NCBI GenBank assembly: GCA_965215195.1
Contig: CBDCDC010000001.1
Location: forward strand, 640,001 to 704,000
Direction of reading: 5' to 3'
From: Candidatus Latescibacterota bacterium
GTDB lineage: Bacteria; Latescibacterota; UBA2968; UBA8231
Length of the DNA: 64,000 nucleotides
Translations under genes and position numbers: made by a program
Part shown: positions 1-64,000 of the stretch, one piece after another
Numbering within the stretch: the first letter of the stretch is position 1
Layout of the letters: the number at the start of each line of letters is the position of its first letter
The notes under the pieces: generated by a model
What the model saw: only the letters and a program-made list of their open reading frames with translations
Told to the model about the DNA's origin: nothing
Databases searched by the model: none

Positions 1-1067
1 GCGAGCGCGTGGATCTCGACATGTTTCTCGCCACCGGCGATCTCGCGCACAACCCCTACGTGCGCATGGGCGACGTGGTCCACGTCTCGTTTCGCAAGCA
101 TTCGGTGCATATCTTCGGCGCGGTCAACGAAGAGGGCGAATACGAGTTCCTGCCCGGGGACACCCTCGGCGACCTCGTGACATTGGCCAGGGGCTTGCAC
201 CGCTCCAAGCCCCTGATCAGCGCCGAACTCTGGCGCTTTCAGGAGGGAACCGAGCAGGCCGAAGTCATCGAACTGAGCGGCGACAAAGAAGCAATGGAGG
301 AGTTAGACTACGAGAAAATCCGCCACATTGCGCTACGCCCCAACGACGCGGTCTTCATCCGCGCACGGTCGCTGTGGCAGTCCACGCACACGGTCGTGAT
401 CTCTGGCGAGGTCGCTTTCCAAGGCCGCTACCGCATCGAACCCGGCGTCACCCGCGTCAAGGACGTGGTAGCCGCGGCCGGCGGCCTAACCGGCGAGGCG
501 TCGCTCATCGGCGCCCGAGTGATCCGCACCAAGGTACGGGCCGAGAGAGACCCCCAGCTAGAGCAGCTAAAGAGACAGAGCGAGGTGGCTGGCCTCATCT
601 ACATGAACATTGAGGATAGGGCCTATCTCAAGACCAAAACGCGCGAGGAAAAGGGGCGGGTCGCCGTCGATTTCGAGCGGCTGTTTGTCCATGGCGACGA
701 GGGGCAAAACATCCTGCTCGCCAGCGGCGACGTGATCTTTTTCCCCATGCAGCGGCACACCATCAGCGTCAGTGGCCAAGTGCAACGAGCCGGGCTGATC
801 GACTACGAGCCAAGCCGCGACGTGCGCTACTACATAGCCAAGGCCGGCGGGTACTTATACGACGCCGACAAACGCAATGCCCGTCTAGTCCGGGCGCGCA
901 CGGGTGTGCGCGAGAAACTCAAAGACAACCTGCTAGTTGAGGTCGGCGACGAAATATGGGTGCCCCAAAAGGAGCGCATCAACTACTTGGTATTCTTCCA
1001 AGAGACTGTGCGCACCGCCGCTAGTGTCCTCGCCCTCGTACTCGCGGTGCAGACGGTGTCGCGGTAG
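1..1067 (+). CDS. SLBB-domain polysaccharide export protein (Wza/KpsD-like), 5'-partial
   Basis: Repeated SLBB motifs (VHIFGAVNEEGEY, VVISGEVAFQGRY, ISVSGQVQRAGLI..YIAKAGG) and a C-terminal amphipathic helix; frame is open to the window edge; followed by a Wzz-like gene. Confidence 0.85.
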   Translation, partial: ERVDLDMFLATGDLAHNPYVRMGDVVHVSFRKHSVHIFGAVNEEGEYEFLPGDTLGDLVTLARGLHRSKPLISAELWRFQEGTEQAEVIELSGDKEAMEELDYEKIRHIALRPNDAVFIRARSLWQSTHTVVISGEVAFQGRYRIEPGVTRVKDVVAAAGGLTGEASLIGARVIRTKVRAERDPQLEQLKRQSEVAGLIYMNIEDRAYLKTKTREEKGRVAVDFERLFVHGDEGQNILLASGDVIFFPMQRHTISVSGQVQRAGLIDYEPSRDVRYYIAKAGGYLYDADKRNARLVRARTGVREKLKDNLLVEVGDEIWVPQKERINYLVFFQETVRTAASVLALVLAVQTVSR

Positions 1068-1112
1068 TAATGGACCAAGCCCGCCGCCATCTCGCCCTCG
1101 TACTCGCGGTGC
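1029..1112. repeat. 22-bp direct repeat duplicating the 3' end of the SLBB gene
   Basis: ctcgccctcgtactcgcggtgc at 1029-1050 and 1091-1112. Confidence 0.85.
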
Positions 1113-1150
1113 GGTCTCTTTAGACAAAGAATCCCAAGGAGCACTACTGG

Positions 1151-2317
1151 ATGAATACCCGCAAAAAAGAAATCGACATCATCGATCTGCTAACGGCGCT
1201 CCACGCGGGCCGCTGGCTGATCATCGGCGGCACCTTGGCCATCTGCGTCTTGGCCGGTGGCCTCAGCTTCCTCTTGCCAAAGGAATACGAGGCCACCGTG
1301 CAAATTCTGCCCCCCCGCGAGGAGAAGCAGAGTTTCGGTTTTTCCAGCCTGCTCTCCTCCTTGCCCATACCCACCTTGCGCCTCGGGGAAAGGGGTACGC
1401 CGGCTGACATTTCGCTCGCGACCATCAAGAGCTTGACGACGCGGCGGCGGATGGTCGAGAAATTTGGCTTGATGCAGCGCTACGAGTCTCGCACCCTGAC
1501 CGACGCGCTCGAAACCCTCGCCGACCAAACCACGGCCGACATGACCGAAGAGGGCATGCTCGCAGTCTCAGTACTCGACCCAGATCCGCAGATGGCCGCG
1601 GACATGGCCAATTATTACATCGTCTTGCTCGATAGCACCAACAAGCACTTCTCGCACAAGACCGCTTCCGAGCGCTTGGATTTTATCCGCAGGCTTTTGC
1701 AAGAAGAGGATAAAAAGCTAGAGGACAAGATGAAGCGGCTGGAGCAGTTCCAGTCCGAGCACAACGCCATCTCGATCGCCGACCAAGCCCGCGCGGTGAT
1801 TCTGACTGCCACCTCCATGCAGACCGCCGCAATGGAGCTCGCAATTGAGCGCCAACGGCTTATGCAATCTGGTCTAGGCCGCGGCCACGACAAGGTCAAA
1901 AAGCTCGAGCGCGAAATTCTACTGCGGGAAGAGACCTTGGCTTTCTTGCGCGACGGCCTCAAACCCGCCGACAACAGCCTGCTGCAACTAAAGCTGGACG
2001 AAAACCTCTTCCTGCCGCTCAAGCAGATCCCGAGCGTGGCCCAAGAGTACGCGAACTTAGAAAAGGACGTGCTCGTGCAGACGTCCCTTTTGCTGGTCCT
2101 GCTGCAACAGGAGGCCCAAGCCCTGATCGAGGCCAAGGACGCCACTTCGACCGTGCAGGTGCTCGACCCGGCCACGCCGCCCGAAATCAAGGCCAAGCCC
2201 CAGCGCATGCTAATCGTATTCATCGCCGGCCTACTCAGCCTCATCGCCTCATTCTCCTATGTGTTAGGGGCAGTGTACATGCGAGATCTGCAACAGCGCT
2301 GGCGCGAGCGGCGATGA
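1151..2317 (+). CDS. Wzz/GumC-family polysaccharide chain-length determinant
   Basis: N-terminal EIDIIDLL + TM + PKEYEAT, coiled-coil middle, C-terminal VQVLDPATPPEIKAKPQR + TM. Confidence 0.88.
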   Translation: MNTRKKEIDIIDLLTALHAGRWLIIGGTLAICVLAGGLSFLLPKEYEATVQILPPREEKQSFGFSSLLSSLPIPTLRLGERGTPADISLATIKSLTTRRRMVEKFGLMQRYESRTLTDALETLADQTTADMTEEGMLAVSVLDPDPQMAADMANYYIVLLDSTNKHFSHKTASERLDFIRRLLQEEDKKLEDKMKRLEQFQSEHNAISIADQARAVILTATSMQTAAMELAIERQRLMQSGLGRGHDKVKKLEREILLREETLAFLRDGLKPADNSLLQLKLDENLFLPLKQIPSVAQEYANLEKDVLVQTSLLLVLLQQEAQALIEAKDATSTVQVLDPATPPEIKAKPQRMLIVFIAGLLSLIASFSYVLGAVYMRDLQQRWRERR

Positions 2318-2751
2318 CTATTCAAGTGAAGGTCATCAACAAGGGGGGCCAACCGCTGCCCACCTATGAGACGGCGCACAGCGCCGGCCTCGACTTGCAC
2401 GCGGCCTTGTCAAAAGCAGTGGTCTTAGCGTCCGGCGAGCGCACCCTCATTCCCACGGGCCTATTCCTCGAAATCCCCCCGGGCTACGAAGCGCAGGTCA
2501 GGCCGCGCAGTGGTTTGGCCCTCAAGCGCGGCCTGACCCTGCTCAACGCCCCGGGCACAATCGACGCCGACTACCGGGGCGAAGTCGGCGTCATTGTGGT
2601 CAACCTTTCGGCCGAGGACCAGCGCATCGCCCCGGGCGACCGCATCGCCCAGCTCATTTTCGCGCCGGTGACGCGCGGCGAGTGGATCGAGGCCGAGACG
2701 CTCGCTACAACCGAGCGCGGCCGCGGCGGCTTTGGCTCGACCGGGGTGTAG
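2314..2751 (+). CDS. dut: dUTP diphosphatase
   Basis: Motifs AGLDL, RPRSGLA, GTIDADYRGEV, GDRIAQL, RGRGGFGSTG; ATGA overlap with the upstream gene. Confidence 0.97.
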   Translation: MTIQVKVINKGGQPLPTYETAHSAGLDLHAALSKAVVLASGERTLIPTGLFLEIPPGYEAQVRPRSGLALKRGLTLLNAPGTIDADYRGEVGVIVVNLSAEDQRIAPGDRIAQLIFAPVTRGEWIEAETLATTERGRGGFGSTGV

Positions 2752-2781
2752 CTTGCCGGAAAGCATCTGTACCAATGAATT

Positions 2782-2815
2782 GGCCGCTGGGTCCCACAAC
2801 CCGGCGGCCTTTTTT
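2782..2815 (+). terminator. Intrinsic terminator after dut
   Basis: Stem ggccgctggg / cccggcggcc followed by T6. Confidence 0.8.
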
Positions 2816-2866
2816 GTGAGCCGAGCCGACGCCCGGCCGCAAGAAAAGGGACGATGGGGCCTTTTA

Positions 2867-2903
2867 CCATGAAAATTCGGACTTGTATTCCGAATTTTCA
2901 TGG
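2867..2903. repeat. Perfect 15-bp inverted repeat with 7-nt loop
   Basis: ccatgaaaattcgga-cttgtat-tccgaattttcatgg. Confidence 0.9.
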
Positions 2904-3002
2904 GAGACCATCGAACAACTCAGTGTGCAGATGATCAATTCGCGTGAGCAGTAGCTAGGAGTCATCGCGCCGCGTCGTCCAACTACAATAAAAAAAACAA
3001 AC

Positions 3003-3597
3003 ATGGAACGCGTTTATTTTACGCCTTGGATCGGCGACAACTACCGGAGTGGTCGTCGTTTTGGAAAACGAGTACTCGTTCTTGGCGAATCGCATTATGA
3101 GTGGGACGAAGGTACGCCGCGATTACGACCCAATCTGACAATTCAGTGTATCGAAGAGCAGCTATCAGGTGAAGCAACTCATGCGTTCTGGACGAAAATT
3201 GCTATCGCGTTATTGAACAAGCATCCTTCCATCGAGGACAAAAGAGAGTTTTGGCATTCCGTTGCTTTTTACAGCTACATTCAGGAGAGCGTTGGTTTTG
3301 GAGCACACAAACCTCCCACCAAGGAGATGTGGAACAGAGCCCCTGAAGCGTTCAACAAAGTGCTTTCTGAACTTTGCCCTCAATTTATCGCAGTACTTGG
3401 CTATCGATTGTGGGAAAAAATTCCAGAAGATGGCTCACAAGGGCCGACGGTAAGCGATGCTCGCGGCAATGACGTACACATTTGGTGCTGGGAAGGCATG
3501 GGCGTTTCGGATGATGCATCCGTCGGGATCGTTCAGTTCTCGGAGTTGGCATACCCCTTTGATGCAAGCACTTAAGCGTACGCCGGGTTCACACTAA
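3003..3597 (+). pseudogene. Uracil-DNA-glycosylase-like superfamily protein, frameshifted near 3455-3490
   Basis: N-terminal PWIG..VLVLGESHY and PQFIAVLGYRLW; the family-like C-terminal HPS motif (TYTFGAGKAWAFRMMHPSGSFSSRSWH) is in the +1 frame and ends TAA at 3595-3597. Confidence 0.6.
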
Positions 3598-3714
3598 TGC
3601 GCTCTACCGCAGGCTCTCGACTACAATGGTGTCCAGAAGCATTGTCAAGAAGAATGACGATTTGGTAGTGGACCAATTTGAAACTCTAATGGTAATAAAG
3701 GAGTATCCATGTCA

Positions 3715-4068
3715 CTACCTACGATTTTGTTTGGGAAACAGATAATTTACTATGATGGCGAGCAATCCAATGACTTTGACCGTCGTACCTGCAATTAAAG
3801 CAATAAGCACTCCATCCGGGAGGGCAAAATCGCCTACGTTAAATCCAGAAAAAAAGAGAACTGTGGATAGTATCATGAGCCATCCGACAACGAGGAAGTA
3901 TATCAAATATCCGTATTTCTTGCGATTTTCTATATTTTGCTCATCGCTTCGATTGTTCAATTTTATACGTTCAAGTTCAGCCTCGGCAATCTGTTGTTCG
4001 ATGTTATCCTCGCCTGTGCTCTCTCCCGGGGGGATACGCCTTAATTTATTTTTTTCCTCGTCTGTCAT
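3715..4068 (-). CDS. Small coiled-coil + two-TM membrane protein; candidate toxin partner of the Panacea gene
   Basis: Charged N-terminus then two hydrophobic helices; ATGA overlap with the Panacea gene; low GC. Confidence 0.65.
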   Translation of the reverse strand: MTDEEKNKLRRIPPGESTGEDNIEQQIAEAELERIKLNNRSDEQNIENRKKYGYLIYFLVVGWLMILSTVLFFSGFNVGDFALPDGVLIALIAGTTVKVIGLLAIIVNYLFPKQNRR

Positions 4069-4559
4069 AGAAGGCGTTCCTTATAGTATTTTTCTATAAG
4101 AGCATTATCTATATTAGCATTTTTTATTGGATCCACCTTTTTGCGTATTTGACTCCAAGGGCTACCTTCTTCATGTGTCATAGCAGACAACTCACCGGCA
4201 CTAAAGCGGCCATATAGTTCCCATATCCGGTTGAGAAAAGCAATGGTACGCTCATCATCAGGCTTGATGCGGGGTATGTGGCTATCCCATTTTTTAAGAA
4301 AATAAGTCCACGCTAATGCCGGTTCAAGGATTGGCCCTGAACCAAATCGCTTGAATTCGTGATAGATAGAGGGAAAGACCGGCCCATATTTCCATGCTTC
4401 AGCCAACTCATCTTGGACAAGGGGTTCCCCATAAAGGGCCAAATGCCAACTATGAGCAATATAGACCAACTTTTGAATCTTTAACGGCGAAATAGCCTTT
4501 TTGGCCGAAAGTTCGAAGAAGTAGTTGGCGATCTCCTTTGCTGAGTATGAGTATTCCAT
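4065..4559 (-). CDS. Panacea-domain (DUF4065/SocA-like) antitoxin
   Basis: IANYF..SPLKIQKLVYIAH..EAWKYGPVFPSIYHEFK..YGRFSAGELSAMTHEEGSPW signature. Confidence 0.9.
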   Translation of the reverse strand: MEYSYSAKEIANYFFELSAKKAISPLKIQKLVYIAHSWHLALYGEPLVQDELAEAWKYGPVFPSIYHEFKRFGSGPILEPALAWTYFLKKWDSHIPRIKPDDERTIAFLNRIWELYGRFSAGELSAMTHEEGSPWSQIRKKVDPIKNANIDNALIEKYYKERLL

Positions 4560-4667
4560 GTCCCTTTCTCCTATTCAAAGGATCATATAATGAACAAATG
4601 AATACCCTTTAACCGCGTCAACACGTTTCGTATGTATCTATTTTGCATATCTATGGAATAACGCGGT

Positions 4668-4937
4668 TTAAGCCGCGCCCCCAGCCAATGCCGGCAAGAA
4701 GTGGACCTCGCTTTGCGGCCCCACCTTGGCCCGCAACCCGGCCGCGACGATTTCGCCATCCACCGCAACGGCGATCTCGGTCTTGATGCGGTCGCCGTCG
4801 AGAATCCGCTCCTTGAACTTAGGGTAGCGGGCGTCGAGCGCGGCAATGACCTCGCGCACGGTCGCGCCCTCTACCTCTACTTGCTGCTGACCGTCGGTCA
4901 GCTTTTGCATCAGCGAAGGAATCCAAACTACGGGCAT
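4668..4937 (-). CDS. MoaD/ThiS-family sulfur carrier
   Basis: Ubiquitin-like fold; VEVEGATVREVIAALDARYP; ends PALAGGAA. Confidence 0.85.
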   Translation of the reverse strand: MPVVWIPSLMQKLTDGQQQVEVEGATVREVIAALDARYPKFKERILDGDRIKTEIAVAVDGEIVAAGLRAKVGPQSEVHFLPALAGGAA

Positions 4938-4943
4938 GATGGG

Positions 4944-7223
4944 CTAACCGGCGGCCTGTGCGGCCCGTTCCTCGTGCGCCTGCAACGCAGCGACAATGCG
5001 GTCGGGCTTCATGGGCAATTCCTGTGGACGCACGCCCACGGCATCCTCAATGGCCGCGGCGATGGCCGCGGGCGGCGGGGCAATGTTGGCCTCGCCAACG
5101 CCGCGCACTCCGTAGGGATGGCCCGGGTTGGGGACCTCGACGATGATGGTCTCAATCATCGGCAGGTCGAGGCTGGTCGGGATCCGGTAGTCGAGATAGC
5201 TGGAGTTGTCGAGGTGGCCGTCGCGATTGTAGAAGTACTCCTCGTTGAGGGCCCAGCCAATGCCTTGGGCCGAGCCGCCCTGCATCTGGCCCTCGACGTA
5301 CGCCGGGTGAATGGCCCGGCCAGCGTCTTGGACGACCGTAAAGCGCACAATCTCGACCTTGCCGGTCTCGGGATCCACCTCGACATCGGCGATATTGGCC
5401 GCAAAGGAGCCGCCAACGCCCGAGTCTGGATTCACGGTGGCGCGGCCAATGACCGGGCCGCCGGTCTCTTCGAGTCGGCCGGCCAGTTCCTTAAAGGTCA
5501 GCGCGTTATCGCCAGCACGGAAGACGCCCTCGGCAAACTCGACTTGGCTTACTTCAACCTCCCAGAGCTGAGCCGCACGCTCGCAGAGCTGGTCCCGCAC
5601 GTCGAGGGCGGCCTTGTACGCGGCCCAGCCAGTGGCGTACGTCACCCGGCTGCCGCCGGTTACGTCCGTGTGGCCAATTGAGTCCGTGTCGCCCACCTGC
5701 GGTTTGACGTCTTCGGCCCGCAAGCCCAAGGTCTCGGCAAACTGCATGGCGACCGACGTGCGCGTACCGCCGATGTCGGTCGAACCCTCGACTAAGCTGA
5801 CCGTGCCGTCTGAGTTGACGCTGGCCGTGCAAGAGGACTTCAGCCCGACGTTGAACCAATAGCCGACCGAGATGCCGCGCCCTCGGTTGGGGCTAGCGGG
5901 TGCTGGACTCTGGTAGTGCTCCGAATTGGCGATGGCCTCCAACACCTCCTTGCAGCCCATCTTAGGATACACCACGCCGTCAATGCGGCGAGTGCCGGTC
6001 GTCGCGCTGTTTTTGCGCCGGATCGCCAGCGGCGCCATCCCCAATTCAGCGGCCAGCAGATCGACCACGTGCTCGGTGGCGAAGGCCACCTGCGTCGAAC
6101 CCGGGGCGCGATACGCAAAACTGCGCGGCTTGTTGACCACTACGTCATAGCAGTCGATCCGGCCATCGGGTATGTCGTAGCACGAGAACACGCACATCGC
6201 GGCCGCGCCGACCAAGCCGCCGGGATACGCCCCAGACTCAAAGGCGATGTAGGCGTCGGCAGCCACGATCTTGCCGCTTTTGTCAGCACCCATCTTGATC
6301 TTGATGTACGACCCGGGCGTCGGGCCGGTGCTCTCAAAGACGGCCGGCCGGGTCATCACCATCTTGACGGGTTGGCCGGTCGCCTTGGAGAGCAAAGCGG
6401 CGACCGGCTCCAAGTAAATCGGGATTTTGCCGCCAAAGCCGCCGCCGATTTCCTGGGGCACGACCTTGATCTTGGAAATGGGCATGTCCAAGACCGCGCC
6501 GACTTGGGCACGCGCGGTGAACGAACCTTGGGTGCTGGTCCAGATCGTCAGTTGGCCATCGGCGTTCCAACTCGCCGTGGCGTTGTGCGGCTCAATGTAC
6601 CCTTGATGCACGGTGGCGGTCTGGAACTCGCGCTCTACAATCACGTCGGCCTCGGCAAAGGCTTTGTGCGGGTCGCCGAGCTTGTGCTCAAAGTGAGTGG
6701 CGAGGTTGCTCTTGCGGCCCGTGTCTTCCCCAAACTCTTGGGTGGTCATGTCGTCGTGGAGCTGGGGCGCACCCTCCTGCATGGCCTCGCGCACGTCGAG
6801 CACTGGCTCTAGGACCTCGTACTCAACTTCGATCAGGTCGAGTGCCTCTTCGGCAATATGGACGCTAGTAGCGGCTACCGCGGCGATTGGATGCCCGCTG
6901 TACAGGGCCTTATCCGTGGCCAGCACATTGTCGCGCAGGTATTTGAGCCGGGCCGGGCCTTCGCCGAGATCGACGACTTGGTCTCCGGCGTCGGGCAAAT
7001 CACGGCCAATGAGAACGGCCTTTACTCCGGGCAGGGCGGCGGCCTTAGCAGTGTCTATGGACTTGATGCAGGCATGGGCGTGGGGCGAGCGCAGGACCTG
7101 TCCGTAGAGCAAGCCGGCCAACCGGGTGTCGCCGCCGTAAATGGCGCGCCCAGTGACCTTATCGACGCCGTCGTGGCGGATGGGGCGAGTGCCAATGACT
7201 TTATAGCCATTCGTGGCAGACAT
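4944..7223 (-). CDS. Xanthine dehydrogenase-family molybdopterin-binding large subunit
   Basis: DKVTGRAIY, RSPHAHA, GGGFGGK, AYRAPG, EGQMQGG..QGIGWAL, GVGE motifs. Confidence 0.93.
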   Translation of the reverse strand: MSATNGYKVIGTRPIRHDGVDKVTGRAIYGGDTRLAGLLYGQVLRSPHAHACIKSIDTAKAAALPGVKAVLIGRDLPDAGDQVVDLGEGPARLKYLRDNVLATDKALYSGHPIAAVAATSVHIAEEALDLIEVEYEVLEPVLDVREAMQEGAPQLHDDMTTQEFGEDTGRKSNLATHFEHKLGDPHKAFAEADVIVEREFQTATVHQGYIEPHNATASWNADGQLTIWTSTQGSFTARAQVGAVLDMPISKIKVVPQEIGGGFGGKIPIYLEPVAALLSKATGQPVKMVMTRPAVFESTGPTPGSYIKIKMGADKSGKIVAADAYIAFESGAYPGGLVGAAAMCVFSCYDIPDGRIDCYDVVVNKPRSFAYRAPGSTQVAFATEHVVDLLAAELGMAPLAIRRKNSATTGTRRIDGVVYPKMGCKEVLEAIANSEHYQSPAPASPNRGRGISVGYWFNVGLKSSCTASVNSDGTVSLVEGSTDIGGTRTSVAMQFAETLGLRAEDVKPQVGDTDSIGHTDVTGGSRVTYATGWAAYKAALDVRDQLCERAAQLWEVEVSQVEFAEGVFRAGDNALTFKELAGRLEETGGPVIGRATVNPDSGVGGSFAANIADVEVDPETGKVEIVRFTVVQDAGRAIHPAYVEGQMQGGSAQGIGWALNEEYFYNRDGHLDNSSYLDYRIPTSLDLPMIETIIVEVPNPGHPYGVRGVGEANIAPPPAAIAAAIEDAVGVRPQELPMKPDRIVAALQAHEERAAQAAG

Positions 7224-7243
7224 GGCGTTCCTCCTCGTTGGGT

Positions 7244-7723
7244 TCAGGCGCTTTGGCGCACTTCCTCAGCCGCGTCGAGGACGGCGCGGACGATCTTGTC
7301 GTAGCCCGTGCAGCGGCACAAGTTGCCAGCCAGCCAGTGCCGCACCTCGTGCTCGGAAGGGTTGGGGTTGTAGTCGAGCAGGGCCTTAGAGGCCACCAAA
7401 AATCCCGGGGTGCAAATACCGCATTGGAGCGCGGCGTGTTCGAGGAATTTCTGCTGTACCGGATGCAGGCTATCCGGGCGGGCAAGGCCCTCGACTGTGT
7501 CTATCGCCTTGCCCGCGGCCTCGACGGCCAGCATCAGACAAGAATCCACGAGGACGCCGTCGACGGCGATGGAGCATGCGCCGCAGTTGCCGTCGTTGCA
7601 GCCCTCTTTGGTGCCGGTGAAGCCGAGCGTCTCGCGCAATACTTCGAGCAGGCTTTGGCGCGGTTCGCAGAGAAATTCGGTCGGCTCTCCGTTGATCGTG
7701 GTCTGGACGTGTGTTTTGCTCAT
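7244..7723 (-). CDS. (2Fe-2S)-binding small subunit (CoxS/XdhC-like)
   Basis: GTKEGCNDGNCGACS, QCGICTPGF, GNLCRCTGY. Confidence 0.95.
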   Translation of the reverse strand: MSKTHVQTTINGEPTEFLCEPRQSLLEVLRETLGFTGTKEGCNDGNCGACSIAVDGVLVDSCLMLAVEAAGKAIDTVEGLARPDSLHPVQQKFLEHAALQCGICTPGFLVASKALLDYNPNPSEHEVRHWLAGNLCRCTGYDKIVRAVLDAAEEVRQSA

Positions 7724-7779
7724 GTACCTTAACTCCGAATTTGGGCCGCCTGTTGCGGCGAGTGGACGTCTAATACCTT

Positions 7780-8688
7780 CTAGCCAGCCGCTTCCTGCAC
7801 GGCGTTGGCCACGAACTGGCCGCGGGCCCGGGCCACAGCACCCGCGAGTGTGCGCTTGACCAGCACCCCAACGAGGTGGGTGCGAAACTCGGCCGGGCCG
7901 CGCATATCGGAAATCGGCCGGGCCGCGCTCTGAGCCATTGCGGCAGCCGCTGCGATGGCCTCGTCTGAGACGGCTTGGCCCGCGAGGCTGTCGCCGGCCT
8001 CGCGAGCAAAAATCGGCGTGGGGCCGACCGCGGCGAGCGCAATGCGCACGGCCTTAAACTCCTTGCCGCGATTGGCCAAGCTGACATGGGAGGACACTCC
8101 GACGACGGCGATGTCCATCTCGTTGCGCGGAATGAAGCGCTGGTAGTGCGAGCCGGTGTTCTTCTTGGCAATCGGGATCTGGAGAGAGACCAAAATCTCG
8201 CCGGGTGCGAGTACGCTGCGGCCCGGGGCAGTGCAAAAATCCTCTACCGCGACTTGGCGCTTGCCGTCCGGCCCGGCGATGTGGCACACGGCCGAGTGGG
8301 TAATCAGGCTGGGGATCGTGTCCGCGCTGGGAGAGGCGTTGCACAAATTGCCGCCAAAGGTGGCGCGGCCCTGTATCTGGATGCCGCCGATAATGGCAGC
8401 CGAATCGACGAGCCCGGGATACCGCTCGACGATTGCCGGGTCATTGTACATGCGCCAGCAGGACACGGCCGCGCCGATGACCAAACCCCGGCGGGGGCCG
8501 TAGGAAAGCTCGTTGGCTTCGGGGACATTCTTGATGTCGATAATGCAGTCGGGCGCAAAACGCTTCCCGCGCAATTGGACGATCAAGTCGGTGCCACCGG
8601 CGAGGACGCGGGCGGCCTCGCCCTTTGCGGCCTTGAGGGCCACGGCCTCGCGCAACGTGCTAGGGGCGCAGTATGCAAAATCTTTCAA
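7780..8688 (-). CDS. FAD-binding medium subunit (CoxM/XdhB-like)
   Basis: LAGGTDL, ATFGGNLCNASPSAD, PISDMRGPAEFR; TTG start. Confidence 0.93.
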   Translation of the reverse strand: MKDFAYCAPSTLREAVALKAAKGEAARVLAGGTDLIVQLRGKRFAPDCIIDIKNVPEANELSYGPRRGLVIGAAVSCWRMYNDPAIVERYPGLVDSAAIIGGIQIQGRATFGGNLCNASPSADTIPSLITHSAVCHIAGPDGKRQVAVEDFCTAPGRSVLAPGEILVSLQIPIAKKNTGSHYQRFIPRNEMDIAVVGVSSHVSLANRGKEFKAVRIALAAVGPTPIFAREAGDSLAGQAVSDEAIAAAAAMAQSAARPISDMRGPAEFRTHLVGVLVKRTLAGAVARARGQFVANAVQEAAG

Positions 8689-8858
8689 GGAAAAGCCTCC
8701 TCGCTTGTAAGTGTTCGCTGCGTTCGCGCCTAATTATGGAACGCTCCACCCCTGCTGTCAAGAGCGGCAAAAGAGGCTGGATAGCTGGATTTTTTTTCGG
8801 GGAAACCCCGTCGTGAGGTGCTTCAATCCGCGGACGACTGAGCCGACGAGGATGCACC

Positions 8859-10673
8859 CTAAGGCAGCTTCATCATCTTCTTGGCTCCCACTTGCCCATC
8901 CACCTCAACCCGATAGAGGTACACGCCGGCGGCCACATTCCTGCCCACCTCGTCGCGGCCATTCCAAGTAAAACGATGGCTCCCCGCCCCCAGTGGACCG
9001 TCCCACACCTGCCGCACCCGACGACCCAACACGTCGTACACCGTCAGCGACACCCCGGCCGCGTCCGTCGCCAAATCGAGGGGAATCACTACAGCCGGAT
9101 TAAACGGATTGGGATAGCTGTCGCCCAGCCGATGCTGCGCTGGTCGTGCTGCCGCCGCCATCACTGCCGTCGGCTGCCCAACCCCCGAATTCTCGAGCAC
9201 ATGTACGCCACCCAAGGCCGGATCCAACACCACCAAGTCCAGATCGCCGTCGTCATCCACATCGCCGGGCAGCACCCCAGTCCCATCGCCAGTCAAGCGA
9301 TGCGTCTCCCCTTCTCGGGTTGGACGCAAGCCCCCACCCCACTCGACAAACACCCCAAAGCCCGACGCCCGGTTGCCGCCGACAAACGCCCAATCATCTA
9401 CCCCATCGGCGTTCAAATCGCGCACCACCACTGGCGAGCGCAGAAATAGCTGCTCGTCGTACAGCACCTGCTCAATCCCTCCTTCGGACAGCCCTCGCAC
9501 AACGAGTCCCATGTCCCCTTCAAAGGGGTTGCGTTGGAGCGCCCCAACCCACTCCCACTGCCCATCGCCATCAAAATCGCCCCCGGGAATCTCCCAAGTG
9601 TGTTCGATCAAGTCCCAGAGGGCTTCGAGGTCTTGCGGACTCATAGTGAGCACCTCGATCTGGAGATCCGGCCCGATAGACCAAACCGCTATTTCGGAGC
9701 CTACCCTTATCACCAGCTCGTCTTGGCCATCGCCATCCATATCGCGGGCGAGTACATACCAAAATCCCGGCAGGTCTCGGGCATACCCGATGCGCGCACT
9801 TGCAAAGGCCCCGCTACCATCGTTGAGGGCCATGACCCAGCCCCAAGCGGGTCTCCAGCCGGAGGGGGGATCACCCGCATAAGGGGCATATCGAGGCGAG
9901 AAAAGATCTAAGTCGCCATCGCCATCTAAGTCGATCAAGACGCCGCTCCCCCCTACGTACCCTAAACCCGGGGCAATCGGATAAAACACCGGTGGCGCAA
10001 AAAGACCGGGATTATTAAAGGGAAAATACTTCACCGGCGGCCGGGCTAATTCACCCTGTGAGCGCTCTTCAGGGCCGGTCAACTCAACCCAGTCGAGCTC
10101 AAAATGCCCGACCAACTCATCCACCGCCCGAGGCTTCTCCGCTTCGTTTAGATCCAATGTAAAATGCAGCCGAATATCCCGTAAAGACCCCTCCCACACG
10201 ATCTCATCTTGGCCGGCGAGGATAAACTCTACTTCCTGCCACTCGGTAGTATAAGCGAGGTCTATGGAGGGGAGCCCAAATCGGCCCAGATGTTCTGGAT
10301 CGAGCCCTGGTGCCGCGAGGTTGTGCTCATTGGTCCAAGCAAGCCTAACGCGCCCGGCCGTAGGGCGATCATGCACGGTGCGGAACCGGACCCGCACCCG
10401 GTCGAACAGATGCGAATCGTAGCCAATGGGATAAGAAATCAAGGCCACATTTGGACCAGGATTCCTCTTCCCCACCACCGAGGGCGAGACATCAACCCTC
10501 CACACGCCGCCTTCAACCTCCCCCGGAAACAAGTAAAATTCACTTGGTCCACCCCATTCAAAAGCTCTTTTGGCGGACCACCCTTGCGCTGTTCCGTCGT
10601 CGAAATCCCACTTGATTGCCTCGGCGAGGCCGGGCCATAGCACTAAGCATCCAACAACGGCGAATTTCAACAC
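8859..10673 (-). CDS. Secreted FG-GAP/VCBS-repeat protein with C-terminal FlgD-Ig (T9SS type A-like) tail
   Basis: Signal peptide; DLDGDGDLDL, DMDGDGQDEL and DVDDDGDLDLVV repeats; tail YPNPFNP..VYDVLGRRVR..WNGRD..AAGVYLY..KKMMKLP; paralog at 45564-47777. Confidence 0.85.
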   Translation of the reverse strand: MLKFAVVGCLVLWPGLAEAIKWDFDDGTAQGWSAKRAFEWGGPSEFYLFPGEVEGGVWRVDVSPSVVGKRNPGPNVALISYPIGYDSHLFDRVRVRFRTVHDRPTAGRVRLAWTNEHNLAAPGLDPEHLGRFGLPSIDLAYTTEWQEVEFILAGQDEIVWEGSLRDIRLHFTLDLNEAEKPRAVDELVGHFELDWVELTGPEERSQGELARPPVKYFPFNNPGLFAPPVFYPIAPGLGYVGGSGVLIDLDGDGDLDLFSPRYAPYAGDPPSGWRPAWGWVMALNDGSGAFASARIGYARDLPGFWYVLARDMDGDGQDELVIRVGSEIAVWSIGPDLQIEVLTMSPQDLEALWDLIEHTWEIPGGDFDGDGQWEWVGALQRNPFEGDMGLVVRGLSEGGIEQVLYDEQLFLRSPVVVRDLNADGVDDWAFVGGNRASGFGVFVEWGGGLRPTREGETHRLTGDGTGVLPGDVDDDGDLDLVVLDPALGGVHVLENSGVGQPTAVMAAAARPAQHRLGDSYPNPFNPAVVIPLDLATDAAGVSLTVYDVLGRRVRQVWDGPLGAGSHRFTWNGRDEVGRNVAAGVYLYRVEVDGQVGAKKMMKLP

Positions 10674-10773
10674 GATGGCACCTCCCTAGAAATTGCCAGA
10701 AAACGGCGTAGCGAAAAGAGGCCAATCGACTACCAAATAATGGCCAGCGACAGGCCGCATCAACAGCTTCTCG

Positions 10774-11670
10774 TCAATCGCTCCCTACCCCGGCCTCCAA
10801 GCTCCAATAGATCGTTTCGATCCAGCGCTGCGTTGGCACGAAAGACCACTCCCACGACGCCCATTGCGGGTTGAGGCCCTCTGCGCTGATCTGGTCGAGG
10901 GACAGGCCCTCTGCGCGGCGCGTGCGCACACTGGCCGTGGTTTCCACCAACATGCGGTGGTAGATCTTCAGCTCGTCAAGCGTGGCGAGCGGGCCGTGGC
11001 CGGGGATGATTTTCGCGTCTGCGGGAAGCTGGTCGATGAGTGTGGCGATGTGTTGCGTCAGGGTCTCGACATCGCCGCCGTACTCTAGATCGACAAAGGG
11101 GAAGAGGCCGTTAAAAAACAGGTCGCCAAGGTGGGCGATCTGGGCGTTGATGAAGAATACGGCGATGTCCCCGTCGGTATGGGCGCGGGGGAAGTGAACG
11201 GCGCGGATTTCCTCGCCGTTGAAGAACACGGACGCCGACTGGGCAAACGCAATTTTTGGCAAGGCAACGGCCGGCGCAGGTTCAATGAACCGCTTGCCAA
11301 ATTCACCGCCCGTCGCTAGGCGTTTGCGGACATTGGCGTGGGCCAAAATCGCGGCGTGCTGGCCAAAGGCGCGGTTGCCGCCGGTGTGGTCGGCGTGGAA
11401 GTGCGTGTTAAAGATGTACTGGGGCTGCTTCGACCTGAGCCCAGCCGCAGGGCCGGCAAAACGGGCTAGCGCGGCGCACACTGCATCGGCTTGCGACGCC
11501 AATTTGGCATCCACCAAAAGAATGCCATCATCGCCGACGCAAACCCCGACATTGCCACCGCCGCCTTGCAGCATGTACACCTTGTCACTGAGCTGGGAAA
11601 GCGACAGCTCGGCGGTCGCTGGCCCAGCAGCCAACAGCGGGGCACAAAGTGCCGCGATTAACAAGCGCAT
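10774..11670 (-). CDS. Secreted MBL-fold metallo-hydrolase (cyclase-like)
   Basis: THFHADHTGGN, AHTDGD, LGDLFF, IPGHG; signal peptide. Confidence 0.9.
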   Translation of the reverse strand: MRLLIAALCAPLLAAGPATAELSLSQLSDKVYMLQGGGGNVGVCVGDDGILLVDAKLASQADAVCAALARFAGPAAGLRSKQPQYIFNTHFHADHTGGNRAFGQHAAILAHANVRKRLATGGEFGKRFIEPAPAVALPKIAFAQSASVFFNGEEIRAVHFPRAHTDGDIAVFFINAQIAHLGDLFFNGLFPFVDLEYGGDVETLTQHIATLIDQLPADAKIIPGHGPLATLDELKIYHRMLVETTASVRTRRAEGLSLDQISAEGLNPQWASWEWSFVPTQRWIETIYWSLEAGVGSD

Positions 11671-11768
11671 GTTCCTTTTTCCTCCGTGATTAGGCTAACG
11701 GTGAAGACCCCGACCAGCACAGAGCCAGCCTTTCAAAAGTGTCAGGGCGGGAATCAGAGGGCCTCTTA

Positions 11769-11931
11769 GCAGCGGTCTGAAAACTCGCGTCGGGCCGTTA
11801 GGTCCTAGGACGGAGGGCGTCTCGCCCTCCACCCTGCGCGGGCAAGCTGCCCTCGCACCCAAGCTATGGGCCGCAGAGGACCGCACGACGGGTTTGGTCG
11901 CGCCTAAAGGCGCGGTGAAGCAGACCGCTTC
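11769..11931. mobile_element. MITE copy 1 (163 bp)
   Basis: TIRs gcagcggtctg / cagaccgcttc flanked by TTA direct repeats (11766-68 and 11932-34); right end shared with the copy at 59962-60129; internal REP-like hairpins. Confidence 0.75.
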
Positions 11932-13584
11932 TTAGTAGCGCACAGGCCGGACGATGCGCAACGTCAGATTCCCTTCTTCGACAATGAAATACCGATTGAC
12001 CGGCAGGTCGGTAAAAATTTCGCAGTGCTGGTCGGGCCAGCGCACTTCGAGCGTATCGACCCGCCCGACGCGCCCCAGCCCGAAGTGGAGGCGGCGGTCC
12101 TCGCTGGAGAGGAAACTGCTGCCGCAGATGAGGTCGCGGATCTGCGTCCGCTTGCCAGCGACGAGTCGCGCTCGGGCACCAATGCCATCGCGGTTGCCGC
12201 GCGTACCAACCAAGCGCAGGCCCAGCCAATTCTGCCGGTTGCCTACATCGTTCCGCAACAGGGAGGGCCGATCGTCGAGATTGGCAACAAAAACATCCAA
12301 GTCGCCGTCGTCGTCAAAGTCGAGCACGTTGGCTCCGCGGCTGACGCGGGGCACCTCGGAGCTGAGCGCGATCCGAGTAAACGTTCCGTCGCCAACATTG
12401 GCAAAAAGATGATTGGGCTGGGCATACGCACTGCCGCTGCCGGCGCGGTCGATCTGCGGGTACACGTGGCCGTTGGCCACCAAAAGATCGAGATCGCCAT
12501 CGTTGTCAAAATCGCCGAAACCCGCGCCAAAGCCCACGTGCGCCCACCCGGTGCGTACCAGGGCCGCTTCCGCGCTGACATCCGCAAAAGTGCCGTCACC
12601 CTCGTTGCGATAGAGGGTATTGTACTCGCCTTCAAAATGCGTGGCGAGCAAATCGGGGCGGCCGTCGCGGTCGTAGTCACCCCAAGCCACGCCCATGCTC
12701 GCTTGGATTTGTCCGCTGCGGCCATAGGCCAAGCGGGCCGGGAGGGAGCGGTCGGTAAAGCGGCCGTCGCCGCGATTGCGATAAAAAAAGTTCGGGCTGG
12801 AGTCGTTGGCCACGAATAAGTCGGGCCAGCCATCGGCGTCCGCGTCCGCAAACAGCACGCCCAAGCCGTAGCCTGGGGAGGGGTGGTTGAGGCGCGCCCA
12901 AGCGGTGACGTCGGCAAACTCGTCCCCGTCGTTGCGATAAAACACGTCCGCAGCCCCCAGCAAGCCCCGCGGTCCGACGAAGACCTCCACCCCCTTCCAC
13001 TGCGCCCCCAAGCGCTCGACCGCAGCGGAATCGAATACCGCATAGCTCGCCACATACAGGTCGAGGTCGCCATCGCGGTCGTAGTCGGCCCACGCCGCGC
13101 CCGTGCTCCAACCGGGCGCAGCCACGCCAGCCGCTGCGGCCACATCGACAAAGCGGTCGCCGTCGTTGCGGTAGAGCAAATTCTCCCGCAATTGGGTCGC
13201 GTATAGGTCTTGATCGCCATCGTTGTCAAAGTCCGCGCTGGTTGCACCCATGCCCCAACCGCGGCCCGCGAGCCCGAGCACCTCGCCCACATCGACAAAG
13301 CCGGCCGGGCCATCGTTGCGGTAGAGCGCGTGGCCGCCGCCTTGGCCGTTGACCCAGTACAGGTCTTGGTCGCCGTCGTTATCAAAATCCAGCGCGGCTG
13401 TGCCGCCGCCTTTGGCCTCGGGGATATAGCCCTTTTCCGCGCTGCCGCTCGCGTGGACGCGGGTCAGGCCGAGTTCGGCGGCCACATCGACAAAGGGCGC
13501 AAGCGGCTCGGCTGCGGCCCAGCACGTCCACAGGATGGTCGCGCAGAGGCCGCTGACTATGTTTGGGGGAAACCTAGTACACAC
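11932..13584 (-). CDS. CRTAC1-family protein (FG-GAP repeats + ASPIC/UnbV domain)
   Basis: Many DFDNDGDxDL repeats; NRDGIGAR..SFLSSEDRRLHFGLG..LEVRWP; likely GTG start at 13584 overlapping the upstream stop. Confidence 0.9.
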   Translation of the reverse strand: MCTRFPPNIVSGLCATILWTCWAAAEPLAPFVDVAAELGLTRVHASGSAEKGYIPEAKGGGTAALDFDNDGDQDLYWVNGQGGGHALYRNDGPAGFVDVGEVLGLAGRGWGMGATSADFDNDGDQDLYATQLRENLLYRNDGDRFVDVAAAAGVAAPGWSTGAAWADYDRDGDLDLYVASYAVFDSAAVERLGAQWKGVEVFVGPRGLLGAADVFYRNDGDEFADVTAWARLNHPSPGYGLGVLFADADADGWPDLFVANDSSPNFFYRNRGDGRFTDRSLPARLAYGRSGQIQASMGVAWGDYDRDGRPDLLATHFEGEYNTLYRNEGDGTFADVSAEAALVRTGWAHVGFGAGFGDFDNDGDLDLLVANGHVYPQIDRAGSGSAYAQPNHLFANVGDGTFTRIALSSEVPRVSRGANVLDFDDDGDLDVFVANLDDRPSLLRNDVGNRQNWLGLRLVGTRGNRDGIGARARLVAGKRTQIRDLICGSSFLSSEDRRLHFGLGRVGRVDTLEVRWPDQHCEIFTDLPVNRYFIVEEGNLTLRIVRPVRY

Positions 13585-16051
13585 TGGCGACGAGTTTGGT
13601 GATCGTAGTTTGCTCGCCTTCGGCATCGACTTCCACGCCAACGCGACACAAATACAGACCCGGCGGCAGCAGCCGACCCTGTCGGTCCCGTCCATCCCAA
13701 GTCAGCCGCTGCACCCCGGCGGCGATCGCAGCCGCCCGCTGCACGCGCTGCACACGCTCGCCGTCTAACCCATAGACCTCCAAAATCAACGCCTTGGCAC
13801 CTTGCACTTGGAACACCGGAAAGACCAATTCCACCACGTCGTTGATCCCGTCCCCATTGGGCGTAAACGGATTCGACGACGCGACCACCTCACCCAAAAC
13901 CGCCTTGGTAAAGGGCGTAAACACGGTCAGGCCGCGGCTCGCATCCACCCGCTGCCACACTGGGTCGGCCCCTCGACCGCGCCCAACCTGCACCTCAAAG
14001 GCATTGCTCACCAAGTAGAGCGCACCGGAAAAGCGCAGCAACACGAGGTCCTGTCCCTGCGCGACCGGCGCGGGCAGCCGCACCCACAGGGAATCCGCAC
14101 CGGTCGGCAGCCTCTTTAGCTGATCGCGTCCGTACTGTTCCGCGCCCACGGCCCCGTCGATCAAGTCCATGTGTCCGCCCGGCGGCAGCTCCACCAGCAC
14201 TTGGTCGAACCCGCTGTTGCCGTCTCGGAACGCGGGCCGCAGAAGCAAGGTAAAGGTCTGGGGCTGCCCGCGCCGCGTCCTACCGGGGGTGATCTCGCCG
14301 AGAATTTGGCTGGCGAGGGGCGCGTCTAGCCCGAGGCGCAGGGAGTGCAGCAGCGCGGCCGCGTCTGGATCGTCCGAGCGCAGGGTAGCTTCGATCATCA
14401 CGTAGCGGTGCGGACTCGGCGAGGTGATGGGCGCACCCGGGAGCGAATAAGGCGGACTCCAAGGACTCCAATCCGGGCCGGGGACGATGGTGATGGTCGA
14501 ATCGCCGCGCTGAAAGCTGAGCAGTTTGCGGTACTTGGCCTCGTTCACTTCTTGGCCCGTGTTCGAAAAGTAGCGAATGTTCTGGTCGAGCTGGTTCCCG
14601 CTGCGGGTGCGGATGCGCACTTGGGTGCCGGGCGGCGCGTTGGCCGTCCACTGCATGGCCGACAGAATGCGGGCCGTGCGCCCCAATTCAATCGGCTCAG
14701 ACGCCAGCGATACCTCGGGGAGAAAGCCGCGGCCGTAGAGCTGTATTTCGCGGATGGCCGGGCGGGCCGACCCCTTGATCAAGGTGTAGTCCATCCTGAA
14801 GTAACGCGCCTTGGTCAGCGGAAATACATTGTCCTGAAAGAGAATGCTGCGCTGCGCAGTCCCTTCTCCACCTTCCAAGCCACGCGCCGTCAATGCAACG
14901 TAACTCAAGCTGCCATCTGGTGCGCGGCGGCCATCGGAGAGCCCGATCGCGTAATTGGGGAACGCTTGGCTATACCGATCGCCAAAGACGATGGCAGCGC
15001 GGTTGACCCAATACCAAGTTCCCAAATCAAAATAGATATTGCGATGCGGATCCTGAAATACAACCGCCGGGTCGTTGAGGCTAAAGCCCACTTCCACGCT
15101 CCAAAAGGAGCCCCACTCGCCATCTACAGTTAGCTTTTCCGCGCCCAAGTTGCCGTAGCCGACAATCTCCCCGCCGCGGTCCAGTGCGCCGAGGCTAATG
15201 TTGTCGCCCATGGTCCACACCTCGACTTGGGTCAGCCGCGGCCTTTCCCGGCGGTAGTATTCGACCGGGCCTTGCCATTCCGCCGCAATGGCCTCGTATG
15301 CCGCTTGATCTACCGGCCGCAAAACGCCGGACGACTCGCGGCGAAAGTAGAGCACATCGCCGCGCTCTTCCTCCGGCAGACGGTTCCAGCGCCCGGCACT
15401 GATTTGCTCGGCTTGGCCCAAGTCGCTGGCCGTCCCCACCACTTGGAGGAACTGAACCAGCCGACCGGTGAGCCCGGGATCCACTTTTCGGGTAGGCTGC
15501 AACTCAAACTCATAGACGCGCTGGGATTTGTTTAACCCCTCGCTGTGGCCGGCTGGCAGGTAGTTGAAGGACTCGCTTTGCAGGAAGGCGGGATCGCCGT
15601 TGGCAGTGAGCACCTTGAACTGGAGGAATGGATCGCCTTGGCCTTCAGCCGCGAACTTCACCACCACCTTCTGCGCCCACACCAGCCGGCCCAAGTCGAT
15701 TTCGACCCACCACTTGTCGAGCGCGTCCGCCAAATCCGGTTCCCAGAAGGTATCCTCCCGGCCATCTAGGATGTTTGCGGCTCCTGCTAGGTCGGTTCCG
15801 GCACGGCGGATGCCGCCCTGTACCCCATCCGCATAGGTGAACGCGCTGGCGTCCAAGGCCGCGTTGACTTGATCGCGGACAAATACAGGCCGGACGCCCT
15901 CGGCGCTGAAGTCCAAGCTGCCCGATGGGAAGCGCCACGCCGACCAGTGCTCCGGGGCGACGCTCAACCCATTGTCGTCGAGTTGATACGCTTGGCACCA
16001 CGCTGGGGACGCTATCAGCAGAGCCGCGCCCACAATCGCAACGCTTTTCAC
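13574..16051 (-). CDS. Long-class secreted protein: two discoidin/F5-8-like domains + FlgD-Ig tail
   Basis: GTG start with gagg RBS; signal peptide; LDGREDTFWEP..WWVEIDLGR; RTRSGN; WSPWS; FTPNGDGIND..WDGRD..PPGLYL; ends ASVY. Confidence 0.75.
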   Translation of the reverse strand: MKSVAIVGAALLIASPAWCQAYQLDDNGLSVAPEHWSAWRFPSGSLDFSAEGVRPVFVRDQVNAALDASAFTYADGVQGGIRRAGTDLAGAANILDGREDTFWEPDLADALDKWWVEIDLGRLVWAQKVVVKFAAEGQGDPFLQFKVLTANGDPAFLQSESFNYLPAGHSEGLNKSQRVYEFELQPTRKVDPGLTGRLVQFLQVVGTASDLGQAEQISAGRWNRLPEEERGDVLYFRRESSGVLRPVDQAAYEAIAAEWQGPVEYYRRERPRLTQVEVWTMGDNISLGALDRGGEIVGYGNLGAEKLTVDGEWGSFWSVEVGFSLNDPAVVFQDPHRNIYFDLGTWYWVNRAAIVFGDRYSQAFPNYAIGLSDGRRAPDGSLSYVALTARGLEGGEGTAQRSILFQDNVFPLTKARYFRMDYTLIKGSARPAIREIQLYGRGFLPEVSLASEPIELGRTARILSAMQWTANAPPGTQVRIRTRSGNQLDQNIRYFSNTGQEVNEAKYRKLLSFQRGDSTITIVPGPDWSPWSPPYSLPGAPITSPSPHRYVMIEATLRSDDPDAAALLHSLRLGLDAPLASQILGEITPGRTRRGQPQTFTLLLRPAFRDGNSGFDQVLVELPPGGHMDLIDGAVGAEQYGRDQLKRLPTGADSLWVRLPAPVAQGQDLVLLRFSGALYLVSNAFEVQVGRGRGADPVWQRVDASRGLTVFTPFTKAVLGEVVASSNPFTPNGDGINDVVELVFPVFQVQGAKALILEVYGLDGERVQRVQRAAAIAAGVQRLTWDGRDRQGRLLPPGLYLCRVGVEVDAEGEQTTITKLVASVY

Positions 16052-16058
16052 GGCAGCC

Positions 16059-17180
16059 TCAGTGCGGATCCCCCACTCGCCAGCGGTGCTTTGCCACCCC
16101 ATCCATGTCCAGTTCGATTCCCAAACCCGGCCCTTCCGGCAACACAATGCAACTGCCCTCCACCCGCAGCGGCTCGGCGATAATCTCGTCCCGCCACGCA
16201 ATGCCGGTTACGAACTCCATGGGGGCTACATTCGGTATGGAGGCCATCAAATGTGCGGCCGCTATGATGCCGACCGGGCCTTTGGTGTTGTGCGGCGATA
16301 TGGGGACGTGAAAGGTGTCGGCAATGGCCGCGATTTTGCGCACCTCAGTAATCCCACCGGCGTACATCAGGTCGGGCTGGGCCACGTCGATGCCGTCTAG
16401 GTCCAACAATTGGCGGTAGTGGCTCTTGGTGTTCAGCCGCTCGCTGCCCATGACCGGAATGGCGATTTCCCGCCGCACCTTGGGATAGGCGTACAGATCT
16501 TCCGGCGGCACTGGATCTTCAAACACATACAGGTCGTACGGCTCTATGGCGCGGGCCAAGCGGATGCACTGGGCCACCGTGAAGCGGCCGTGGCAATCGA
16601 TCAACAGCTTGACATCCGGCCCCACCGCTTCCCGCACTGCGGCAAAGTGCGCGGCCGTCTCGGCCGGATGGCCGTCGTCTGCGTACTGACCAAAGCTGTG
16701 CCCACTCCGCGACCGCGCTCCGCCCTTGAGCGCGGTGTACCCCTCTTCCACTTTTTCCTGCGCCATGTTCGCCGAATCCTCGGGCGTGGCCCCGCCAAAG
16801 TGCGTATAGACCTCGACCCGGTCGCGGAACTTGCCGCCCAACAGCTCGACCACCGGCAGGTTCGCCACCTTGCCCTTGATGTCCCACAGGGCTTGGTCAA
16901 TGCCGCTCATGGCGCTCATCCACACCGGACCTGCCATGCGCCAGATGCCGCTCAGGGAGGAGCGCAGATAGAGCTTGTGCCACAAGTACTCAATGCGCGC
17001 CGGGTCTTCGCCGATCAGCTCCTGTTTGAGATGCTCGACCGCGGCAACTACCACCGGCTCTTTGTTGGAATACGTGGCCTCGCCCAAGCCCACTAGCCCT
17101 TCGTCCGTAAAGACCCGCACAATCGTCCATTTGCGGCCCGGCGAGTCGATCAGAATGGTGTCGATATCGCGTATTTTCAT
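16059..17180 (-). CDS. Mandelate racemase/muconate-lactonizing family acid-sugar dehydratase (DgoD-like)
   Basis: GLVGLGEA, SGIDQALWDIKGK, DCHGRF, EDPV, QPDL..GGITE..KIAAIA, P.GPGLGIE. Confidence 0.9.
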   Translation of the reverse strand: MKIRDIDTILIDSPGRKWTIVRVFTDEGLVGLGEATYSNKEPVVVAAVEHLKQELIGEDPARIEYLWHKLYLRSSLSGIWRMAGPVWMSAMSGIDQALWDIKGKVANLPVVELLGGKFRDRVEVYTHFGGATPEDSANMAQEKVEEGYTALKGGARSRSGHSFGQYADDGHPAETAAHFAAVREAVGPDVKLLIDCHGRFTVAQCIRLARAIEPYDLYVFEDPVPPEDLYAYPKVRREIAIPVMGSERLNTKSHYRQLLDLDGIDVAQPDLMYAGGITEVRKIAAIADTFHVPISPHNTKGPVGIIAAAHLMASIPNVAPMEFVTGIAWRDEIIAEPLRVEGSCIVLPEGPGLGIELDMDGVAKHRWRVGDPH

Positions 17181-17215
17181 CGGTTCCCTATTTTTCTTTT
17201 GAAGGATAGGCCAAC

Positions 17216-17368
17216 ATGGAAACGGATTTACTCAAGGCGTTTCCCGACGAACAAGCTTGTATTGACCATTTTGTCAAGCTGCGGTAGCCCGACGGCATAG
17301 CCTGCCCGGATTGCGAATTAGACAACTCTCTGCGTCGCGGCTGCTCTTACGTTGTGATGTTTTTATGA
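17216..17368 (+). pseudogene. IS1595-family transposase N-terminal zinc-ribbon relic
   Basis: Translates METDLLKAFPDEQACIDHFVKLR*PDGIACPDC; TAG at 17285 stands where the conserved Trp of RWPxG..CPxC is expected; no DDE domain follows. Confidence 0.7.
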
Positions 17369-17374
17369 GTGTTT

Positions 17375-18436
17375 TCAATCAAACAGCGGCGACACTTCTT
17401 GCGCCACAGTGCGAGCTGCTTCTTGGTAAAAATCATCGAGAATGGACTCGTCGTCCGGTATGAAGTCCTCCCTGAAGGTCTTCTGAATGTTGAGTGCCTG
17501 CTCTAGCACCGTTTCGTCCTTGAGTACATCTTTCACTACCAACTGCACTTGGGCGTATAATCCCGCTTGTGGGGCATTAGAGCTATAGAAGCCGACCCTG
17601 TACCAGTTCACAATGTAATCCAAGGTGTAGGGGATGTCTTTGGCCGAGAGATCCATGGTGAAGCGGACGCGGCTGAACCGTTTGAGCTCGTCCAAGAGAG
17701 CCGGTCGAACCGACTCATGCAGTGCAAGGAGCTTTCTCTTAGCCTTCATCTTTTGTCGCGGGAAGATATTAAATATCCTAAAAAAGAGGTCATCATTTGA
17801 AAAGATGTCAGGATTTAGACCTTCGTATGCCTCAACTAGTTGATCAATCTGGTCAGACAAGCCCTCACTGTTGCGCGTCCTCACCAACACCTTAAAGGTT
17901 CCAGTCGGGGCATTTACCACGCCCTCCTCCTCGGACAGCTCTTCCGCCACCGGCAACCCGACGAATGGAACCAGCAGAGCCGCTGTATAATCTAAGGCTT
18001 GGAACTTGAGCAGCTTGCTTTTGCCCGCCGCTTTCGCGATCAGCGGTTCCAGCCCAACGTTCTTTTTTTTCTTTAACAGGTCGCCGGCCATATCGGCTAC
18101 CCGCACCAAGTACGCCTTGGCCTCGCGCTCAGAAAAATGCGCTCCGTGCAGCGCAAAGAGCCGTTCGCCGAGGGCCGTAGATTTCTTACAATGCGTCTTT
18201 AGGTCCCGCAACAATGAGACCAAGGAATCCCGGCTTGCGGCAGCAGACAATCCAGACGCCGCACTGACCTCCGCGACGAACTCGTCCAATGTTCCCTTGT
18301 CGTCCCGCTCCAAGCGGTCGCGCAACTGTTCCAAAGCCACGCGCACAAAATCCGCCTCTTGTGCAGAAGCGGCGACAGCACTCGCCGTCATGCAGAGAAA
18401 GACGCAAGCAGCAATATGACACAACATGTTATTCAT
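17375..18436 (-). CDS. Hypothetical secreted protein (353 aa)
   Basis: Long ORF, signal peptide ending AVAASAQE, ggag RBS, lower GC than flanks. Confidence 0.7.
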   Translation of the reverse strand: MNNMLCHIAACVFLCMTASAVAASAQEADFVRVALEQLRDRLERDDKGTLDEFVAEVSAASGLSAAASRDSLVSLLRDLKTHCKKSTALGERLFALHGAHFSEREAKAYLVRVADMAGDLLKKKKNVGLEPLIAKAAGKSKLLKFQALDYTAALLVPFVGLPVAEELSEEEGVVNAPTGTFKVLVRTRNSEGLSDQIDQLVEAYEGLNPDIFSNDDLFFRIFNIFPRQKMKAKRKLLALHESVRPALLDELKRFSRVRFTMDLSAKDIPYTLDYIVNWYRVGFYSSNAPQAGLYAQVQLVVKDVLKDETVLEQALNIQKTFREDFIPDDESILDDFYQEAARTVAQEVSPLFD

Positions 18437-18591
18437 GGTATGTCTCCTCAGCGATGGCGGTAATCATCTACAGGGTTTGCCGCCGCCTTCGGATTAGTTC
18501 GGCCAAATGGACCGCTTGCGCCGACGGCAGGGCGCGACCAAACGCGGCGATGCCTGCATCAAGGCGGTCGGTTCTGTGAAGGGGGTTCCTA

Positions 18592-19872
18592 TCAGAAGAC
18601 AGGTTCGGCTGTTGACAATTCCGCGCCATTATACGCCCATTGCAAGTGTATATGGCTGGTCGAGAATCTTTGGCTGGTAGGCCCCCCCAGCATCTCCAGC
18701 GTCCGTTCCCAGCAATGGGGCGTCAACACGCCCTGCACTTCTTGGTAGCTATTGTAAGCCGTGCTCCAAGTCGGCGGCAGAAAGTCGGGATTGGCTTGCC
18801 TGAACCATTGCTCTTCCTTGGGCGTTAGCTTTTCTCTGGTCTTGGCCAAGAGTGCCGTGCCACAGTCAAAGAGCGCCTCGAAATAGTGCCCGAACTTCCG
18901 GTCGTCAACCAGCACGACCTCATAGCAAGTCCCGTCTCTACTACGCTCCTGACCGAGGTAATCCAAGGCCACGCCCTCGCCCATAAAGCGGTCAATGAAA
19001 TGCCAACGCACCGCTTCGCCCCGGTCGCGCAGGGCGGCCAAATCAGGGGGCAGGGCGTCTCTATACCGCCTCCAGCGATCGTTAAACAGATCCTCAAATA
19101 TCCCCCGCTCTCGCCCGGGATTTTTGCTCACATAAGACGGATTGGGGACCGCCGGGTCGAAAGAAACCTCTACCTTGTATCGTTCTTTTTTGGAGACAGC
19201 GCGATCTCCCCATCCCTCGTAGTGCCAAGTCGCCACCGGATACAGATAGGGGGTCACCGGAACCGCCGTTAGGCAAACGCCACCTTGGCAAACGGGCCTT
19301 TCTAACTCTCTTACGGTGGCCTCTATCCACACCATCGCGCTCATTGCTCGTATTGCGAGCAGACGCTTCCTACCGCCCATGGCCTCAATCGCACGCTCTA
19401 TCACCTTTAGGGCTTGATCGCGGTCTGCGCCCATATTGGCTAGGGGAAAGCGCACATAGTCCTCGCGAAAGTTTTCGTCGGCGGCCAGGTGCGCCAAGAG
19501 CAAGGAGTCGATATCTACATCGCCAGACCGCTCTATCCGCAGCCTCTTTTCGAGGTGAGCCATGTCGGCGCGCACCTCGGGCGGTAGCTGCTCCGCAATC
19601 TCGCCAAGACGAGGAGATTCGACCTGTTCCTCTGCAAGCTGCGGTAGCGCAGCCTCGACAACCAAACGCTGCATTTGTCGCTCGCTCAAAGCAGGTCTCG
19701 TGGGATCAAACGCCCGCGTTTCTAGTGCGCGCGGCGGCTGACGAAAAACCACCTCAAAGGCCGATTGGGGATCGGGTGTGGAAGGAGTCAACAAGACCAC
19801 AGCCAAATGCAAGAGGGCCGAAAGGAACAGGCAGACAGCCACTCTCTTGGTTTCGGTCGCAGACCAGTGCAT
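18592..19872 (-). CDS. Membrane-anchored protein: TonB-like SxxxH anchor, linker, LolA/LppX-like C-domain (copy 1)
   Basis: ATG 19872 after aggag; FLSALLHLAVV; VIERAIEAMGG..L..I; DYLGQE; FDCGTALL; YQEVQGVLTPH. Confidence 0.6.
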   Translation of the reverse strand: MHWSATETKRVAVCLFLSALLHLAVVLLTPSTPDPQSAFEVVFRQPPRALETRAFDPTRPALSERQMQRLVVEAALPQLAEEQVESPRLGEIAEQLPPEVRADMAHLEKRLRIERSGDVDIDSLLLAHLAADENFREDYVRFPLANMGADRDQALKVIERAIEAMGGRKRLLAIRAMSAMVWIEATVRELERPVCQGGVCLTAVPVTPYLYPVATWHYEGWGDRAVSKKERYKVEVSFDPAVPNPSYVSKNPGRERGIFEDLFNDRWRRYRDALPPDLAALRDRGEAVRWHFIDRFMGEGVALDYLGQERSRDGTCYEVVLVDDRKFGHYFEALFDCGTALLAKTREKLTPKEEQWFRQANPDFLPPTWSTAYNSYQEVQGVLTPHCWERTLEMLGGPTSQRFSTSHIHLQWAYNGAELSTAEPVF

Positions 19873-20079
19873 GTCAATCTCCTTTCGTACTGTTTTCAAG
19901 CAAACAGCAAGCTAAGTTATGGTACGGCCCTGATTTAGGTTTATTTGTAATTGATCTAACTACAAATCGCATCATGCTTATACATACGCTGCAAAAAACC
20001 CTCACGCAAGGGCCGCGGCAACGTACCCAAACGCGGCGACGACTGCATCAAGGCGGTCAGTTTTGTGAAGGGAGTCTTC

Positions 20080-21333
20080 CTATCGGACGGGCTCGGCTGT
20101 TGACAGTTCAGCGCCATTATACGCCCATTGCAAATATACAAAGATGGTATCCCACCCATCCGTCCGTTCCCAGCGATGAGGTGTCAACACGCCTTGCACT
20201 TCTTGGTAGCGATCGTAAACAGTGATCCAAGTCGGCGGCTTGGCATTGCGATTGGCTTGCCTGAACCAGTGCTCTTCTTTGGGCGTTAGCGTTTCTCTGG
20301 TCTTGGCCAACAGCGCCGTGCCACAGTCAAAGAGCGCCTCGAAATAGTGCCCGAACTTCCGGTCGTCAACCAGCACGACCTCATAGCAAGCCCCGTCCCT
20401 ACTGCGCTCCTGACCGAGGTAATCCAAGGCCACGCCCTCGCCCATAAAGCGGTCGATGAAATGCCAACGCACCGCTTCGCCCCGGTGGCGCATGGCGGCC
20501 AAATCAGGGGGTAGGTTGCCTCTAAACCGCCCCCAGCGATCGTCAAAGAGCGCTTCGAACATTCTCGGCTGTCGCTTGGGATTTTTGCTCACATAAGACG
20601 GATTGGGGACCGCCGGGTCGAACGAAACCTCTACCTTGTATTTTTCTTTGGCGAAAACCGCGCGATCCCCCCATCCTTCGTAGTACCAAGTCGCCACCGG
20701 ATACAGATAGGGGGTCACCGAAATCACCGTTAGGGCAACACCACCTTGCCAAGAAGGCATTTCTAACTCTTTTAAGTTGACCTCTATCCACACTCTCGCG
20801 CTCATTGCTCGTATGGCGAGCAGGCGCTTCTTACCGCCCATGGCCTCAATCGCACGCTCTATCACCTCCAAAGCCCGGTCGCGGTCTGCGCCCGTATTGG
20901 GCAGGGGAAAGCGCACATAGTCCTCGCGAAAGTTCTCCTCGGCAGCCATGTGCGCCAAGAGCAAGGAGTCGATATCTACATCGCCAGACCGCTCTATCCG
21001 CAGCCTCTTTTCCAAGTGAGCCATGTCGGCGCGTGCCCCGGACGGCAATTGCTCGCCAATCTCGCCAAGAGGAGCGGATTCGGCGAGTTCCTGAGCAAGC
21101 TGCGGTAGCGCATCCTCGACAACCAAACGCTGCATTTGCCGCTCGCTCAAAGCGGGCCGGGTGGGATCAAATGCTCGCGTTTCTAGCGCACGCGGCGGCT
21201 GATAAAAAACCATTTGGAGAGCCGGTTGCGGATCGGGCGTGGAAGGAGTCAACAAGACCACAGCCAAATGCAAGAGGGCCGAGAGGAACAGGCAGACAGC
21301 CACTCTCTTGGTTTCGGTCGCGGACCGATGCAT
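20080..21333 (-). CDS. Tandem paralog of 18592-19872 (copy 2)
   Basis: Near-identical protein with patchy divergent segments. Confidence 0.65.
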   Translation of the reverse strand: MHRSATETKRVAVCLFLSALLHLAVVLLTPSTPDPQPALQMVFYQPPRALETRAFDPTRPALSERQMQRLVVEDALPQLAQELAESAPLGEIGEQLPSGARADMAHLEKRLRIERSGDVDIDSLLLAHMAAEENFREDYVRFPLPNTGADRDRALEVIERAIEAMGGKKRLLAIRAMSARVWIEVNLKELEMPSWQGGVALTVISVTPYLYPVATWYYEGWGDRAVFAKEKYKVEVSFDPAVPNPSYVSKNPKRQPRMFEALFDDRWGRFRGNLPPDLAAMRHRGEAVRWHFIDRFMGEGVALDYLGQERSRDGACYEVVLVDDRKFGHYFEALFDCGTALLAKTRETLTPKEEHWFRQANRNAKPPTWITVYDRYQEVQGVLTPHRWERTDGWDTIFVYLQWAYNGAELSTAEPVR

Positions 21334-21371
21334 ATCAGTCTTCTTTCGTACTGTTTTCAAGCAAATAGCTA

Positions 21372-21440
21372 AACACTTCTTGCGCCGCAGTGCGAGCTAC
21401 TTCTTGGTGAAACGCATCGAGAATAAATTCCTCGTCCTCT
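21372..21440 (-). pseudogene. Degenerate copy of the 3' end of the 353-aa gene
   Basis: acacttcttgcgccgcagtgcgagctacttcttggt..catcgagaat matches 17392-17443 with few mismatches. Confidence 0.7.
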
Positions 21441-21526
21441 CAAAAGCCGCATTGCTTAGTACCCGACCCCTAAAGTAGGCGACCCTTACGTTGAGTACGC
21501 CTTTTCTGCGGTTTCCGCTGGGTGCG

Positions 21527-21573
21527 GGATCGAGGGCGTCCCGTCCTCGCCGAGGGCAAGATGCCCTCGATCC
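21527..21573. repeat. REP-like GC-rich palindrome
   Basis: ggatcgagggc...gccctcgatcc with inner gagggcaagatgccctc hairpin; a related motif lies inside MITE 1 (about 11805-11863). Confidence 0.65.
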
Positions 21574-21615
21574 TTGGCAGGCTGAGGGCTGGTGTCGTGT
21601 AGGAAGGCCGCATTG

Positions 21616-23604
21616 TCAAATCTGCGTCAGAAAGCTGCCCCTGTGTCCGGTGATGTAATCGGCCACCAACCAGACGCCGGCTGCGACCACTTCCCCGAGG
21701 ATCAGCCCCAAAAAGAACGGACGCAGGTTCCGGTATAGCCGCGGCCCCCCATACTTGAGAATCACCAGCTTGAGCAGCCAAGCGATGAGCGCACTGGCAA
21801 AAATGTGGCCGGTCTTCCAGTTCGCGCTAATGGCGTAGCCGAGCGGATTGAGGGGCCACCACAGCAAATGGTGCCGCATCCACATCAGCGCAGCCATCAC
21901 CCCGCCGCCGACCGCCATAAACAGCCAAGCGTCAAGGCGCGGACCAGTCAATTCCGCGGCAATGCGCGGGGCCATGTCTTTGGGGCCATACGTGGCGGCC
22001 CCCCAGCCAAAGAACAGGCCGTTGAGGTTGATGCCGCCGTATTTGTACGCCAACGCCATGGTAACGTACGAAGAGCCGATCAAGCTGACCACAATGGCGA
22101 TGATCACCGCCCAGAACAGCCGCCGCTTCCCGCCCTTGATCACCTCGCTCATCTTCAGGCCATTGGCGACCGACGACATGACAAACGAGCGGATCTCCGA
22201 GTGCCAGCCATAGGAAAACCCCAAGGCCACCAAGCCCGAGGCCCCCACACTCGAAGCACCAGCACCGGAAATCACAAAGGTCGAGGTCATAATGGGAGGG
22301 CGCATCGCTGGAATGCCTCCTTCGGCCACCACCCGCGTCAGGCCCAAAAACAGCACCATGGCCCCAAAGACAAACAGGGCCGCGCCCAACGGCGGCAGCC
22401 CGGCCATCCACAGGCCCAACCCCACCAAGCCGAGCGACCCCAGCAAGCCGAAGGTGGCCTGCCGGTAAGACAGGATTTCGTCGGCATCTTCTACGTCTGG
22501 GTCGTCGCGCCACGCTTTGCACCACACGGCGCGCAAGTGCCCGCGCGACACCCACAGCCCGATCAGCACGAAGACGATCATCGCCCCCATGCCTTGATGC
22601 GCTAGGTACGGCTCCCGCGAGTACAGATCCATCCGCTCGGTGCTTTGCAGGCCGAGGACGTTGAAGACGCCCCGTTGCACTGTGGTGAGGAAATAGAATG
22701 CCCAGATGGACGCGGAAATATCCAAGTTGACAAAGTAGAAGAAGCCGATCCACGGCGGGCTAAACCACAAATCCAAGCGCACGCTATCGCGGAACAGGGG
22801 GAGCGACGCATTCCGCGCAATCCCGGGCACCTCCGGGAAATAGGCGTGCAGTCCATTGACGCTGAGCAAGACGAATGCGAACGCAAACCCCAGCCACATC
22901 GGCTTACTAGCGAAAAACGCCCGCCCAATCGCCCGCCCTTGCTCGCGCTGAATCATCGCCATCGGCACCTGCACCAACGGATACGCCAGCTTCTCCCGAT
23001 CTACCCATTGCTTGCGCAGGATGACCATCGTGCAAATCATGGCCGCGCTGAGCGCCAAGAAGAAGCCGTACCAATAGGTCAGCGGCAGCACCCACGCGCC
23101 CCAGGGAATGGCGGCCCCTGCGGGCAGCCCTTCAAAGAAGTAGCGCGCCACGTTTTCGCCGCGCGGGATCATCCACGTGGGAATGTACTGGTTGTATAAA
23201 AAGTCCCAGTTATTCTCTGGCGTCGCGTAGTACGTAGAGCCGACCAGACAGGGAATGATAAATTGGGTAAACCCCATCCCGGGAATGCAGCAGGCCACCA
23301 CCAACATGATGTAGATGGTAATCAGCTCGGATTGGGTCAGGGCCAAAGAGCGGCGCAGGCAGTACACGAGGCCGCTGGCCGGTACTAAAAAAAAGAAGAA
23401 GAATAAAGCGGCCGGCGTACTAAAATTTAAGGTCAGGTACGAGCCGCGAATGATGGTCGTCGCGTACGCGTCTAAACCATTGAGCAGCAAGGCGAGCACC
23501 GCGCCGATGAGGATGCCCCGCGCGGGGATGCCGGCGACATCCGGCGGCCCTTCCTCGGCCGAGTTTACCCATTCGAGATATGATGGAGGAATTCGCTTTT
23601 TCAA
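21616..23604 (-). CDS. DUF6785/DUF6784-like polytopic membrane protein, putative transporter (copy A)
   Basis: Many TM helices; ELITIYIM, YYATPENNW, LRKQWVDREKLAYPLVQVP, TRVVAEGG, WWPLNPLGY, LKYGG..LY...RPFFLGLILG. Confidence 0.8.
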   Translation of the reverse strand: MKKRIPPSYLEWVNSAEEGPPDVAGIPARGILIGAVLALLLNGLDAYATTIIRGSYLTLNFSTPAALFFFFFLVPASGLVYCLRRSLALTQSELITIYIMLVVACCIPGMGFTQFIIPCLVGSTYYATPENNWDFLYNQYIPTWMIPRGENVARYFFEGLPAGAAIPWGAWVLPLTYWYGFFLALSAAMICTMVILRKQWVDREKLAYPLVQVPMAMIQREQGRAIGRAFFASKPMWLGFAFAFVLLSVNGLHAYFPEVPGIARNASLPLFRDSVRLDLWFSPPWIGFFYFVNLDISASIWAFYFLTTVQRGVFNVLGLQSTERMDLYSREPYLAHQGMGAMIVFVLIGLWVSRGHLRAVWCKAWRDDPDVEDADEILSYRQATFGLLGSLGLVGLGLWMAGLPPLGAALFVFGAMVLFLGLTRVVAEGGIPAMRPPIMTSTFVISGAGASSVGASGLVALGFSYGWHSEIRSFVMSSVANGLKMSEVIKGGKRRLFWAVIIAIVVSLIGSSYVTMALAYKYGGINLNGLFFGWGAATYGPKDMAPRIAAELTGPRLDAWLFMAVGGGVMAALMWMRHHLLWWPLNPLGYAISANWKTGHIFASALIAWLLKLVILKYGGPRLYRNLRPFFLGLILGEVVAAGVWLVADYITGHRGSFLTQI

Positions 23605-23641
23605 TGCCGTTTGCCTCGCTCATCAGTCGCCTCGGCTCTTG

Positions 23642-23971
23642 CTATTCGGCTGCAACCGCCTTTTCCAAGACTTCTTGAATGTAGCCATTCAAGTTGAGGT
23701 GACGACGAGCGGCGTTCAAAGCCATGCGACGATGTAGTTCAGGGCTTGCTTGAATCGCGATTTTGCCAGAGAAAGGTTCTTCCGGTTCCTTTCCTTGTTC
23801 TTGGCAAAACGCAAGGTACTCCTCAACTGACCGCTGCATCTCTTTTTTAAGTTCCGTTACTGATGATCCGTAAAACGCAATCACGTCATTTGTGTTGATC
23901 ACCGTTCCGTGAAATGTGTCAATTTCCGGATCAAACGAAACAACGCCCAGATATCCTTCGTATTCGATCAT
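23642..23971 (-). CDS. hicB: HicB-family antitoxin, no adjacent HicA
   Basis: MIEYEGYLGVVSFDPEIDTFHGTV..DVIAFYGSSV..EL..SVEEYLAFC..EPFSGK..PELHR. Confidence 0.85.
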   Translation of the reverse strand: MIEYEGYLGVVSFDPEIDTFHGTVINTNDVIAFYGSSVTELKKEMQRSVEEYLAFCQEQGKEPEEPFSGKIAIQASPELHRRMALNAARRHLNLNGYIQEVLEKAVAAE

Positions 23972-23999
23972 GGCATAACCCCTGCATTTTCGGCGCGAA

Positions 24000-26504
24000 T
24001 CAGTACGCGCTGGCGACGAGTTTGGTAATCGTCGTTTGCTCGCCTGCGGCATCCACCTCCACGCCGACCCGGCACAAATACAGGCCCGGTGGCATCAGGC
24101 GGCCCCAATCGTCGCGCCCGTCCCAAGCCACACGCTGCACTCCGGCCGCGTGTGCCACCACCGGGGCCATCTGCCGCACGCGCTGGCCGTCTAAGCCATA
24201 CACCTCTAGCACCAACGCCTTGGCACCCTGCACCGCAAATACTGGAAACACCAATTCCACCACGTCGTTGATCCCGTCCCCATTGGGCGTAAACGGGTTT
24301 GACGACGCAGCCACCTCGCCCAACAGGCCGCCGCCCAATGGGGTCAACACCTGCAAACCGCGTCCTGCGCCGGCATCTACCCGCTGCCACACCCGCTCGT
24401 CGCCTTCGCCCAACCCCACCTGCACGGCAAAAGCATTGCTGGCGAGGTAGAGCACCCCCGAAAATTGCAGCGCGACAAGCCCTTCTCCCTCCATCACGGG
24501 CGCGGGTAGCCGCACCCACAGCGAATCGGCCCGGGTCGGCAGCTTGGTCACGGGTACGCGCTCGGCCCCCACAAGCACTTCCTCCAAATCGACCGCCGCC
24601 CCCGCCGGCAACACCACTAGGACCTGATCGAAGCCGCGATTGTCGGCTTGGAACTGCGGCTGCAAAGACAGGGTGAAGACCGTGCGCTCCCCGCGCTGCG
24701 GCGTCTGCCGCGGCTGCACTTGGCCTATAACTTGGCTGGCCAAGGGCCAATCCAGCGCGATGTGCAGCCGGCGCAACAGGGCCGCTTGGCCGGGGTCGCC
24801 CGAGCGCAGCGTGGCTTCCACTATGGCGTAGCGGCGCGGGCTGGGCGAGGCAATCGGCGCGTCCGTGGCCGCGTAGAACGGACTCCAAGGACTCCAATCC
24901 GGGCCGGGAATGATGGTAACGGTCGAATCGCCGCGCTGAAAGCTGAGCAGCTTGCGATATCTGGCCTCGGTCACCTCTTTTCCGGCCGTGGTGAAGTAGT
25001 GGATTTCTTCGTTGAGCTGATTGCCGGTGCGCGTACGAAATTGCACTTGGGTGCCCGGGGGGGCGTCGGCTACCCAGTGAATGGACGACAGAATGCGCGG
25101 GTTGCTGCCCAGCTCCATAGGTGCTGATTGGAGCGTCACCTGCGGGAGAAAGCCGCGCCCGTAGAGCTGGAGCTCGCGAATGCCGGAGTTGGCCCAGTTG
25201 GGGACGATGAGCACACGGTAATCCATCTTGAAGTAGCGCGCCTTGGTGAGCGCAAAGGCATTGTCTTGATAAAAAATGTGGGGGAACAGCCCGCTAAAGC
25301 GGCCCGGCTCTTGGTCGGCGGTTTCCCGCGCGGCCAAGGCAATGTATGCCAAGCTGCCGTCTGGGTTGCGCTGCCCATTCGACAGGTTGATGGCGTAGTT
25401 GGGAAACGCGCCGGTAAAGCCGTGGGCGATGTTTTCGCGGTCAAAGCCGATGACCACTCGGCTGATCCAGAACCAAGTCCCCAAGTCGAAGAGAAGTTCG
25501 CGGTCGAACTCCACGTCAATGTGCTCGCCGCCGCTGACGCCCACTTGCTCGGTCCACACGGTCTTGTAGTCGCCGTCAATGGCCAAGCGTTCGGTCCCGG
25601 TGTTGCTCGTGCCCCCGATCAACCCGCCCCGGCTCAGCGCGCCCAAGCTGATGTTGTCGCCCTCAGTCCACACCTCCACCTCGGCCAGCCGCGGCCGCTC
25701 CCGTCGATAGTACTCAACCGGGCCGGCGCGCGACTCGCCCAGCGCGGCGTGTTGGGCTTGGTCGATCTGCCGCAAAACGCCCGAGGACTCGCGCAAGAAG
25801 TAGAGCACATCGCCGCGCTCTTCCTCTGGCAAGCTGTTCCAGCGGGCTTCGCTGACTTGGTGCCCTTGGCCGCGCGCACTGGCCGTAGCCACGATCTGGA
25901 CGAACTGGAACATGTCGCCGACAAACCCGGCGTCCGCTTCCTGCGAGGGCTTCAGATCAAACTCAAAGACGCGCTGGGTTTTGTTCAAGCCCTCGCTGCG
26001 GCCGGCTTGGGCGAAGCGGAGCGCCTTGCTCTGGGAGAAAGCCGGGAGCCCGTTGGACGTGAGCACCTTGAACTGGAGGAAGGGGTCGCCCATGCCTTCC
26101 GGGGCGAATTTCACCACGATTTTGCGCGCCCACACCAAGCGGCCCAAGTCGATCTCAACCCACCAATCGCGCAGGGGCGCGTCCAAGTCCGGCTCCCAGA
26201 AGGTATCCTCTTGGCCGTCTATAACGTGCGCGGCTTCGGCCCAGTTGACGCCCGCCGCCCGCACCCCGCCCGGCACGTCTTCGCCGTACGCAAAGTTTGG
26301 GGCGTCTAGCGCGGCGTTGATTTGCGCGCGGATGCGGTGCGGCCGCACCCCTTGCGGGCCGAATTGCACCGTGCCCGCGGCCACCTCCCATTCCGCCCAG
26401 TCGCCCTCGTCAACGGCGACTCGATCCGATTCGAGGCGGTATCCTTGGGGCCGCGCCGCAGCCGCGATCAGCAGGGCGCAAGCAACGAGCCACAACCGCG
26501 TCAC
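24000..26504 (-). CDS. Long-class discoidin-like/FlgD secreted protein, paralog of 13574-16051
   Basis: GTG 26504 overlaps the upstream TGA; same motifs as the paralog; ends ASAY. Confidence 0.75.
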   Translation of the reverse strand: MTRLWLVACALLIAAAARPQGYRLESDRVAVDEGDWAEWEVAAGTVQFGPQGVRPHRIRAQINAALDAPNFAYGEDVPGGVRAAGVNWAEAAHVIDGQEDTFWEPDLDAPLRDWWVEIDLGRLVWARKIVVKFAPEGMGDPFLQFKVLTSNGLPAFSQSKALRFAQAGRSEGLNKTQRVFEFDLKPSQEADAGFVGDMFQFVQIVATASARGQGHQVSEARWNSLPEEERGDVLYFLRESSGVLRQIDQAQHAALGESRAGPVEYYRRERPRLAEVEVWTEGDNISLGALSRGGLIGGTSNTGTERLAIDGDYKTVWTEQVGVSGGEHIDVEFDRELLFDLGTWFWISRVVIGFDRENIAHGFTGAFPNYAINLSNGQRNPDGSLAYIALAARETADQEPGRFSGLFPHIFYQDNAFALTKARYFKMDYRVLIVPNWANSGIRELQLYGRGFLPQVTLQSAPMELGSNPRILSSIHWVADAPPGTQVQFRTRTGNQLNEEIHYFTTAGKEVTEARYRKLLSFQRGDSTVTIIPGPDWSPWSPFYAATDAPIASPSPRRYAIVEATLRSGDPGQAALLRRLHIALDWPLASQVIGQVQPRQTPQRGERTVFTLSLQPQFQADNRGFDQVLVVLPAGAAVDLEEVLVGAERVPVTKLPTRADSLWVRLPAPVMEGEGLVALQFSGVLYLASNAFAVQVGLGEGDERVWQRVDAGAGRGLQVLTPLGGGLLGEVAASSNPFTPNGDGINDVVELVFPVFAVQGAKALVLEVYGLDGQRVRQMAPVVAHAAGVQRVAWDGRDDWGRLMPPGLYLCRVGVEVDAAGEQTTITKLVASAY

Positions 26505-27214
26505 GCGCGCTTTTCCTCCCTTACCTGCTGGCACGCCGCCATGAATTCCTCGGCCGTGGTCGTATAACCGATCAAATGTTCAAAGTTGCGCAGGGTGATT
26601 CGGTTGATCCAACCGCCTTCCGGCAGGCTGTCGTCTAGCGTGTCTGGCATCTCGATCGTGCCCGGCGCATTTGAACAGTCGCGCAAGAGAATGACGCGGT
26701 AATTCCTCCCTACGGCTTCGGCGCAAGTGTAGTGCAAGCAGGCCCGCCGGCTGTAGCCCACCACGAACAGCGTCTTAATGCCGTAGCTGCGCAAGTGCTG
26801 GTCCAAGAAGGTGTCGTGGAAGCCGCTCCAGATCCACTTGGGGAAATTGCGCTCGCCCTCGCCGGGGGCCACGCAGTCGAGGTATTCGGGTTTGTATTCC
26901 TGCCGCGCCCAGCTCGCAATGCCGTTGCCGCCGCTGCCGCCCTTGGTCTTGCCCCAGATCTCGCCCACGATGTTGCCCGGGTCGGCCACTAGGCGCAGGT
27001 CGTTGTGGACGTAGTTGACCAGCATCCGGCTGCTGCGGGCGGCTTGCAAAGCCGGCGCGATAAAGTCCTTGGTCGTTGGATTGGGCGAGCGCCCATCCAC
27101 ATCCACCAAGAGAAAGGCGCACTCGGCGAACTTCAAGGTCAGGGTCTCGTACCCGTAGTCGTACCCGCCGGGATAATCCTTGTAATAGCGAATGGGAATT
27201 TGAATGTTGGCCAT
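26501..27214 (-). CDS. Isochorismatase-like cysteine hydrolase
   Basis: Triad motifs FLLVDV (Asp), FPKWIWSGFHDTFLD..LR (Lys) and VGYSRRACL (Cys); RVILLRDC. Confidence 0.85.
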   Translation of the reverse strand: MANIQIPIRYYKDYPGGYDYGYETLTLKFAECAFLLVDVDGRSPNPTTKDFIAPALQAARSSRMLVNYVHNDLRLVADPGNIVGEIWGKTKGGSGGNGIASWARQEYKPEYLDCVAPGEGERNFPKWIWSGFHDTFLDQHLRSYGIKTLFVVGYSRRACLHYTCAEAVGRNYRVILLRDCSNAPGTIEMPDTLDDSLPEGGWINRITLRNFEHLIGYTTTAEEFMAACQQVREEKRA

Positions 27215-27227
27215 AGAAGCCTCCTTT

Positions 27228-29129
27228 TTAATAGACCACGGCGATGGTCCCCGCTAGCTGATCGCCGCCTTTTTCTGACTCCACTGATATGCGATAAACG
27301 TATAGGCCCGGGGGCACCCGCTCGCCGCTTTCGTCGCGGCCATCCCAAGCAAAGCGCAGGCCGCCGCTGTGCTGCTGCCCGTCGTGGATCACCCGCAGCG
27401 AGCGGCCAGACAGGTCGAAGACCGCAAGGCGCAAGGGCACTTCTTGGGTCACCTGCAACAGCTTAAAAGAGAAGTGGATCTGCTCGTTTACTCCGTCGCC
27501 ATTGGGGGTAGCAATCCTCGGCTGCACCGCTAGATCGTCCAGCAGGCGACGAGAAATTGAGGTGCGCACCGTGAGCACCTCGCTCGCTATCTCAGTGGCC
27601 GCATTGCCGCGATTGATGGGTTGCGCCAGCTCTAAGGGGCGCTGCGAGTCCCGCACCCAGCCGCGGAAGGTCGTGCCGTAGCGCAGCACTGGAGCGCGAA
27701 AAAACACCTCGATCACCCCGCCGGAATCCCCAGAGGTGCGCGGGGGAAACAAGGCGACCGAAAAGCGCAGCGAATCCGGCTCAATGTGAACGGCGAAGCT
27801 GTCCAAGCCGGTGGCCTGCACCGAATCCACGCTGGCCACGCCAAAGGGCGCGGCGATTTCCACCGCGTCAAAACCCGAATGCTGGGCGCGGATGATGGGC
27901 TGGAGGGCATACCTGAACGACGCGATCTCGCCCAAGGCGACCTCCGGGGGATGTATTTCGCCCAGCACCTCCTCGGCGAGGGGTGGCTTGGTGGCCGAGA
28001 ATTCAATGAACTCTAGCGCGCCGCCCTCGCTGCCTACGGGCAAAAAATCGACCCGCACTTGAAAAACCGAATTGGGGCCGGGCGAGACTATGGGGGTGCC
28101 GCTGCTGTCGGCGAAAGTGTATGGCGACGACCAGAAGCTCCAGTTGTCAAGGTCGTAGGTGATTTCGCCGGCCTCGCCCGGTTTGAGAAAGAGGTAGTCC
28201 GCCGCGTCGAGGGGCTGGCCGGCTTCGTCGAGCGATGTTACTTCATCGCCCCGGCCGGTGAAGCGCCAATACACGTTTGGATCGAGATCCTGCCCGGCGC
28301 GCGATTGGATCCAGACGCGGGCGCGGGGATCTTGGCGGCCGCGCCAGCGCATGTTGCCCCACACGGCCGGCTCGCCGAGGTCGATAAACGGGCCGACGTA
28401 CGATGCTTGGTGCGCGTACCCTACGCCATAGACCTCTACTTCGCCGATGCGCAGGGCCTTGGGCGATGCGCGGTAGAGCAACAGGCCCACGCTGCGAGCG
28501 AGGGCCGGGGGAAAGCGCACGTCTATGGTGTCCTGCACGTTTTCGGGTAGCTCAAAGACGAGCTGGCCGCCGATGCGGGCGGCGCCATACCCGGATACGT
28601 TGTCCTTCTTCTGCACGCCTAGGTCGGCGGTGACGTCCAGCTTGTCGGGATACAGGCCGCTCTCGGCCGCGACGATCCGCACCCTGTTCACAAAAAACAG
28701 GCCGCCGAGGTCCATGGTGACGCGCCGCGTCTCCAAGTAGCGCTGGCCGGTGAACCGGCTCTGAATGCCCTCCACCCATTCCCAGAACGTCGCGGGATCG
28801 GCGTCGATCATGTTCTTGGAGAGATCCGTGATGGAATAGCTCGCTACCCCGCTCACCCGCACGTAAGGTCCCCCGCGCCGATCGGCGCTGGTGAGGGCGA
28901 TATTGGTCGCTGGCGTCAAAAAGATCGGCCGCAGCGTTCCGCTGGCGAGGGCCTCGGCGTCGAGACTTTGCTCCTCCTCAAAGTCGCTCCAAGACAGTTG
29001 ATGGAAGTTCACCCCGGCCTCGCTCGGGCGGGGCACATCCTCGCCGCCGATGCGGTAAATCTCCACGGCCCCGCCCCTTTCTAGGGCGAGTGCTGCGAGC
29101 ACGAGGACCAGTAGCGTCCTTTTTCTCAT
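27228..29129 (-). CDS. Short-class secreted protein: one discoidin-like domain + FlgD-Ig tail
   Basis: Signal peptide; MDLGGLFFVNRVRI; QSRAG; WSFWSSPY; ATPNGDGVNE..WDGRD..PPGLY; ends AVVY. Confidence 0.75.
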   Translation of the reverse strand: MRKRTLLVLVLAALALERGGAVEIYRIGGEDVPRPSEAGVNFHQLSWSDFEEEQSLDAEALASGTLRPIFLTPATNIALTSADRRGGPYVRVSGVASYSITDLSKNMIDADPATFWEWVEGIQSRFTGQRYLETRRVTMDLGGLFFVNRVRIVAAESGLYPDKLDVTADLGVQKKDNVSGYGAARIGGQLVFELPENVQDTIDVRFPPALARSVGLLLYRASPKALRIGEVEVYGVGYAHQASYVGPFIDLGEPAVWGNMRWRGRQDPRARVWIQSRAGQDLDPNVYWRFTGRGDEVTSLDEAGQPLDAADYLFLKPGEAGEITYDLDNWSFWSSPYTFADSSGTPIVSPGPNSVFQVRVDFLPVGSEGGALEFIEFSATKPPLAEEVLGEIHPPEVALGEIASFRYALQPIIRAQHSGFDAVEIAAPFGVASVDSVQATGLDSFAVHIEPDSLRFSVALFPPRTSGDSGGVIEVFFRAPVLRYGTTFRGWVRDSQRPLELAQPINRGNAATEIASEVLTVRTSISRRLLDDLAVQPRIATPNGDGVNEQIHFSFKLLQVTQEVPLRLAVFDLSGRSLRVIHDGQQHSGGLRFAWDGRDESGERVPPGLYVYRISVESEKGGDQLAGTIAVVY

Positions 29130-29141
29130 GGCGTCGGCCCC

Positions 29142-31838
29142 TTAGTCGAGCCCGGCATAGACCGTCACAAACTGGGATGCGCCGGTAAAAGCATCCTCGC
29201 CCTTGCGGTCGATGCGGCTGACGCGCAGGCCCATCTGGGTGGTCAAGCTGTACCCTAAATACGCGCCGGTATTGGAGTATTGGACGGCGAGAACCGTCTC
29301 TCGGTAATCTGGCGGCAGGCCCAAGACGCGCACTTTTTTTGCGTCTTCGAGCTGGCTGAATAGGGTGTACTCCAACCCGGCCCTCAGCTCGGAGCGGGTC
29401 AAAATTGCGACCTCGCCGATCAAGAACAAGAGCAGGGCGTTTTCCTTGCGCACGGGATCGTTGCTCAGCAGCGGCGCTTCGCGGCGGTGTTCGTTCTTGA
29501 TCTTGGGGGCCAGCACCACGCGGCCGAGTGTGCGCCGGTACTCGGCCTTGTTGATCAGGCCGAAGAACTGGAAGTTTTCGCGCACGTCCGGCTGCCGGTC
29601 GTTTTGGTGCCAGATGTCGTATTTCAGCTTGTTGGTAAAGGTCAGGCCGGGTATAGCGGTGTAATCGAAACGGACAAAGGCCGAATTGATATAGGTATTG
29701 AGCGCGGCCAAGGGGTCTTCTATGCGCTGCAACGCGCCCGGGGCACCGGTCGGCTGCACCCACTGGACGACGTTGTCGGCGATCTCGTCCTCGACGCGCT
29801 TGAACATGTCGAAGACGCGGAGCCGACCCACGCCGGCTATGTCCTTGTCCCAAGTGACAACGCCGTACGCGGTTTTTTCGCGCTTCTTGGCCGAGAGCAT
29901 CCGCTCCTGTTTGTAGCCGGCGGTCAGCCGCATCGCGGGCGCGAGGTGCATCCCGACATAAGCATTGTACCCGCGGCGGTTGCGGTCATACGGATAATCC
30001 GGGTCTTCGTCGTTTTCAAAGCGATCGATCCAGAAGTTGTTGTTCATGTCCATGCCAAACAAAAACTCCGGGCGATCTACGTGATAGCGCAGAAAAGGCT
30101 CCTCGTAGTCCGGGACGAAGTTCGGCCGGAACTCGTTGTCGTTTTGGTTGAAATCAGAGATGAAGTCGAGGTTTTCGTCCCACCCGGGGAAAATCCGCAA
30201 ATCCGGCCCGAACTGGTTGAGGCGCAGCCAGTCGGGGATGCGGTCTTGATCGTCGTTGTCGTCGACAAACTCGTAGAAATTGGTCGTTGGATCGGTGTAG
30301 TCGATGTCGCCCGAAGGCGAGGCAATCAGGCTGGTGGTGCCGTAGTTGTAATCCATGCTATAGGTCTCGGCAAAGAGGAAATAGGGATAGCTCTTCTTCG
30401 ATAGATTGACCATATAGGCATTGGCTTGATCCGCAGCCGTGTGGTGGGTTGCAAATGCGCGGTTCGGGTACTTGCGATAGTGCCGGCTGCGGTCGAATTC
30501 CGCGTACAGATCAAAACCCAACACGCCCCGCGCCTCCAAGGTAAATCCATAGATGTCGTTCCCGGTGGGCAGGCCGTAGTCGAGGCGCAACAATCCCAAG
30601 TTGGACCCGTCCTGTACGTTGCCAGCCGCCCGCTTCATCGTCAGAAAAACGGGCTGGCCTTCGGGTATGTTGAGCTGGCGGTCCGAGCTCATCTCAATGT
30701 GGTAGTCGTTGGCTACCACCAACTCGATCTGGGCACGGCGAATGGTCGAAAGCTCCGGGCCGGTGTACGACGGGGAGCGAAAGTCGTAGGTCATTTCGAT
30801 GCGCTCGTCGCCATCGGCCGCGAGGAATCCGAGGCGTTGTAAGCCGCCATCGATGATCGGCTCAAAGCCGATTTGGCTGCCCCGCACCGTCTCCTTCTCG
30901 ACCTCGACGACGCGCTCGCCGGCTTCTGTTTCGCGCGCCACCTCGGTCTCGGATTCAATGATGATGTCCCACGAAAACAGGGCCGCCCCGCCCTCTCGGT
31001 CTTCGGGCGAATCATCGCTCAGGCGGACGAAAATTTGCCCGACGTGCTCTAGATTTTGCCCCACCGTCAGGGAGCCGGTCCACGGGTTGCCCTCAAAGCT
31101 CTCCAGCAGGGTTTGCGAGTTGTGCGCGTTGATGTAGAGGCCGCCCACCTCGACAAAGTCGCCGATCTGGGTCGTGCCGTAGAAGCCCAACAAATTGGTG
31201 CTATTGGTGGTTTCAACCGACACGCTCCGCGCCAGCCCCGGGGAGCTAATCCGCGACATCAAGAAGGTCAGGCTGTATTTGTCGGACTGGAAATCGGCTT
31301 GGATGCCGTCGAAGGCCGGCTTGGAAAACGTCATCGGCGTCAGGGTAGTGCGGATTTTGCTGCCGATGGTCAGGGCCAAGTTGTTTTGCCCCTTTTGGTC
31401 GGAGGCAATGACCAGCTCGTTGAACCACGCGCTGAACCTAGAGGTCTTGAATACCGTGCTGCCAAATTGCTGGGGCTGGTTTTGGCTCCAGTCGTAGATG
31501 AGCCAGCCGCGGTTAATAAAAGAGCCATAGAGATCGTAAAAATAATCGCCCTCTATGTCGCTGGAGACGTAGCGCTGGTACAGGTCGCGAGCGTAGTTGG
31601 TGTATTCCCACTGCTTCCAGCCGTAGAGCTGGTATAGCTCTTGGGGCGCGTACCAACGCCGCACGGCCGGGTCTAAGGCGTCGAAGAGCACCCCCGGCCC
31701 GATGGGTTCATACGAGACCTCGCCGCCCCGCTGCACCCCCAACCTACTGCCGTAGTCTTCCCTTCCCTGCGCGCCAATATCGCCGCCCGTCGCCGCGGCC
31801 ATCAGGGCTGTGAGCAAAAGCAAATTCCGTCTGGGCAC
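29142..31838 (-). CDS. Large secreted protein with Asp-rich Ca-binding-like repeats and putative C-terminal beta-barrel (copy A)
   Basis: GTG start after aaggag; signal peptide; FVDDNDDQDR.PD, DENLDFISDFNQN, FGMDMNNN..IDRFE; alternating amphipathic strands in the last ~250 aa; paralog at 55947-58586. Confidence 0.65.
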   Translation of the reverse strand: MPRRNLLLLTALMAAATGGDIGAQGREDYGSRLGVQRGGEVSYEPIGPGVLFDALDPAVRRWYAPQELYQLYGWKQWEYTNYARDLYQRYVSSDIEGDYFYDLYGSFINRGWLIYDWSQNQPQQFGSTVFKTSRFSAWFNELVIASDQKGQNNLALTIGSKIRTTLTPMTFSKPAFDGIQADFQSDKYSLTFLMSRISSPGLARSVSVETTNSTNLLGFYGTTQIGDFVEVGGLYINAHNSQTLLESFEGNPWTGSLTVGQNLEHVGQIFVRLSDDSPEDREGGAALFSWDIIIESETEVARETEAGERVVEVEKETVRGSQIGFEPIIDGGLQRLGFLAADGDERIEMTYDFRSPSYTGPELSTIRRAQIELVVANDYHIEMSSDRQLNIPEGQPVFLTMKRAAGNVQDGSNLGLLRLDYGLPTGNDIYGFTLEARGVLGFDLYAEFDRSRHYRKYPNRAFATHHTAADQANAYMVNLSKKSYPYFLFAETYSMDYNYGTTSLIASPSGDIDYTDPTTNFYEFVDDNDDQDRIPDWLRLNQFGPDLRIFPGWDENLDFISDFNQNDNEFRPNFVPDYEEPFLRYHVDRPEFLFGMDMNNNFWIDRFENDEDPDYPYDRNRRGYNAYVGMHLAPAMRLTAGYKQERMLSAKKREKTAYGVVTWDKDIAGVGRLRVFDMFKRVEDEIADNVVQWVQPTGAPGALQRIEDPLAALNTYINSAFVRFDYTAIPGLTFTNKLKYDIWHQNDRQPDVRENFQFFGLINKAEYRRTLGRVVLAPKIKNEHRREAPLLSNDPVRKENALLLFLIGEVAILTRSELRAGLEYTLFSQLEDAKKVRVLGLPPDYRETVLAVQYSNTGAYLGYSLTTQMGLRVSRIDRKGEDAFTGASQFVTVYAGLD

Positions 31839-31851
31839 ACAATACTCCTTT

Positions 31852-33576
31852 TCAATAGGCGATGGCCACCGCGCTGCTGCTGCGCTCGGCACCGCTATCG
31901 GTCTCCACTTCAACTTGCAGGATGTAAACCCCTGGCAGCAATAGCTCGCCCTGTGCATCTCGGCCATCCCAAGGAAGCTGGAACCGCCCGCTCGACCGGC
32001 CCTCGCCCGGCAGCTCGGCGACCTGATTGTGCGCCAAGTCGTAGATCTGTAGCGCAACCGGCGCTCGTCCCGTCAGATAGAGCAGGTCGTAGCTAATCGT
32101 CGTGTAATCGTTGATTCCGTCGCCGTTGGGCGTAAACATGGCTGGCACTGCAGACACCCGATGCACCAAGGGCTGGCCCTGCAAGGGCACCCGCACACTC
32201 AGGTCGTCTCCGGCAAAGCGGGGGGCCGCATTGCCGCTCTCGATCGCTTGCGGCAGTGCGCCTTCTCGCGTGGTGTCGAGCAGGCGTCCGGTAAACACGG
32301 TCTCATAGCGCAGCACGGCCGTGTCGAACACCACTTGCAGGGCGCGATTGCCGGTCTGACGGCCAAAGCTGGCCCGCAGACCGTTGGCCCCTAATTCCTC
32401 CCTGAACTCGATCGCTTGGCCATCTACGCGCAGCGCGCGCAGGGTGCGCACCGGGGCCGGGGTGTCGATTTCCAAGCGGTCGAATCCCCGGGCGTCCGTC
32501 ACCTCAATGGCATAGACGAAACTCGTATCCACGCCTACGGGGACCTCCTGTGGCCATATCTCACCGACGATCGCCTGGGCCAAGGCCGGGCGAAAGATCT
32601 CGAAAGCGAGCGAATCCACGGCCATGCCATCTTCGAGTCCATCGCTCTCAAACGCCATGCTGAACTGGAAGTAGCGGCGCGGGGCCGGCGAGAGGATTGG
32701 ATCGCCGCTGTTGCGATAGGGCGTGGACCACGGGCTCCAGCTAGCCGGCTCGTCGTCCGGCGCGGGGCTGCTGCCGCTGCGGGTGCGCACGACGAGCCGC
32801 GACCGCTGGGGCAAGCCCTGTTGCTCGGTGGCCCATTGCAGCCGGCCCCACAGCGCATCCTGCTCCATGTCGAAGACCTCGGACAGGTAATCGGCCTCGG
32901 GCACGAACCCGCTGCCAAAAATTTCCAATTCGTCGATTTCCCAGTTGAACCGCTGGGTGGATTCCAAGCGGAGATAGCGCACGTATTGCAGGGGAAATCG
33001 CACGTCAATGGTGTCGCGGCTATTGCTGCCATCTTGGGCCATGACCGTGAGCAAGGTCTTGTCCGGCAGCTTATCGACCGAGGCGGCTATGATGTCTGCG
33101 CCGAATGCGCCATCGTTGATGGAGAGCACGTAGCCTTTCATAAAGTCGCTCTTGAAGGCTTGGCGGGGAAAGAAGCGAATGTGATTGACGCCAAACCGAG
33201 CGCCTAAGTCGAAGACTAGGAGGATTCCGGTGGCCACCACGTCTTTAGCCTCAAAAGCCGTGCTTGGATCGCCATCCACCATGCTGTGCAACCGCTCTTT
33301 GAGCACATCTGAGGTCAGGCGCAAAACGGCCTGGGCGTTGGGCGAAGTCACCCGGCCACCGCGCTCGAGGATCCCGGCGGCGATATTGGTGTTTTCCGCC
33401 ACGCTGCGCGGCTGGATCCAGCCGGCGCGGGCGCTGAAGTCGATGACCGGCGCGGATGCGGCCGCCGCTTGCCAAGTCGCGCCGCTTCCGCTGCCCCCGA
33501 CCACGATGTTTTCCGTCGCGGGGGCCGCCGCCGCGAGCAACCCCACTAAGGCCAAGGCATTGCGCTGTCTGTTCAT
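31852..33576 (-). CDS. Short-class discoidin-like/FlgD secreted protein
   Basis: FDLGARFGVNHIRFFPR; RTRSG; WSPWS; SPAPRRYFQ; FTPNGDGIND; ends IAY. Confidence 0.75.
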   Translation of the reverse strand: MNRQRNALALVGLLAAAAPATENIVVGGSGSGATWQAAAASAPVIDFSARAGWIQPRSVAENTNIAAGILERGGRVTSPNAQAVLRLTSDVLKERLHSMVDGDPSTAFEAKDVVATGILLVFDLGARFGVNHIRFFPRQAFKSDFMKGYVLSINDGAFGADIIAASVDKLPDKTLLTVMAQDGSNSRDTIDVRFPLQYVRYLRLESTQRFNWEIDELEIFGSGFVPEADYLSEVFDMEQDALWGRLQWATEQQGLPQRSRLVVRTRSGSSPAPDDEPASWSPWSTPYRNSGDPILSPAPRRYFQFSMAFESDGLEDGMAVDSLAFEIFRPALAQAIVGEIWPQEVPVGVDTSFVYAIEVTDARGFDRLEIDTPAPVRTLRALRVDGQAIEFREELGANGLRASFGRQTGNRALQVVFDTAVLRYETVFTGRLLDTTREGALPQAIESGNAAPRFAGDDLSVRVPLQGQPLVHRVSAVPAMFTPNGDGINDYTTISYDLLYLTGRAPVALQIYDLAHNQVAELPGEGRSSGRFQLPWDGRDAQGELLLPGVYILQVEVETDSGAERSSSAVAIAY

Positions 33577-33629
33577 AGATTCTGCATGCGTTGCGCCCCG
33601 GCCGGTCTTGTCCGGCTAGGACAGGTCAA

Positions 33630-33830
33630 TCAGTTCAGGATCTTCAACAGGATGGTCAGTTGTAGCCCTACAACGCCGAACAGGATGCCAATAATCCAGC
33701 GGAGCGATGCTCGCATATCCGCTTGGGCGCGGTCAATGCCGTCCAAGCGGCGGTCAAGCTGCTCGGCGATGCCTTCCAGCTGCCCAATGCGCCGGTCGTG
33801 ATCTTGAGCCTGGGTAATCGGTTCGCTCAT
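33630..33830 (-). CDS. Small coiled-coil protein with C-terminal TM (CCDC90/DUF1640-like), 66 aa
   Basis: Heptad pattern then WIIGILFGVVGLQLTILL; one of three paralogs. Confidence 0.7.
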   Translation of the reverse strand: MSEPITQAQDHDRRIGQLEGIAEQLDRRLDGIDRAQADMRASLRWIIGILFGVVGLQLTILLKILN

Positions 33831-33886
33831 GGTCGTGTTAGGATGAGTTGCGCCCCGGCCGGTCTTATCCGGTTAGGACAGGTCAA

Positions 33887-34141
33887 TCAGTTCAGGATCT
33901 TCAACAGGATCGTCAGTTGTAGCCCTACAACGCCGAACAGAATGCCAATAATCCAGCGGTTGGTAGCGCGAAGCTCGGCAAGGGCGCGGTCGATGCCGTC
34001 CATGCGGGCGTTGACTTGGCGGAATTGCTCGCTCATGGTGCGTTGTATATCGTCCAAGCGGCGGTCAAGCTGCTCGGCGATGCCTTCCAGCCGCCCAATG
34101 CGCCGGTCATGGTCTTGAGCCTGGGTAATCGGTTCGCTCAT
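33887..34141 (-). CDS. Small coiled-coil + TM protein, 84 aa paralog
   Basis: Same N-terminus MSEPITQAQDHDRRIG; tandem duplicate including about 45 bp of downstream DNA. Confidence 0.72.
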   Translation of the reverse strand: MSEPITQAQDHDRRIGRLEGIAEQLDRRLDDIQRTMSEQFRQVNARMDGIDRALAELRATNRWIIGILFGVVGLQLTILLKILN

Positions 34142-34210
34142 AGTCGTTGTTCCTATCGGTTAGGGTTGCTACTGCCGGAATAGCTCTTTACGAGTTTGAG
34201 GCTAGCAAAT

Positions 34211-34249
34211 AAAAAACCGCCATGCCAGGTCGGAAGCCCGGCATGGCGG
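34211..34249 (-). terminator. Intrinsic terminator after the CBM9-like gene
   Basis: ccgccatgcc / ggcatggcgg stem with A6 on the + strand. Confidence 0.8.
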
Positions 34250-34274
34250 CACTCGGTCTGTACGCCTGAAACAA

Positions 34275-35159
34275 CTACTCGGCAAACGTGGATTTGAGCC
34301 GGCCCCAGCCCACTTCCTCTACGGCTGTGGGTTCGGCCGTGGCTTGGGAAGCCCAATCGATCTCCGGGTCAATGGGGGCCAGCAGAAAGTCGGAGAGCAA
34401 ATCGCCTTGGAAGTAGCTGTCCGTGGCTCCGCTCAGGGTCCAGTAGCCCTCGTAGCCGCCGCTTTCCAGATCGTCGTCGTCGATGATCGTGAAGTGGAAG
34501 CCCGTGATATTGCCCTCGACCAAGGAGCCGATGGTGCTCTGGTCAATCCCGTTCCAATTCAGGTTGTCGAACGGGGTCAGCATGTACTCGGCGCGGAAGA
34601 AGCCCTCCCCGCCTTCTTCAGCCGTCTGGGTAGAGGCGAACTGACCGTAAGGCGGCTCGGTGATCCACTGGGCTTTGCCCCAGTGGTTGAGGCCCGGACC
34701 GCCTTGGTTGAAACCGTAGTTCTGGGCGTGGGCACCGTGCAGCAGGTCCTTTTGATCTTGGTCTTCCACATCGGGCCACACGTTGAACATGCCGCCGCTG
34801 TGGTCCGCGTCGAACACCATCTCCATAGGCTCCCAGCCGGTGATGACCCAGATGGCGTCGTCGAAGCGATCCTCCATGACGTAGAGCTTGTTGGTGTTGG
34901 GGTTCCAGCCGACAATGGCCCGCAGTGCCAAGTCGGTGGCGTCCCACGCAGTGCCTACGCCTCGCACGGTCTCGGTCAATTGCTCGTGGTTGATCCAGTA
35001 GCCATCGGGAATGACGTCCCACTCAATGAGATTGCCGTCAATGGTGGGAATGTTGGCGTCTGGAAACTGAACCGCCACGAACACCACATCTGCCGGCAGG
35101 TGTGCCCAACCGGGGGTAGCCACGAGCGCGATGGCGAAAATCAGGACGAGCTTTTTCAT
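34275..35159 (-). CDS. Secreted CBM9/DOMON-like protein with 'TAVE..WG.LK' tail
   Basis: Signal peptide GWA|H; PTIDGNLIEW; DADHSGG; IDDD; ends TAVEEVGWGRLKSTFAE; very acidic. Confidence 0.7.
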   Translation of the reverse strand: MKKLVLIFAIALVATPGWAHLPADVVFVAVQFPDANIPTIDGNLIEWDVIPDGYWINHEQLTETVRGVGTAWDATDLALRAIVGWNPNTNKLYVMEDRFDDAIWVITGWEPMEMVFDADHSGGMFNVWPDVEDQDQKDLLHGAHAQNYGFNQGGPGLNHWGKAQWITEPPYGQFASTQTAEEGGEGFFRAEYMLTPFDNLNWNGIDQSTIGSLVEGNITGFHFTIIDDDDLESGGYEGYWTLSGATDSYFQGDLLSDFLLAPIDPEIDWASQATAEPTAVEEVGWGRLKSTFAE

Positions 35160-35430
35160 TGCTTTACTCCATTGGAAAGAGGTTGGAAAAACAATACCTT
35201 CTCTGCACGTGTTTTGCGTTTCGCTTTACAGTGTACGGAATCTGTTTCTCATTTGTCAAAAAAATAAAAACCTTGTCCGTTCAATAAATAAAATATGCAA
35301 AAATTTGGGCGATTTTTAGTAGTGGGCTCTCTGAATTTTTGCGGTAGCTTGGGACCGCCGAGCGACTGCGCCGCTAACCCACGAACCCGCCCCACTGGGC
35401 CATAAATCCATAACCAAAGGAGGAACGACC

Positions 35431-35715
35431 ATGAGCGAACCCATTACCCAAGCTCAAGACCACGACCGTCGTATAGGACGATTAGAAGGCATAGCCGAGC
35501 AGCTTGACCGCCGCTTGGACGATATACAACGCACCATGAGCGAGCAATTCCGCCAAGTCAACGCCCGCATGGACGCCCTTGAACGCGCCCTTGCCGAGCA
35601 AGGCCGCCAACTGCGGCAAGATATCCGCGAGCTACGCACAAGCGTCCGCTGGCTTATCGGCATTCAGTTCGGCATAGTGGGTTTATTAGTGTCCATCCTG
35701 TTGAAGCTGAATTAA
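35431..35715 (+). CDS. Small coiled-coil + TM protein, 94 aa paralog (inverted copy)
   Basis: aggagg RBS; N-terminal 48 aa identical to the 84-aa copy. Confidence 0.75.
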   Translation: MSEPITQAQDHDRRIGRLEGIAEQLDRRLDDIQRTMSEQFRQVNARMDALERALAEQGRQLRQDIRELRTSVRWLIGIQFGIVGLLVSILLKLN

Positions 35716-35789
35716 CCCACTCGCGGCATGGGCGCACAGATGCGTAACGTCAGGTCCCTGCCGCCGCGTTAGTCGCCCGCGAGAGAGTA

Positions 35790-37655
35790 ATGTCCGCTTT
35801 GTACCTGTTGATATATGTCCCGTTCCTCGCTCTTGCCTGTGCAGCGCAAGAGTTAGCTGACAGGCCGCTGGCCCAAGTGGGCGCGGACCTGATTACCGAG
35901 GGCGACTATCGCCGTTTTGTCGCCGGCCTGCCCGAGTGGACCAAGAGCGCGGCCAAAGGCAGCGACCAAGTGCGCGACTATTTGCAAACCCTCGTCGATC
36001 GCGCCCTCATCTTGCGCACCGCGCGGGCGCAAAAGGTGGAGCAAAGCGCGACCGTGCAAAAAAACATGGCAGCGGCCCTGCGGCTGAAAGTGGGGCAGGC
36101 GATGGAGCAGCACTACATTCGGCCCGCCGTCGCGGTCAGCGAAGCAGAACTGCGGCGCGCATTCGCCGCTCAGCAGTGGGAGCGGCAGCTCAAAATCGCC
36201 CACATTTTCGCGCGGACACCGGCGCGGGCCGAAGCGGCCCTAGCCGCCCTGCGAGCGGGCCGGTCCTTTGCAGAAGTGGCGCACGAGTTTTCGCAAAACC
36301 GCACTACCGCGGCCCATGGCGGGGAAAAGCCCTACTATTACAGCCGCAGCAATGCCATCCCGGCCGTGCGCGACGCCTTGTTTAGCTTGCCCAAGGGCGC
36401 AATCTCGGCGATCCTCCCCGTTCCCAAGGGGTACGAGATTTTCAAAATCCTCGACGAGCGCACGGCCTCCTACGAGCAAATGCGACCGCAAATTCTCAAG
36501 GCCCTTATGAGAGAGCGGTTACAGGCGCGGCGGCGTGCGTACATCGACTCGCTGGCCGCGCAGTTCCAATGGCAGGAAGTCGCAGAGGGCATGGACCGGC
36601 TCACGCACGTTTTGCACAGCGGCGAGCAAGAGGGCGACAAGAAGGTGTTTCACCTCGCGGAGGCAGACGCCGCGGCCGCGCTGTACACCTACGAGGGCGG
36701 CGCGATCACCTTGGGAGAAGCAGTGAGCCGCTCGCAGTTCATCCGCCAAGGGCGGTACGTACAAGACAGCCTCAAGGTGGCGTCCTACTTGGAACGCGAC
36801 GTGAAGGTTCCGCAACTTCTCCTGCTGCAGGGCCGCGCCTTGGGGATCGACCGCGAGCCGGCGATCGCCGACTGGCTCGTGCGCAAAGAGGAGGAAATCC
36901 TCATCCGCGAAATGCGGCGACGCGCCACGGCTCACAAGCAGCCGGTGACCGAGCAAGAGATGCGCGCCCACTACGGGGCTTACCCGGGGCGTTACCAGAC
37001 TTCGTCCATGGTAGAAGTTGTGGAAATACAGGTCGAAGAAGAGGACCAAGCGCGGGAATTGCTAGCCCGGATACGCGCCGACTACCAGCGGGCCGCGCCC
37101 CTGATTGCCCTCCTCGCCGAGATAAAAAAGAACGGCCGCGAGGTGAGCGCGTTGCAAAACCTCAACGATGAACTCGCGGTATATGCCTATCTCAAGCAGC
37201 GTCTAAGCGACCCGCTGGGCGCAGCGCAAATCGCCGCAGAGATTGCAAACGCGGCCGGGCCGGCCGACCTCGCCGAGACCTATATCGTGCGCCAGCTCGC
37301 GGCCTTGTACAGCGTGCGCCACGGCAGCCGCGAGGCCGTGGGCCGCTACCCGCTCTATTGGCACGAAACGCCGCGCTTTGGGCCGCTAGTCAAAGCGGCT
37401 ATGGAGGCCGAGGTAGGTGCGCTCATCGGTCCGGTAGAACACCACGGCTTGTACTCGATTGCCAAAGTCGTGAGACGCGCCGAATCCGGGCGGCAGCCCT
37501 TTGCCCAAGTGCAGAAGCGCATTGAGCACACCTTGCGGCGCAGCCGCGAAAGCGAATTGTTCGAGCAGTGGCTGCAAGCGCTGCGCACCGCAGCCGCGGA
37601 CGAAGTGATCTTCTTCGACGACAACATCAAAGCACTGGGGCAGGACGCGCCGTGA
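35790..37655 (+). CDS. PpiC/parvulin-type peptidylprolyl isomerase (SurA/PrsA-like foldase)
   Basis: LAQVG..IT, VSEAEL, HIF, GRSFAEVAHEFS..T...GG, GYEIFKI; second degenerate parvulin region. Confidence 0.75.
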   Translation: MSALYLLIYVPFLALACAAQELADRPLAQVGADLITEGDYRRFVAGLPEWTKSAAKGSDQVRDYLQTLVDRALILRTARAQKVEQSATVQKNMAAALRLKVGQAMEQHYIRPAVAVSEAELRRAFAAQQWERQLKIAHIFARTPARAEAALAALRAGRSFAEVAHEFSQNRTTAAHGGEKPYYYSRSNAIPAVRDALFSLPKGAISAILPVPKGYEIFKILDERTASYEQMRPQILKALMRERLQARRRAYIDSLAAQFQWQEVAEGMDRLTHVLHSGEQEGDKKVFHLAEADAAAALYTYEGGAITLGEAVSRSQFIRQGRYVQDSLKVASYLERDVKVPQLLLLQGRALGIDREPAIADWLVRKEEEILIREMRRRATAHKQPVTEQEMRAHYGAYPGRYQTSSMVEVVEIQVEEEDQARELLARIRADYQRAAPLIALLAEIKKNGREVSALQNLNDELAVYAYLKQRLSDPLGAAQIAAEIANAAGPADLAETYIVRQLAALYSVRHGSREAVGRYPLYWHETPRFGPLVKAAMEAEVGALIGPVEHHGLYSIAKVVRRAESGRQPFAQVQKRIEHTLRRSRESELFEQWLQALRTAAADEVIFFDDNIKALGQDAP

Positions 37656-38530
37656 TCCAACGCCAGCTCCGCAAGCTAATCGCGCCTCTGCTCGGGCCGG
37701 CGCTCGTGCTGCACATCGCGTTCTTTGTGCTGCCGGTGTGCAACGCGTTCTACTATTCCCTGACTTCTTGGTCGGGCGTCTCGCCACAAAAGGAGTACAT
37801 CGGCCTCGCCAATTTTGCACGCGCCTTTGCCGATCCCACCTTTCTCACGGCCCTAGAGAACGTCTTTTTGTTCGGCGTCCTCGGGTTCTTGATCGTCTTT
37901 CCGCTGAGCCTGCTGTTCGCGGTGGTTCTCGCCAAAAAGCCGCCCTTTGCCGGCTTTCTCAAATTCGTCGTCTTTGCCCCCACCCTGCTCTCGGTCGTGG
38001 TCACGGCCGTGCTGTGGGGCAGCATCTACAACCCGGTCATCGGCCTGCTCAACGAAACCCTGCGCAGCGTCGGGCTAGACGCGCTCGCCCGGCCCTGGCT
38101 GGGCAGCCGCCACAATGCCCTGCCGGCCATTGCCGTCGCCATGATCTGGCAGGGGTTGGGCACCTACGTAATCCTATTTTTGGCGGGCCTGCAAAAGATA
38201 CCGCTCAGTTTTTACGAGTCCGCCGCGCTAGACGGGGCCAATGCTTGGCAGCAATTTTGGCACGTGACCCTGCCGCTTTTGTGGGACGTCGTGCAGATTT
38301 TGGTGATTTTCTGGATCATCGGCGCCTTTCAGGCTTTTGCCCTCATCTTCGTCATCACGCGCGGCTATCCCAACGTCATTGAGGTGCTGGGAACCTATAT
38401 CTACTGGGCCGGCTTTCAGGGGCAGAGCATTGGCTATGCCTCGGCCATGGGGGTCGTCATGTTTTTCTTAGTATTGGCGTTTAGCCTCGCGGTCAATCGC
38501 CTGATGCGCCGCGAGCGCGTGGAGTACTAA
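37652..38530 (+). CDS. Carbohydrate ABC transporter permease (MalF-like)
   Basis: YIGLANF; EAA loop YESAALDGANAWQQFWHVTLPLL; GTG overlaps the PPIase TGA. Confidence 0.92.
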   Translation: MIQRQLRKLIAPLLGPALVLHIAFFVLPVCNAFYYSLTSWSGVSPQKEYIGLANFARAFADPTFLTALENVFLFGVLGFLIVFPLSLLFAVVLAKKPPFAGFLKFVVFAPTLLSVVVTAVLWGSIYNPVIGLLNETLRSVGLDALARPWLGSRHNALPAIAVAMIWQGLGTYVILFLAGLQKIPLSFYESAALDGANAWQQFWHVTLPLLWDVVQILVIFWIIGAFQAFALIFVITRGYPNVIEVLGTYIYWAGFQGQSIGYASAMGVVMFFLVLAFSLAVNRLMRRERVEY

Positions 38531-38532
38531 AG

Positions 38533-39360
38533 ATGCGCCGCTTGCCCAAGCTGCTGGCCATCCTGTTCATGGGGGGCTATTGCCTGAGTTCCCTAATCGC
38601 CCTCTTCTGGGTGGCCTATACCTCCTTTAAGACCAATCCCGAGTTCTTCGCCAGCACTTGGGCCTTGCCGGCCGAATTGCGCTGGCGCAATTACGCGTAC
38701 GCTTGGGACAACGCCGAAATTGGTCGCTACTTTTTTAACACGGCCTATATCACCGCGCTCGCCACGAGCGGCACCTTATTGGCGTCGGCCATGGCCGCGT
38801 ATGTCCTATCGCGGGTGACCTTCGCGTTTCGGCACTTCACCTTCTATCTCTTCCTGTCGGCCATGATGGTGCCGCCCATGCTATACCTCTTCCCGCTCTT
38901 TGTGCAGATGCGGCACTTGCACCTAACCAACAGCCACTTTGGTCTGATCGCGCTCTACATCGCCACTGGGTTGCCCTTTTCGATCTTTGTCCTGACGGGT
39001 TTTTTTCGCACCCTGCCGACCCAAATAGAAGAGGCCGCGCTGATTGACGGGGCCTCGCCGTGGCGCACCTTCTGGACGATTGCCCTACCCCTCGCCAAGC
39101 CCGGGCTCATCGCGGTTTCCATCTTCAACTGCATCAACTGCTGGAACGAGTTTTTCTGGTCGCTCATCCTCCTCCGCACCGGCAAGCTCTACACGCTGGC
39201 TCGCGGCCTGCAAACCCTGTTCTGGAACATGTCAACCGAATCGCGCTGGACCGAATTATTCGCCGGTCTGGTAATCGTCATGCTGCCCCTGATCGCGGTA
39301 TTCATTCTGCTGCAAAACCGCATAACAGAGGGCCTGACCGTCGGCGCACTGAAAGGATAA
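38533..39360 (+). CDS. Carbohydrate ABC transporter permease (MalG-like)
   Basis: TSFKT; IEEAALIDGAS..F..I.LPLAKPG; WNEF; GLTVGALKG. Confidence 0.93.
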   Translation: MRRLPKLLAILFMGGYCLSSLIALFWVAYTSFKTNPEFFASTWALPAELRWRNYAYAWDNAEIGRYFFNTAYITALATSGTLLASAMAAYVLSRVTFAFRHFTFYLFLSAMMVPPMLYLFPLFVQMRHLHLTNSHFGLIALYIATGLPFSIFVLTGFFRTLPTQIEEAALIDGASPWRTFWTIALPLAKPGLIAVSIFNCINCWNEFFWSLILLRTGKLYTLARGLQTLFWNMSTESRWTELFAGLVIVMLPLIAVFILLQNRITEGLTVGALKG

Positions 39361-39430
39361 TTGCGAATTTAATAACGGACGTTATGCCCTACTGAACGAT
39401 GCGTAACGTCCGTTAATAATTCATTCGCAA
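39361..39430. repeat. Nested inverted repeat between the permease and SBP genes
   Basis: Inner taacggacgtta (39373-84) / taacgtccgtta (39404-15); outer ttgcgaat / attcgcaa. Confidence 0.75.
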
Positions 39431-39445
39431 CTCGCAATTGATAAC

Positions 39446-40753
39446 ATGAAACGCCGCGACGTTCTCAAATATCTTGCCGCCGCTTGCGCCAGCGGGTGTG
39501 GCCGCTATCTGCCCGGGGAAAACGCGCTGGAGATCGCCAACCTCCAGCCGCCCGCGGCCCAAGTGCCGATCAACCAGCTCATGTGGCGGGCCGTGGAGCG
39601 CTTCCGCGAGACGCATCCAGAGGTCCAAGTTGAGCCGGCCAGCGGCGGCGGCGGTGGCTACCAAGAATTGATGATCCGCGTCATGGAGGGGCACCCGCCG
39701 GACATCATGTCCTTTGCCACGGCCGAGACCGGCCTGACCTACGCTTACGTCGAACAGGGGCACGTCCTCGATATGACCGAGTACCTCCAGCGGCCCTCTT
39801 GGGATACCCCGGGCAAGACGTGGCTGGAGACCATTGACCCGCTCTACCGGGGGCCGCTGACGTACAAAGGCCGCTTTTACGCCATCCCCCAAAACGTGAT
39901 TTCCCTCCAAGTGTATTGCAACGCCGAGCTGTACCAACGCGCCGGTGCCGACCTCAATCCACAGACTTGGGACCAGTTTCTCGACAACTGCGAACGCCTC
40001 AAGCGCGCCGGTATCGTTCCCATTACCCAAGACGGCATCCACTGGTACACGAGCTGGTGGTTCGACCACCTAGCCCAGCGCATTCTCGGCGCCGACAAGG
40101 TGCGCCAAGCCTTCCGCGATCCCCAGCGCCGCACCCCATGGACCGAACCCGGGTTTCTCCAAGCTGCCCGCATGGTTGAACAGATGCTGGATCGGGGGTA
40201 TTTCGCCGAGGGATTTGCCGGCCTCAATCACATCGAGTCCGAGCTTTTGTTTTGGCAGGGACGAGCGGCGACCGTGTTTGTCGGCAGTTGGTTTACCAGC
40301 GGTCGCACCGCAGTAAGCGGGAAGGACTTTCCCTTGTACGCCTTTCGCTTTCCCGCTGTCCAAGGCGGGCGCGGGAATCCGCGCGACTTGATCGGCACGG
40401 TCAACACCCAGAGCATCCCCACTCTGGCCCGCCAGCCCGAGCGGGCGGCCGAATTTCTGCGCTTGGTCAACAGCCGCTGGTTCCAAGAGCAGATGGTGCA
40501 ACAGGCCCAGATGATCAGTCCGCTCGTTGGGATGCCGCTGCCCGGCATCCAACAAGGCTTAGATCAGATCCTCGCCCAGACCGAGCAGTTCTACTCGTTT
40601 TCCTTTGGGCTAGAAGGGGCGCACCCGTTCTTGTATCGCCAGTACTGGAACGAGTGGAACCAGTTCATGGTGGCGCGCGAGCTGTCGGCCACCCAGCTCG
40701 TGGAAAACCTCGAAAACATCTTTACGCGGTATTATGGGCACATCGCGGGCTAG
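39446..40753 (+). CDS. ABC sugar solute-binding lipoprotein, possibly Tat-exported
   Basis: MKRRDVLK twin-Arg plus ASGC lipobox; PPDI, YAIP, YCNAELY, PQTWDQFL, FWQGRAA. Confidence 0.88.
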   Translation: MKRRDVLKYLAAACASGCGRYLPGENALEIANLQPPAAQVPINQLMWRAVERFRETHPEVQVEPASGGGGGYQELMIRVMEGHPPDIMSFATAETGLTYAYVEQGHVLDMTEYLQRPSWDTPGKTWLETIDPLYRGPLTYKGRFYAIPQNVISLQVYCNAELYQRAGADLNPQTWDQFLDNCERLKRAGIVPITQDGIHWYTSWWFDHLAQRILGADKVRQAFRDPQRRTPWTEPGFLQAARMVEQMLDRGYFAEGFAGLNHIESELLFWQGRAATVFVGSWFTSGRTAVSGKDFPLYAFRFPAVQGGRGNPRDLIGTVNTQSIPTLARQPERAAEFLRLVNSRWFQEQMVQQAQMISPLVGMPLPGIQQGLDQILAQTEQFYSFSFGLEGAHPFLYRQYWNEWNQFMVARELSATQLVENLENIFTRYYGHIAG

Positions 40754-40814
40754 CAGGCTACGCTACGGCCATATCTATCTGGTGGATACATTCAACAGTA
40801 GGATGAGTGAGGTG

Positions 40815-41444
40815 ATGAACATTAACAAAATTCTCGTTCTAGACGCTATGGGAGTTATATATCAGAGCTGTGATGATGTAGAAGAATTACTAGTGCCATT
40901 TATTCGAGATAAAGGATCAAATATAGACAAAAAAATCATCGAAGACCATTATACGCGGACTAGCTTAGGTGAATTTTCTTCTGAAGAATTTTGGACCAAA
41001 GTAGGCGTCGATTACAACCTTGAAGATGAGTACCTTGATAGACACCAACTATCTGTTGGTCTATTAGATTTTTTATCTGCCTTCAAGTATCGAGTTAAAG
41101 CACCTATTTATTGCTTGTCTAATGATGTATCAGAATGGTCCATTAAATTGCGAAAGAAATTTCAGTTAAATCAATATATTGAGAGATGGTTTATAAGCGG
41201 CGATCTAAAAATTAGAAAACCTTCTGCTGGTATCTACGATGTCCTGATTAGAGAAGCAAATGTAAAGCCAACGCAGATGCTGTTTGTTGACGATAGAGAA
41301 AAAAATATAGCAAAAGCAAATGAGTTCGGAATACAAACTGTACTTTGCAAAATAAATAACAGTGCGGAAGGGTATCGCGGTGAAGGTGAGAGTACGGTAA
41401 TCTATAGCTTTAATGAACTACTCGATCACTTCAATAAATTCTAG
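40815..41444 (+). CDS. HAD-superfamily hydrolase (low-GC insert)
   Basis: LVLDAMGVI, LSND, RKPS..IY, FVDDREKN; gaggtg RBS. Confidence 0.85.
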   Translation: MNINKILVLDAMGVIYQSCDDVEELLVPFIRDKGSNIDKKIIEDHYTRTSLGEFSSEEFWTKVGVDYNLEDEYLDRHQLSVGLLDFLSAFKYRVKAPIYCLSNDVSEWSIKLRKKFQLNQYIERWFISGDLKIRKPSAGIYDVLIREANVKPTQMLFVDDREKNIAKANEFGIQTVLCKINNSAEGYRGEGESTVIYSFNELLDHFNKF

Positions 41445-41449
41445 AATTG

Positions 41450-42280
41450 CTATGCGTCAGCGCGGTCGATCCACTTATAGGCGGCTTTGGCGTTGCGCCA
41501 GAAGTACTTCTCCGTCGCCTCTTTGCCCCGTGCGGTAAAATACGTCATCACCAAGCACTGTATGTCTGCGTACTCGCGGCCACTGCGGTCGGATACCGGC
41601 CAGTCGCTGCCGTAAATCAGCCGATCCTCCCCGAACAAATCCCACAGCGCGTCGAGCACCGGGGCGTAAAAGTCCACATCCGTCGGCGCTGGCTTGACTT
41701 GGCTGCGCAAATCCATCAGCCCCGACACCTTGCAATAGACCTGCGGCTGGGCCGCAGCCTGACGCATCAATTCCAGCCGCGCCGGATCGGGCGGGCGGCC
41801 GTCAATGGGGATGCCGCCGATGTGGTTGATGACGATGCGCAACTCGGGGAAGCACTCGGCCAGCGCGGGCACACCCTCGTGTAAACCCGTATCCAGTTCC
41901 AGATCGTGGGCTACTAGCATTTCGGCGGCGGCCAAGCCGTGGCTTTCCGCGGCATGTACGCGGGCGCGGATGCCGAGGAAGACCGGATCGGCGGCAAAGC
42001 GCTCCAAGTAAGCGGCAAAGTCCGGGTCGTTAGGCTCGAGGTGGCCGACCAATCCCACGATGAAGGGGTCGGCGGCGGCCAAATCGAGAACCCACTGGTT
42101 GTCCTCAACCCAAGGACTGCACTCGACCATGACTGTGCCCGTTACGCCCTCGGGCACGGCGAGGGCCTTGTAGTCTGCGGGCAGCGCGCGCCGATAGAGA
42201 ACTTCGTCGTCTTTTTCCGGCCAAGGTACGCCCTCGGGCCTGAACGGATCGTAGAAATGAGTGTGGGTATCGATGATCAT
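41450..42280 (-). CDS. Amidohydrolase_2-family protein (sugar-lactonase-like)
   Basis: IIDTHTHFYD, VINHIG, YCKVSGL, FGEDRLIYGSDWPV. Confidence 0.88.
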   Translation of the reverse strand: MIIDTHTHFYDPFRPEGVPWPEKDDEVLYRRALPADYKALAVPEGVTGTVMVECSPWVEDNQWVLDLAAADPFIVGLVGHLEPNDPDFAAYLERFAADPVFLGIRARVHAAESHGLAAAEMLVAHDLELDTGLHEGVPALAECFPELRIVINHIGGIPIDGRPPDPARLELMRQAAAQPQVYCKVSGLMDLRSQVKPAPTDVDFYAPVLDALWDLFGEDRLIYGSDWPVSDRSGREYADIQCLVMTYFTARGKEATEKYFWRNAKAAYKWIDRADA

Positions 42281-43173
42281 CGCCCTATCGCTCCTCGCGT
42301 TAAATTGGTTCCGTTTTCAATGCGTTGGACGACCTCGTAAAAGAAATCCCGTGACCAAATGTCGATGGTGCGCGGGTCGCGCACGAATCGGACCACATCG
42401 TCCCGGGCGCGACCAACATCGAGTCGGTCAACCGCTTGTCGCAAGAGTTCCATGAGGCGGTCCCGCGTTAAAGGCGTCTCGTCCCGATAATCGCCCGACT
42501 GCCTCATGCGTGCCTCTAGATGGCTCAGATGCACTTGTGGATGACGGCCGGCGTACCAGACTAGATCGTACCAGTCCCGGCCCTTGACGCGCGTCTGCCA
42601 CCTCCGGCACAGGATGGCGTGTAGCTTGCCGGCGAGCAGATCGGGCAGACTATAAACGCGCACCGCAAAGGGAATAGGTTGCAGCAGATAGCGGCTCTCG
42701 GTCTCAAAGCCGCCGGGTGGATCGGTGTCCACTTCGAGTTTGATCCTCAGGACCGATCCGGGATGCAGGCCGGGGAGCAGCTCGGCGTCTGCTTCGATGA
42801 CGAGCAACTGTTTGAGCGTATGGGCCTTGAGAAAGGCCGACTCAATGGCCGTCTGCCGGGCCTGCTCTCTTTGCTCAAACTCGACGCGAAAACCAAAACT
42901 GCTGATCTCGCGCAAGAGTGCTTCGCCATATTGCCCAAGCGAAAACCCCGGATCGGGTGCCAACAGCGAGAAGTCGATGTCCTCGGAATAGCGATCCAAG
43001 CCGTAGAGTACGCGCAGGGCCGTGCCCCCGTAGAAGGCGGCATGCTCAAAAAACTTGCTGCGCCAGAGGCCGAGCAACGCCAATTCCTGCACTATTTCCC
43101 GCAGCACATTGACGTAATCGTCGCGCGTTTGGGGCGCGTAGCGGTCAAGCATGGAGCGAATGGCCTCATGCAT
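42277..43173 (-). CDS. AbiEii/AbiGii nucleotidyltransferase toxin (type IV TA)
   Basis: AFYGGTALRVLYGLDRYSEDIDFSL, KLEVD, GKLHA, KGRDWYDL. Confidence 0.92.
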   Translation of the reverse strand: MHEAIRSMLDRYAPQTRDDYVNVLREIVQELALLGLWRSKFFEHAAFYGGTALRVLYGLDRYSEDIDFSLLAPDPGFSLGQYGEALLREISSFGFRVEFEQREQARQTAIESAFLKAHTLKQLLVIEADAELLPGLHPGSVLRIKLEVDTDPPGGFETESRYLLQPIPFAVRVYSLPDLLAGKLHAILCRRWQTRVKGRDWYDLVWYAGRHPQVHLSHLEARMRQSGDYRDETPLTRDRLMELLRQAVDRLDVGRARDDVVRFVRDPRTIDIWSRDFFYEVVQRIENGTNLTRGAIGR

Positions 43174-43819
43174 GGCTCTGCTCCCTTAGCGTCTGCAGAT
43201 AGCGCATGAGCCGATGGAGCTTCCGCGAATCGTAGGCTCTCGCTATCGCATTGAGGCGGTCGCCATCGAGGACGGCCAATCGGGCGGGATCCAGCCGCAG
43301 GTCGTCCAGCAAATACGGTCCATAGTCCCCCAAGCGAATCCCGTCGAAGCGCTTGTCGGCCCACACCTTGTCCGCCAGTGCCTTTTCTGGGGAAGCAATC
43401 AGGAAGGACAGAACGCCGTGCTCTTCTAGGATGACGCCAACGGCGTAGCGGCTCTGGCTCAAGTGGCGGTAGGAGAAAGTTCCGCAGGGCGTAGTAAAGG
43501 AGCGCGATCGCCCCAATGTCATTGAGGTGACCATCTCGACGCGTTCGGGTATGAGCTCGTGGTAGTTCAGTGCGTAGTCCAGACTTATATAGGAAGGCCC
43601 ATAGATCAGATTGGCCAGCAGTTCCCGGCTGATAGGTGCTTGCCGGAGGGGCTCGCCAAAGGTGTACAAGCCCTTCCTAATGCGCACAATTTCTCCGGCA
43701 GCCAATAACCTGCGGACTTTGTCGCGGGGCTTGCTAAATTGGGACAAACAGGCGACCAACTGCTGGTAATCGAAGACATCCCGAACAATCTGTTGCCGCA
43801 ATGGGGTCATTTCAACCAT
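43166..43819 (-). CDS. AbiEi-like antitoxin/transcriptional regulator
   Basis: wHTH-like IVRIRKGLY; PSYISLDYAL.YH.LIPER; IASPEKALAD; overlaps abiEii. Confidence 0.85.
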   Translation of the reverse strand: MVEMTPLRQQIVRDVFDYQQLVACLSQFSKPRDKVRRLLAAGEIVRIRKGLYTFGEPLRQAPISRELLANLIYGPSYISLDYALNYHELIPERVEMVTSMTLGRSRSFTTPCGTFSYRHLSQSRYAVGVILEEHGVLSFLIASPEKALADKVWADKRFDGIRLGDYGPYLLDDLRLDPARLAVLDGDRLNAIARAYDSRKLHRLMRYLQTLREQSHA

Positions 43820-43965
43820 CTCGTACCGCAATAATATACATCAATGTCCACAATTAGTAGGCATAGTATGCTAAAAATGTGAATTCTCTCCAATCTATAT
43901 CACTACGGACTGATGCGGCCCCGGCTTGGGCCTCCACCCCGTCTGGCGTTTTTATGCCGCGCAAC

Positions 43966-44892
43966 TCATTTGCCGCCTGCGGAGGGCGCTGGCACCGCGT
44001 CCTGCTCCGCAGGCATGCGCCAGTTTTGCGCCTCATCTAAAGTCATGGTGCGAAAATCGGGCATCCGGTCCGCATCCCGGTCCTGGTGCTGATGGCCGCC
44101 TAGGATGTACATCGAGTGCTTGCGCCCCGACCCCGGGCGATCGGCGTCGAGCAGCCGGAATCCCATATGCAGGACCTTCCCCGGCGCGAAAACGTGCCGC
44201 TTGCTCTCCTCGGGGCTCGGCCCCAACACGTCCCACAAAGCCGCTTTCCACTCGAAGGTATATTCGACGTGCAAAGTGCCGTTGGCCGCATTGGGCGGGT
44301 GCATCGTCCAAGCGATGTCGAAGTGGGGTTTGTGCATCGCCCACAGGAACTCCGCCAAGAACGGGTCGTGGTGCTGGTCGAGAAAGCCAGCTTGGCCGTG
44401 AGGGAGACGCGAGTGTCGCAACGGCAGCACCCGGGCGTAGTAGCGTTGGCCGTTGACCAGCTCCTCGCGGGTGTGCCCGTAGATACTGCCGCCGGAGTGG
44501 TCGGCATCCACGGTAATCGACAGCGTATCGTCCCGCCACCACTTGAGGGGATCTTGGTTTTCGATCTTGAGCGTATCGTCGCTGATCCGGGCGAAGCAGT
44601 ACCAGCTATTGTCGGGGGGCGGACTCCAAGCAGTGTAGATGGTAAAGTCGAAGTCGGCCGCATCGACGTGGTCTGATTCGCGGTCGAAGAATCCTTCCCG
44701 CTCCAGCGCCAGACGGGGGTCGAAAAAGGCCCAGTCCCGGTCGTCGCCATCTATAGTTATCGCCGCGAGATCGGGCACCTCGACGAAGGGGACTGTGACG
44801 CCCACATGGGCGGACGCGAGGCTGGTGAAGAGGAGGGATAGGGCGAGGCTCGCAAGAAATGCCCTGAACCGAGTGCAGCAATGCGCGTACAT
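43966..44892 (-). CDS. Secreted CBM9-like protein lacking the WG..K tail; in frame with an upstream abiEi fragment (ORF extends to 45012)
   Basis: Signal peptide ASA|HVGVTV; ITIDGDDRDW; DADHSGG; DADRPGSGRKHSMY shared with 58868-59779. Confidence 0.72.
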   Translation of the reverse strand: MYAHCCTRFRAFLASLALSLLFTSLASAHVGVTVPFVEVPDLAAITIDGDDRDWAFFDPRLALEREGFFDRESDHVDAADFDFTIYTAWSPPPDNSWYCFARISDDTLKIENQDPLKWWRDDTLSITVDADHSGGSIYGHTREELVNGQRYYARVLPLRHSRLPHGQAGFLDQHHDPFLAEFLWAMHKPHFDIAWTMHPPNAANGTLHVEYTFEWKAALWDVLGPSPEESKRHVFAPGKVLHMGFRLLDADRPGSGRKHSMYILGGHQHQDRDADRMPDFRTMTLDEAQNWRMPAEQDAVPAPSAGGK

Positions 44893-44905
44893 GTCGCTAG
44901 CCAGC

Positions 44906-45082
44906 ATATAGGAAGGCCCGTGGATTAGATTGGCCAGCAGTTCCCGGCTGATGGGTGCTTGCCGGATGATCTGCTGCCGCAATGGGTTCGTTTTAAGCAT
45001 TTTGTATCGCAATAATGTACATCAATGTCCACAATTAGTGGGCATAACATGCTAAAAATGTGAGGTTCCGTCCAATCCACAT
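44906..45082 (-). repeat. Duplicated, internally deleted abiEi 5' end and promoter
   Basis: Matches 43587-43647 joined to about 43786-43900. Confidence 0.88.
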
Positions 45083-45166
45083 TTGACATGCAGCTTAGAG
45101 GGTGCTTTGACCAGTACGACCCCAAGCAATATAGAGCAGCTTCGGTGCTTTTTTTACCTGTTGCTT

Positions 45167-45320
45167 TCAACATTTAATCAAGGCCGCCTTTTCTCTTTTT
45201 TTGCGGAATGGAATGCCGAGTTTCCGCAGGCGGCTACGCAGCGTGTTGGGATGGACGCCGAGCAAGCGGGCCGCGCCTCGGGGGCCGTAAGTCGGCTTTG
45301 CCGTTAGTTACGGACTCTAT
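45167..45320 (-). pseudogene. C-terminal Fis-type HTH relic of a sigma-54 enhancer-binding protein
   Basis: TNGK then, after a frameshift, YGPRGAARLLGVHPNTLRSRLRKLGI. Confidence 0.7.
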
Positions 45321-45563
45321 ATCTATGGATTCTGGGCACCCTAGCTCCTCGCTCCTTCGTACAGGTGCTGCCCATTCAGGCGTTGCGCGAAGGCATGGTG
45401 CCGCGTGTAGCGATCTATGCGGCGGATGGTGGCGGAGCGGCCGGGCAAGGGCAAGACGTGCTGTGTTATCCCGGCCGGCCGTTGACGAAGGGGCACGTGC
45501 GGACTTGAATAAGGGAAAGGTTCGGTCGGCTAACACTCCTCCCACTAACGCTAGAGGTACTCT

Positions 45564-47777
45564 ATGCGCTACTTGCTCTTAGTCATTTTGTCGTTGGCGG
45601 CTCCGCTGGGCGCCTTGGCCATAACGTGGGATTTTGACGAGGGCACTACCTATGGCTGGACGGCCCAAGAGAGCTTCTTAGGCAATGACAGTGACGTTAC
45701 TCCCACCACAGTGTACAGCGAAGTCGAAGGCGGCGTCTGGCGCATTGCGCCGGTGCCGGGCGGGCAACAACCGGCCATTAGCTTGCTTTCGCCGCTGATT
45801 GGGGAAGACTCCGCCCTTTTTGACCGGGTCACCCTCCGGCTGCGCATCATCCACGAGCGCCCCACCGAGGGAGACCTCCTGATGGACTGGTCCAATGGCG
45901 AGTCCAGACGCCGCCAGAAGGCAGCACCCCACGGGGGACCAGATTCTAGGTTGGGGTTTTTTATAGGCCGTGGTCAATTCTATCCCACCGAATGGGAAAA
46001 CATCACGATAGATATACGCGACTTGGAAGCCGCGGCGGAAGCGAATCTAACCACGGGGTTTGATCCCCTTGGGGGGATAAAGGAGATCGTCTGGCAGGAC
46101 ACGCTCTTCCACTTTCTACTACAACTAAACTTAAACACGGACCCGCAGAGTCCGGCTGACTATCCTGAGTTTTTAGAAGTGGACTGGATTCAACTGACAG
46201 GGGCTGAAGAGCTGCTGTTTGGGGAATTGCCGCCCCGGGTGGTCGCCGTGGCGGCGAGGCCACCCGGGGCGTTGTTCACCGAGCCGCGTTTTTCTGTGCT
46301 CGGCCCAGGTTTCGGTGCCGTATCATCGCAAGGTACTTTGGGCGATGTGGACGGCGATGGGGATGCCGATCTGGTGGGGGTATGGAGATACGACACGTTC
46401 GTCTGGGTGACCGAAAGGGAGACTGAGACGACGGTCCATGAGGGCTGGACTATAGCGGCTAGCGACGGGTTGGGCGGCTTGGTCCCGGCCCGAGAGGTGC
46501 TCCTCTCATCCGGCCAAGACGGGTCCATTTTGGGGATTGCGGGGAGCGATTTCAACGGGGATGGGCTGCTCGATCTGGCCTTTATGGAAGGTCTGGACCT
46601 CGAATTGTGGATCAACCGGGGCGCGAATGGCTTTGAAGCCATCCTCCAGCTATCCGGCGTCTATTTCAGGGGCCTCGCCGATGGCGACGGCGACGGCGAT
46701 GTAGACCTGTTGGTCATGGAGTACGACACCCTACGGGACGGCGTACGATGGTCCGAAGTGGTGATGTGGCTCAATGACGGCGCGGGCGCGTTTGCCCACC
46801 GCGATCGGTTCGTCCTCGATAGCGAAGAGGAACTCGCTCCGTACCTGCTGGCCGGGCAACCGCTGGGCGAGGCCGTGCGCGTGTTGTGGAACCGACCCTG
46901 CTACCAGCCAGTGGGGCCTTGGCGGCTGACCCAGCCGTGGGCCGCCAGCGAGCCGCCGCCGCTGTTTTTTGAGGCCGAGGTCAATCCCTGTGACCTGCAT
47001 CTGTTTAGCGATCTGGATGGGGCTGAGGCGGTGGAGTTCGTCGGGATTCCTGAGCGGAATCTATTCTTCGATTTTTATGTGGGCTCCACCTACCACGGTT
47101 TGGCGCTGTGGCGGGTGGATGGCGCGGGCGGGGTAGAACGCCACACCCTGCTCGGTCCGCAGGTGCTCGTGCCGGCTCCGCATGAGGCTAGGACCATTGC
47201 CCGTGACCTGACCGGCGATGGCCTTTTGGACTTGGCCGTGGTCGATGGCAACTTGGCCACCGGGCCGGCGCTGGTGGTGCTGGTCGGCCAGCGCGCTGGG
47301 GTGCCCATCGTCGAAGGGCGCTATCCCCTGCCGGGCACGGGCCGGCAGGTGCTCGCGGGCGATGTCAACGGCGATGGGGCGACCGATCTGGTGGTGCTGG
47401 GGCGCAGTGCGGCAGGGGATGACGGCGGCGCCTTCGTCTTTCTCAACCAAGGCGTCCCGGCCACAGCTATCGCGGCCGAGACAGCGGCCACGTCCTCAAC
47501 CTTTGCCCTCGGTGCGAACTATCCCAATCCATTCAATCCGGCTACGAGCATCCCCTTGACGGTGCCTGCCGAAACGGGCGATGTAGACTTAACCATCTAC
47601 AACGTCTTGGGGCAGCCGGTGCGGCAGGTGTGGAACGGTCCGCTGGCGGCGGGCGAGCACAGGCTGACTTGGGATGGCCGGGATGCCCAAGGCCAACCCG
47701 TCGCCGCCGGGGTCTATTTGTATCGGTTGCAGGTGGAAGACCAGGTGCGCATCCGCAAGATGGTCAAACTCGAATAG
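45564..47777 (+). CDS. Secreted FG-GAP-repeat protein with FlgD-Ig (type A-like) tail
   Basis: AITWDFDEGT N-domain shared with 8859-10673; DVDGDGDADL repeats; NYPNPFNP..RKMVKLE. Confidence 0.85.
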   Translation: MRYLLLVILSLAAPLGALAITWDFDEGTTYGWTAQESFLGNDSDVTPTTVYSEVEGGVWRIAPVPGGQQPAISLLSPLIGEDSALFDRVTLRLRIIHERPTEGDLLMDWSNGESRRRQKAAPHGGPDSRLGFFIGRGQFYPTEWENITIDIRDLEAAAEANLTTGFDPLGGIKEIVWQDTLFHFLLQLNLNTDPQSPADYPEFLEVDWIQLTGAEELLFGELPPRVVAVAARPPGALFTEPRFSVLGPGFGAVSSQGTLGDVDGDGDADLVGVWRYDTFVWVTERETETTVHEGWTIAASDGLGGLVPAREVLLSSGQDGSILGIAGSDFNGDGLLDLAFMEGLDLELWINRGANGFEAILQLSGVYFRGLADGDGDGDVDLLVMEYDTLRDGVRWSEVVMWLNDGAGAFAHRDRFVLDSEEELAPYLLAGQPLGEAVRVLWNRPCYQPVGPWRLTQPWAASEPPPLFFEAEVNPCDLHLFSDLDGAEAVEFVGIPERNLFFDFYVGSTYHGLALWRVDGAGGVERHTLLGPQVLVPAPHEARTIARDLTGDGLLDLAVVDGNLATGPALVVLVGQRAGVPIVEGRYPLPGTGRQVLAGDVNGDGATDLVVLGRSAAGDDGGAFVFLNQGVPATAIAAETAATSSTFALGANYPNPFNPATSIPLTVPAETGDVDLTIYNVLGQPVRQVWNGPLAAGEHRLTWDGRDAQGQPVAAGVYLYRLQVEDQVRIRKMVKLE

Positions 47778-47916
47778 ACGCACGAACTGGGAACGGACAT
47801 GCTGGAGACATTGCGCCAATACATAGCGGCTGGAAGCGTTTCATGGAACGAACGATTGAATGGGAGTGGCGTGGGGATGTGGATTAGGTCCTGCCGAAAA
47901 GAGAGGGCATAAGACG

Positions 47917-49242
47917 ATGAGACGGCCATGGAAAGTCCCGTTCCGAAAAAATAGAAAACTGCAAAGCTGCTTGGCGGTGTCGCTGGCCTTGCATCTGCTG
48001 GTGATCTTCGGACTCCCGCGCCACGAGCGGGTCACTCACTTTCCCTTGCAACCACCGATCATGGTGAAGTTTACCAAGAAGCGCCCGCTGCCGCGCACCC
48101 TCGCCCGCCGCCAACGGCCCCAGCAGCGCCCGTTGGTGCGCCGCCCCGCCCTGCAAGCCGCCCCGGTCGTAGCGATGCGGCCGGCTCCCTCGGCGACGCG
48201 CCCGCTACCGGTGTTCAAGTCGTCGGCTCTCCGACTGCCAACGGCGGCACTGCCAGCGCGACTGGTGCTGCCCGTGCCGGATTTCCCCGCTCGGCAGATT
48301 GGTCCATCCCTGCAGGCGGGGGCATTGGAAGGGACGCGGCAAGGGGCCGACGAGATTGACTTGGCGTTGGAACTGATGGACGTGCAGGTGCTGGACACGG
48401 GTCGGCATCGGGCGATGGTCGTCGTCGATCCCCAAGATCGGCGCAAGCTCAAGGGCTTTCTCTATTTGTCCAGTATCCACAGCGAAGCGCTCGAACGCGC
48501 CGAGGCCAGCGCGGGGTCGGAGCGCAGCGGGGGGTGGTCGCGCAGCATCGCCGAGCAGCGCATCCTGCAAGGACTCGCCGACAAAGTGAGCGAGCGCACC
48601 GGCGTACACACCCAAGTGCTTGACGGCCTCGCCTTGGACGATCCCCGGCTGATGCAGGTGCCGTTTCTGTTGCTGACGGTTCAGAGCCAAGTCGCCTTCA
48701 CCCAAGCCGAAGCCAAAAATCTGGGTCGCTATCTCACGTCGGGTGGGTTCCTCTATGCCGAGATTGTCTCCGCCCCCATCGCCCTCGCGGGCGGCTATCA
48801 GCACGACCTGCCGGCGTTGCGCGCTTTCACTCGCCAAGCCTTTCAGCAAGTGGACTACGCCGAACACAAAGATTGGTCTTTCGTGCGGTTGCCGCCCGAA
48901 CACCCGCTCTACCACTGCTTCTACGACATAGATTCCCTGCCGCGCGGCTTCTGGGACATCTGGTTTTGGTATCTTGACTCTCGCTTCGAGTCGTCGCCCA
49001 ATTACTTGGAGGGCATTGAGGTCAATGGCCGCATCGTAGGGGTTTACTCACAAAAGAACTACGCGACTCTATTGGCTGGCGAGGTTGAGCGGCTCCGCGA
49101 GGCGGATCGGGCCACCAACAATGAGGGTCGTTTTGTCACGGGTGCGGATGAGTTGCCGGTCTATGACCTCGGCGTCAATATCGTGGTGTATGCGTTGACG
49201 CGGGAGGGATCATTGGCTCAACAGTTCGTCGATGTGGACTGA
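47917..49242 (+). CDS. DUF4159-domain protein with TonB-like SxxxH anchor and Pro/Arg-rich linker
   Basis: VSLALHLL; NLGRYLTSGGFL; LPPEHPLYHCFYD; LEGIEVNGR; LGVNIVVYALT. Confidence 0.78.
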   Translation: MRRPWKVPFRKNRKLQSCLAVSLALHLLVIFGLPRHERVTHFPLQPPIMVKFTKKRPLPRTLARRQRPQQRPLVRRPALQAAPVVAMRPAPSATRPLPVFKSSALRLPTAALPARLVLPVPDFPARQIGPSLQAGALEGTRQGADEIDLALELMDVQVLDTGRHRAMVVVDPQDRRKLKGFLYLSSIHSEALERAEASAGSERSGGWSRSIAEQRILQGLADKVSERTGVHTQVLDGLALDDPRLMQVPFLLLTVQSQVAFTQAEAKNLGRYLTSGGFLYAEIVSAPIALAGGYQHDLPALRAFTRQAFQQVDYAEHKDWSFVRLPPEHPLYHCFYDIDSLPRGFWDIWFWYLDSRFESSPNYLEGIEVNGRIVGVYSQKNYATLLAGEVERLREADRATNNEGRFVTGADELPVYDLGVNIVVYALTREGSLAQQFVDVD

Positions 49243-49429
49243 GGGCTGTTGTGCCGTGATACTATAATTGAAGAGGGCACTGCGAGGTATGGAAATCATT
49301 CCGTTAATTCCCGAACGCGACTTAGCCATTCAGCGGGCGCGGGTCGCACAAGATCGCGATGTACGCACCCAAGCGAAGGCTTGTCTCCTGTTAGGAGGAA
49401 CAAGGAGAACTCGACAGAGCCGAAGCCCT

Positions 49430-49587
49430 GTATAAGAGTTCGCTTGGGACAGGTCTATGCGTCGAATCAGGCTCCTTTTGATGCCGTACTTCAGTGGCGG
49501 CAAGCACTGGAACTATACCGCAAACTTCAGCTAGACGACAAGGTTGAGTTCGTAGAACAACTGCTGAGGACGAGCGGCCGAATGTAA
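49430..49587 (+). pseudogene. Possible C-terminal TPR relic
   Basis: LGQVYA..AVLQWRQALELYRKL helix-pair pattern; no plausible 5' part. Confidence 0.35.
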
Positions 49588-49634
49588 AGGGCAAAATGAT
49601 GTTCAACGCAATACGACAGCCGGCCAGTCGCGGC

Positions 49635-52013
49635 CTAGTAAGCCACGCTGATAATGCGGTGCCGGCTCGCGGCCCCGGCTTGGGCCTCCACCTCCACCCG
49701 GCACAGGTACGAACCCGGGGGGACTACGCGCTCGTCTTGGTCTTGACCGGCCCAAATGTAGAGATAGGACTGATCGGGCTGGCGCTGGCCTGCAAGGGCG
49801 CGGACGAGCCGGCCAGCGAGGGTGTAGATCCGCACTTGGGCCGGCGCGTCCGTCTTGAGGACATGGAAGCGGATTTCCGCGGCGTCGCCAATTCCGTCCC
49901 CGTTGGGGCTGATGAACGATTGCACCGAGAGATTGGCGATGAGCCGGTCGGTGCCCGGGACGCTGGGCAAATAGACGGTCGTGGCAGCGCGCCGCACCGG
50001 ATCGACCGGCTGCCACACCGCTAGCTGCCGCTCGTGGCCCACGAAGGCCCGGAAGAGGGTGGCGTTGCGCTCTACAACCGCGCTGAACGACAGCGCGACG
50101 TCCTCTCGCCGCACGGTGCGCGGCAGTTCCACGAGCAGGGAATCGCCGGCAATGCGCACGGCGGCTGGTTCGGCTTCGGCACCGTCTATGCTGAGGACGA
50201 GCGCGTCCGGGTCGGCCGGCGAGGGAGTTTGCAGGAGGACGCGATCAAACCCGGGGTTGCGCGGCGCTAGCTCCGGCGTGATGTGGAACGAGAATAGCTG
50301 GGGCACGCCCGCCTCGGCCGTGCGCGGCAAGACCTCGCCGGTGACCCCGGCGAGGAAGGCGTCGGTAAATTCGATCTCCAAGGCGCGCACGGTCGGCGCG
50401 GTGGTCGGGCGGTCTGAGCTGAGGATGAGCTGAACTTGGACGAAGCGGCGCGGGCTGGGGGAGAGAAACTGCTCGCCGGGGCGCTGGTAAAAGTTGCTCC
50501 ACTCGCTCCAGTCCTCGCCAATGCCAATAGTGCTCTGGGTCTCGCCCCGCAGCGCCTTTGGCATCTGGTCGAACTGCTCGGCCGTTACTTCGGTGCCATC
50601 CTTGCGGAAGTAGCGAAAGTTTTCTTGCAGCGCGTTGCCCGAGCGAGTGCGCGCCTGAATGCGAGCGCCCGGGGGCAGGTCGGCTTCCCAGCGCAGGGAC
50701 TTGATCACCTTCGCCCGGTTGTCGCCGGCGATTTGCCCCAAGTCGATGAAGTCCGAACTCATCTCCACTTGGGCCACGTGGCCCACCGCAAACACCAGCG
50801 TCTCTATCAAAAAGCCGCTCTGGAACTCAAAGCTGGACTGGGCACCGCCACCGCCGACCCATTCGGCCGCGATAAAGCGGACCGGGCGCGGGTCGAAAAG
50901 ATACGTCAATTGGCCGGGGAACTCAGTCGAGGACGCGAGCAAGGCATCTGCGTCGCCGATGAAAAGCTGGTCCAGATCGACCTCGCCCGTCAGGGTGCGG
51001 CGACCGTTGGAAACGCTCAAGCTGTGGGTGCGAATCTGAGGCAGGTTGGAGCCGTACGTCAGGGTGCGGAGGAGAAAATCCGAAGTGCGCATCACGATCC
51101 GATCCACCCAGAACAATGCGCCCAAGTCCCAGTCCCAAGCGATGGGATCTTGGCCGCGCTCCCGCCGCGCTCCCCAATCGGTATTGGCGTTGCCGTCGGC
51201 CATTTTGAAGGCAAACCCCCGGCCCACGCGCTCCTGAATCGCGCCGCCGCGCGCTAGGGTCTGCAAGGCGATATTTTCCCCGAGCGTGTACACTTCCACC
51301 TCGGCAAGGGCTGCGTCCGGCGTCTTGGCATCGACCAAAATCCTTATGAATTGCAGTAAGTCGTAGGTGGTATCCGCAGCGCCTGCCTCGCGGCCCTCCC
51401 GCACCCGCGTCACCTCCCGCACCAGCGGCTTCACATCGTAGGTCACCTCAGTCTCGTCAATGGGCTTGGTGGTGCCGCCTATCAGGTGAAAAGAGAATAT
51501 GTCTTGGCGCGTCACGCGGCGGCCCTCGGACCCGAAGACGCGGAATTCGCGCAAGGGCCGCGCCCCCTCTTGATCCGGGAAAATGAGGCGAATCTCCGAC
51601 ACGAGTACGGCCCTTCCCAAGTTGATCTCGATCCACCAGTCCTCTAAGGGGGCGTCCGGGTCGGGTTGCCAGAAGGTGTGGACGCGGCCGTCTATGGCCC
51701 GGCCGGCCGTTGCGAGGTTGGTGCCGGCCTTCCACGCGCCGCCGCGCATCTCTTGGCCGCTCACCAGTTCGTGGGTGAATTCGCTGGCGTTGGCCGCTGC
51801 GTTGTGTACGCCCTTGAATTCGACCGGGGTCACCGAGCCGGATGAGGAAAATGCGAGCGTGCCGGCCGGGAAGGTCCATTGCTGCCACTCGGCTTTGCGA
51901 TCCACCCGGTACACCTCTAGGTCGGCGCTCCGAGTCTGGGCGTACGCCGCCAGCCCGAGGGCCGCCAAGCCCGCGAAGAGGAGGAACGTTTGGTGCGAGC
52001 GAATGCGCTGCAT
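49635..52013 (-). CDS. Long-class discoidin-like/FlgD secreted protein (module B)
   Basis: ATG after aaggag; IDGRVHTFWQPD..WWIEINLGR; RTRSGN; WSEWS; ISPNGDGIGD; ends SVAY. Confidence 0.75.
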   Translation of the reverse strand: MQRIRSHQTFLLFAGLAALGLAAYAQTRSADLEVYRVDRKAEWQQWTFPAGTLAFSSSGSVTPVEFKGVHNAAANASEFTHELVSGQEMRGGAWKAGTNLATAGRAIDGRVHTFWQPDPDAPLEDWWIEINLGRAVLVSEIRLIFPDQEGARPLREFRVFGSEGRRVTRQDIFSFHLIGGTTKPIDETEVTYDVKPLVREVTRVREGREAGAADTTYDLLQFIRILVDAKTPDAALAEVEVYTLGENIALQTLARGGAIQERVGRGFAFKMADGNANTDWGARRERGQDPIAWDWDLGALFWVDRIVMRTSDFLLRTLTYGSNLPQIRTHSLSVSNGRRTLTGEVDLDQLFIGDADALLASSTEFPGQLTYLFDPRPVRFIAAEWVGGGGAQSSFEFQSGFLIETLVFAVGHVAQVEMSSDFIDLGQIAGDNRAKVIKSLRWEADLPPGARIQARTRSGNALQENFRYFRKDGTEVTAEQFDQMPKALRGETQSTIGIGEDWSEWSNFYQRPGEQFLSPSPRRFVQVQLILSSDRPTTAPTVRALEIEFTDAFLAGVTGEVLPRTAEAGVPQLFSFHITPELAPRNPGFDRVLLQTPSPADPDALVLSIDGAEAEPAAVRIAGDSLLVELPRTVRREDVALSFSAVVERNATLFRAFVGHERQLAVWQPVDPVRRAATTVYLPSVPGTDRLIANLSVQSFISPNGDGIGDAAEIRFHVLKTDAPAQVRIYTLAGRLVRALAGQRQPDQSYLYIWAGQDQDERVVPPGSYLCRVEVEAQAGAASRHRIISVAY

Positions 52014-52027
52014 GGTCTGCTCCTTTT

Positions 52028-53965
52028 TTAGTACGCAACCCCCACCGCACCGAGGCGGGTGAATTGCTCGCGCTCGGCGTCGGCGGTCACTTGGGCGAGG
52101 TAGAGCCCCGCGGGAACCGGGTTGCCGCTGTCGTCGCGCCCGTCCCATTCATAGGCAAAAGAGCCGCTGCCGCGCGCACCGGCAAACAAGGTGCGCACCC
52201 GCTGGCCTCCAAGCGAGAAAATCCGCACGGCCAACTGGACGGGCTGCTGGAGCTGGACCAAGGTACAGGAAATGCGCACGCGATCGTTGACCCCGTCGCC
52301 ATTGGGCGTCATCACGGCTGGCTGCACTGCAAAGAGCGGGAGCAGGTTGCGCGCCGAAGCGGCCGTGGTCAGTACGCGCAAGTCATTGGTCAGGACCGTG
52401 GGGTTGGCGTCGCCGGGCAGGACCTGCTGCGGGGCCTCGTCGCTTTGGGTGTCAAAGACGCGGGCGCGAAAGAACGTGGATTGGACAAAAACTTCGGCGT
52501 CGAACACGACGCGCAGCGCACCCGGCGATTGGTGCGTCAGCCTTTGGCTGGGGAAGAATAGCGTCAGGCTTTCTTCGCCCGCGACGACGCTGTCGGGCGC
52601 GGTGGCGACGGGCGGATCGCCCGCGAACATCTCCCTGAACTGCGGCCTAGCGGGCGTGAAAATCTCCAGAGCGTCAAAGCCCACGTCCGTCTCGCGGATG
52701 TCGGCGCGGATGTCGTACGCAAAGGTCGAGAGCGCGCCGGCCGGCACTCGGGGCTTGTTGCCCAAGGGGCGGGGGGTTTCCAGCGCGGAGATTTCCCCTA
52801 TGAGCTGCTGGGCCAACGGCGGGATGGAGTGCTCAACCACCAGCGAGTTGACCCGGATGCCGTCGAGGATGGAGTGGCTTTCGAGGGCGATTTCGAGCTG
52901 GAAGAAACGACGCGGGCTAGGCAGCTCAATTTGCTGGCCGGACTCGGCAAAGGGCGGCGACCACTCGCTCCAGTTGACTTGATCGTCTTCGACCGGGCCG
53001 CGCACGTTCAGGCCCAGCCGGCCGTAGTCGCCCTCCGACACTTCCTGCACGTCGCCAGTGAAAACATTGACGATTTCGTAGAACACTTGCGGGGTATCGT
53101 CGCGGCCCGTGCGCATGCGAATGGAGACGCGCGCATCGGCCGTTGGCTCGACGTCGATGCGGCCCTCTTGCTGGCGCAAGGTCTCGGCCGTCCACAGCAG
53201 GCGGCTGAAGTTGGCCACTTCGCCCAAGTCGATGATCTTGGAGCGATAGCGCCCTCCCGGGGGAAAACCCGCCCCGTACACCTCGAACTCGGCTATCTCA
53301 AAGGGGTTGGTCGAGGTCACGTTGAGCTGGATGTAGCGGACGAATTGCAGGGGGAAGGGAATTTGCGCCACGCTTTCCGCGGTAAAATCCACCTGGGTCA
53401 GCAGGTTGTACACCGGCAGATTTTCCGGCGTGAAGCTAACGCCATCGCTGACCTGAATTTTATAGCCGCGGATGAAGTCGTCGGCAAAGGGCCGCCCGCG
53501 GCTGTCGGCCCCTTGCGGGCGCGGGAAAAACGAGATGCGATTGACGGGGAGGCGCGTACCCAAGTCAAAGAAAAAGGCCCGGCCCGCTTGCAGCACCCCA
53601 AATTCCTTGAAGCGGTTTTCGCTGGAGGTCTGCACGTCGCCATCGACGAGCGGGGCATTCGTCTGCTTGAAGGGCACGTTGTCCCACACCCGCGCCGCAG
53701 CCACCTCAGTGACGAAATCCAAGGGGAAGCCCTCGGTCCACTTTAGCTGCCGGACGATGTTGTCGTTGGGATTAAAACCCACCAATTGAATGGCCCCGGC
53801 GGCATCGAAGCTGATGGCCGTGGAATTTAGCTCGTCGTCTTTCCAAGAGCGGCCCGCACCGCCCAATTCCCACTGCCGCACCTCGCCGCCGGCCGCGGTG
53901 GCCATGACCAGCACCATAGAAGCACAAACTAGCGATCTGAACGCGCACAAAAGCAATTCCCTCAC
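52028..53965 (-). CDS. Short-class discoidin-like/FlgD secreted protein (module B)
   Basis: FDLGTRLPVNRISFFPR; MRTG; WSEWSPP; MTPNGDGVND; ends GVAY. Confidence 0.75.
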   Translation of the reverse strand: MRELLLCAFRSLVCASMVLVMATAAGGEVRQWELGGAGRSWKDDELNSTAISFDAAGAIQLVGFNPNDNIVRQLKWTEGFPLDFVTEVAAARVWDNVPFKQTNAPLVDGDVQTSSENRFKEFGVLQAGRAFFFDLGTRLPVNRISFFPRPQGADSRGRPFADDFIRGYKIQVSDGVSFTPENLPVYNLLTQVDFTAESVAQIPFPLQFVRYIQLNVTSTNPFEIAEFEVYGAGFPPGGRYRSKIIDLGEVANFSRLLWTAETLRQQEGRIDVEPTADARVSIRMRTGRDDTPQVFYEIVNVFTGDVQEVSEGDYGRLGLNVRGPVEDDQVNWSEWSPPFAESGQQIELPSPRRFFQLEIALESHSILDGIRVNSLVVEHSIPPLAQQLIGEISALETPRPLGNKPRVPAGALSTFAYDIRADIRETDVGFDALEIFTPARPQFREMFAGDPPVATAPDSVVAGEESLTLFFPSQRLTHQSPGALRVVFDAEVFVQSTFFRARVFDTQSDEAPQQVLPGDANPTVLTNDLRVLTTAASARNLLPLFAVQPAVMTPNGDGVNDRVRISCTLVQLQQPVQLAVRIFSLGGQRVRTLFAGARGSGSFAYEWDGRDDSGNPVPAGLYLAQVTADAEREQFTRLGAVGVAY

Positions 53966-54002
53966 TTTATTGGCGAAATATAGCCCGTTCTCACCCAGAA
54001 CC

Positions 54003-55943
54003 TCAACCCCAGAAAATCACATTGCCGACCATGCCGGTACAGTGATCGACGAACAGAAAAAGCCCCCCTGGCACGATGTGCCCGGCGATCATGCCCATGA
54101 AAAAGGGGCGCGTCTTGCGGTAGAGCGCCACGCCGCCGTAGCGCAGCACCGACACCTTAATCAGCCACGCCAAAAACATGTCGAACCAGAGGTGATCCAT
54201 GATCCCGGTCGGGCCGATGGGGTAGCCGAGGGGATGCAGGGGCCACCAGACATAGTACCAGCGCGCCAGCATCAACAGCAGCATTGCGCCCGCCCCAATC
54301 CCGGTGTTGATCCAACCCCACAGATGCGGCTCGCTCGGCGTGCGAATCAAGCCGGCCGCGTAGTCGTAAAACCCGTGCTTGCCCCCGGGAATTTTTAGGT
54401 TGAGCGCCCCGTACGAATAGCCCAGCTCCACGACCACCCACATTGACGAGACCAGCCCAACGGCCATGGCCAAGAGCATCGTCCAGAACAGCGGCCGTTT
54501 GGACCCGCCGAAGCCCTCGCCCAATTTGAGGCTGTTGGCGGCCGAAGTCATGGCGAAGCTGCGCCCGTTCGTCCAGAAATAGGTCGTCGCCAGCACCACC
54601 AAGCCCTCGACCCCGATGGCCGACGAGCCGACGGCTGAGACCACGATGGCGGCCGGGCCGACCGGGACCGAACCATCCGAAAGCCCTCCTTCGGCGATTA
54701 GGCGAGTAAATCCGACAAAGAGCGCGAAAGCAGTGAAGAGAAAGGCCAAGGTGACCCAGACGGGCAGGCCGGCCAGCGCCAGCCACGCAACCAGCACCGC
54801 GCTGCTGCCCAGCAGGACCAGCACGGCCGTCCGGTAGGAGAGGATTTCGCCGGAGTCATCTACGGTCGGGTCGCCCCACAGGGCCTTGCGCAAGACCGCC
54901 CGCAGGTGCTTGCGGGCCGCGAACAGGCCAAAAAGAAAAAGGACCAGCATCCCGCCCATGGACTGGTGGACGAGGATCGGGTCGATGATCGAGTGCCCGC
55001 CCCCCAGCATCTCCGAACTGGTGACGCCCAGTACGGCGAAGGTGGTGCGCAGGGCATTGGCGAAGAGGTTAAAAAACCACAGGCTGAAGGCGATTTCAGT
55101 CTTGAGAAAGTAGAAAAAGCCCAAGATGTTGAAGCGGAATTTGAATTGCAGTTCGGACAGGTTGTCGAAGATGGGCAGGATGAAGTGGATGGGATCTACA
55201 TTGGTGGCAATGGGCACGGTCTCCGGGAAGTAGTTGTGCAGCCCGTGCAGGGTGCCCCAGATGGCCGGCACGGCAAAGCCGCTCCACATCACCGGGTTTT
55301 TGAAAAACGGGGCCATGCGTTCCCCCCCAGCGTCCTGCTCGGCGAGGGCCATGGGCACCTGGACCAGCGGATAGGTCAGCCGCTCGTGGTCGTTCCACTG
55401 CTTGCGCAGAATGGCCATCGCGGCAATCATCGCCAAGAACAGGGCCCACACAAAAGGGGCCCAGCGCAAGAAAATCGGCAGCCAGTCAAGCCAGGGGATG
55501 GAGCGGCCCTGTTCCAAGCCCTCGTAAAAAGGCCCCATGATCCCTAGATCGCGTGGCTGCAACCAGTCCGCTAGGTGGGGTTGGACGAGCGTGTGCCAGT
55601 CGTTTTCCGGCGTGGCAAAGTAAAAGGGGGTGAGGATCGTGCCGATGAAGCGGCCGGCAAAAAACACCGGCAGGGGCGAGGCCATGACCATCATTATATA
55701 GATGAGCAGGAGCTCGCCGCGGTTTAGCCCGGCTCGCGGATGGACCAGCTTGAGCAGCGGGTTGACCAAGCCGGCGAGGAAGAAGAGCAAGAACAGGGCG
55801 CCGACCGTGCTGGTCCCGAGCGTCATGTACGAGCCGCGCAAATAGAAGACTCCATAGGAGTCGCCCGCAGCCACGAAAAACGTAAACAGGCAACCGAGAA
55901 TCAGGGCCTTGGGCGTGAAGGCACCGGCCGCTGGGGGGCGCAA
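54003..55943 (-). CDS. DUF6785/DUF6784-like polytopic membrane protein (copy B)
   Basis: YFATPENDW, LRKQWNDHERLTYPLVQVP, TRLIAEGG, WWPLHPLGY, LRYGG..LY...RPFF. Confidence 0.8.
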   Translation of the reverse strand: MRPPAAGAFTPKALILGCLFTFFVAAGDSYGVFYLRGSYMTLGTSTVGALFLLFFLAGLVNPLLKLVHPRAGLNRGELLLIYIMMVMASPLPVFFAGRFIGTILTPFYFATPENDWHTLVQPHLADWLQPRDLGIMGPFYEGLEQGRSIPWLDWLPIFLRWAPFVWALFLAMIAAMAILRKQWNDHERLTYPLVQVPMALAEQDAGGERMAPFFKNPVMWSGFAVPAIWGTLHGLHNYFPETVPIATNVDPIHFILPIFDNLSELQFKFRFNILGFFYFLKTEIAFSLWFFNLFANALRTTFAVLGVTSSEMLGGGHSIIDPILVHQSMGGMLVLFLFGLFAARKHLRAVLRKALWGDPTVDDSGEILSYRTAVLVLLGSSAVLVAWLALAGLPVWVTLAFLFTAFALFVGFTRLIAEGGLSDGSVPVGPAAIVVSAVGSSAIGVEGLVVLATTYFWTNGRSFAMTSAANSLKLGEGFGGSKRPLFWTMLLAMAVGLVSSMWVVVELGYSYGALNLKIPGGKHGFYDYAAGLIRTPSEPHLWGWINTGIGAGAMLLLMLARWYYVWWPLHPLGYPIGPTGIMDHLWFDMFLAWLIKVSVLRYGGVALYRKTRPFFMGMIAGHIVPGGLFLFVDHCTGMVGNVIFWG

Positions 55944-55946
55944 GGA

Positions 55947-58586
55947 CTACACCCCGCCGGTGGCAGCGAAGATGCGGACGAAGACGACCGATTGCTTCTG
56001 GGTCTGCTCGGCGAAGAACTGGCGCTCTAGGAGGAAGCCGGCGTTCATGGTCAGCTCGTACCCTTGATAGGACGACACATTGGTCAGCAGGGCCGAAAAG
56101 ACGAGGCTGCGGAAGTCCTCGACATAGCTCGGCGAGGCCTCGGCCGGGCGCTCGGCGAGGTTCTCGAAGAGGCTGAATTCAACGCCGAAGTCCAAGAGCG
56201 TCTTAGGCAGGAGCGCGTACTGGCCGATAAAGAAAAAGCTCTCGGTCAGTTCGTTGGCCTCCAAACCGGCCAGCGCAGTGGGCGTTTCTCGCTGGTACAT
56301 GCTCTTCCACTTGGGATAGAGGGCGAGCCGGTCGCTGGGGCGGATGGCGTAATCGGCCTTGTTGATCAGGCCCAAAAACGAGCGGTCGCGCTTTAGGCTG
56401 GCCTGCGCGCCGAGCTGGTTGAAGTGCTCGTACTTCAGCTTGCCCTCGACGTTGAGGTTGCGGATGCGAAAGTAGCGAGCCTGCAAGTACAGGGCGTTGA
56501 CAAAGGTATCTTGGTTGTCGAGCGGATCCGCAAAATCCGTCAGGCCGATGGGATCGCGCCAGACGACGCGGTCTTCGGGCAAGGTGTCGGCCACTAGTTT
56601 GGCGTGTTCAAACAGGGCGATGTCCAGCCCGGGATAGGATTTTTCCAAGGTCAGCAGCCCGTAAAACGAGCGGCTCTCGCGGTCGCTGCTCAATTGGTGC
56701 TCGGCGAGCCGGCCGACGGTTAGCCGGGTGCTCTCGGTGATTTTTAATCCCCCGTATGCGTTGTAGCCGCGGTGGTCGCGCTCGTAGGGATAGTCGGGCA
56801 AGCGGTCGTCCTCAAAGCGGTCGATGATCGTATTGTTGTTCATGTCCATGCCAAAGAGAAACTCCGGCGGATCGACCTGATAGCGGAGAAAAGGCTCGAC
56901 GTAATCCGGGCGGCTGTTCTGGTTTTGGTTGAAGTCCGAGATAAAATCGTTGTTCTCGTCTAGCCCGGGGAAAATTTCGGTGTCGCGGCCCAGCGAGCCG
57001 CCCGTGCCGCCAAACCCTTGGCTCTGGCGATAGCGCTGCCAGTCGGTGAAGCGATCTTGGTCGTCGTTGTCATCGACGAATTCAAAGAGGTTTTGCGTCT
57101 CGCTGGCGTAGTCGATGACCCCGCCCGGGTCGGCGATAAAGGCCGTGGTGCTGTAATCGGGGTCTATGGTGAACACCTCGCCGTACGCAAAGAAGGGGTA
57201 GCGCTGGTACGAGGCCGTGACGTAGCCGGCTTCGGCCGTTTCCTCGTGAGCGGGCAGCTTGCGGAAGTTTTGGTTGGGGAAGCGGCGGAAGCGGCGGTTG
57301 ACGGCCCATTCGGCCCGCAGGTCGAAGTGGGCGAGGTTAATAAGCTCCAAGTCCATGCCGATCACCTCGTGCCCGGTCGGCAGGCCGTAGGCAAAGCGCA
57401 CAAAGGTCTGGTTGGACCCATCGGTGATCTCGTCGCGGGCCTCGGCCACTGGCAAGAAGACCTGCTCGCCCCGGGCATTGGTCTGGAGATTGGAGGCGAT
57501 TTCTATGCGGTAGTCGTTGGACACCACCAGCTCGAATTCGAGCTTTTTGGCCTCGCGGAAGGTGCCCACTTTTTCGGTTGGGCTAAAATCGTTGCGAATG
57601 TCGTAGATAAGCTCAATTACGTCCGAGCCGCTCACTTCCAAAATGCCCTCGCGTCGCACGCCGCCGCGCACCAAGGGCGCGATTTCCGGGTGCAGCTCTC
57701 CGTCGATGATCACCTGATCGACGAAAAACGAGGCCCCGGTTTGCTCGGATTCGGGCGAGTCGTCCGCGATGCGGATGATGACCCGCTCGACATTGCCCGT
57801 ATTTTGGGGGCCGGTCAGCAGGCCCTTGAGCGAGTTGTCGCCGAGGCTCAGTTCGCTGCTGGTATTGGACACATTGACCCACGTCAGGCCCAGCTTGGCG
57901 AAGTCGCCCACTTGGGCCACGCCGCGCGCCCCGAGGAGGCGGGTCGTGTTTTCGAGCGTCGAAGACCCGGCCGCCTCGTTGAGCGCGGTAAACCCCGGCG
58001 CGTTGAGCCGCGAGCCGAGGAGGGTCAGCGCGTACTTGTCGGCGAGAAAATCCCACTGCAACCCGTTGAACGTGGGCTTGGAAAAGGTCAGGGGGGTGAG
58101 GGTCGTGCGGATGGCGTCGCCCACCGTCAGGGAGGTGTGGAACTGGCCGTGGCTGGCCGACGAGATGACGAGGCTGTCGAACCAGCGGCCAAAGCGGGTT
58201 CCCTTCAACAGGGCACTGCCCTGGCGCAGGGGGCTGGTTTCGGTCCAGTCGTAGATGACCCAGCCGCGGTTGATGTACTGGCCGAAGAGGTTGTAGTTGC
58301 GGGTGCCTTCGAGCAGGATGTTGACGTAGCGCTCGTAGTTGTCGCGGGCGTAGTTGCTGTATTCCCAGCCGCGCCACTGGTACTCGTAGTACAGATTCTG
58401 CGGCAAGTACCACTTGCGCCGGTTGGGCGCCAAGGCCCCGGGATGGATGCGCACCCCGCGAATCCCCGGTTGCTCAACCGGCCGAAAGCCGGTAGATAGC
58501 TGGGCAAAAGCCTTGGACTCCGAGAGTGCAAACGCGCACCACAACAGCAAGATCGGCCCTCTGCGGCAAAGGGTTGTCAGCCTCAT
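55947..58586 (-). CDS. Large secreted Asp-repeat / putative beta-barrel protein (copy B)
   Basis: Shares WY.PQ.LY, WEY.NYARD.Y.RYV, IRTTLTP.TFSKP.F.G, FVDDNDDQDR and FLFGMDMNNN with 29142-31838. Confidence 0.68.
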   Translation of the reverse strand: MRLTTLCRRGPILLLWCAFALSESKAFAQLSTGFRPVEQPGIRGVRIHPGALAPNRRKWYLPQNLYYEYQWRGWEYSNYARDNYERYVNILLEGTRNYNLFGQYINRGWVIYDWTETSPLRQGSALLKGTRFGRWFDSLVISSASHGQFHTSLTVGDAIRTTLTPLTFSKPTFNGLQWDFLADKYALTLLGSRLNAPGFTALNEAAGSSTLENTTRLLGARGVAQVGDFAKLGLTWVNVSNTSSELSLGDNSLKGLLTGPQNTGNVERVIIRIADDSPESEQTGASFFVDQVIIDGELHPEIAPLVRGGVRREGILEVSGSDVIELIYDIRNDFSPTEKVGTFREAKKLEFELVVSNDYRIEIASNLQTNARGEQVFLPVAEARDEITDGSNQTFVRFAYGLPTGHEVIGMDLELINLAHFDLRAEWAVNRRFRRFPNQNFRKLPAHEETAEAGYVTASYQRYPFFAYGEVFTIDPDYSTTAFIADPGGVIDYASETQNLFEFVDDNDDQDRFTDWQRYRQSQGFGGTGGSLGRDTEIFPGLDENNDFISDFNQNQNSRPDYVEPFLRYQVDPPEFLFGMDMNNNTIIDRFEDDRLPDYPYERDHRGYNAYGGLKITESTRLTVGRLAEHQLSSDRESRSFYGLLTLEKSYPGLDIALFEHAKLVADTLPEDRVVWRDPIGLTDFADPLDNQDTFVNALYLQARYFRIRNLNVEGKLKYEHFNQLGAQASLKRDRSFLGLINKADYAIRPSDRLALYPKWKSMYQRETPTALAGLEANELTESFFFIGQYALLPKTLLDFGVEFSLFENLAERPAEASPSYVEDFRSLVFSALLTNVSSYQGYELTMNAGFLLERQFFAEQTQKQSVVFVRIFAATGGV

Positions 58587-58867
58587 GATCCATCTCCTAA
58601 TGAGGGGGAAGCCCGCCTAGGCAGCGAGCGCTATCGGTTGACAATATACGCCCCGTTCCCACTGCCTACCAAGTCAGCAGCGCGCTGTCGCCTCCGCCAA
58701 AAACGGCATTCCCTTGCCGCAAATTTGTATCGCCTTTGTTTATTAGTTAATAATTAAAACCACTTCAGCAGCATCGTTTATCCGAAAGGAGGTTGCACAG
58801 CGTGCTGAACGACAGTTTCCACATTCCTTTTTCTTACTTCATCTCTTTCAATCAAGGAGCGTAGCAA

Positions 58868-59779
58868 ATGAGAAAGTTCGGCTTTTTCGCCTCGTCTTTT
58901 GGGCTGGCGTGCCTGCTGAGCACGGCCGCTTTTGCCCACGTAGGCGTTACTGTGTTCTACCCGCAGGTGCCCGATCCGGCGGCCATCACCATCGACGGCA
59001 ACGACGACGATTGGGGTTGGTACGACCCGGCCCTCGCCCTCAATCAGCCCGATTTCTTCGACCGGGCCAGCGATTTCGTCGAGTTGTCGGACTACGATTT
59101 CACCATCCTCAACGGCTGGTCGGCACCGCCGGACAACAAGTGGTACGGCTTTGCGCGTTTTGTCGACGACACCCTCAAGTACGATTCGCCCGTCAAGGAG
59201 TGGTGGAAGGACGACTGCTTGCAGATAACCGTTGATGCCGATCACCTCGGCGGGAATATCCTCGGTTCCGACCTCGAGCAGATCGCCAATGGCCAGCGCT
59301 GGCACGTGCGCATTTTCCCGCCGGCCGGCGAGTCCCTGTTGCCCAATCAGACCTGCTTCTTCTACAGCCAGCTAGAGTTCATCGACTCCCAAGAGTTGCT
59401 GTGGGGCGTGGAGCCGGAGTTTTTCGAGGCCGCGTGGACCGTCCTGCCAGCGGGTGCCGAGAACCTGACGGTTGGGCCGGTAACGTACACCTATGAGTGG
59501 CGGGGTGCCCTGTGGGACATCTGGGGCCTGAGCGAGGCCGAGAGCGTGCGGCACGTGTTTGCCGAGGACGACGTGATTCACCTCGGCTATCGCCCGCTCG
59601 ACGCCGACCGCCCCGGCGGTGGACGCAAACACTCCATGTACATCAACGACGGCAGCCAGTCGCAGGACGTCGACGCTTCGCAGATGCCCGACTTCTGGGC
59701 GCTGGCGGCGCCCGAGACCAGCGTGGAAAACGACACTTGGGGCCACATCAAAAACAGCATGTCCCAACGCCTCAAGTAG
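58868..59779 (+). CDS. Secreted CBM9-like protein with 'TSVE..TWG.IK' tail, divergent from module B
   Basis: Signal peptide AFA|H; ITIDGNDDDW; DADHLGG; ends TSVENDTWGHIKNSMSQRLK. Confidence 0.72.
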   Translation: MRKFGFFASSFGLACLLSTAAFAHVGVTVFYPQVPDPAAITIDGNDDDWGWYDPALALNQPDFFDRASDFVELSDYDFTILNGWSAPPDNKWYGFARFVDDTLKYDSPVKEWWKDDCLQITVDADHLGGNILGSDLEQIANGQRWHVRIFPPAGESLLPNQTCFFYSQLEFIDSQELLWGVEPEFFEAAWTVLPAGAENLTVGPVTYTYEWRGALWDIWGLSEAESVRHVFAEDDVIHLGYRPLDADRPGGGRKHSMYINDGSQSQDVDASQMPDFWALAAPETSVENDTWGHIKNSMSQRLK

Positions 59780-59796
59780 CAGTTCGCGGCGCAATC

Positions 59797-59832
59797 ACGA
59801 GGGAGGGGGGCTTTAGGCCTTCTCCCTCGTTT
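59797..59832 (+). terminator. Probable intrinsic terminator
   Basis: acgagggagg / tctccctcgt stem followed by a short T run. Confidence 0.6.
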
Positions 59833-59961
59833 CGCGTCTGTGCCAGATGTCGAGACGCTTGCAAACCAGATACAGCGGTCACGCGAACTGCTCGGCCCAT
59901 CGCAAGGACAGCCCAGACCACTCAAAGCGGTCTGGGCTGTCGTCGTGTGGAAGCTTATTAA

Positions 59962-60129
59962 GAAGCGGTCTGAAAATTCCGCGAACCGTCCCTTGTGTGC
60001 AGCAAACAATCGAGGAGCGAAGGCGTCTCGCCCGCGAAAAACGCGCCAGCCGAAGGCCGCTTGACCGCTACGCAACGCGGTCCGCCGGGGGTTTGTCACG
60101 CCTAAAGGCGCGGTGAAGCAGACCGCTTC
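59962..60129. mobile_element. MITE copy 2 (168 bp)
   Basis: Perfect 11-bp TIRs gaagcggtctg / cagaccgcttc flanked by TAA direct repeats (59959-61 and 60130-32). Confidence 0.8.
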
Positions 60130-60239
60130 TAAGGCCCGGTTTTATGCAGCGGCTCGCCCGGCTACCGGCTAATCCCGGCGGCCAAGAAAAAGGGTTTGAG
60201 TAGCCATTGCAAAGACGGTATTTTGGAAGGAGATCTACT

Positions 60240-60518
60240 GTGAAGCCGTTTACTTGTTTAATCAAAAAAGAAGGCAATCAGTACGCCTCGCTGTGCGTTG
60301 AGTTGGACATCGCCTCTTGTGGAAAAAATAAAAAACAAGCATTGGAAGGCTTGACAGACGCGGCGGAAGCCTATCTCGAGTACATGATTGCTGAGAATCG
60401 CCGCGACGAAATCTATCGGCCCGTGCCCATAGACGAACTCAAAGAATTCTTATTTTCTGGGGACGAGATTTCCGAACAATCGTTTAAGGCGATCCCGCTG
60501 GCCCTCGAACGTGCCTAA
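60240..60518 (+). CDS. HicB-like antitoxin (short RNase H-like fold)
   Basis: IKKEGNQYASLCVELDIASCG....AL..L.DA...YLE; GTG after aggag. Confidence 0.8.
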   Translation: MKPFTCLIKKEGNQYASLCVELDIASCGKNKKQALEGLTDAAEAYLEYMIAENRRDEIYRPVPIDELKEFLFSGDEISEQSFKAIPLALERA

Positions 60519-60741
60519 GAACCTGTCCAGCAGGGATGTAGCTTGGATATTGAACCAGATCGGCATACACCTCGCTAGGCGGGGCAAGGAAGATATTTTC
60601 GCGGGAGAGTACGGAGGCCGCAATCGCGTGGTCGTCGTGCCGCGAAACAAGCGCAGTATCCCCCAAGGCACATTGAGCTCGATCTGGCGTCAGGCAGGTA
60701 TCAACCGGAATATGGCCGAACAAATCTGGAACAGGCGATAG
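60511..60741 (+). CDS. HicA-like toxin (dsRBD fold)
   Basis: LSSRDV..IL..IG; VVVP...SIPQGTLSSIWRQAG; overlaps the hicB-like gene. Confidence 0.72.
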   Translation: MPKNLSSRDVAWILNQIGIHLARRGKEDIFAGEYGGRNRVVVVPRNKRSIPQGTLSSIWRQAGINRNMAEQIWNRR

Positions 60742-60800
60742 GAATAGCTACAGTTGATACTTTTGCCGATTCACTCACTTGTTGCATTGAAAGGAAGTAT

Positions 60801-61790
<990 letters not shown>

Positions 61791-61791
61791 C

Positions 61792-62691
61792 GTGAGCGAA
61801 GCCGTCTCCTACCTCCACCCGGAAACCATCTCGCGCCTCGCGCGCCTCGACCTGATTGCGCGCCTCGTGGTCGAGGGCTTTATCACCGGACTGCACCGCA
61901 GCCCGTACCACGGCTTCTCGGTCGAATTCTCCGAGCACCGTCCCTACTTGCCGGGCGATCCCCTGCGCGACCTCGATTGGAAGGCATACGCCAAGTCCGA
62001 CCGCCTGTACGTCAAACAGTACGAGGAGGAGACCAACCTCAAAGCCTATCTGCTGCTCGACGTGTCTGGCTCCATGGACTTTGCGGCCGGCGCACCCCTG
62101 AGCAAATTTCGCTACGCGACCTCCTTGGCGGCCGCGCTGGCGTACCTCATGCTCAAGCAGCGCGACGCGGTCGGCTTGTTGCTCTACCACCACCAGACCG
62201 AGGCGTACGTACCGCCGCGCTCGGTGCAAAGCCACCTCCAAGTCCTCCTCAAAACCATCGACCAAGCGAAGCCGCACAGCGAGACGCACATGGCCCCGGC
62301 CTTCCACGACCTCGCCGAGCGCATCCGCCGCCGCGGCCTCGTCATCGTGCTCTCCGACCTGCTCGACGCGCCCGACCAAGTCCTCGAAGGGCTGCGCCAC
62401 TTCCGCCACCTGCGGCACGAAGTGATCGTCTTCCACCTGCTCGACCCCCGCGAGCGCGACCTCGCCTTCCGCGACCAGACCCGCTTCTACGACCTCGAAG
62501 ACCCAGACCAAACCCTCACCACCCAGCCTTGGCACATCCAGCACGAATACCGCGCACTGATGGACGATCTGATCCAGACCTATCGGCTCGGGTGCGCCGA
62601 GGCCGGCATCGACTACGCCCTGCTCGACACGGCAACCCCCTTTGACGTGGCCCTATCGCGCTACTTGGCGCAGCGCAAAAAAATGGGCTAG
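61792..62691 (+). CDS. DUF58 (VWA-like) protein
   Basis: GLHRSPYHGFSVEFSEHRPY.PGD..R.LDWK; DVSGSM; VLSDL. Confidence 0.93.
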   Translation: MSEAVSYLHPETISRLARLDLIARLVVEGFITGLHRSPYHGFSVEFSEHRPYLPGDPLRDLDWKAYAKSDRLYVKQYEEETNLKAYLLLDVSGSMDFAAGAPLSKFRYATSLAAALAYLMLKQRDAVGLLLYHHQTEAYVPPRSVQSHLQVLLKTIDQAKPHSETHMAPAFHDLAERIRRRGLVIVLSDLLDAPDQVLEGLRHFRHLRHEVIVFHLLDPRERDLAFRDQTRFYDLEDPDQTLTTQPWHIQHEYRALMDDLIQTYRLGCAEAGIDYALLDTATPFDVALSRYLAQRKKMG

Positions 62692-62710
62692 TCGCTGCCC
62701 GCCCTGAAAC

Positions 62711-62738
62711 TTGACTTTTTTGTACAGATTCCTACGTT
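62711..62738 (+). promoter_or_regulatory. Candidate sigma70 promoter for sufB
   Basis: TTGACT-N16-TACGTT upstream of gaggag RBS. Confidence 0.4.
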
Positions 62739-62770
62739 CTTGAGACCGCGCCTAAATACGAGGAGCCACC

Positions 62771-64000
<1,230 letters not shown>

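Follow-up and report, generated by a model that had tools for sequence, protein, structure and literature searches.

The SusC/SusD utilisomes of Bacteroidota PULs combine an outer-membrane barrel of ~900 to 1000 aa with adjacent surface glycan-binding proteins, and they occur as dozens of paralogous loci that also carry importers and catabolic genes. In type IX secretion (T9SS), small barrels of the PorP/SprF kind are said to anchor type B cargo, and the C-terminal domains of PorU and PorZ are reportedly retained, not cleaved. Latescibacterota occur widely in sediments, soils and sponges and are assumed to be polymer degraders; we know of no cultured representative. A genomic study (PMC4454575) assumes non-specific porins for their uptake. 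Here, we describe a window of 64,000 nucleotides from a Latescibacterota genome (GCA_965215195.1, contig CBDCDC010000001.1, positions 640,001 to 704,000; coordinates below are those of the window), which carries, in duplicate, a predicted outer-membrane cassette specific to this lineage; no description of it was found in the literature searched.

Genes of the two modules

All genes named in the original prediction are open reading frames at the coordinates given, and the two modules share paralogs of a DUF6785/DUF6784 permease, a large protein of ~880 aa, short and long proteins with FlgD_ig-type tails (tailed proteins) and a CBM9-like protein. Module A (− strand throughout) includes a CBM9-like, putatively secreted protein with the C-terminal tag TAVE..GWGRLK (34275..35159; family HMM, 299.9 bits), a short tailed protein of the short-beta clade (31852..33576; FlgD_ig, 28.7 bits; CHU_C; weak F5_F8_type_C), the large protein (29142..31838), a second short-beta protein (27228..29129; FlgD_ig, 35.9 bits; CHU_C) with a signal peptide and no lipobox, an interleaved accessory gene for an isochorismatase-family hydrolase (26501..27214; Pfam E value, 8.9e-14), a tailed protein of the long clade (24000..26534; F5_F8_type_C, 31.1 bits, cut-off 28.2; FlgD_ig; CHU_C) and the permease candidate (21616..23604). 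The isochorismatase family also adjoins another cassette (L045) of this genome.

Three − strand genes without Pfam or NCBIfam matches follow (17375-18436, 18592-19899 and 20080-21360). The latter two form a tandem pair with 81% identity (BLAST), and all three are confined to their own locus (genome-wide HMM matches: 2 for the pair, 1 for the single gene). Next to them is an enolase-superfamily (mandelate racemase/muconate lactonising) enzyme (16059..17180, −; MR_MLE_C, E 2.3e-64; MR_MLE_N, E 8.6e-21), an accessory catabolic gene, and then a further tailed protein of the long clade (13574..16201, −; Pfam FlgD_ig, CHU_C, F5_F8_type_C_2). The latter consists of an extra N-terminal discoidin-like segment, the body of the short form and a T9SS-type C-terminal domain, its N-terminal duplication being visible as two HMM stretches. 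An FG-GAP plus UnbV_ASPIC protein (family F3; 11932..13695, −; FG-GAP_3, E 3.8e-47; UnbV_ASPIC, E 9.7e-19; F3 HMM, 656.5 bits) marks the end of module A.

Divergent from module A lies a PPIC-type isomerase gene (family F1; 35790..37655, +; Rotamase_2, E 7.3e-17; F1 HMM, 586.5 bits), which also matches Rotamase and Rotamase_3 and has a paralog (L043) that additionally matches SurA_N_3 and SurA_N_2; the family is one of SurA-like isomerases, putative chaperones. After the window copy come, at 37568-41444 (+), a pair of ABC permease genes and genes for a solute-binding protein and a HAD hydrolase (BPD_transp_1 twice, SBP_bac_1, HAD). A third CBM9-like gene, without the C-terminal tag (43966..45012, −; CBM9_1, E 0.0031; HMM, 278.2 bits), adjoins an AbiEii/AbiEi pair.

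Module B contains a tailed protein of the long clade (49635..52148, −; F5_F8_type_C_2, 32.5 bits; CHU_C; FlgD_ig), a short tailed protein of the short-alpha clade, for which a structure was modelled (52028..53965, −; FlgD_ig, 47.2 bits), a permease candidate (54003..55943, −), the large protein (55947..58586, −) and, divergent from these, a CBM9-like, putatively secreted protein with the tag SVE..TWGHIK (58868..59779, +; HMM, 288.3 bits).

The large proteins (29142-32057 and 55947-58586) are 41% identical over 852 aligned aa, and the permeases (21616-23604 and 54003-55943) 39% over 646 aa. Identities are 30 to 61% among the long tailed proteins at 13574, 24000 and 49635 (13574 versus 24000-26534, 61%) and 29 to 32% among the short ones at 27228, 31852 and 52028; alignments of long with short forms cover the C-terminal ~500 aa. 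The CBM9-like protein at 43966-45012 is 52% identical to that at 58868 and weakly linked to that at 34275 (E 2e-5). The start of the module A large gene is, judged from its sequence, most likely the GTG at 31838, directly before a signal peptide that comes after residue 74 of the long frame, and not 32057; with this start the overlap with 31852-33576 is gone.

The families first listed for the window stand, but two linked ones had been overlooked, the SurA-like isomerase (35790-37655) and the FG-GAP/UnbV_ASPIC protein (11932-13695). The reported absence of SusC/D, TonB-dependent receptor and ABC ATPase genes agrees with the domain search: TonB_dep_Rec, Plug, SusD and ABC ATPase domains were unmatched in the 32 frames scanned (11932-64000).

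Predicted structures of the cassette proteins

The module B large protein was modelled with AF2 (pLDDT, 80.5; pTM, 0.78). The top Foldseek match was MtrB (E 3.9e-9), with outer-membrane barrels throughout the matches listed, and all 50 matches listed by VIA-align were outer-membrane or organelle barrels (Z 10.1 to 14.1), a generic set that includes BtuB (Z 13.2) and SusC BT1762 (Z 11.5). The large family (~880 aa, signal peptide) is thus predicted to form a large beta-barrel of roughly 22 to 26 long strands, and the module A copy is assigned to this fold through its modelled paralog; the model fits the outer-membrane platform that had been proposed for the large protein. A beta-rich insertion (about residues 244 to 393) follows roughly the sixth long strand of the model, and an acidic segment that is invariant, and so also present in module A, lies at about 506 to 607; the final element is a barrel strand, and C-terminal domains beyond it are absent.

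The large protein has no matching family in Pfam, NCBIfam or PDB. At E values up to 10, the module B copy had no Pfam match and the module A copy a single, chance-level one (Arylsulfotran_N, E 0.19); Plug was absent from both even at this threshold. Genome-wide, Plug (PF07715) has 21 matches and TonB_dep_Rec (PF00593) 16, none of them on the 52 large genes, and the only SusD_RagB match (PF07980; C2:2053347) lies outside every cassette. Against its 52 barrels, the genome has 21 proteins with a Plug domain and a single SusD-like match. The barrel family comprises 1185 clusters at 50% identity; 2 of 17 distant members have sub-threshold SlpA_C matches.

An FlgD_ig/CHU_C C-terminal domain was found by Pfam in all six tailed proteins of the window (CHU_C, the type B family, E 1e-5 to 2e-6; TIGR04131 weak), and F5_F8 type C exceeded its cut-off (28.2) in two (31.1 and 28.9 bits). 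The AF2 model of 52028..53965 (pLDDT, 87.7) suggests CBM32-like, beta-sandwich, Ig-like and type IX secretion C-terminal domains: residues 65 to 237 resemble CBM32 modules (2v72, 7blg, 4a42; Z 12.8; rmsd, 2.6 to 2.9; 123 to 131 residues aligned), and residues 538 to 645 the C-terminal domains of PorU (Z 12.3) and PorZ (Z 10.1). No catalytic domain was matched in the structure comparison of this model. The tailed proteins look like secreted, non-catalytic binders, in line with the surface binding proteins of the original prediction. PorU (628.6 bits, cut-off 420) and SprA (499.4 bits, cut-off 200) are encoded in the genome, and with their T9SS C-terminal domains the tailed proteins would be exported by this single T9SS and retained at the cell surface.

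CBM9_1 (PF06452) was matched in 12 of 25 CBM9-like members at E values up to 0.01 (best, 3.3e-6). The module copies at 34275 and 58868 had no such match and the third copy (43966) scored 17.9 bits (cut-off, 23.4); compared with the CBM9 of xylanase 10A (1i82), the family profile gave an E value of 0.0011. The C-terminal tag (TAVE..SWGxIK), a new one, is present on 55 proteins.

Both permease candidates are polytopic membrane proteins (14 hydrophobic segments in 21616..23604 by a crude scan) and exceed both Pfam cut-offs (modules A and B: DUF6785, 419.7 and 397.8 bits, cut-off 25; DUF6784, 108.3 and 96.3 bits). An OPT-like fold, suggested earlier, gained no support: PF03169 has two matches in the genome at E values up to 1, both away from the DUF6785 genes, OPT was unmatched in the window permeases in a sensitive Pfam search, and in one Atlas cluster its share is only 11%. 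Neither DUF6785 nor DUF6784 (PF20581/PF20580) is mentioned by name in the literature searched.

Linkage, expansion and spread of the cassette

The genome contains 52 large, 129 tailed, 44 permease and 37 CBM9-like genes. Four further families, none of them named in the original prediction, are linked to these (a ~250-aa lipoprotein, the SurA-like isomerase, a TPR protein and the FG-GAP/ASPIC protein), and all together make up 11.7% of the 6.13 Mb; the genome has some 50 cassette copies, about a ninth of its DNA. Near barrel genes lie 29 SurA-like (F1), 28 TPR and 28 FG-GAP/ASPIC (F3) copies.

A tailed gene lies within 5 kb of 49 of the 52 barrels (median gap, 49.5 bp). Conversely, 87 of the 129 tailed proteins have a large gene within 5 kb; 1000 random placements gave 12.9 on average and 24 at most, so the repetition of the module is far beyond chance. 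Permeases are enriched around barrels at distances of up to 20 kb (29/44; random mean, 11.6; maximum, 23), not at up to 5 kb (7/44; 4.4 expected); 17 permease genes sit in separate clusters. Barrel and tailed proteins are a tight core, and the permease is a loose partner. In the tree of tailed proteins, three clades of 47 (support, 1.0), 29 (1.0) and 43 (0.89) members were recovered, which indicates that the cassette was duplicated as a unit.

Of 151 genomes sampled across the phylum, 96 have the barrel cassette. At 48 loci with full flanks from other Latescibacterota MAGs, the barrel was accompanied by tailed (47), CBM9-like (43), lipoprotein (43), TPR (41), SurA-like (39), FG-GAP/ASPIC (28) and permease (22) genes. 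Expansion into many paralogous loci and co-localisation in other genomes of the phylum are both supported. The conserved order is CBM9-like, (lipoprotein), two short tailed, one long tailed, barrel (c-4-s-s-S-B), usually with SurA-like, TPR and FG-GAP/ASPIC genes alongside, and this replaces the four-component unit first proposed. The permease, counted there as a fixed member, is present at 21 of the 35 barrel loci mapped in this genome and at 22 of the 48 elsewhere, and all four families occur together at 15 of the 35. Permease and barrel are also parted across families of the 151-genome sample: f2, f3 and f4 have the permease (30/30, 18/18 and 2/2) and no barrel (0/30, 0/18 and 0/2), and f10 has the barrel (13/13) and no permease (0/13). 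In three families of the phylum, first-look DUF6785/DUF6784 candidates number ~20 to 90 per genome. In a barrel-free genome of a sister family (G039), 6 of 54 DUF6785 places were examined; permeases adjoin SusC-type receptors (CarboxypepD_reg plus Plug) in two of the six stretches and heparinase II/III-like, alginate-lyase or RGL11-like genes in three. These neighbours place the permease in glycan loci, the position of the outer-membrane receptor there being the one that the barrel cassette fills here.

Cassette flanks contain ABC parts (SBP_bac_1, SBP_bac_5, BPD_transp_1), MFS transporters and catabolic enzymes (MR_MLE, DHDPS, GFO_IDH_MocA, Amidohydro_2, PhyH, GMC, Rieske). Glycoside hydrolase (GH) and polysaccharide lyase (PL) families were unmatched in the barrel-cassette flanks scanned in this genome (55 genes in 20 loci, 25 of them without a family at E 1e-5; 38 genes in 6 loci; and the window), and the label "PUL-analogous" therefore lacks its usual hallmark. 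As a hint of expression, contigs from four of four RNA libraries cover module B genes (90 to 95% alike); one (50361-54112) spans both tailed genes and runs into the permease gene, and those over 58868..59779 have a mean word depth of 146 to 206. Sequencing depth of contigs reflects expression only poorly, however, and DNA may be carried over in RNA libraries.

Possible function and comparison with known systems

The reading we favor, at not quite an even chance, is a SusCD-like complex for capture and uptake, built from unrelated parts; the families, folds, linkage, expansion and spread are observed, and we infer the complex and where it lies, as well as transport, substrates and energy supply. 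In favor of this reading are the barrel and CBM32-like folds in a genome with a T9SS, the linkage of barrel and tailed genes, the nutrient-locus character of the surroundings (permeases within 20 kb, ABC, MFS and catabolic genes in the flanks, the glycan loci of the sister family, and 52 barrels to 21 Plug-domain proteins) and the hint of expression. Each barrel would have beside it one long, one short-alpha and one short-beta tailed protein, from three old paralog lines of all-beta proteins that each have a CBM32/discoidin-like domain, further sandwich and Ig-like domains and a T9SS C-terminal domain. These surface proteins would capture a substrate, probably glycan-bearing, and pass it to the barrel, which would carry it across the outer membrane; the inner-membrane importer of the locus, often DUF6785/DUF6784 and otherwise ABC or MFS, would then take it, each paralogous cassette serving a different substrate. 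More tentatively, the cassette may be the Latescibacterota counterpart of SusCD, a new import machine in which a barrel of a new family, without plug or TonB-dependent domain, works with three T9SS-anchored CBM32 lectins and a CBM9-like protein whose C-terminal tag would be an overlooked sorting signal, in ~50 substrate-specific versions with interchangeable importers, DUF6785/DUF6784 forming a novel (oligo)saccharide permease class. The SurA-like and TPR proteins of each cassette suit a role in assembly or secretion at least as well as one in uptake. CBM32-like folds are found in adhesins too, which counts against uptake, as do the unmatched GH and PL families in the flanks scanned, the absence of Plug and TonB_dep_Rec matches from the large genes and the separability of permease and barrel.

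A cassette that takes up 11.7% of this genome with its partners and is found in 96 of 151 genomes must be central to how Latescibacterota live. Should it prove to be an uptake machine, capture and import as known from Bacteroidota would have been invented a second time, independently, with type IX secretion in place of lipoprotein export and without recognisable TonB coupling. Three gene sets acquire testable roles: the barrel family, the DUF6785/DUF6784 family and the proteins with the C-terminal tag.

It is rather unlikely that the cassette is a platform for surface display or adhesion, with the barrel merely anchoring three T9SS-exported lectin-like proteins without transport and the paralogs being varied adhesins toward host, particle or prey surfaces. 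The type B-like tails (CHU_C, weakly TIGR04131), their likeness to the PorU and PorZ domains, the lack of catalytic domains in the tailed proteins and of GH/PL matches in the scanned flanks would all suit such a platform, as would the presence of part of the window in sponge metagenome DNA runs (share, 0.24) and of relatives in an RNA library from a sponge. Adhesins, however, would not be expected to be tied at the level of the locus to importers and catabolic enzymes, and a barrel of ~880 aa far exceeds what an anchor needs. FlgD_ig-type tails (200 first-look candidates in the genome) also far outnumber barrels, which makes the tail a general export signal and not a barrel-specific tether.

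A dedicated secretion or assembly machine, in which the barrel, acting like an usher or translocon, exports the tailed proteins encoded next to it, with the SurA-like isomerase as chaperone in the periplasm and the TPR protein for docking, is improbable. Precedents are chaperone-usher pili and SprA, a translocon that binds an isomerase; in its ~880 aa and its early beta-rich insertion, the cassette barrel is like an usher and its plug. FimD and PapC ushers are among the Foldseek matches (E 1.7e-6 to 1e-4), SprA was aligned over 399 residues by VIA-align (Z 10.3), 29 SurA-like and 28 TPR genes adjoin barrels, and an operon of several paralogous subunits with a single barrel has the logic of such a machine. 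TM-scores to ushers, however, are only 0.18 to 0.21, and MtrB, SlpA, LptD and TonB-dependent receptors are comparable. No Pfam family, and so neither Usher nor SprA, was matched by either window large protein at E values up to 10 apart from the chance-level Arylsulfotran_N match of module A, and the SprA model TIGR04189 matches only another locus (C1:253047-258179). The barrel model ends in a strand, without C-terminal periplasmic domains, and the cargo already has T9SS tails in a genome that has PorU and SprA.

Although barrel, short, long and permease proteins are all present in both window modules and in 15 of 35 barrel loci, with permeases enriched within 20 kb (29/44 versus a mean of 11.6), the obligate four-part trans-envelope uptake system of the original prediction is very improbable and largely refuted, because barrel and permease separate across the phylum (f2, f3 and f4 permease-only, f10 barrel-only), 17 permease genes form clusters of their own, enrichment within 5 kb is absent (7/44 versus 4.4) and other cassettes are paired with ABC or MFS importers.

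The best fold matches of the cassette barrel are barrels that hold partners, MtrB of MtrCAB (6r2q_B; E 3.9e-9; VIA Z 12.1; 389 residues), SlpA of Deinococcus (E 6e-8 to 3e-7) and LptD of LptDE (E ~2e-5); TM-scores are 0.15 to 0.34, the sequence family is not shared, and cytochromes, LPS-transport genes and SLH domains are missing from the cassettes. With the chaperone-usher systems FimD and PapC, the cassette shares a similar barrel length, an early beta-rich insertion, a periplasmic chaperone gene nearby and several secreted, mutually paralogous subunits, of which one has an additional lectin-like domain (FimD, E 1.7e-6, TM only 0.18 to 0.20 by Foldseek; PapC, Z 10.9 by VIA-align). Usher and PapD families were not found, however; the chaperone is SurA-type, and the subunits are multidomain T9SS cargo of 600 to 900 aa, not pilins. 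Type B secretion with PorP/SprF is similar in that a gene for CHU_C/TIGR04131-like cargo lies beside one for an outer-membrane barrel, with PorU and SprA present. It differs in that the cassette barrel is ~2.5 times larger and unrelated in sequence, with three cargo paralogs per barrel and additional CBM9-like, lipoprotein, SurA-like and TPR partners.

Unlike the SusC/SusD utilisome, the cassette has no genes with Plug, TonB_dep_Rec or SusD domains and no GH/PL matches among its scanned flanks, and its binders are T9SS cargo of three fixed paralog lines, not lipoproteins. Like it, the cassette joins a large barrel to surface binders in dozens of loci with importers and catabolic genes, and in the sister family the DUF6785 permease itself stands beside SusC-type receptors.

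Gene content of modules A and B

All genes that the original prediction had assigned to two copies of one envelope cassette (modules A and B) were recovered by open reading frame (ORF) listing, Pfam, NCBIfam, and all-against-all BLAST. Module A lies wholly on the minus strand and comprises, in transcription order, a CBM9-like gene (34275-35159), a short FlgD_ig/CHU_C-tailed protein of type IX secretion system (T9SS) type (31852-33576), the large protein (29142-31838), a second short tailed protein (27228-29129), an isochorismatase (26501-27214), a long tailed protein (24000-26534), a DUF6785/DUF6784 protein ("permease"; 21616-23604), three uncharacterized genes (17375-18436, 18592-19899, and 20080-21360), an enolase-superfamily enzyme (16059-17180), a second long tailed protein (13574-16201), and an FG-GAP plus UnbV_ASPIC protein (11932-13695). 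Divergent from module A is a SurA-like PPIC isomerase (35790-37655, plus strand), 3' of which Pfam identified a pair of ABC permease genes and then genes for a solute-binding protein and a HAD hydrolase. Module B has, on the minus strand, the large protein (55947-58586), permease (54003-55943), short tailed protein (52028-53965), and long tailed protein (49635-52148), with a divergent CBM9-like gene (58868-59779, plus strand).

Between the modules, the large proteins are 41% and the permeases 39% identical; in the window, long tailed paralogs are 30 to 61% and short ones 29 to 32% identical (BLAST). About 500 C-terminal residues are homologous between the two tailed forms, and the N-terminal discoidin-like part is duplicated in the long form (family HMM). 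Judged by a signal peptide directly downstream, the module A large gene probably starts at a GTG (31838).

Genes 18592-19899 and 20080-21360 (both minus strand), inside module A, form a tandem pair (81% identical; BLAST), which, like the 353-amino-acid (aa) gene 17375-18436, matched no Pfam or NCBIfam family and had no further genomic copy (HMM). Between the modules, a toxin-antitoxin pair of AbiEii (E = 5e-36) and AbiEi-like type (42277-43831, minus strand) adjoins a third CBM9-like gene (43966-45012), which lacks the C-terminal tag described below. The window genes 8859-10673 (minus), 45564-47777 (plus), and 47860-49242 (plus) include a pair of FG-GAP paralogs with T9SS tails, one matching the type A model TIGR04183 (E = 4.9e-8) and one adjoined by a DUF4159 protein (17 BLAST-detectable copies in the genome, 2 of them adjoining divergent barrel groups). 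Upstream of the modules (3-2317, plus; 4065-4559 and 4944-8688, minus) are EpsE-like and Wzz/Wzc-like polysaccharide export/chain-length genes, together with genes for a SocA-like antitoxin and for a molybdoenzyme of the xanthine dehydrogenase family with three subunits (NCBIfam).

Genomic scale and linkage of the cassette

HMMs built from window paralogs were searched against 22,851 six-frame ORFs (≥80 aa, with coverage filters) of the genome (6.13 Mb, 2 contigs, 95.2% complete, 8.5% contamination), giving 52 large, 44 permease, 129 tailed, and 37 CBM9-like copies; PF20581 occurs at 47 places, 44 nearly full length. Clustering of 575 other genes lying within 10 genes of 50 large genes yielded four more recurrent families, three named by Pfam: a SurA-like isomerase (29 copies near large genes), a tetratricopeptide repeat (TPR) protein of about 400 to 500 aa (28 copies), and an FG-GAP plus UnbV_ASPIC protein (28 copies). 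The fourth (16 copies, about 250 aa, no Pfam family) is a lipoprotein, given its invariant lipobox cysteine and NPYTFGDW motif; its HMM found no member in the window. The eight families jointly occupy 718,593 of 6,134,125 bases (11.7%).

Of the 52 large genes, 49 have a tailed gene at most 5 kb away (median distance to the nearest, 49.5 bp). Against 1,000 random placements, 87/129 tailed genes were within 5 kb of a large gene (random mean, 12.9; maximum, 24), 28/37 CBM9-like genes within 10 kb (mean, 5.7; maximum, 13), and 29/44 permeases within 20 kb (mean, 11.6; maximum, 23); within 5 kb, permeases were not above chance (7/44; mean, 4.4; maximum, 13). The barrel (the large protein) and tailed proteins thus form an operon-level core, with the permease as a locus-level companion. 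Joining genes at gaps of ≤12 kb gave 64 clusters, 17 with permeases only and 35 with a large gene; among the latter, all four families of the original prediction were present in 15, the permease was missing from 9, the CBM9-like gene from 5, and tailed proteins from 1, and 5 had only tailed proteins as partner. The tree of the 129 tailed proteins has a long clade (47 members; support, 1.0) and two short clades, alpha (29; 1.0) and beta (43; 0.89), with two long and two beta members in module A and one long and one alpha in module B. The cassette therefore was duplicated as a whole and has three binding proteins that differ in type.

A divergent barrel branch (HMM scores of 183 to 326 versus ≥770 in the main group) occurs at C1:164604-182111, C2:1886094-1901638, C2:2510362-2529020, and C2:3755677-3776704 of this genome, as doublets or triplets adjoining a TPR protein of ~1,080 aa. 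Two of the four genomic ExbB/ExbD sets lie 3 to 8 kb from these groups and could possibly energize this branch. Sulfatase genes number about 35 in this genome (PF00884 gave 37 matches, of which some are split), and a few of them adjoin cassette loci or lone permeases (e.g., C1:195949 and C1:1137261); FGE-sulfatase-like genes lie within two cassette loci.

When one genome per species was scanned by pattern, at least 635 stretches encoding relatives emerged, of which the best 80 were retained. By record title, 61 of these are Latescibacter-, 16 Gemmatimonad-, and one each Handelsmanbacteria, Thermoplasmata (a 3-kb contig), and "uncultured bacterium." One Gemmatimonad- stretch carries a barrel 96% identical to the window's, so these titles probably reflect an older classification. 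Full 10-kb flanks were available for 48 loci, many of them orthologous copies in close relatives and not independent, and contained (HMMs) tailed proteins (47), CBM9-like proteins (43), lipoprotein (43), TPR protein (41), isomerase (39), FG-GAP/ASPIC protein (28), and permease (22). Co-localization in other genomes was supported for the tailed and CBM9-like families; the permease was present at fewer than half of these loci. The commonest order was CBM9-like, lipoprotein, short, short, long tailed, barrel, then isomerase, TPR, or FG-GAP/ASPIC.

Orthologs of module B (96% identical) have TPR, FG-GAP/ASPIC, isomerase, lipoprotein, short tailed, and CBM9-like genes on one strand, followed on the other by barrel, permease, short tailed, long tailed, and CBM9-like genes. 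In metagenome-assembled genomes with a barrel 96% identical to that of module B (loci L047, L048, and L102), short tailed, lipoprotein, SurA-like, FG-GAP/ASPIC, and TPR genes come after the CBM9-like gene. This stretch is missing at 59780-62691 of the window, where MoxR (60801-61790) and DUF58 (61792-62691) genes stand instead, which points to local rearrangement or loss.

Predicted structures and novelty of the components

The outer-membrane platform foreseen for the large protein was supported by structure prediction (alignment of 55 sequences; pLDDT, 80.5; pTM, 0.78). The model has mostly 10- to 17-residue strands, a beta-rich insertion (~244-393), and a mostly irregular stretch (~481-604); about 20 of the family's 35 invariant columns fall within 506-607, an Asp/Asn-rich run, and the C terminus has a conserved ..F.T[VI][FY]AGL motif. 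All matches listed by Foldseek were outer-membrane barrels (MtrB, E = 3.9e-9, then SlpA, FimD, LptD, TonB-dependent receptors, and porins), at low TM-scores (0.13 to 0.38), and 50/50 VIA-align rows were barrels (Z, 10.1 to 14.1). In the model the fold class is clear, yet no family can be named. When searched by sequence against solved structures, the barrel profile had no significant match. The profile matched 1,185 clusters (50% identity) among 1.84 billion representatives, of which the best 150 were listed; sub-threshold SlpA_C matches occurred in 2/17 distant members. Complex prediction for the barrel (93-879) with the lipoprotein (38-250) of the orthologous locus L047 scored 0.00 against a mark of 0.32, which counts neither way.

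The short tailed model (pLDDT, 87.7) resembles CBM32 modules at residues 65-237 (Z, 12.8), followed by a second sandwich (about 240-380), an Ig-like domain (about 385-535), and a region (538-645) matching the PorU (Z, 12.3) and PorZ (Z, 10.1) C-terminal domains, with no catalytic domain among its structural matches; PorU and SprA are both encoded in the genome. In the corresponding searches, neither a long tailed protein nor the permease nor the lipoprotein (alone or as a profile) had a significant sequence match to a solved structure. The permease is polytopic, and its Atlas relatives belong for the most part to clusters of Armatimonadota and Bathyarchaeota; the suggested OPT relation was not supported, as the OPT model matched no copy. 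The CBM9-like family is weakly linked to CBM9 (12/25 members match Pfam CBM9_1; profile versus PDB 1i82, E = 0.0011).

A C-terminal tag, ~[GAP]TAVE-xxx-[ST]WG-x-[ILV]K-xxF, finishes some 10 residues short of the stop codon (35131-35159, minus; 59738-59779, plus). WG.[ILVM]K occurs 64 times in the gene set, 55 times within the last 30 residues, in 32/37 CBM9-like proteins and 23 others of 147 to 504 aa. No NCBIfam model matches the tag, which resembles a signal for sorting or docking.

Contigs of four RNA libraries (three studies; 90 to 95% alike, i.e., from relatives) cover nearly all of module B, one of 3,737 nt covering 50361-54112. Contigs of the CBM9-like gene (58626-59600) had a mean word depth of 146 to 206 versus about 5 to 15 over other genes, about 10 to 20 times that of barrel, permease, and tailed contigs in 4/4 runs; contig depth is a poor expression measure and RNA libraries may contain DNA, so uncovered parts and depth differences were not counted as evidence. 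If real, this lead would make the CBM9-like protein by far the most expressed cassette part.

NCBIfam assigned the barrel, the permease, the CBM9-like protein, and the three uncharacterized genes to no family. Literature searches found no paper naming DUF6785 or DUF6784, linking Latescibacteria with type IX secretion, or joining FlgD Ig-like domains with it. Among the available excerpts of two Latescibacteria genome studies, one assumes non-specific porins (PMC4454575), and the cassette appears in neither (PMC4454575, PMC12993501). As far as these searches show, the barrel family, lipoprotein, C-terminal tag, and whole cassette are undescribed; the cassette parts fall in known fold classes.

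Function of the cassette

We tentatively favor, at a little under an even chance, a capture-and-uptake complex analogous to SusCD, since paralog expansion, enzyme-free surface lectin-like proteins, a large barrel, and importer/catabolic pairing are all typical of nutrient-acquisition loci. Cassettes are flanked by importers (DUF6785, SBP_bac_1, SBP_bac_5, BPD_transp_1, and MFS) and catabolic enzymes including MR_MLE, DHDPS, GFO_IDH_MocA, Amidohydro_2, PhyH, GMC, Rieske, and FGE-sulfatase-like families. Counting against uptake, none of the genes scanned around this genome's cassettes matched a glycoside hydrolase or polysaccharide lyase family (25/55 genes in the largest scan had no family at all), and domain searches found no Plug or TonB-dependent domain on any large gene.

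That the cassette serves display only we consider doubtful, at perhaps one chance in a few, given the importer and catabolic pairing. A dedicated secretion or assembly machine, which the SurA-like and TPR genes per cassette fit as well as they do uptake, is improbable. A strict four-part machine including the permease, as originally framed, is very improbable and largely refuted, as across 151 genomes sampled evenly from the phylum, this one included (barrel, 96/151; DUF6785, 137/151), barrel and permease prove separable: both occur throughout this genome's own family (f1, 64/64 each), the permease occurs without the barrel in three families (f2, 30/30 versus 0/30; f3, 18/18 versus 0/18; f4, 2/2 versus 0/2), and the barrel without the permease in another (f10, 13/13 versus 0/13).

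The comparison that bears on capture and uptake comes from one complete, barrel-free f2 genome (G039; 54 DUF6785 places), in which six 20-kb stretches (L127-L132) were examined. Small OMP_b-brl and PorV-like proteins also adjoin permeases there, and unannotated proteins of 786 to 796 aa follow the SusC-type receptors. Permeases adjoin SusC-type receptors (CarboxypepD_reg plus Plug) in 2/6 stretches and DUF4962 plus heparinase II/III-like, alginate-lyase, or RGL11-like genes in 3/6. Since the permease of this sister family is found with SusC-type receptors and lyases, the barrel cassette would hold the position of the outer-membrane receptor module.
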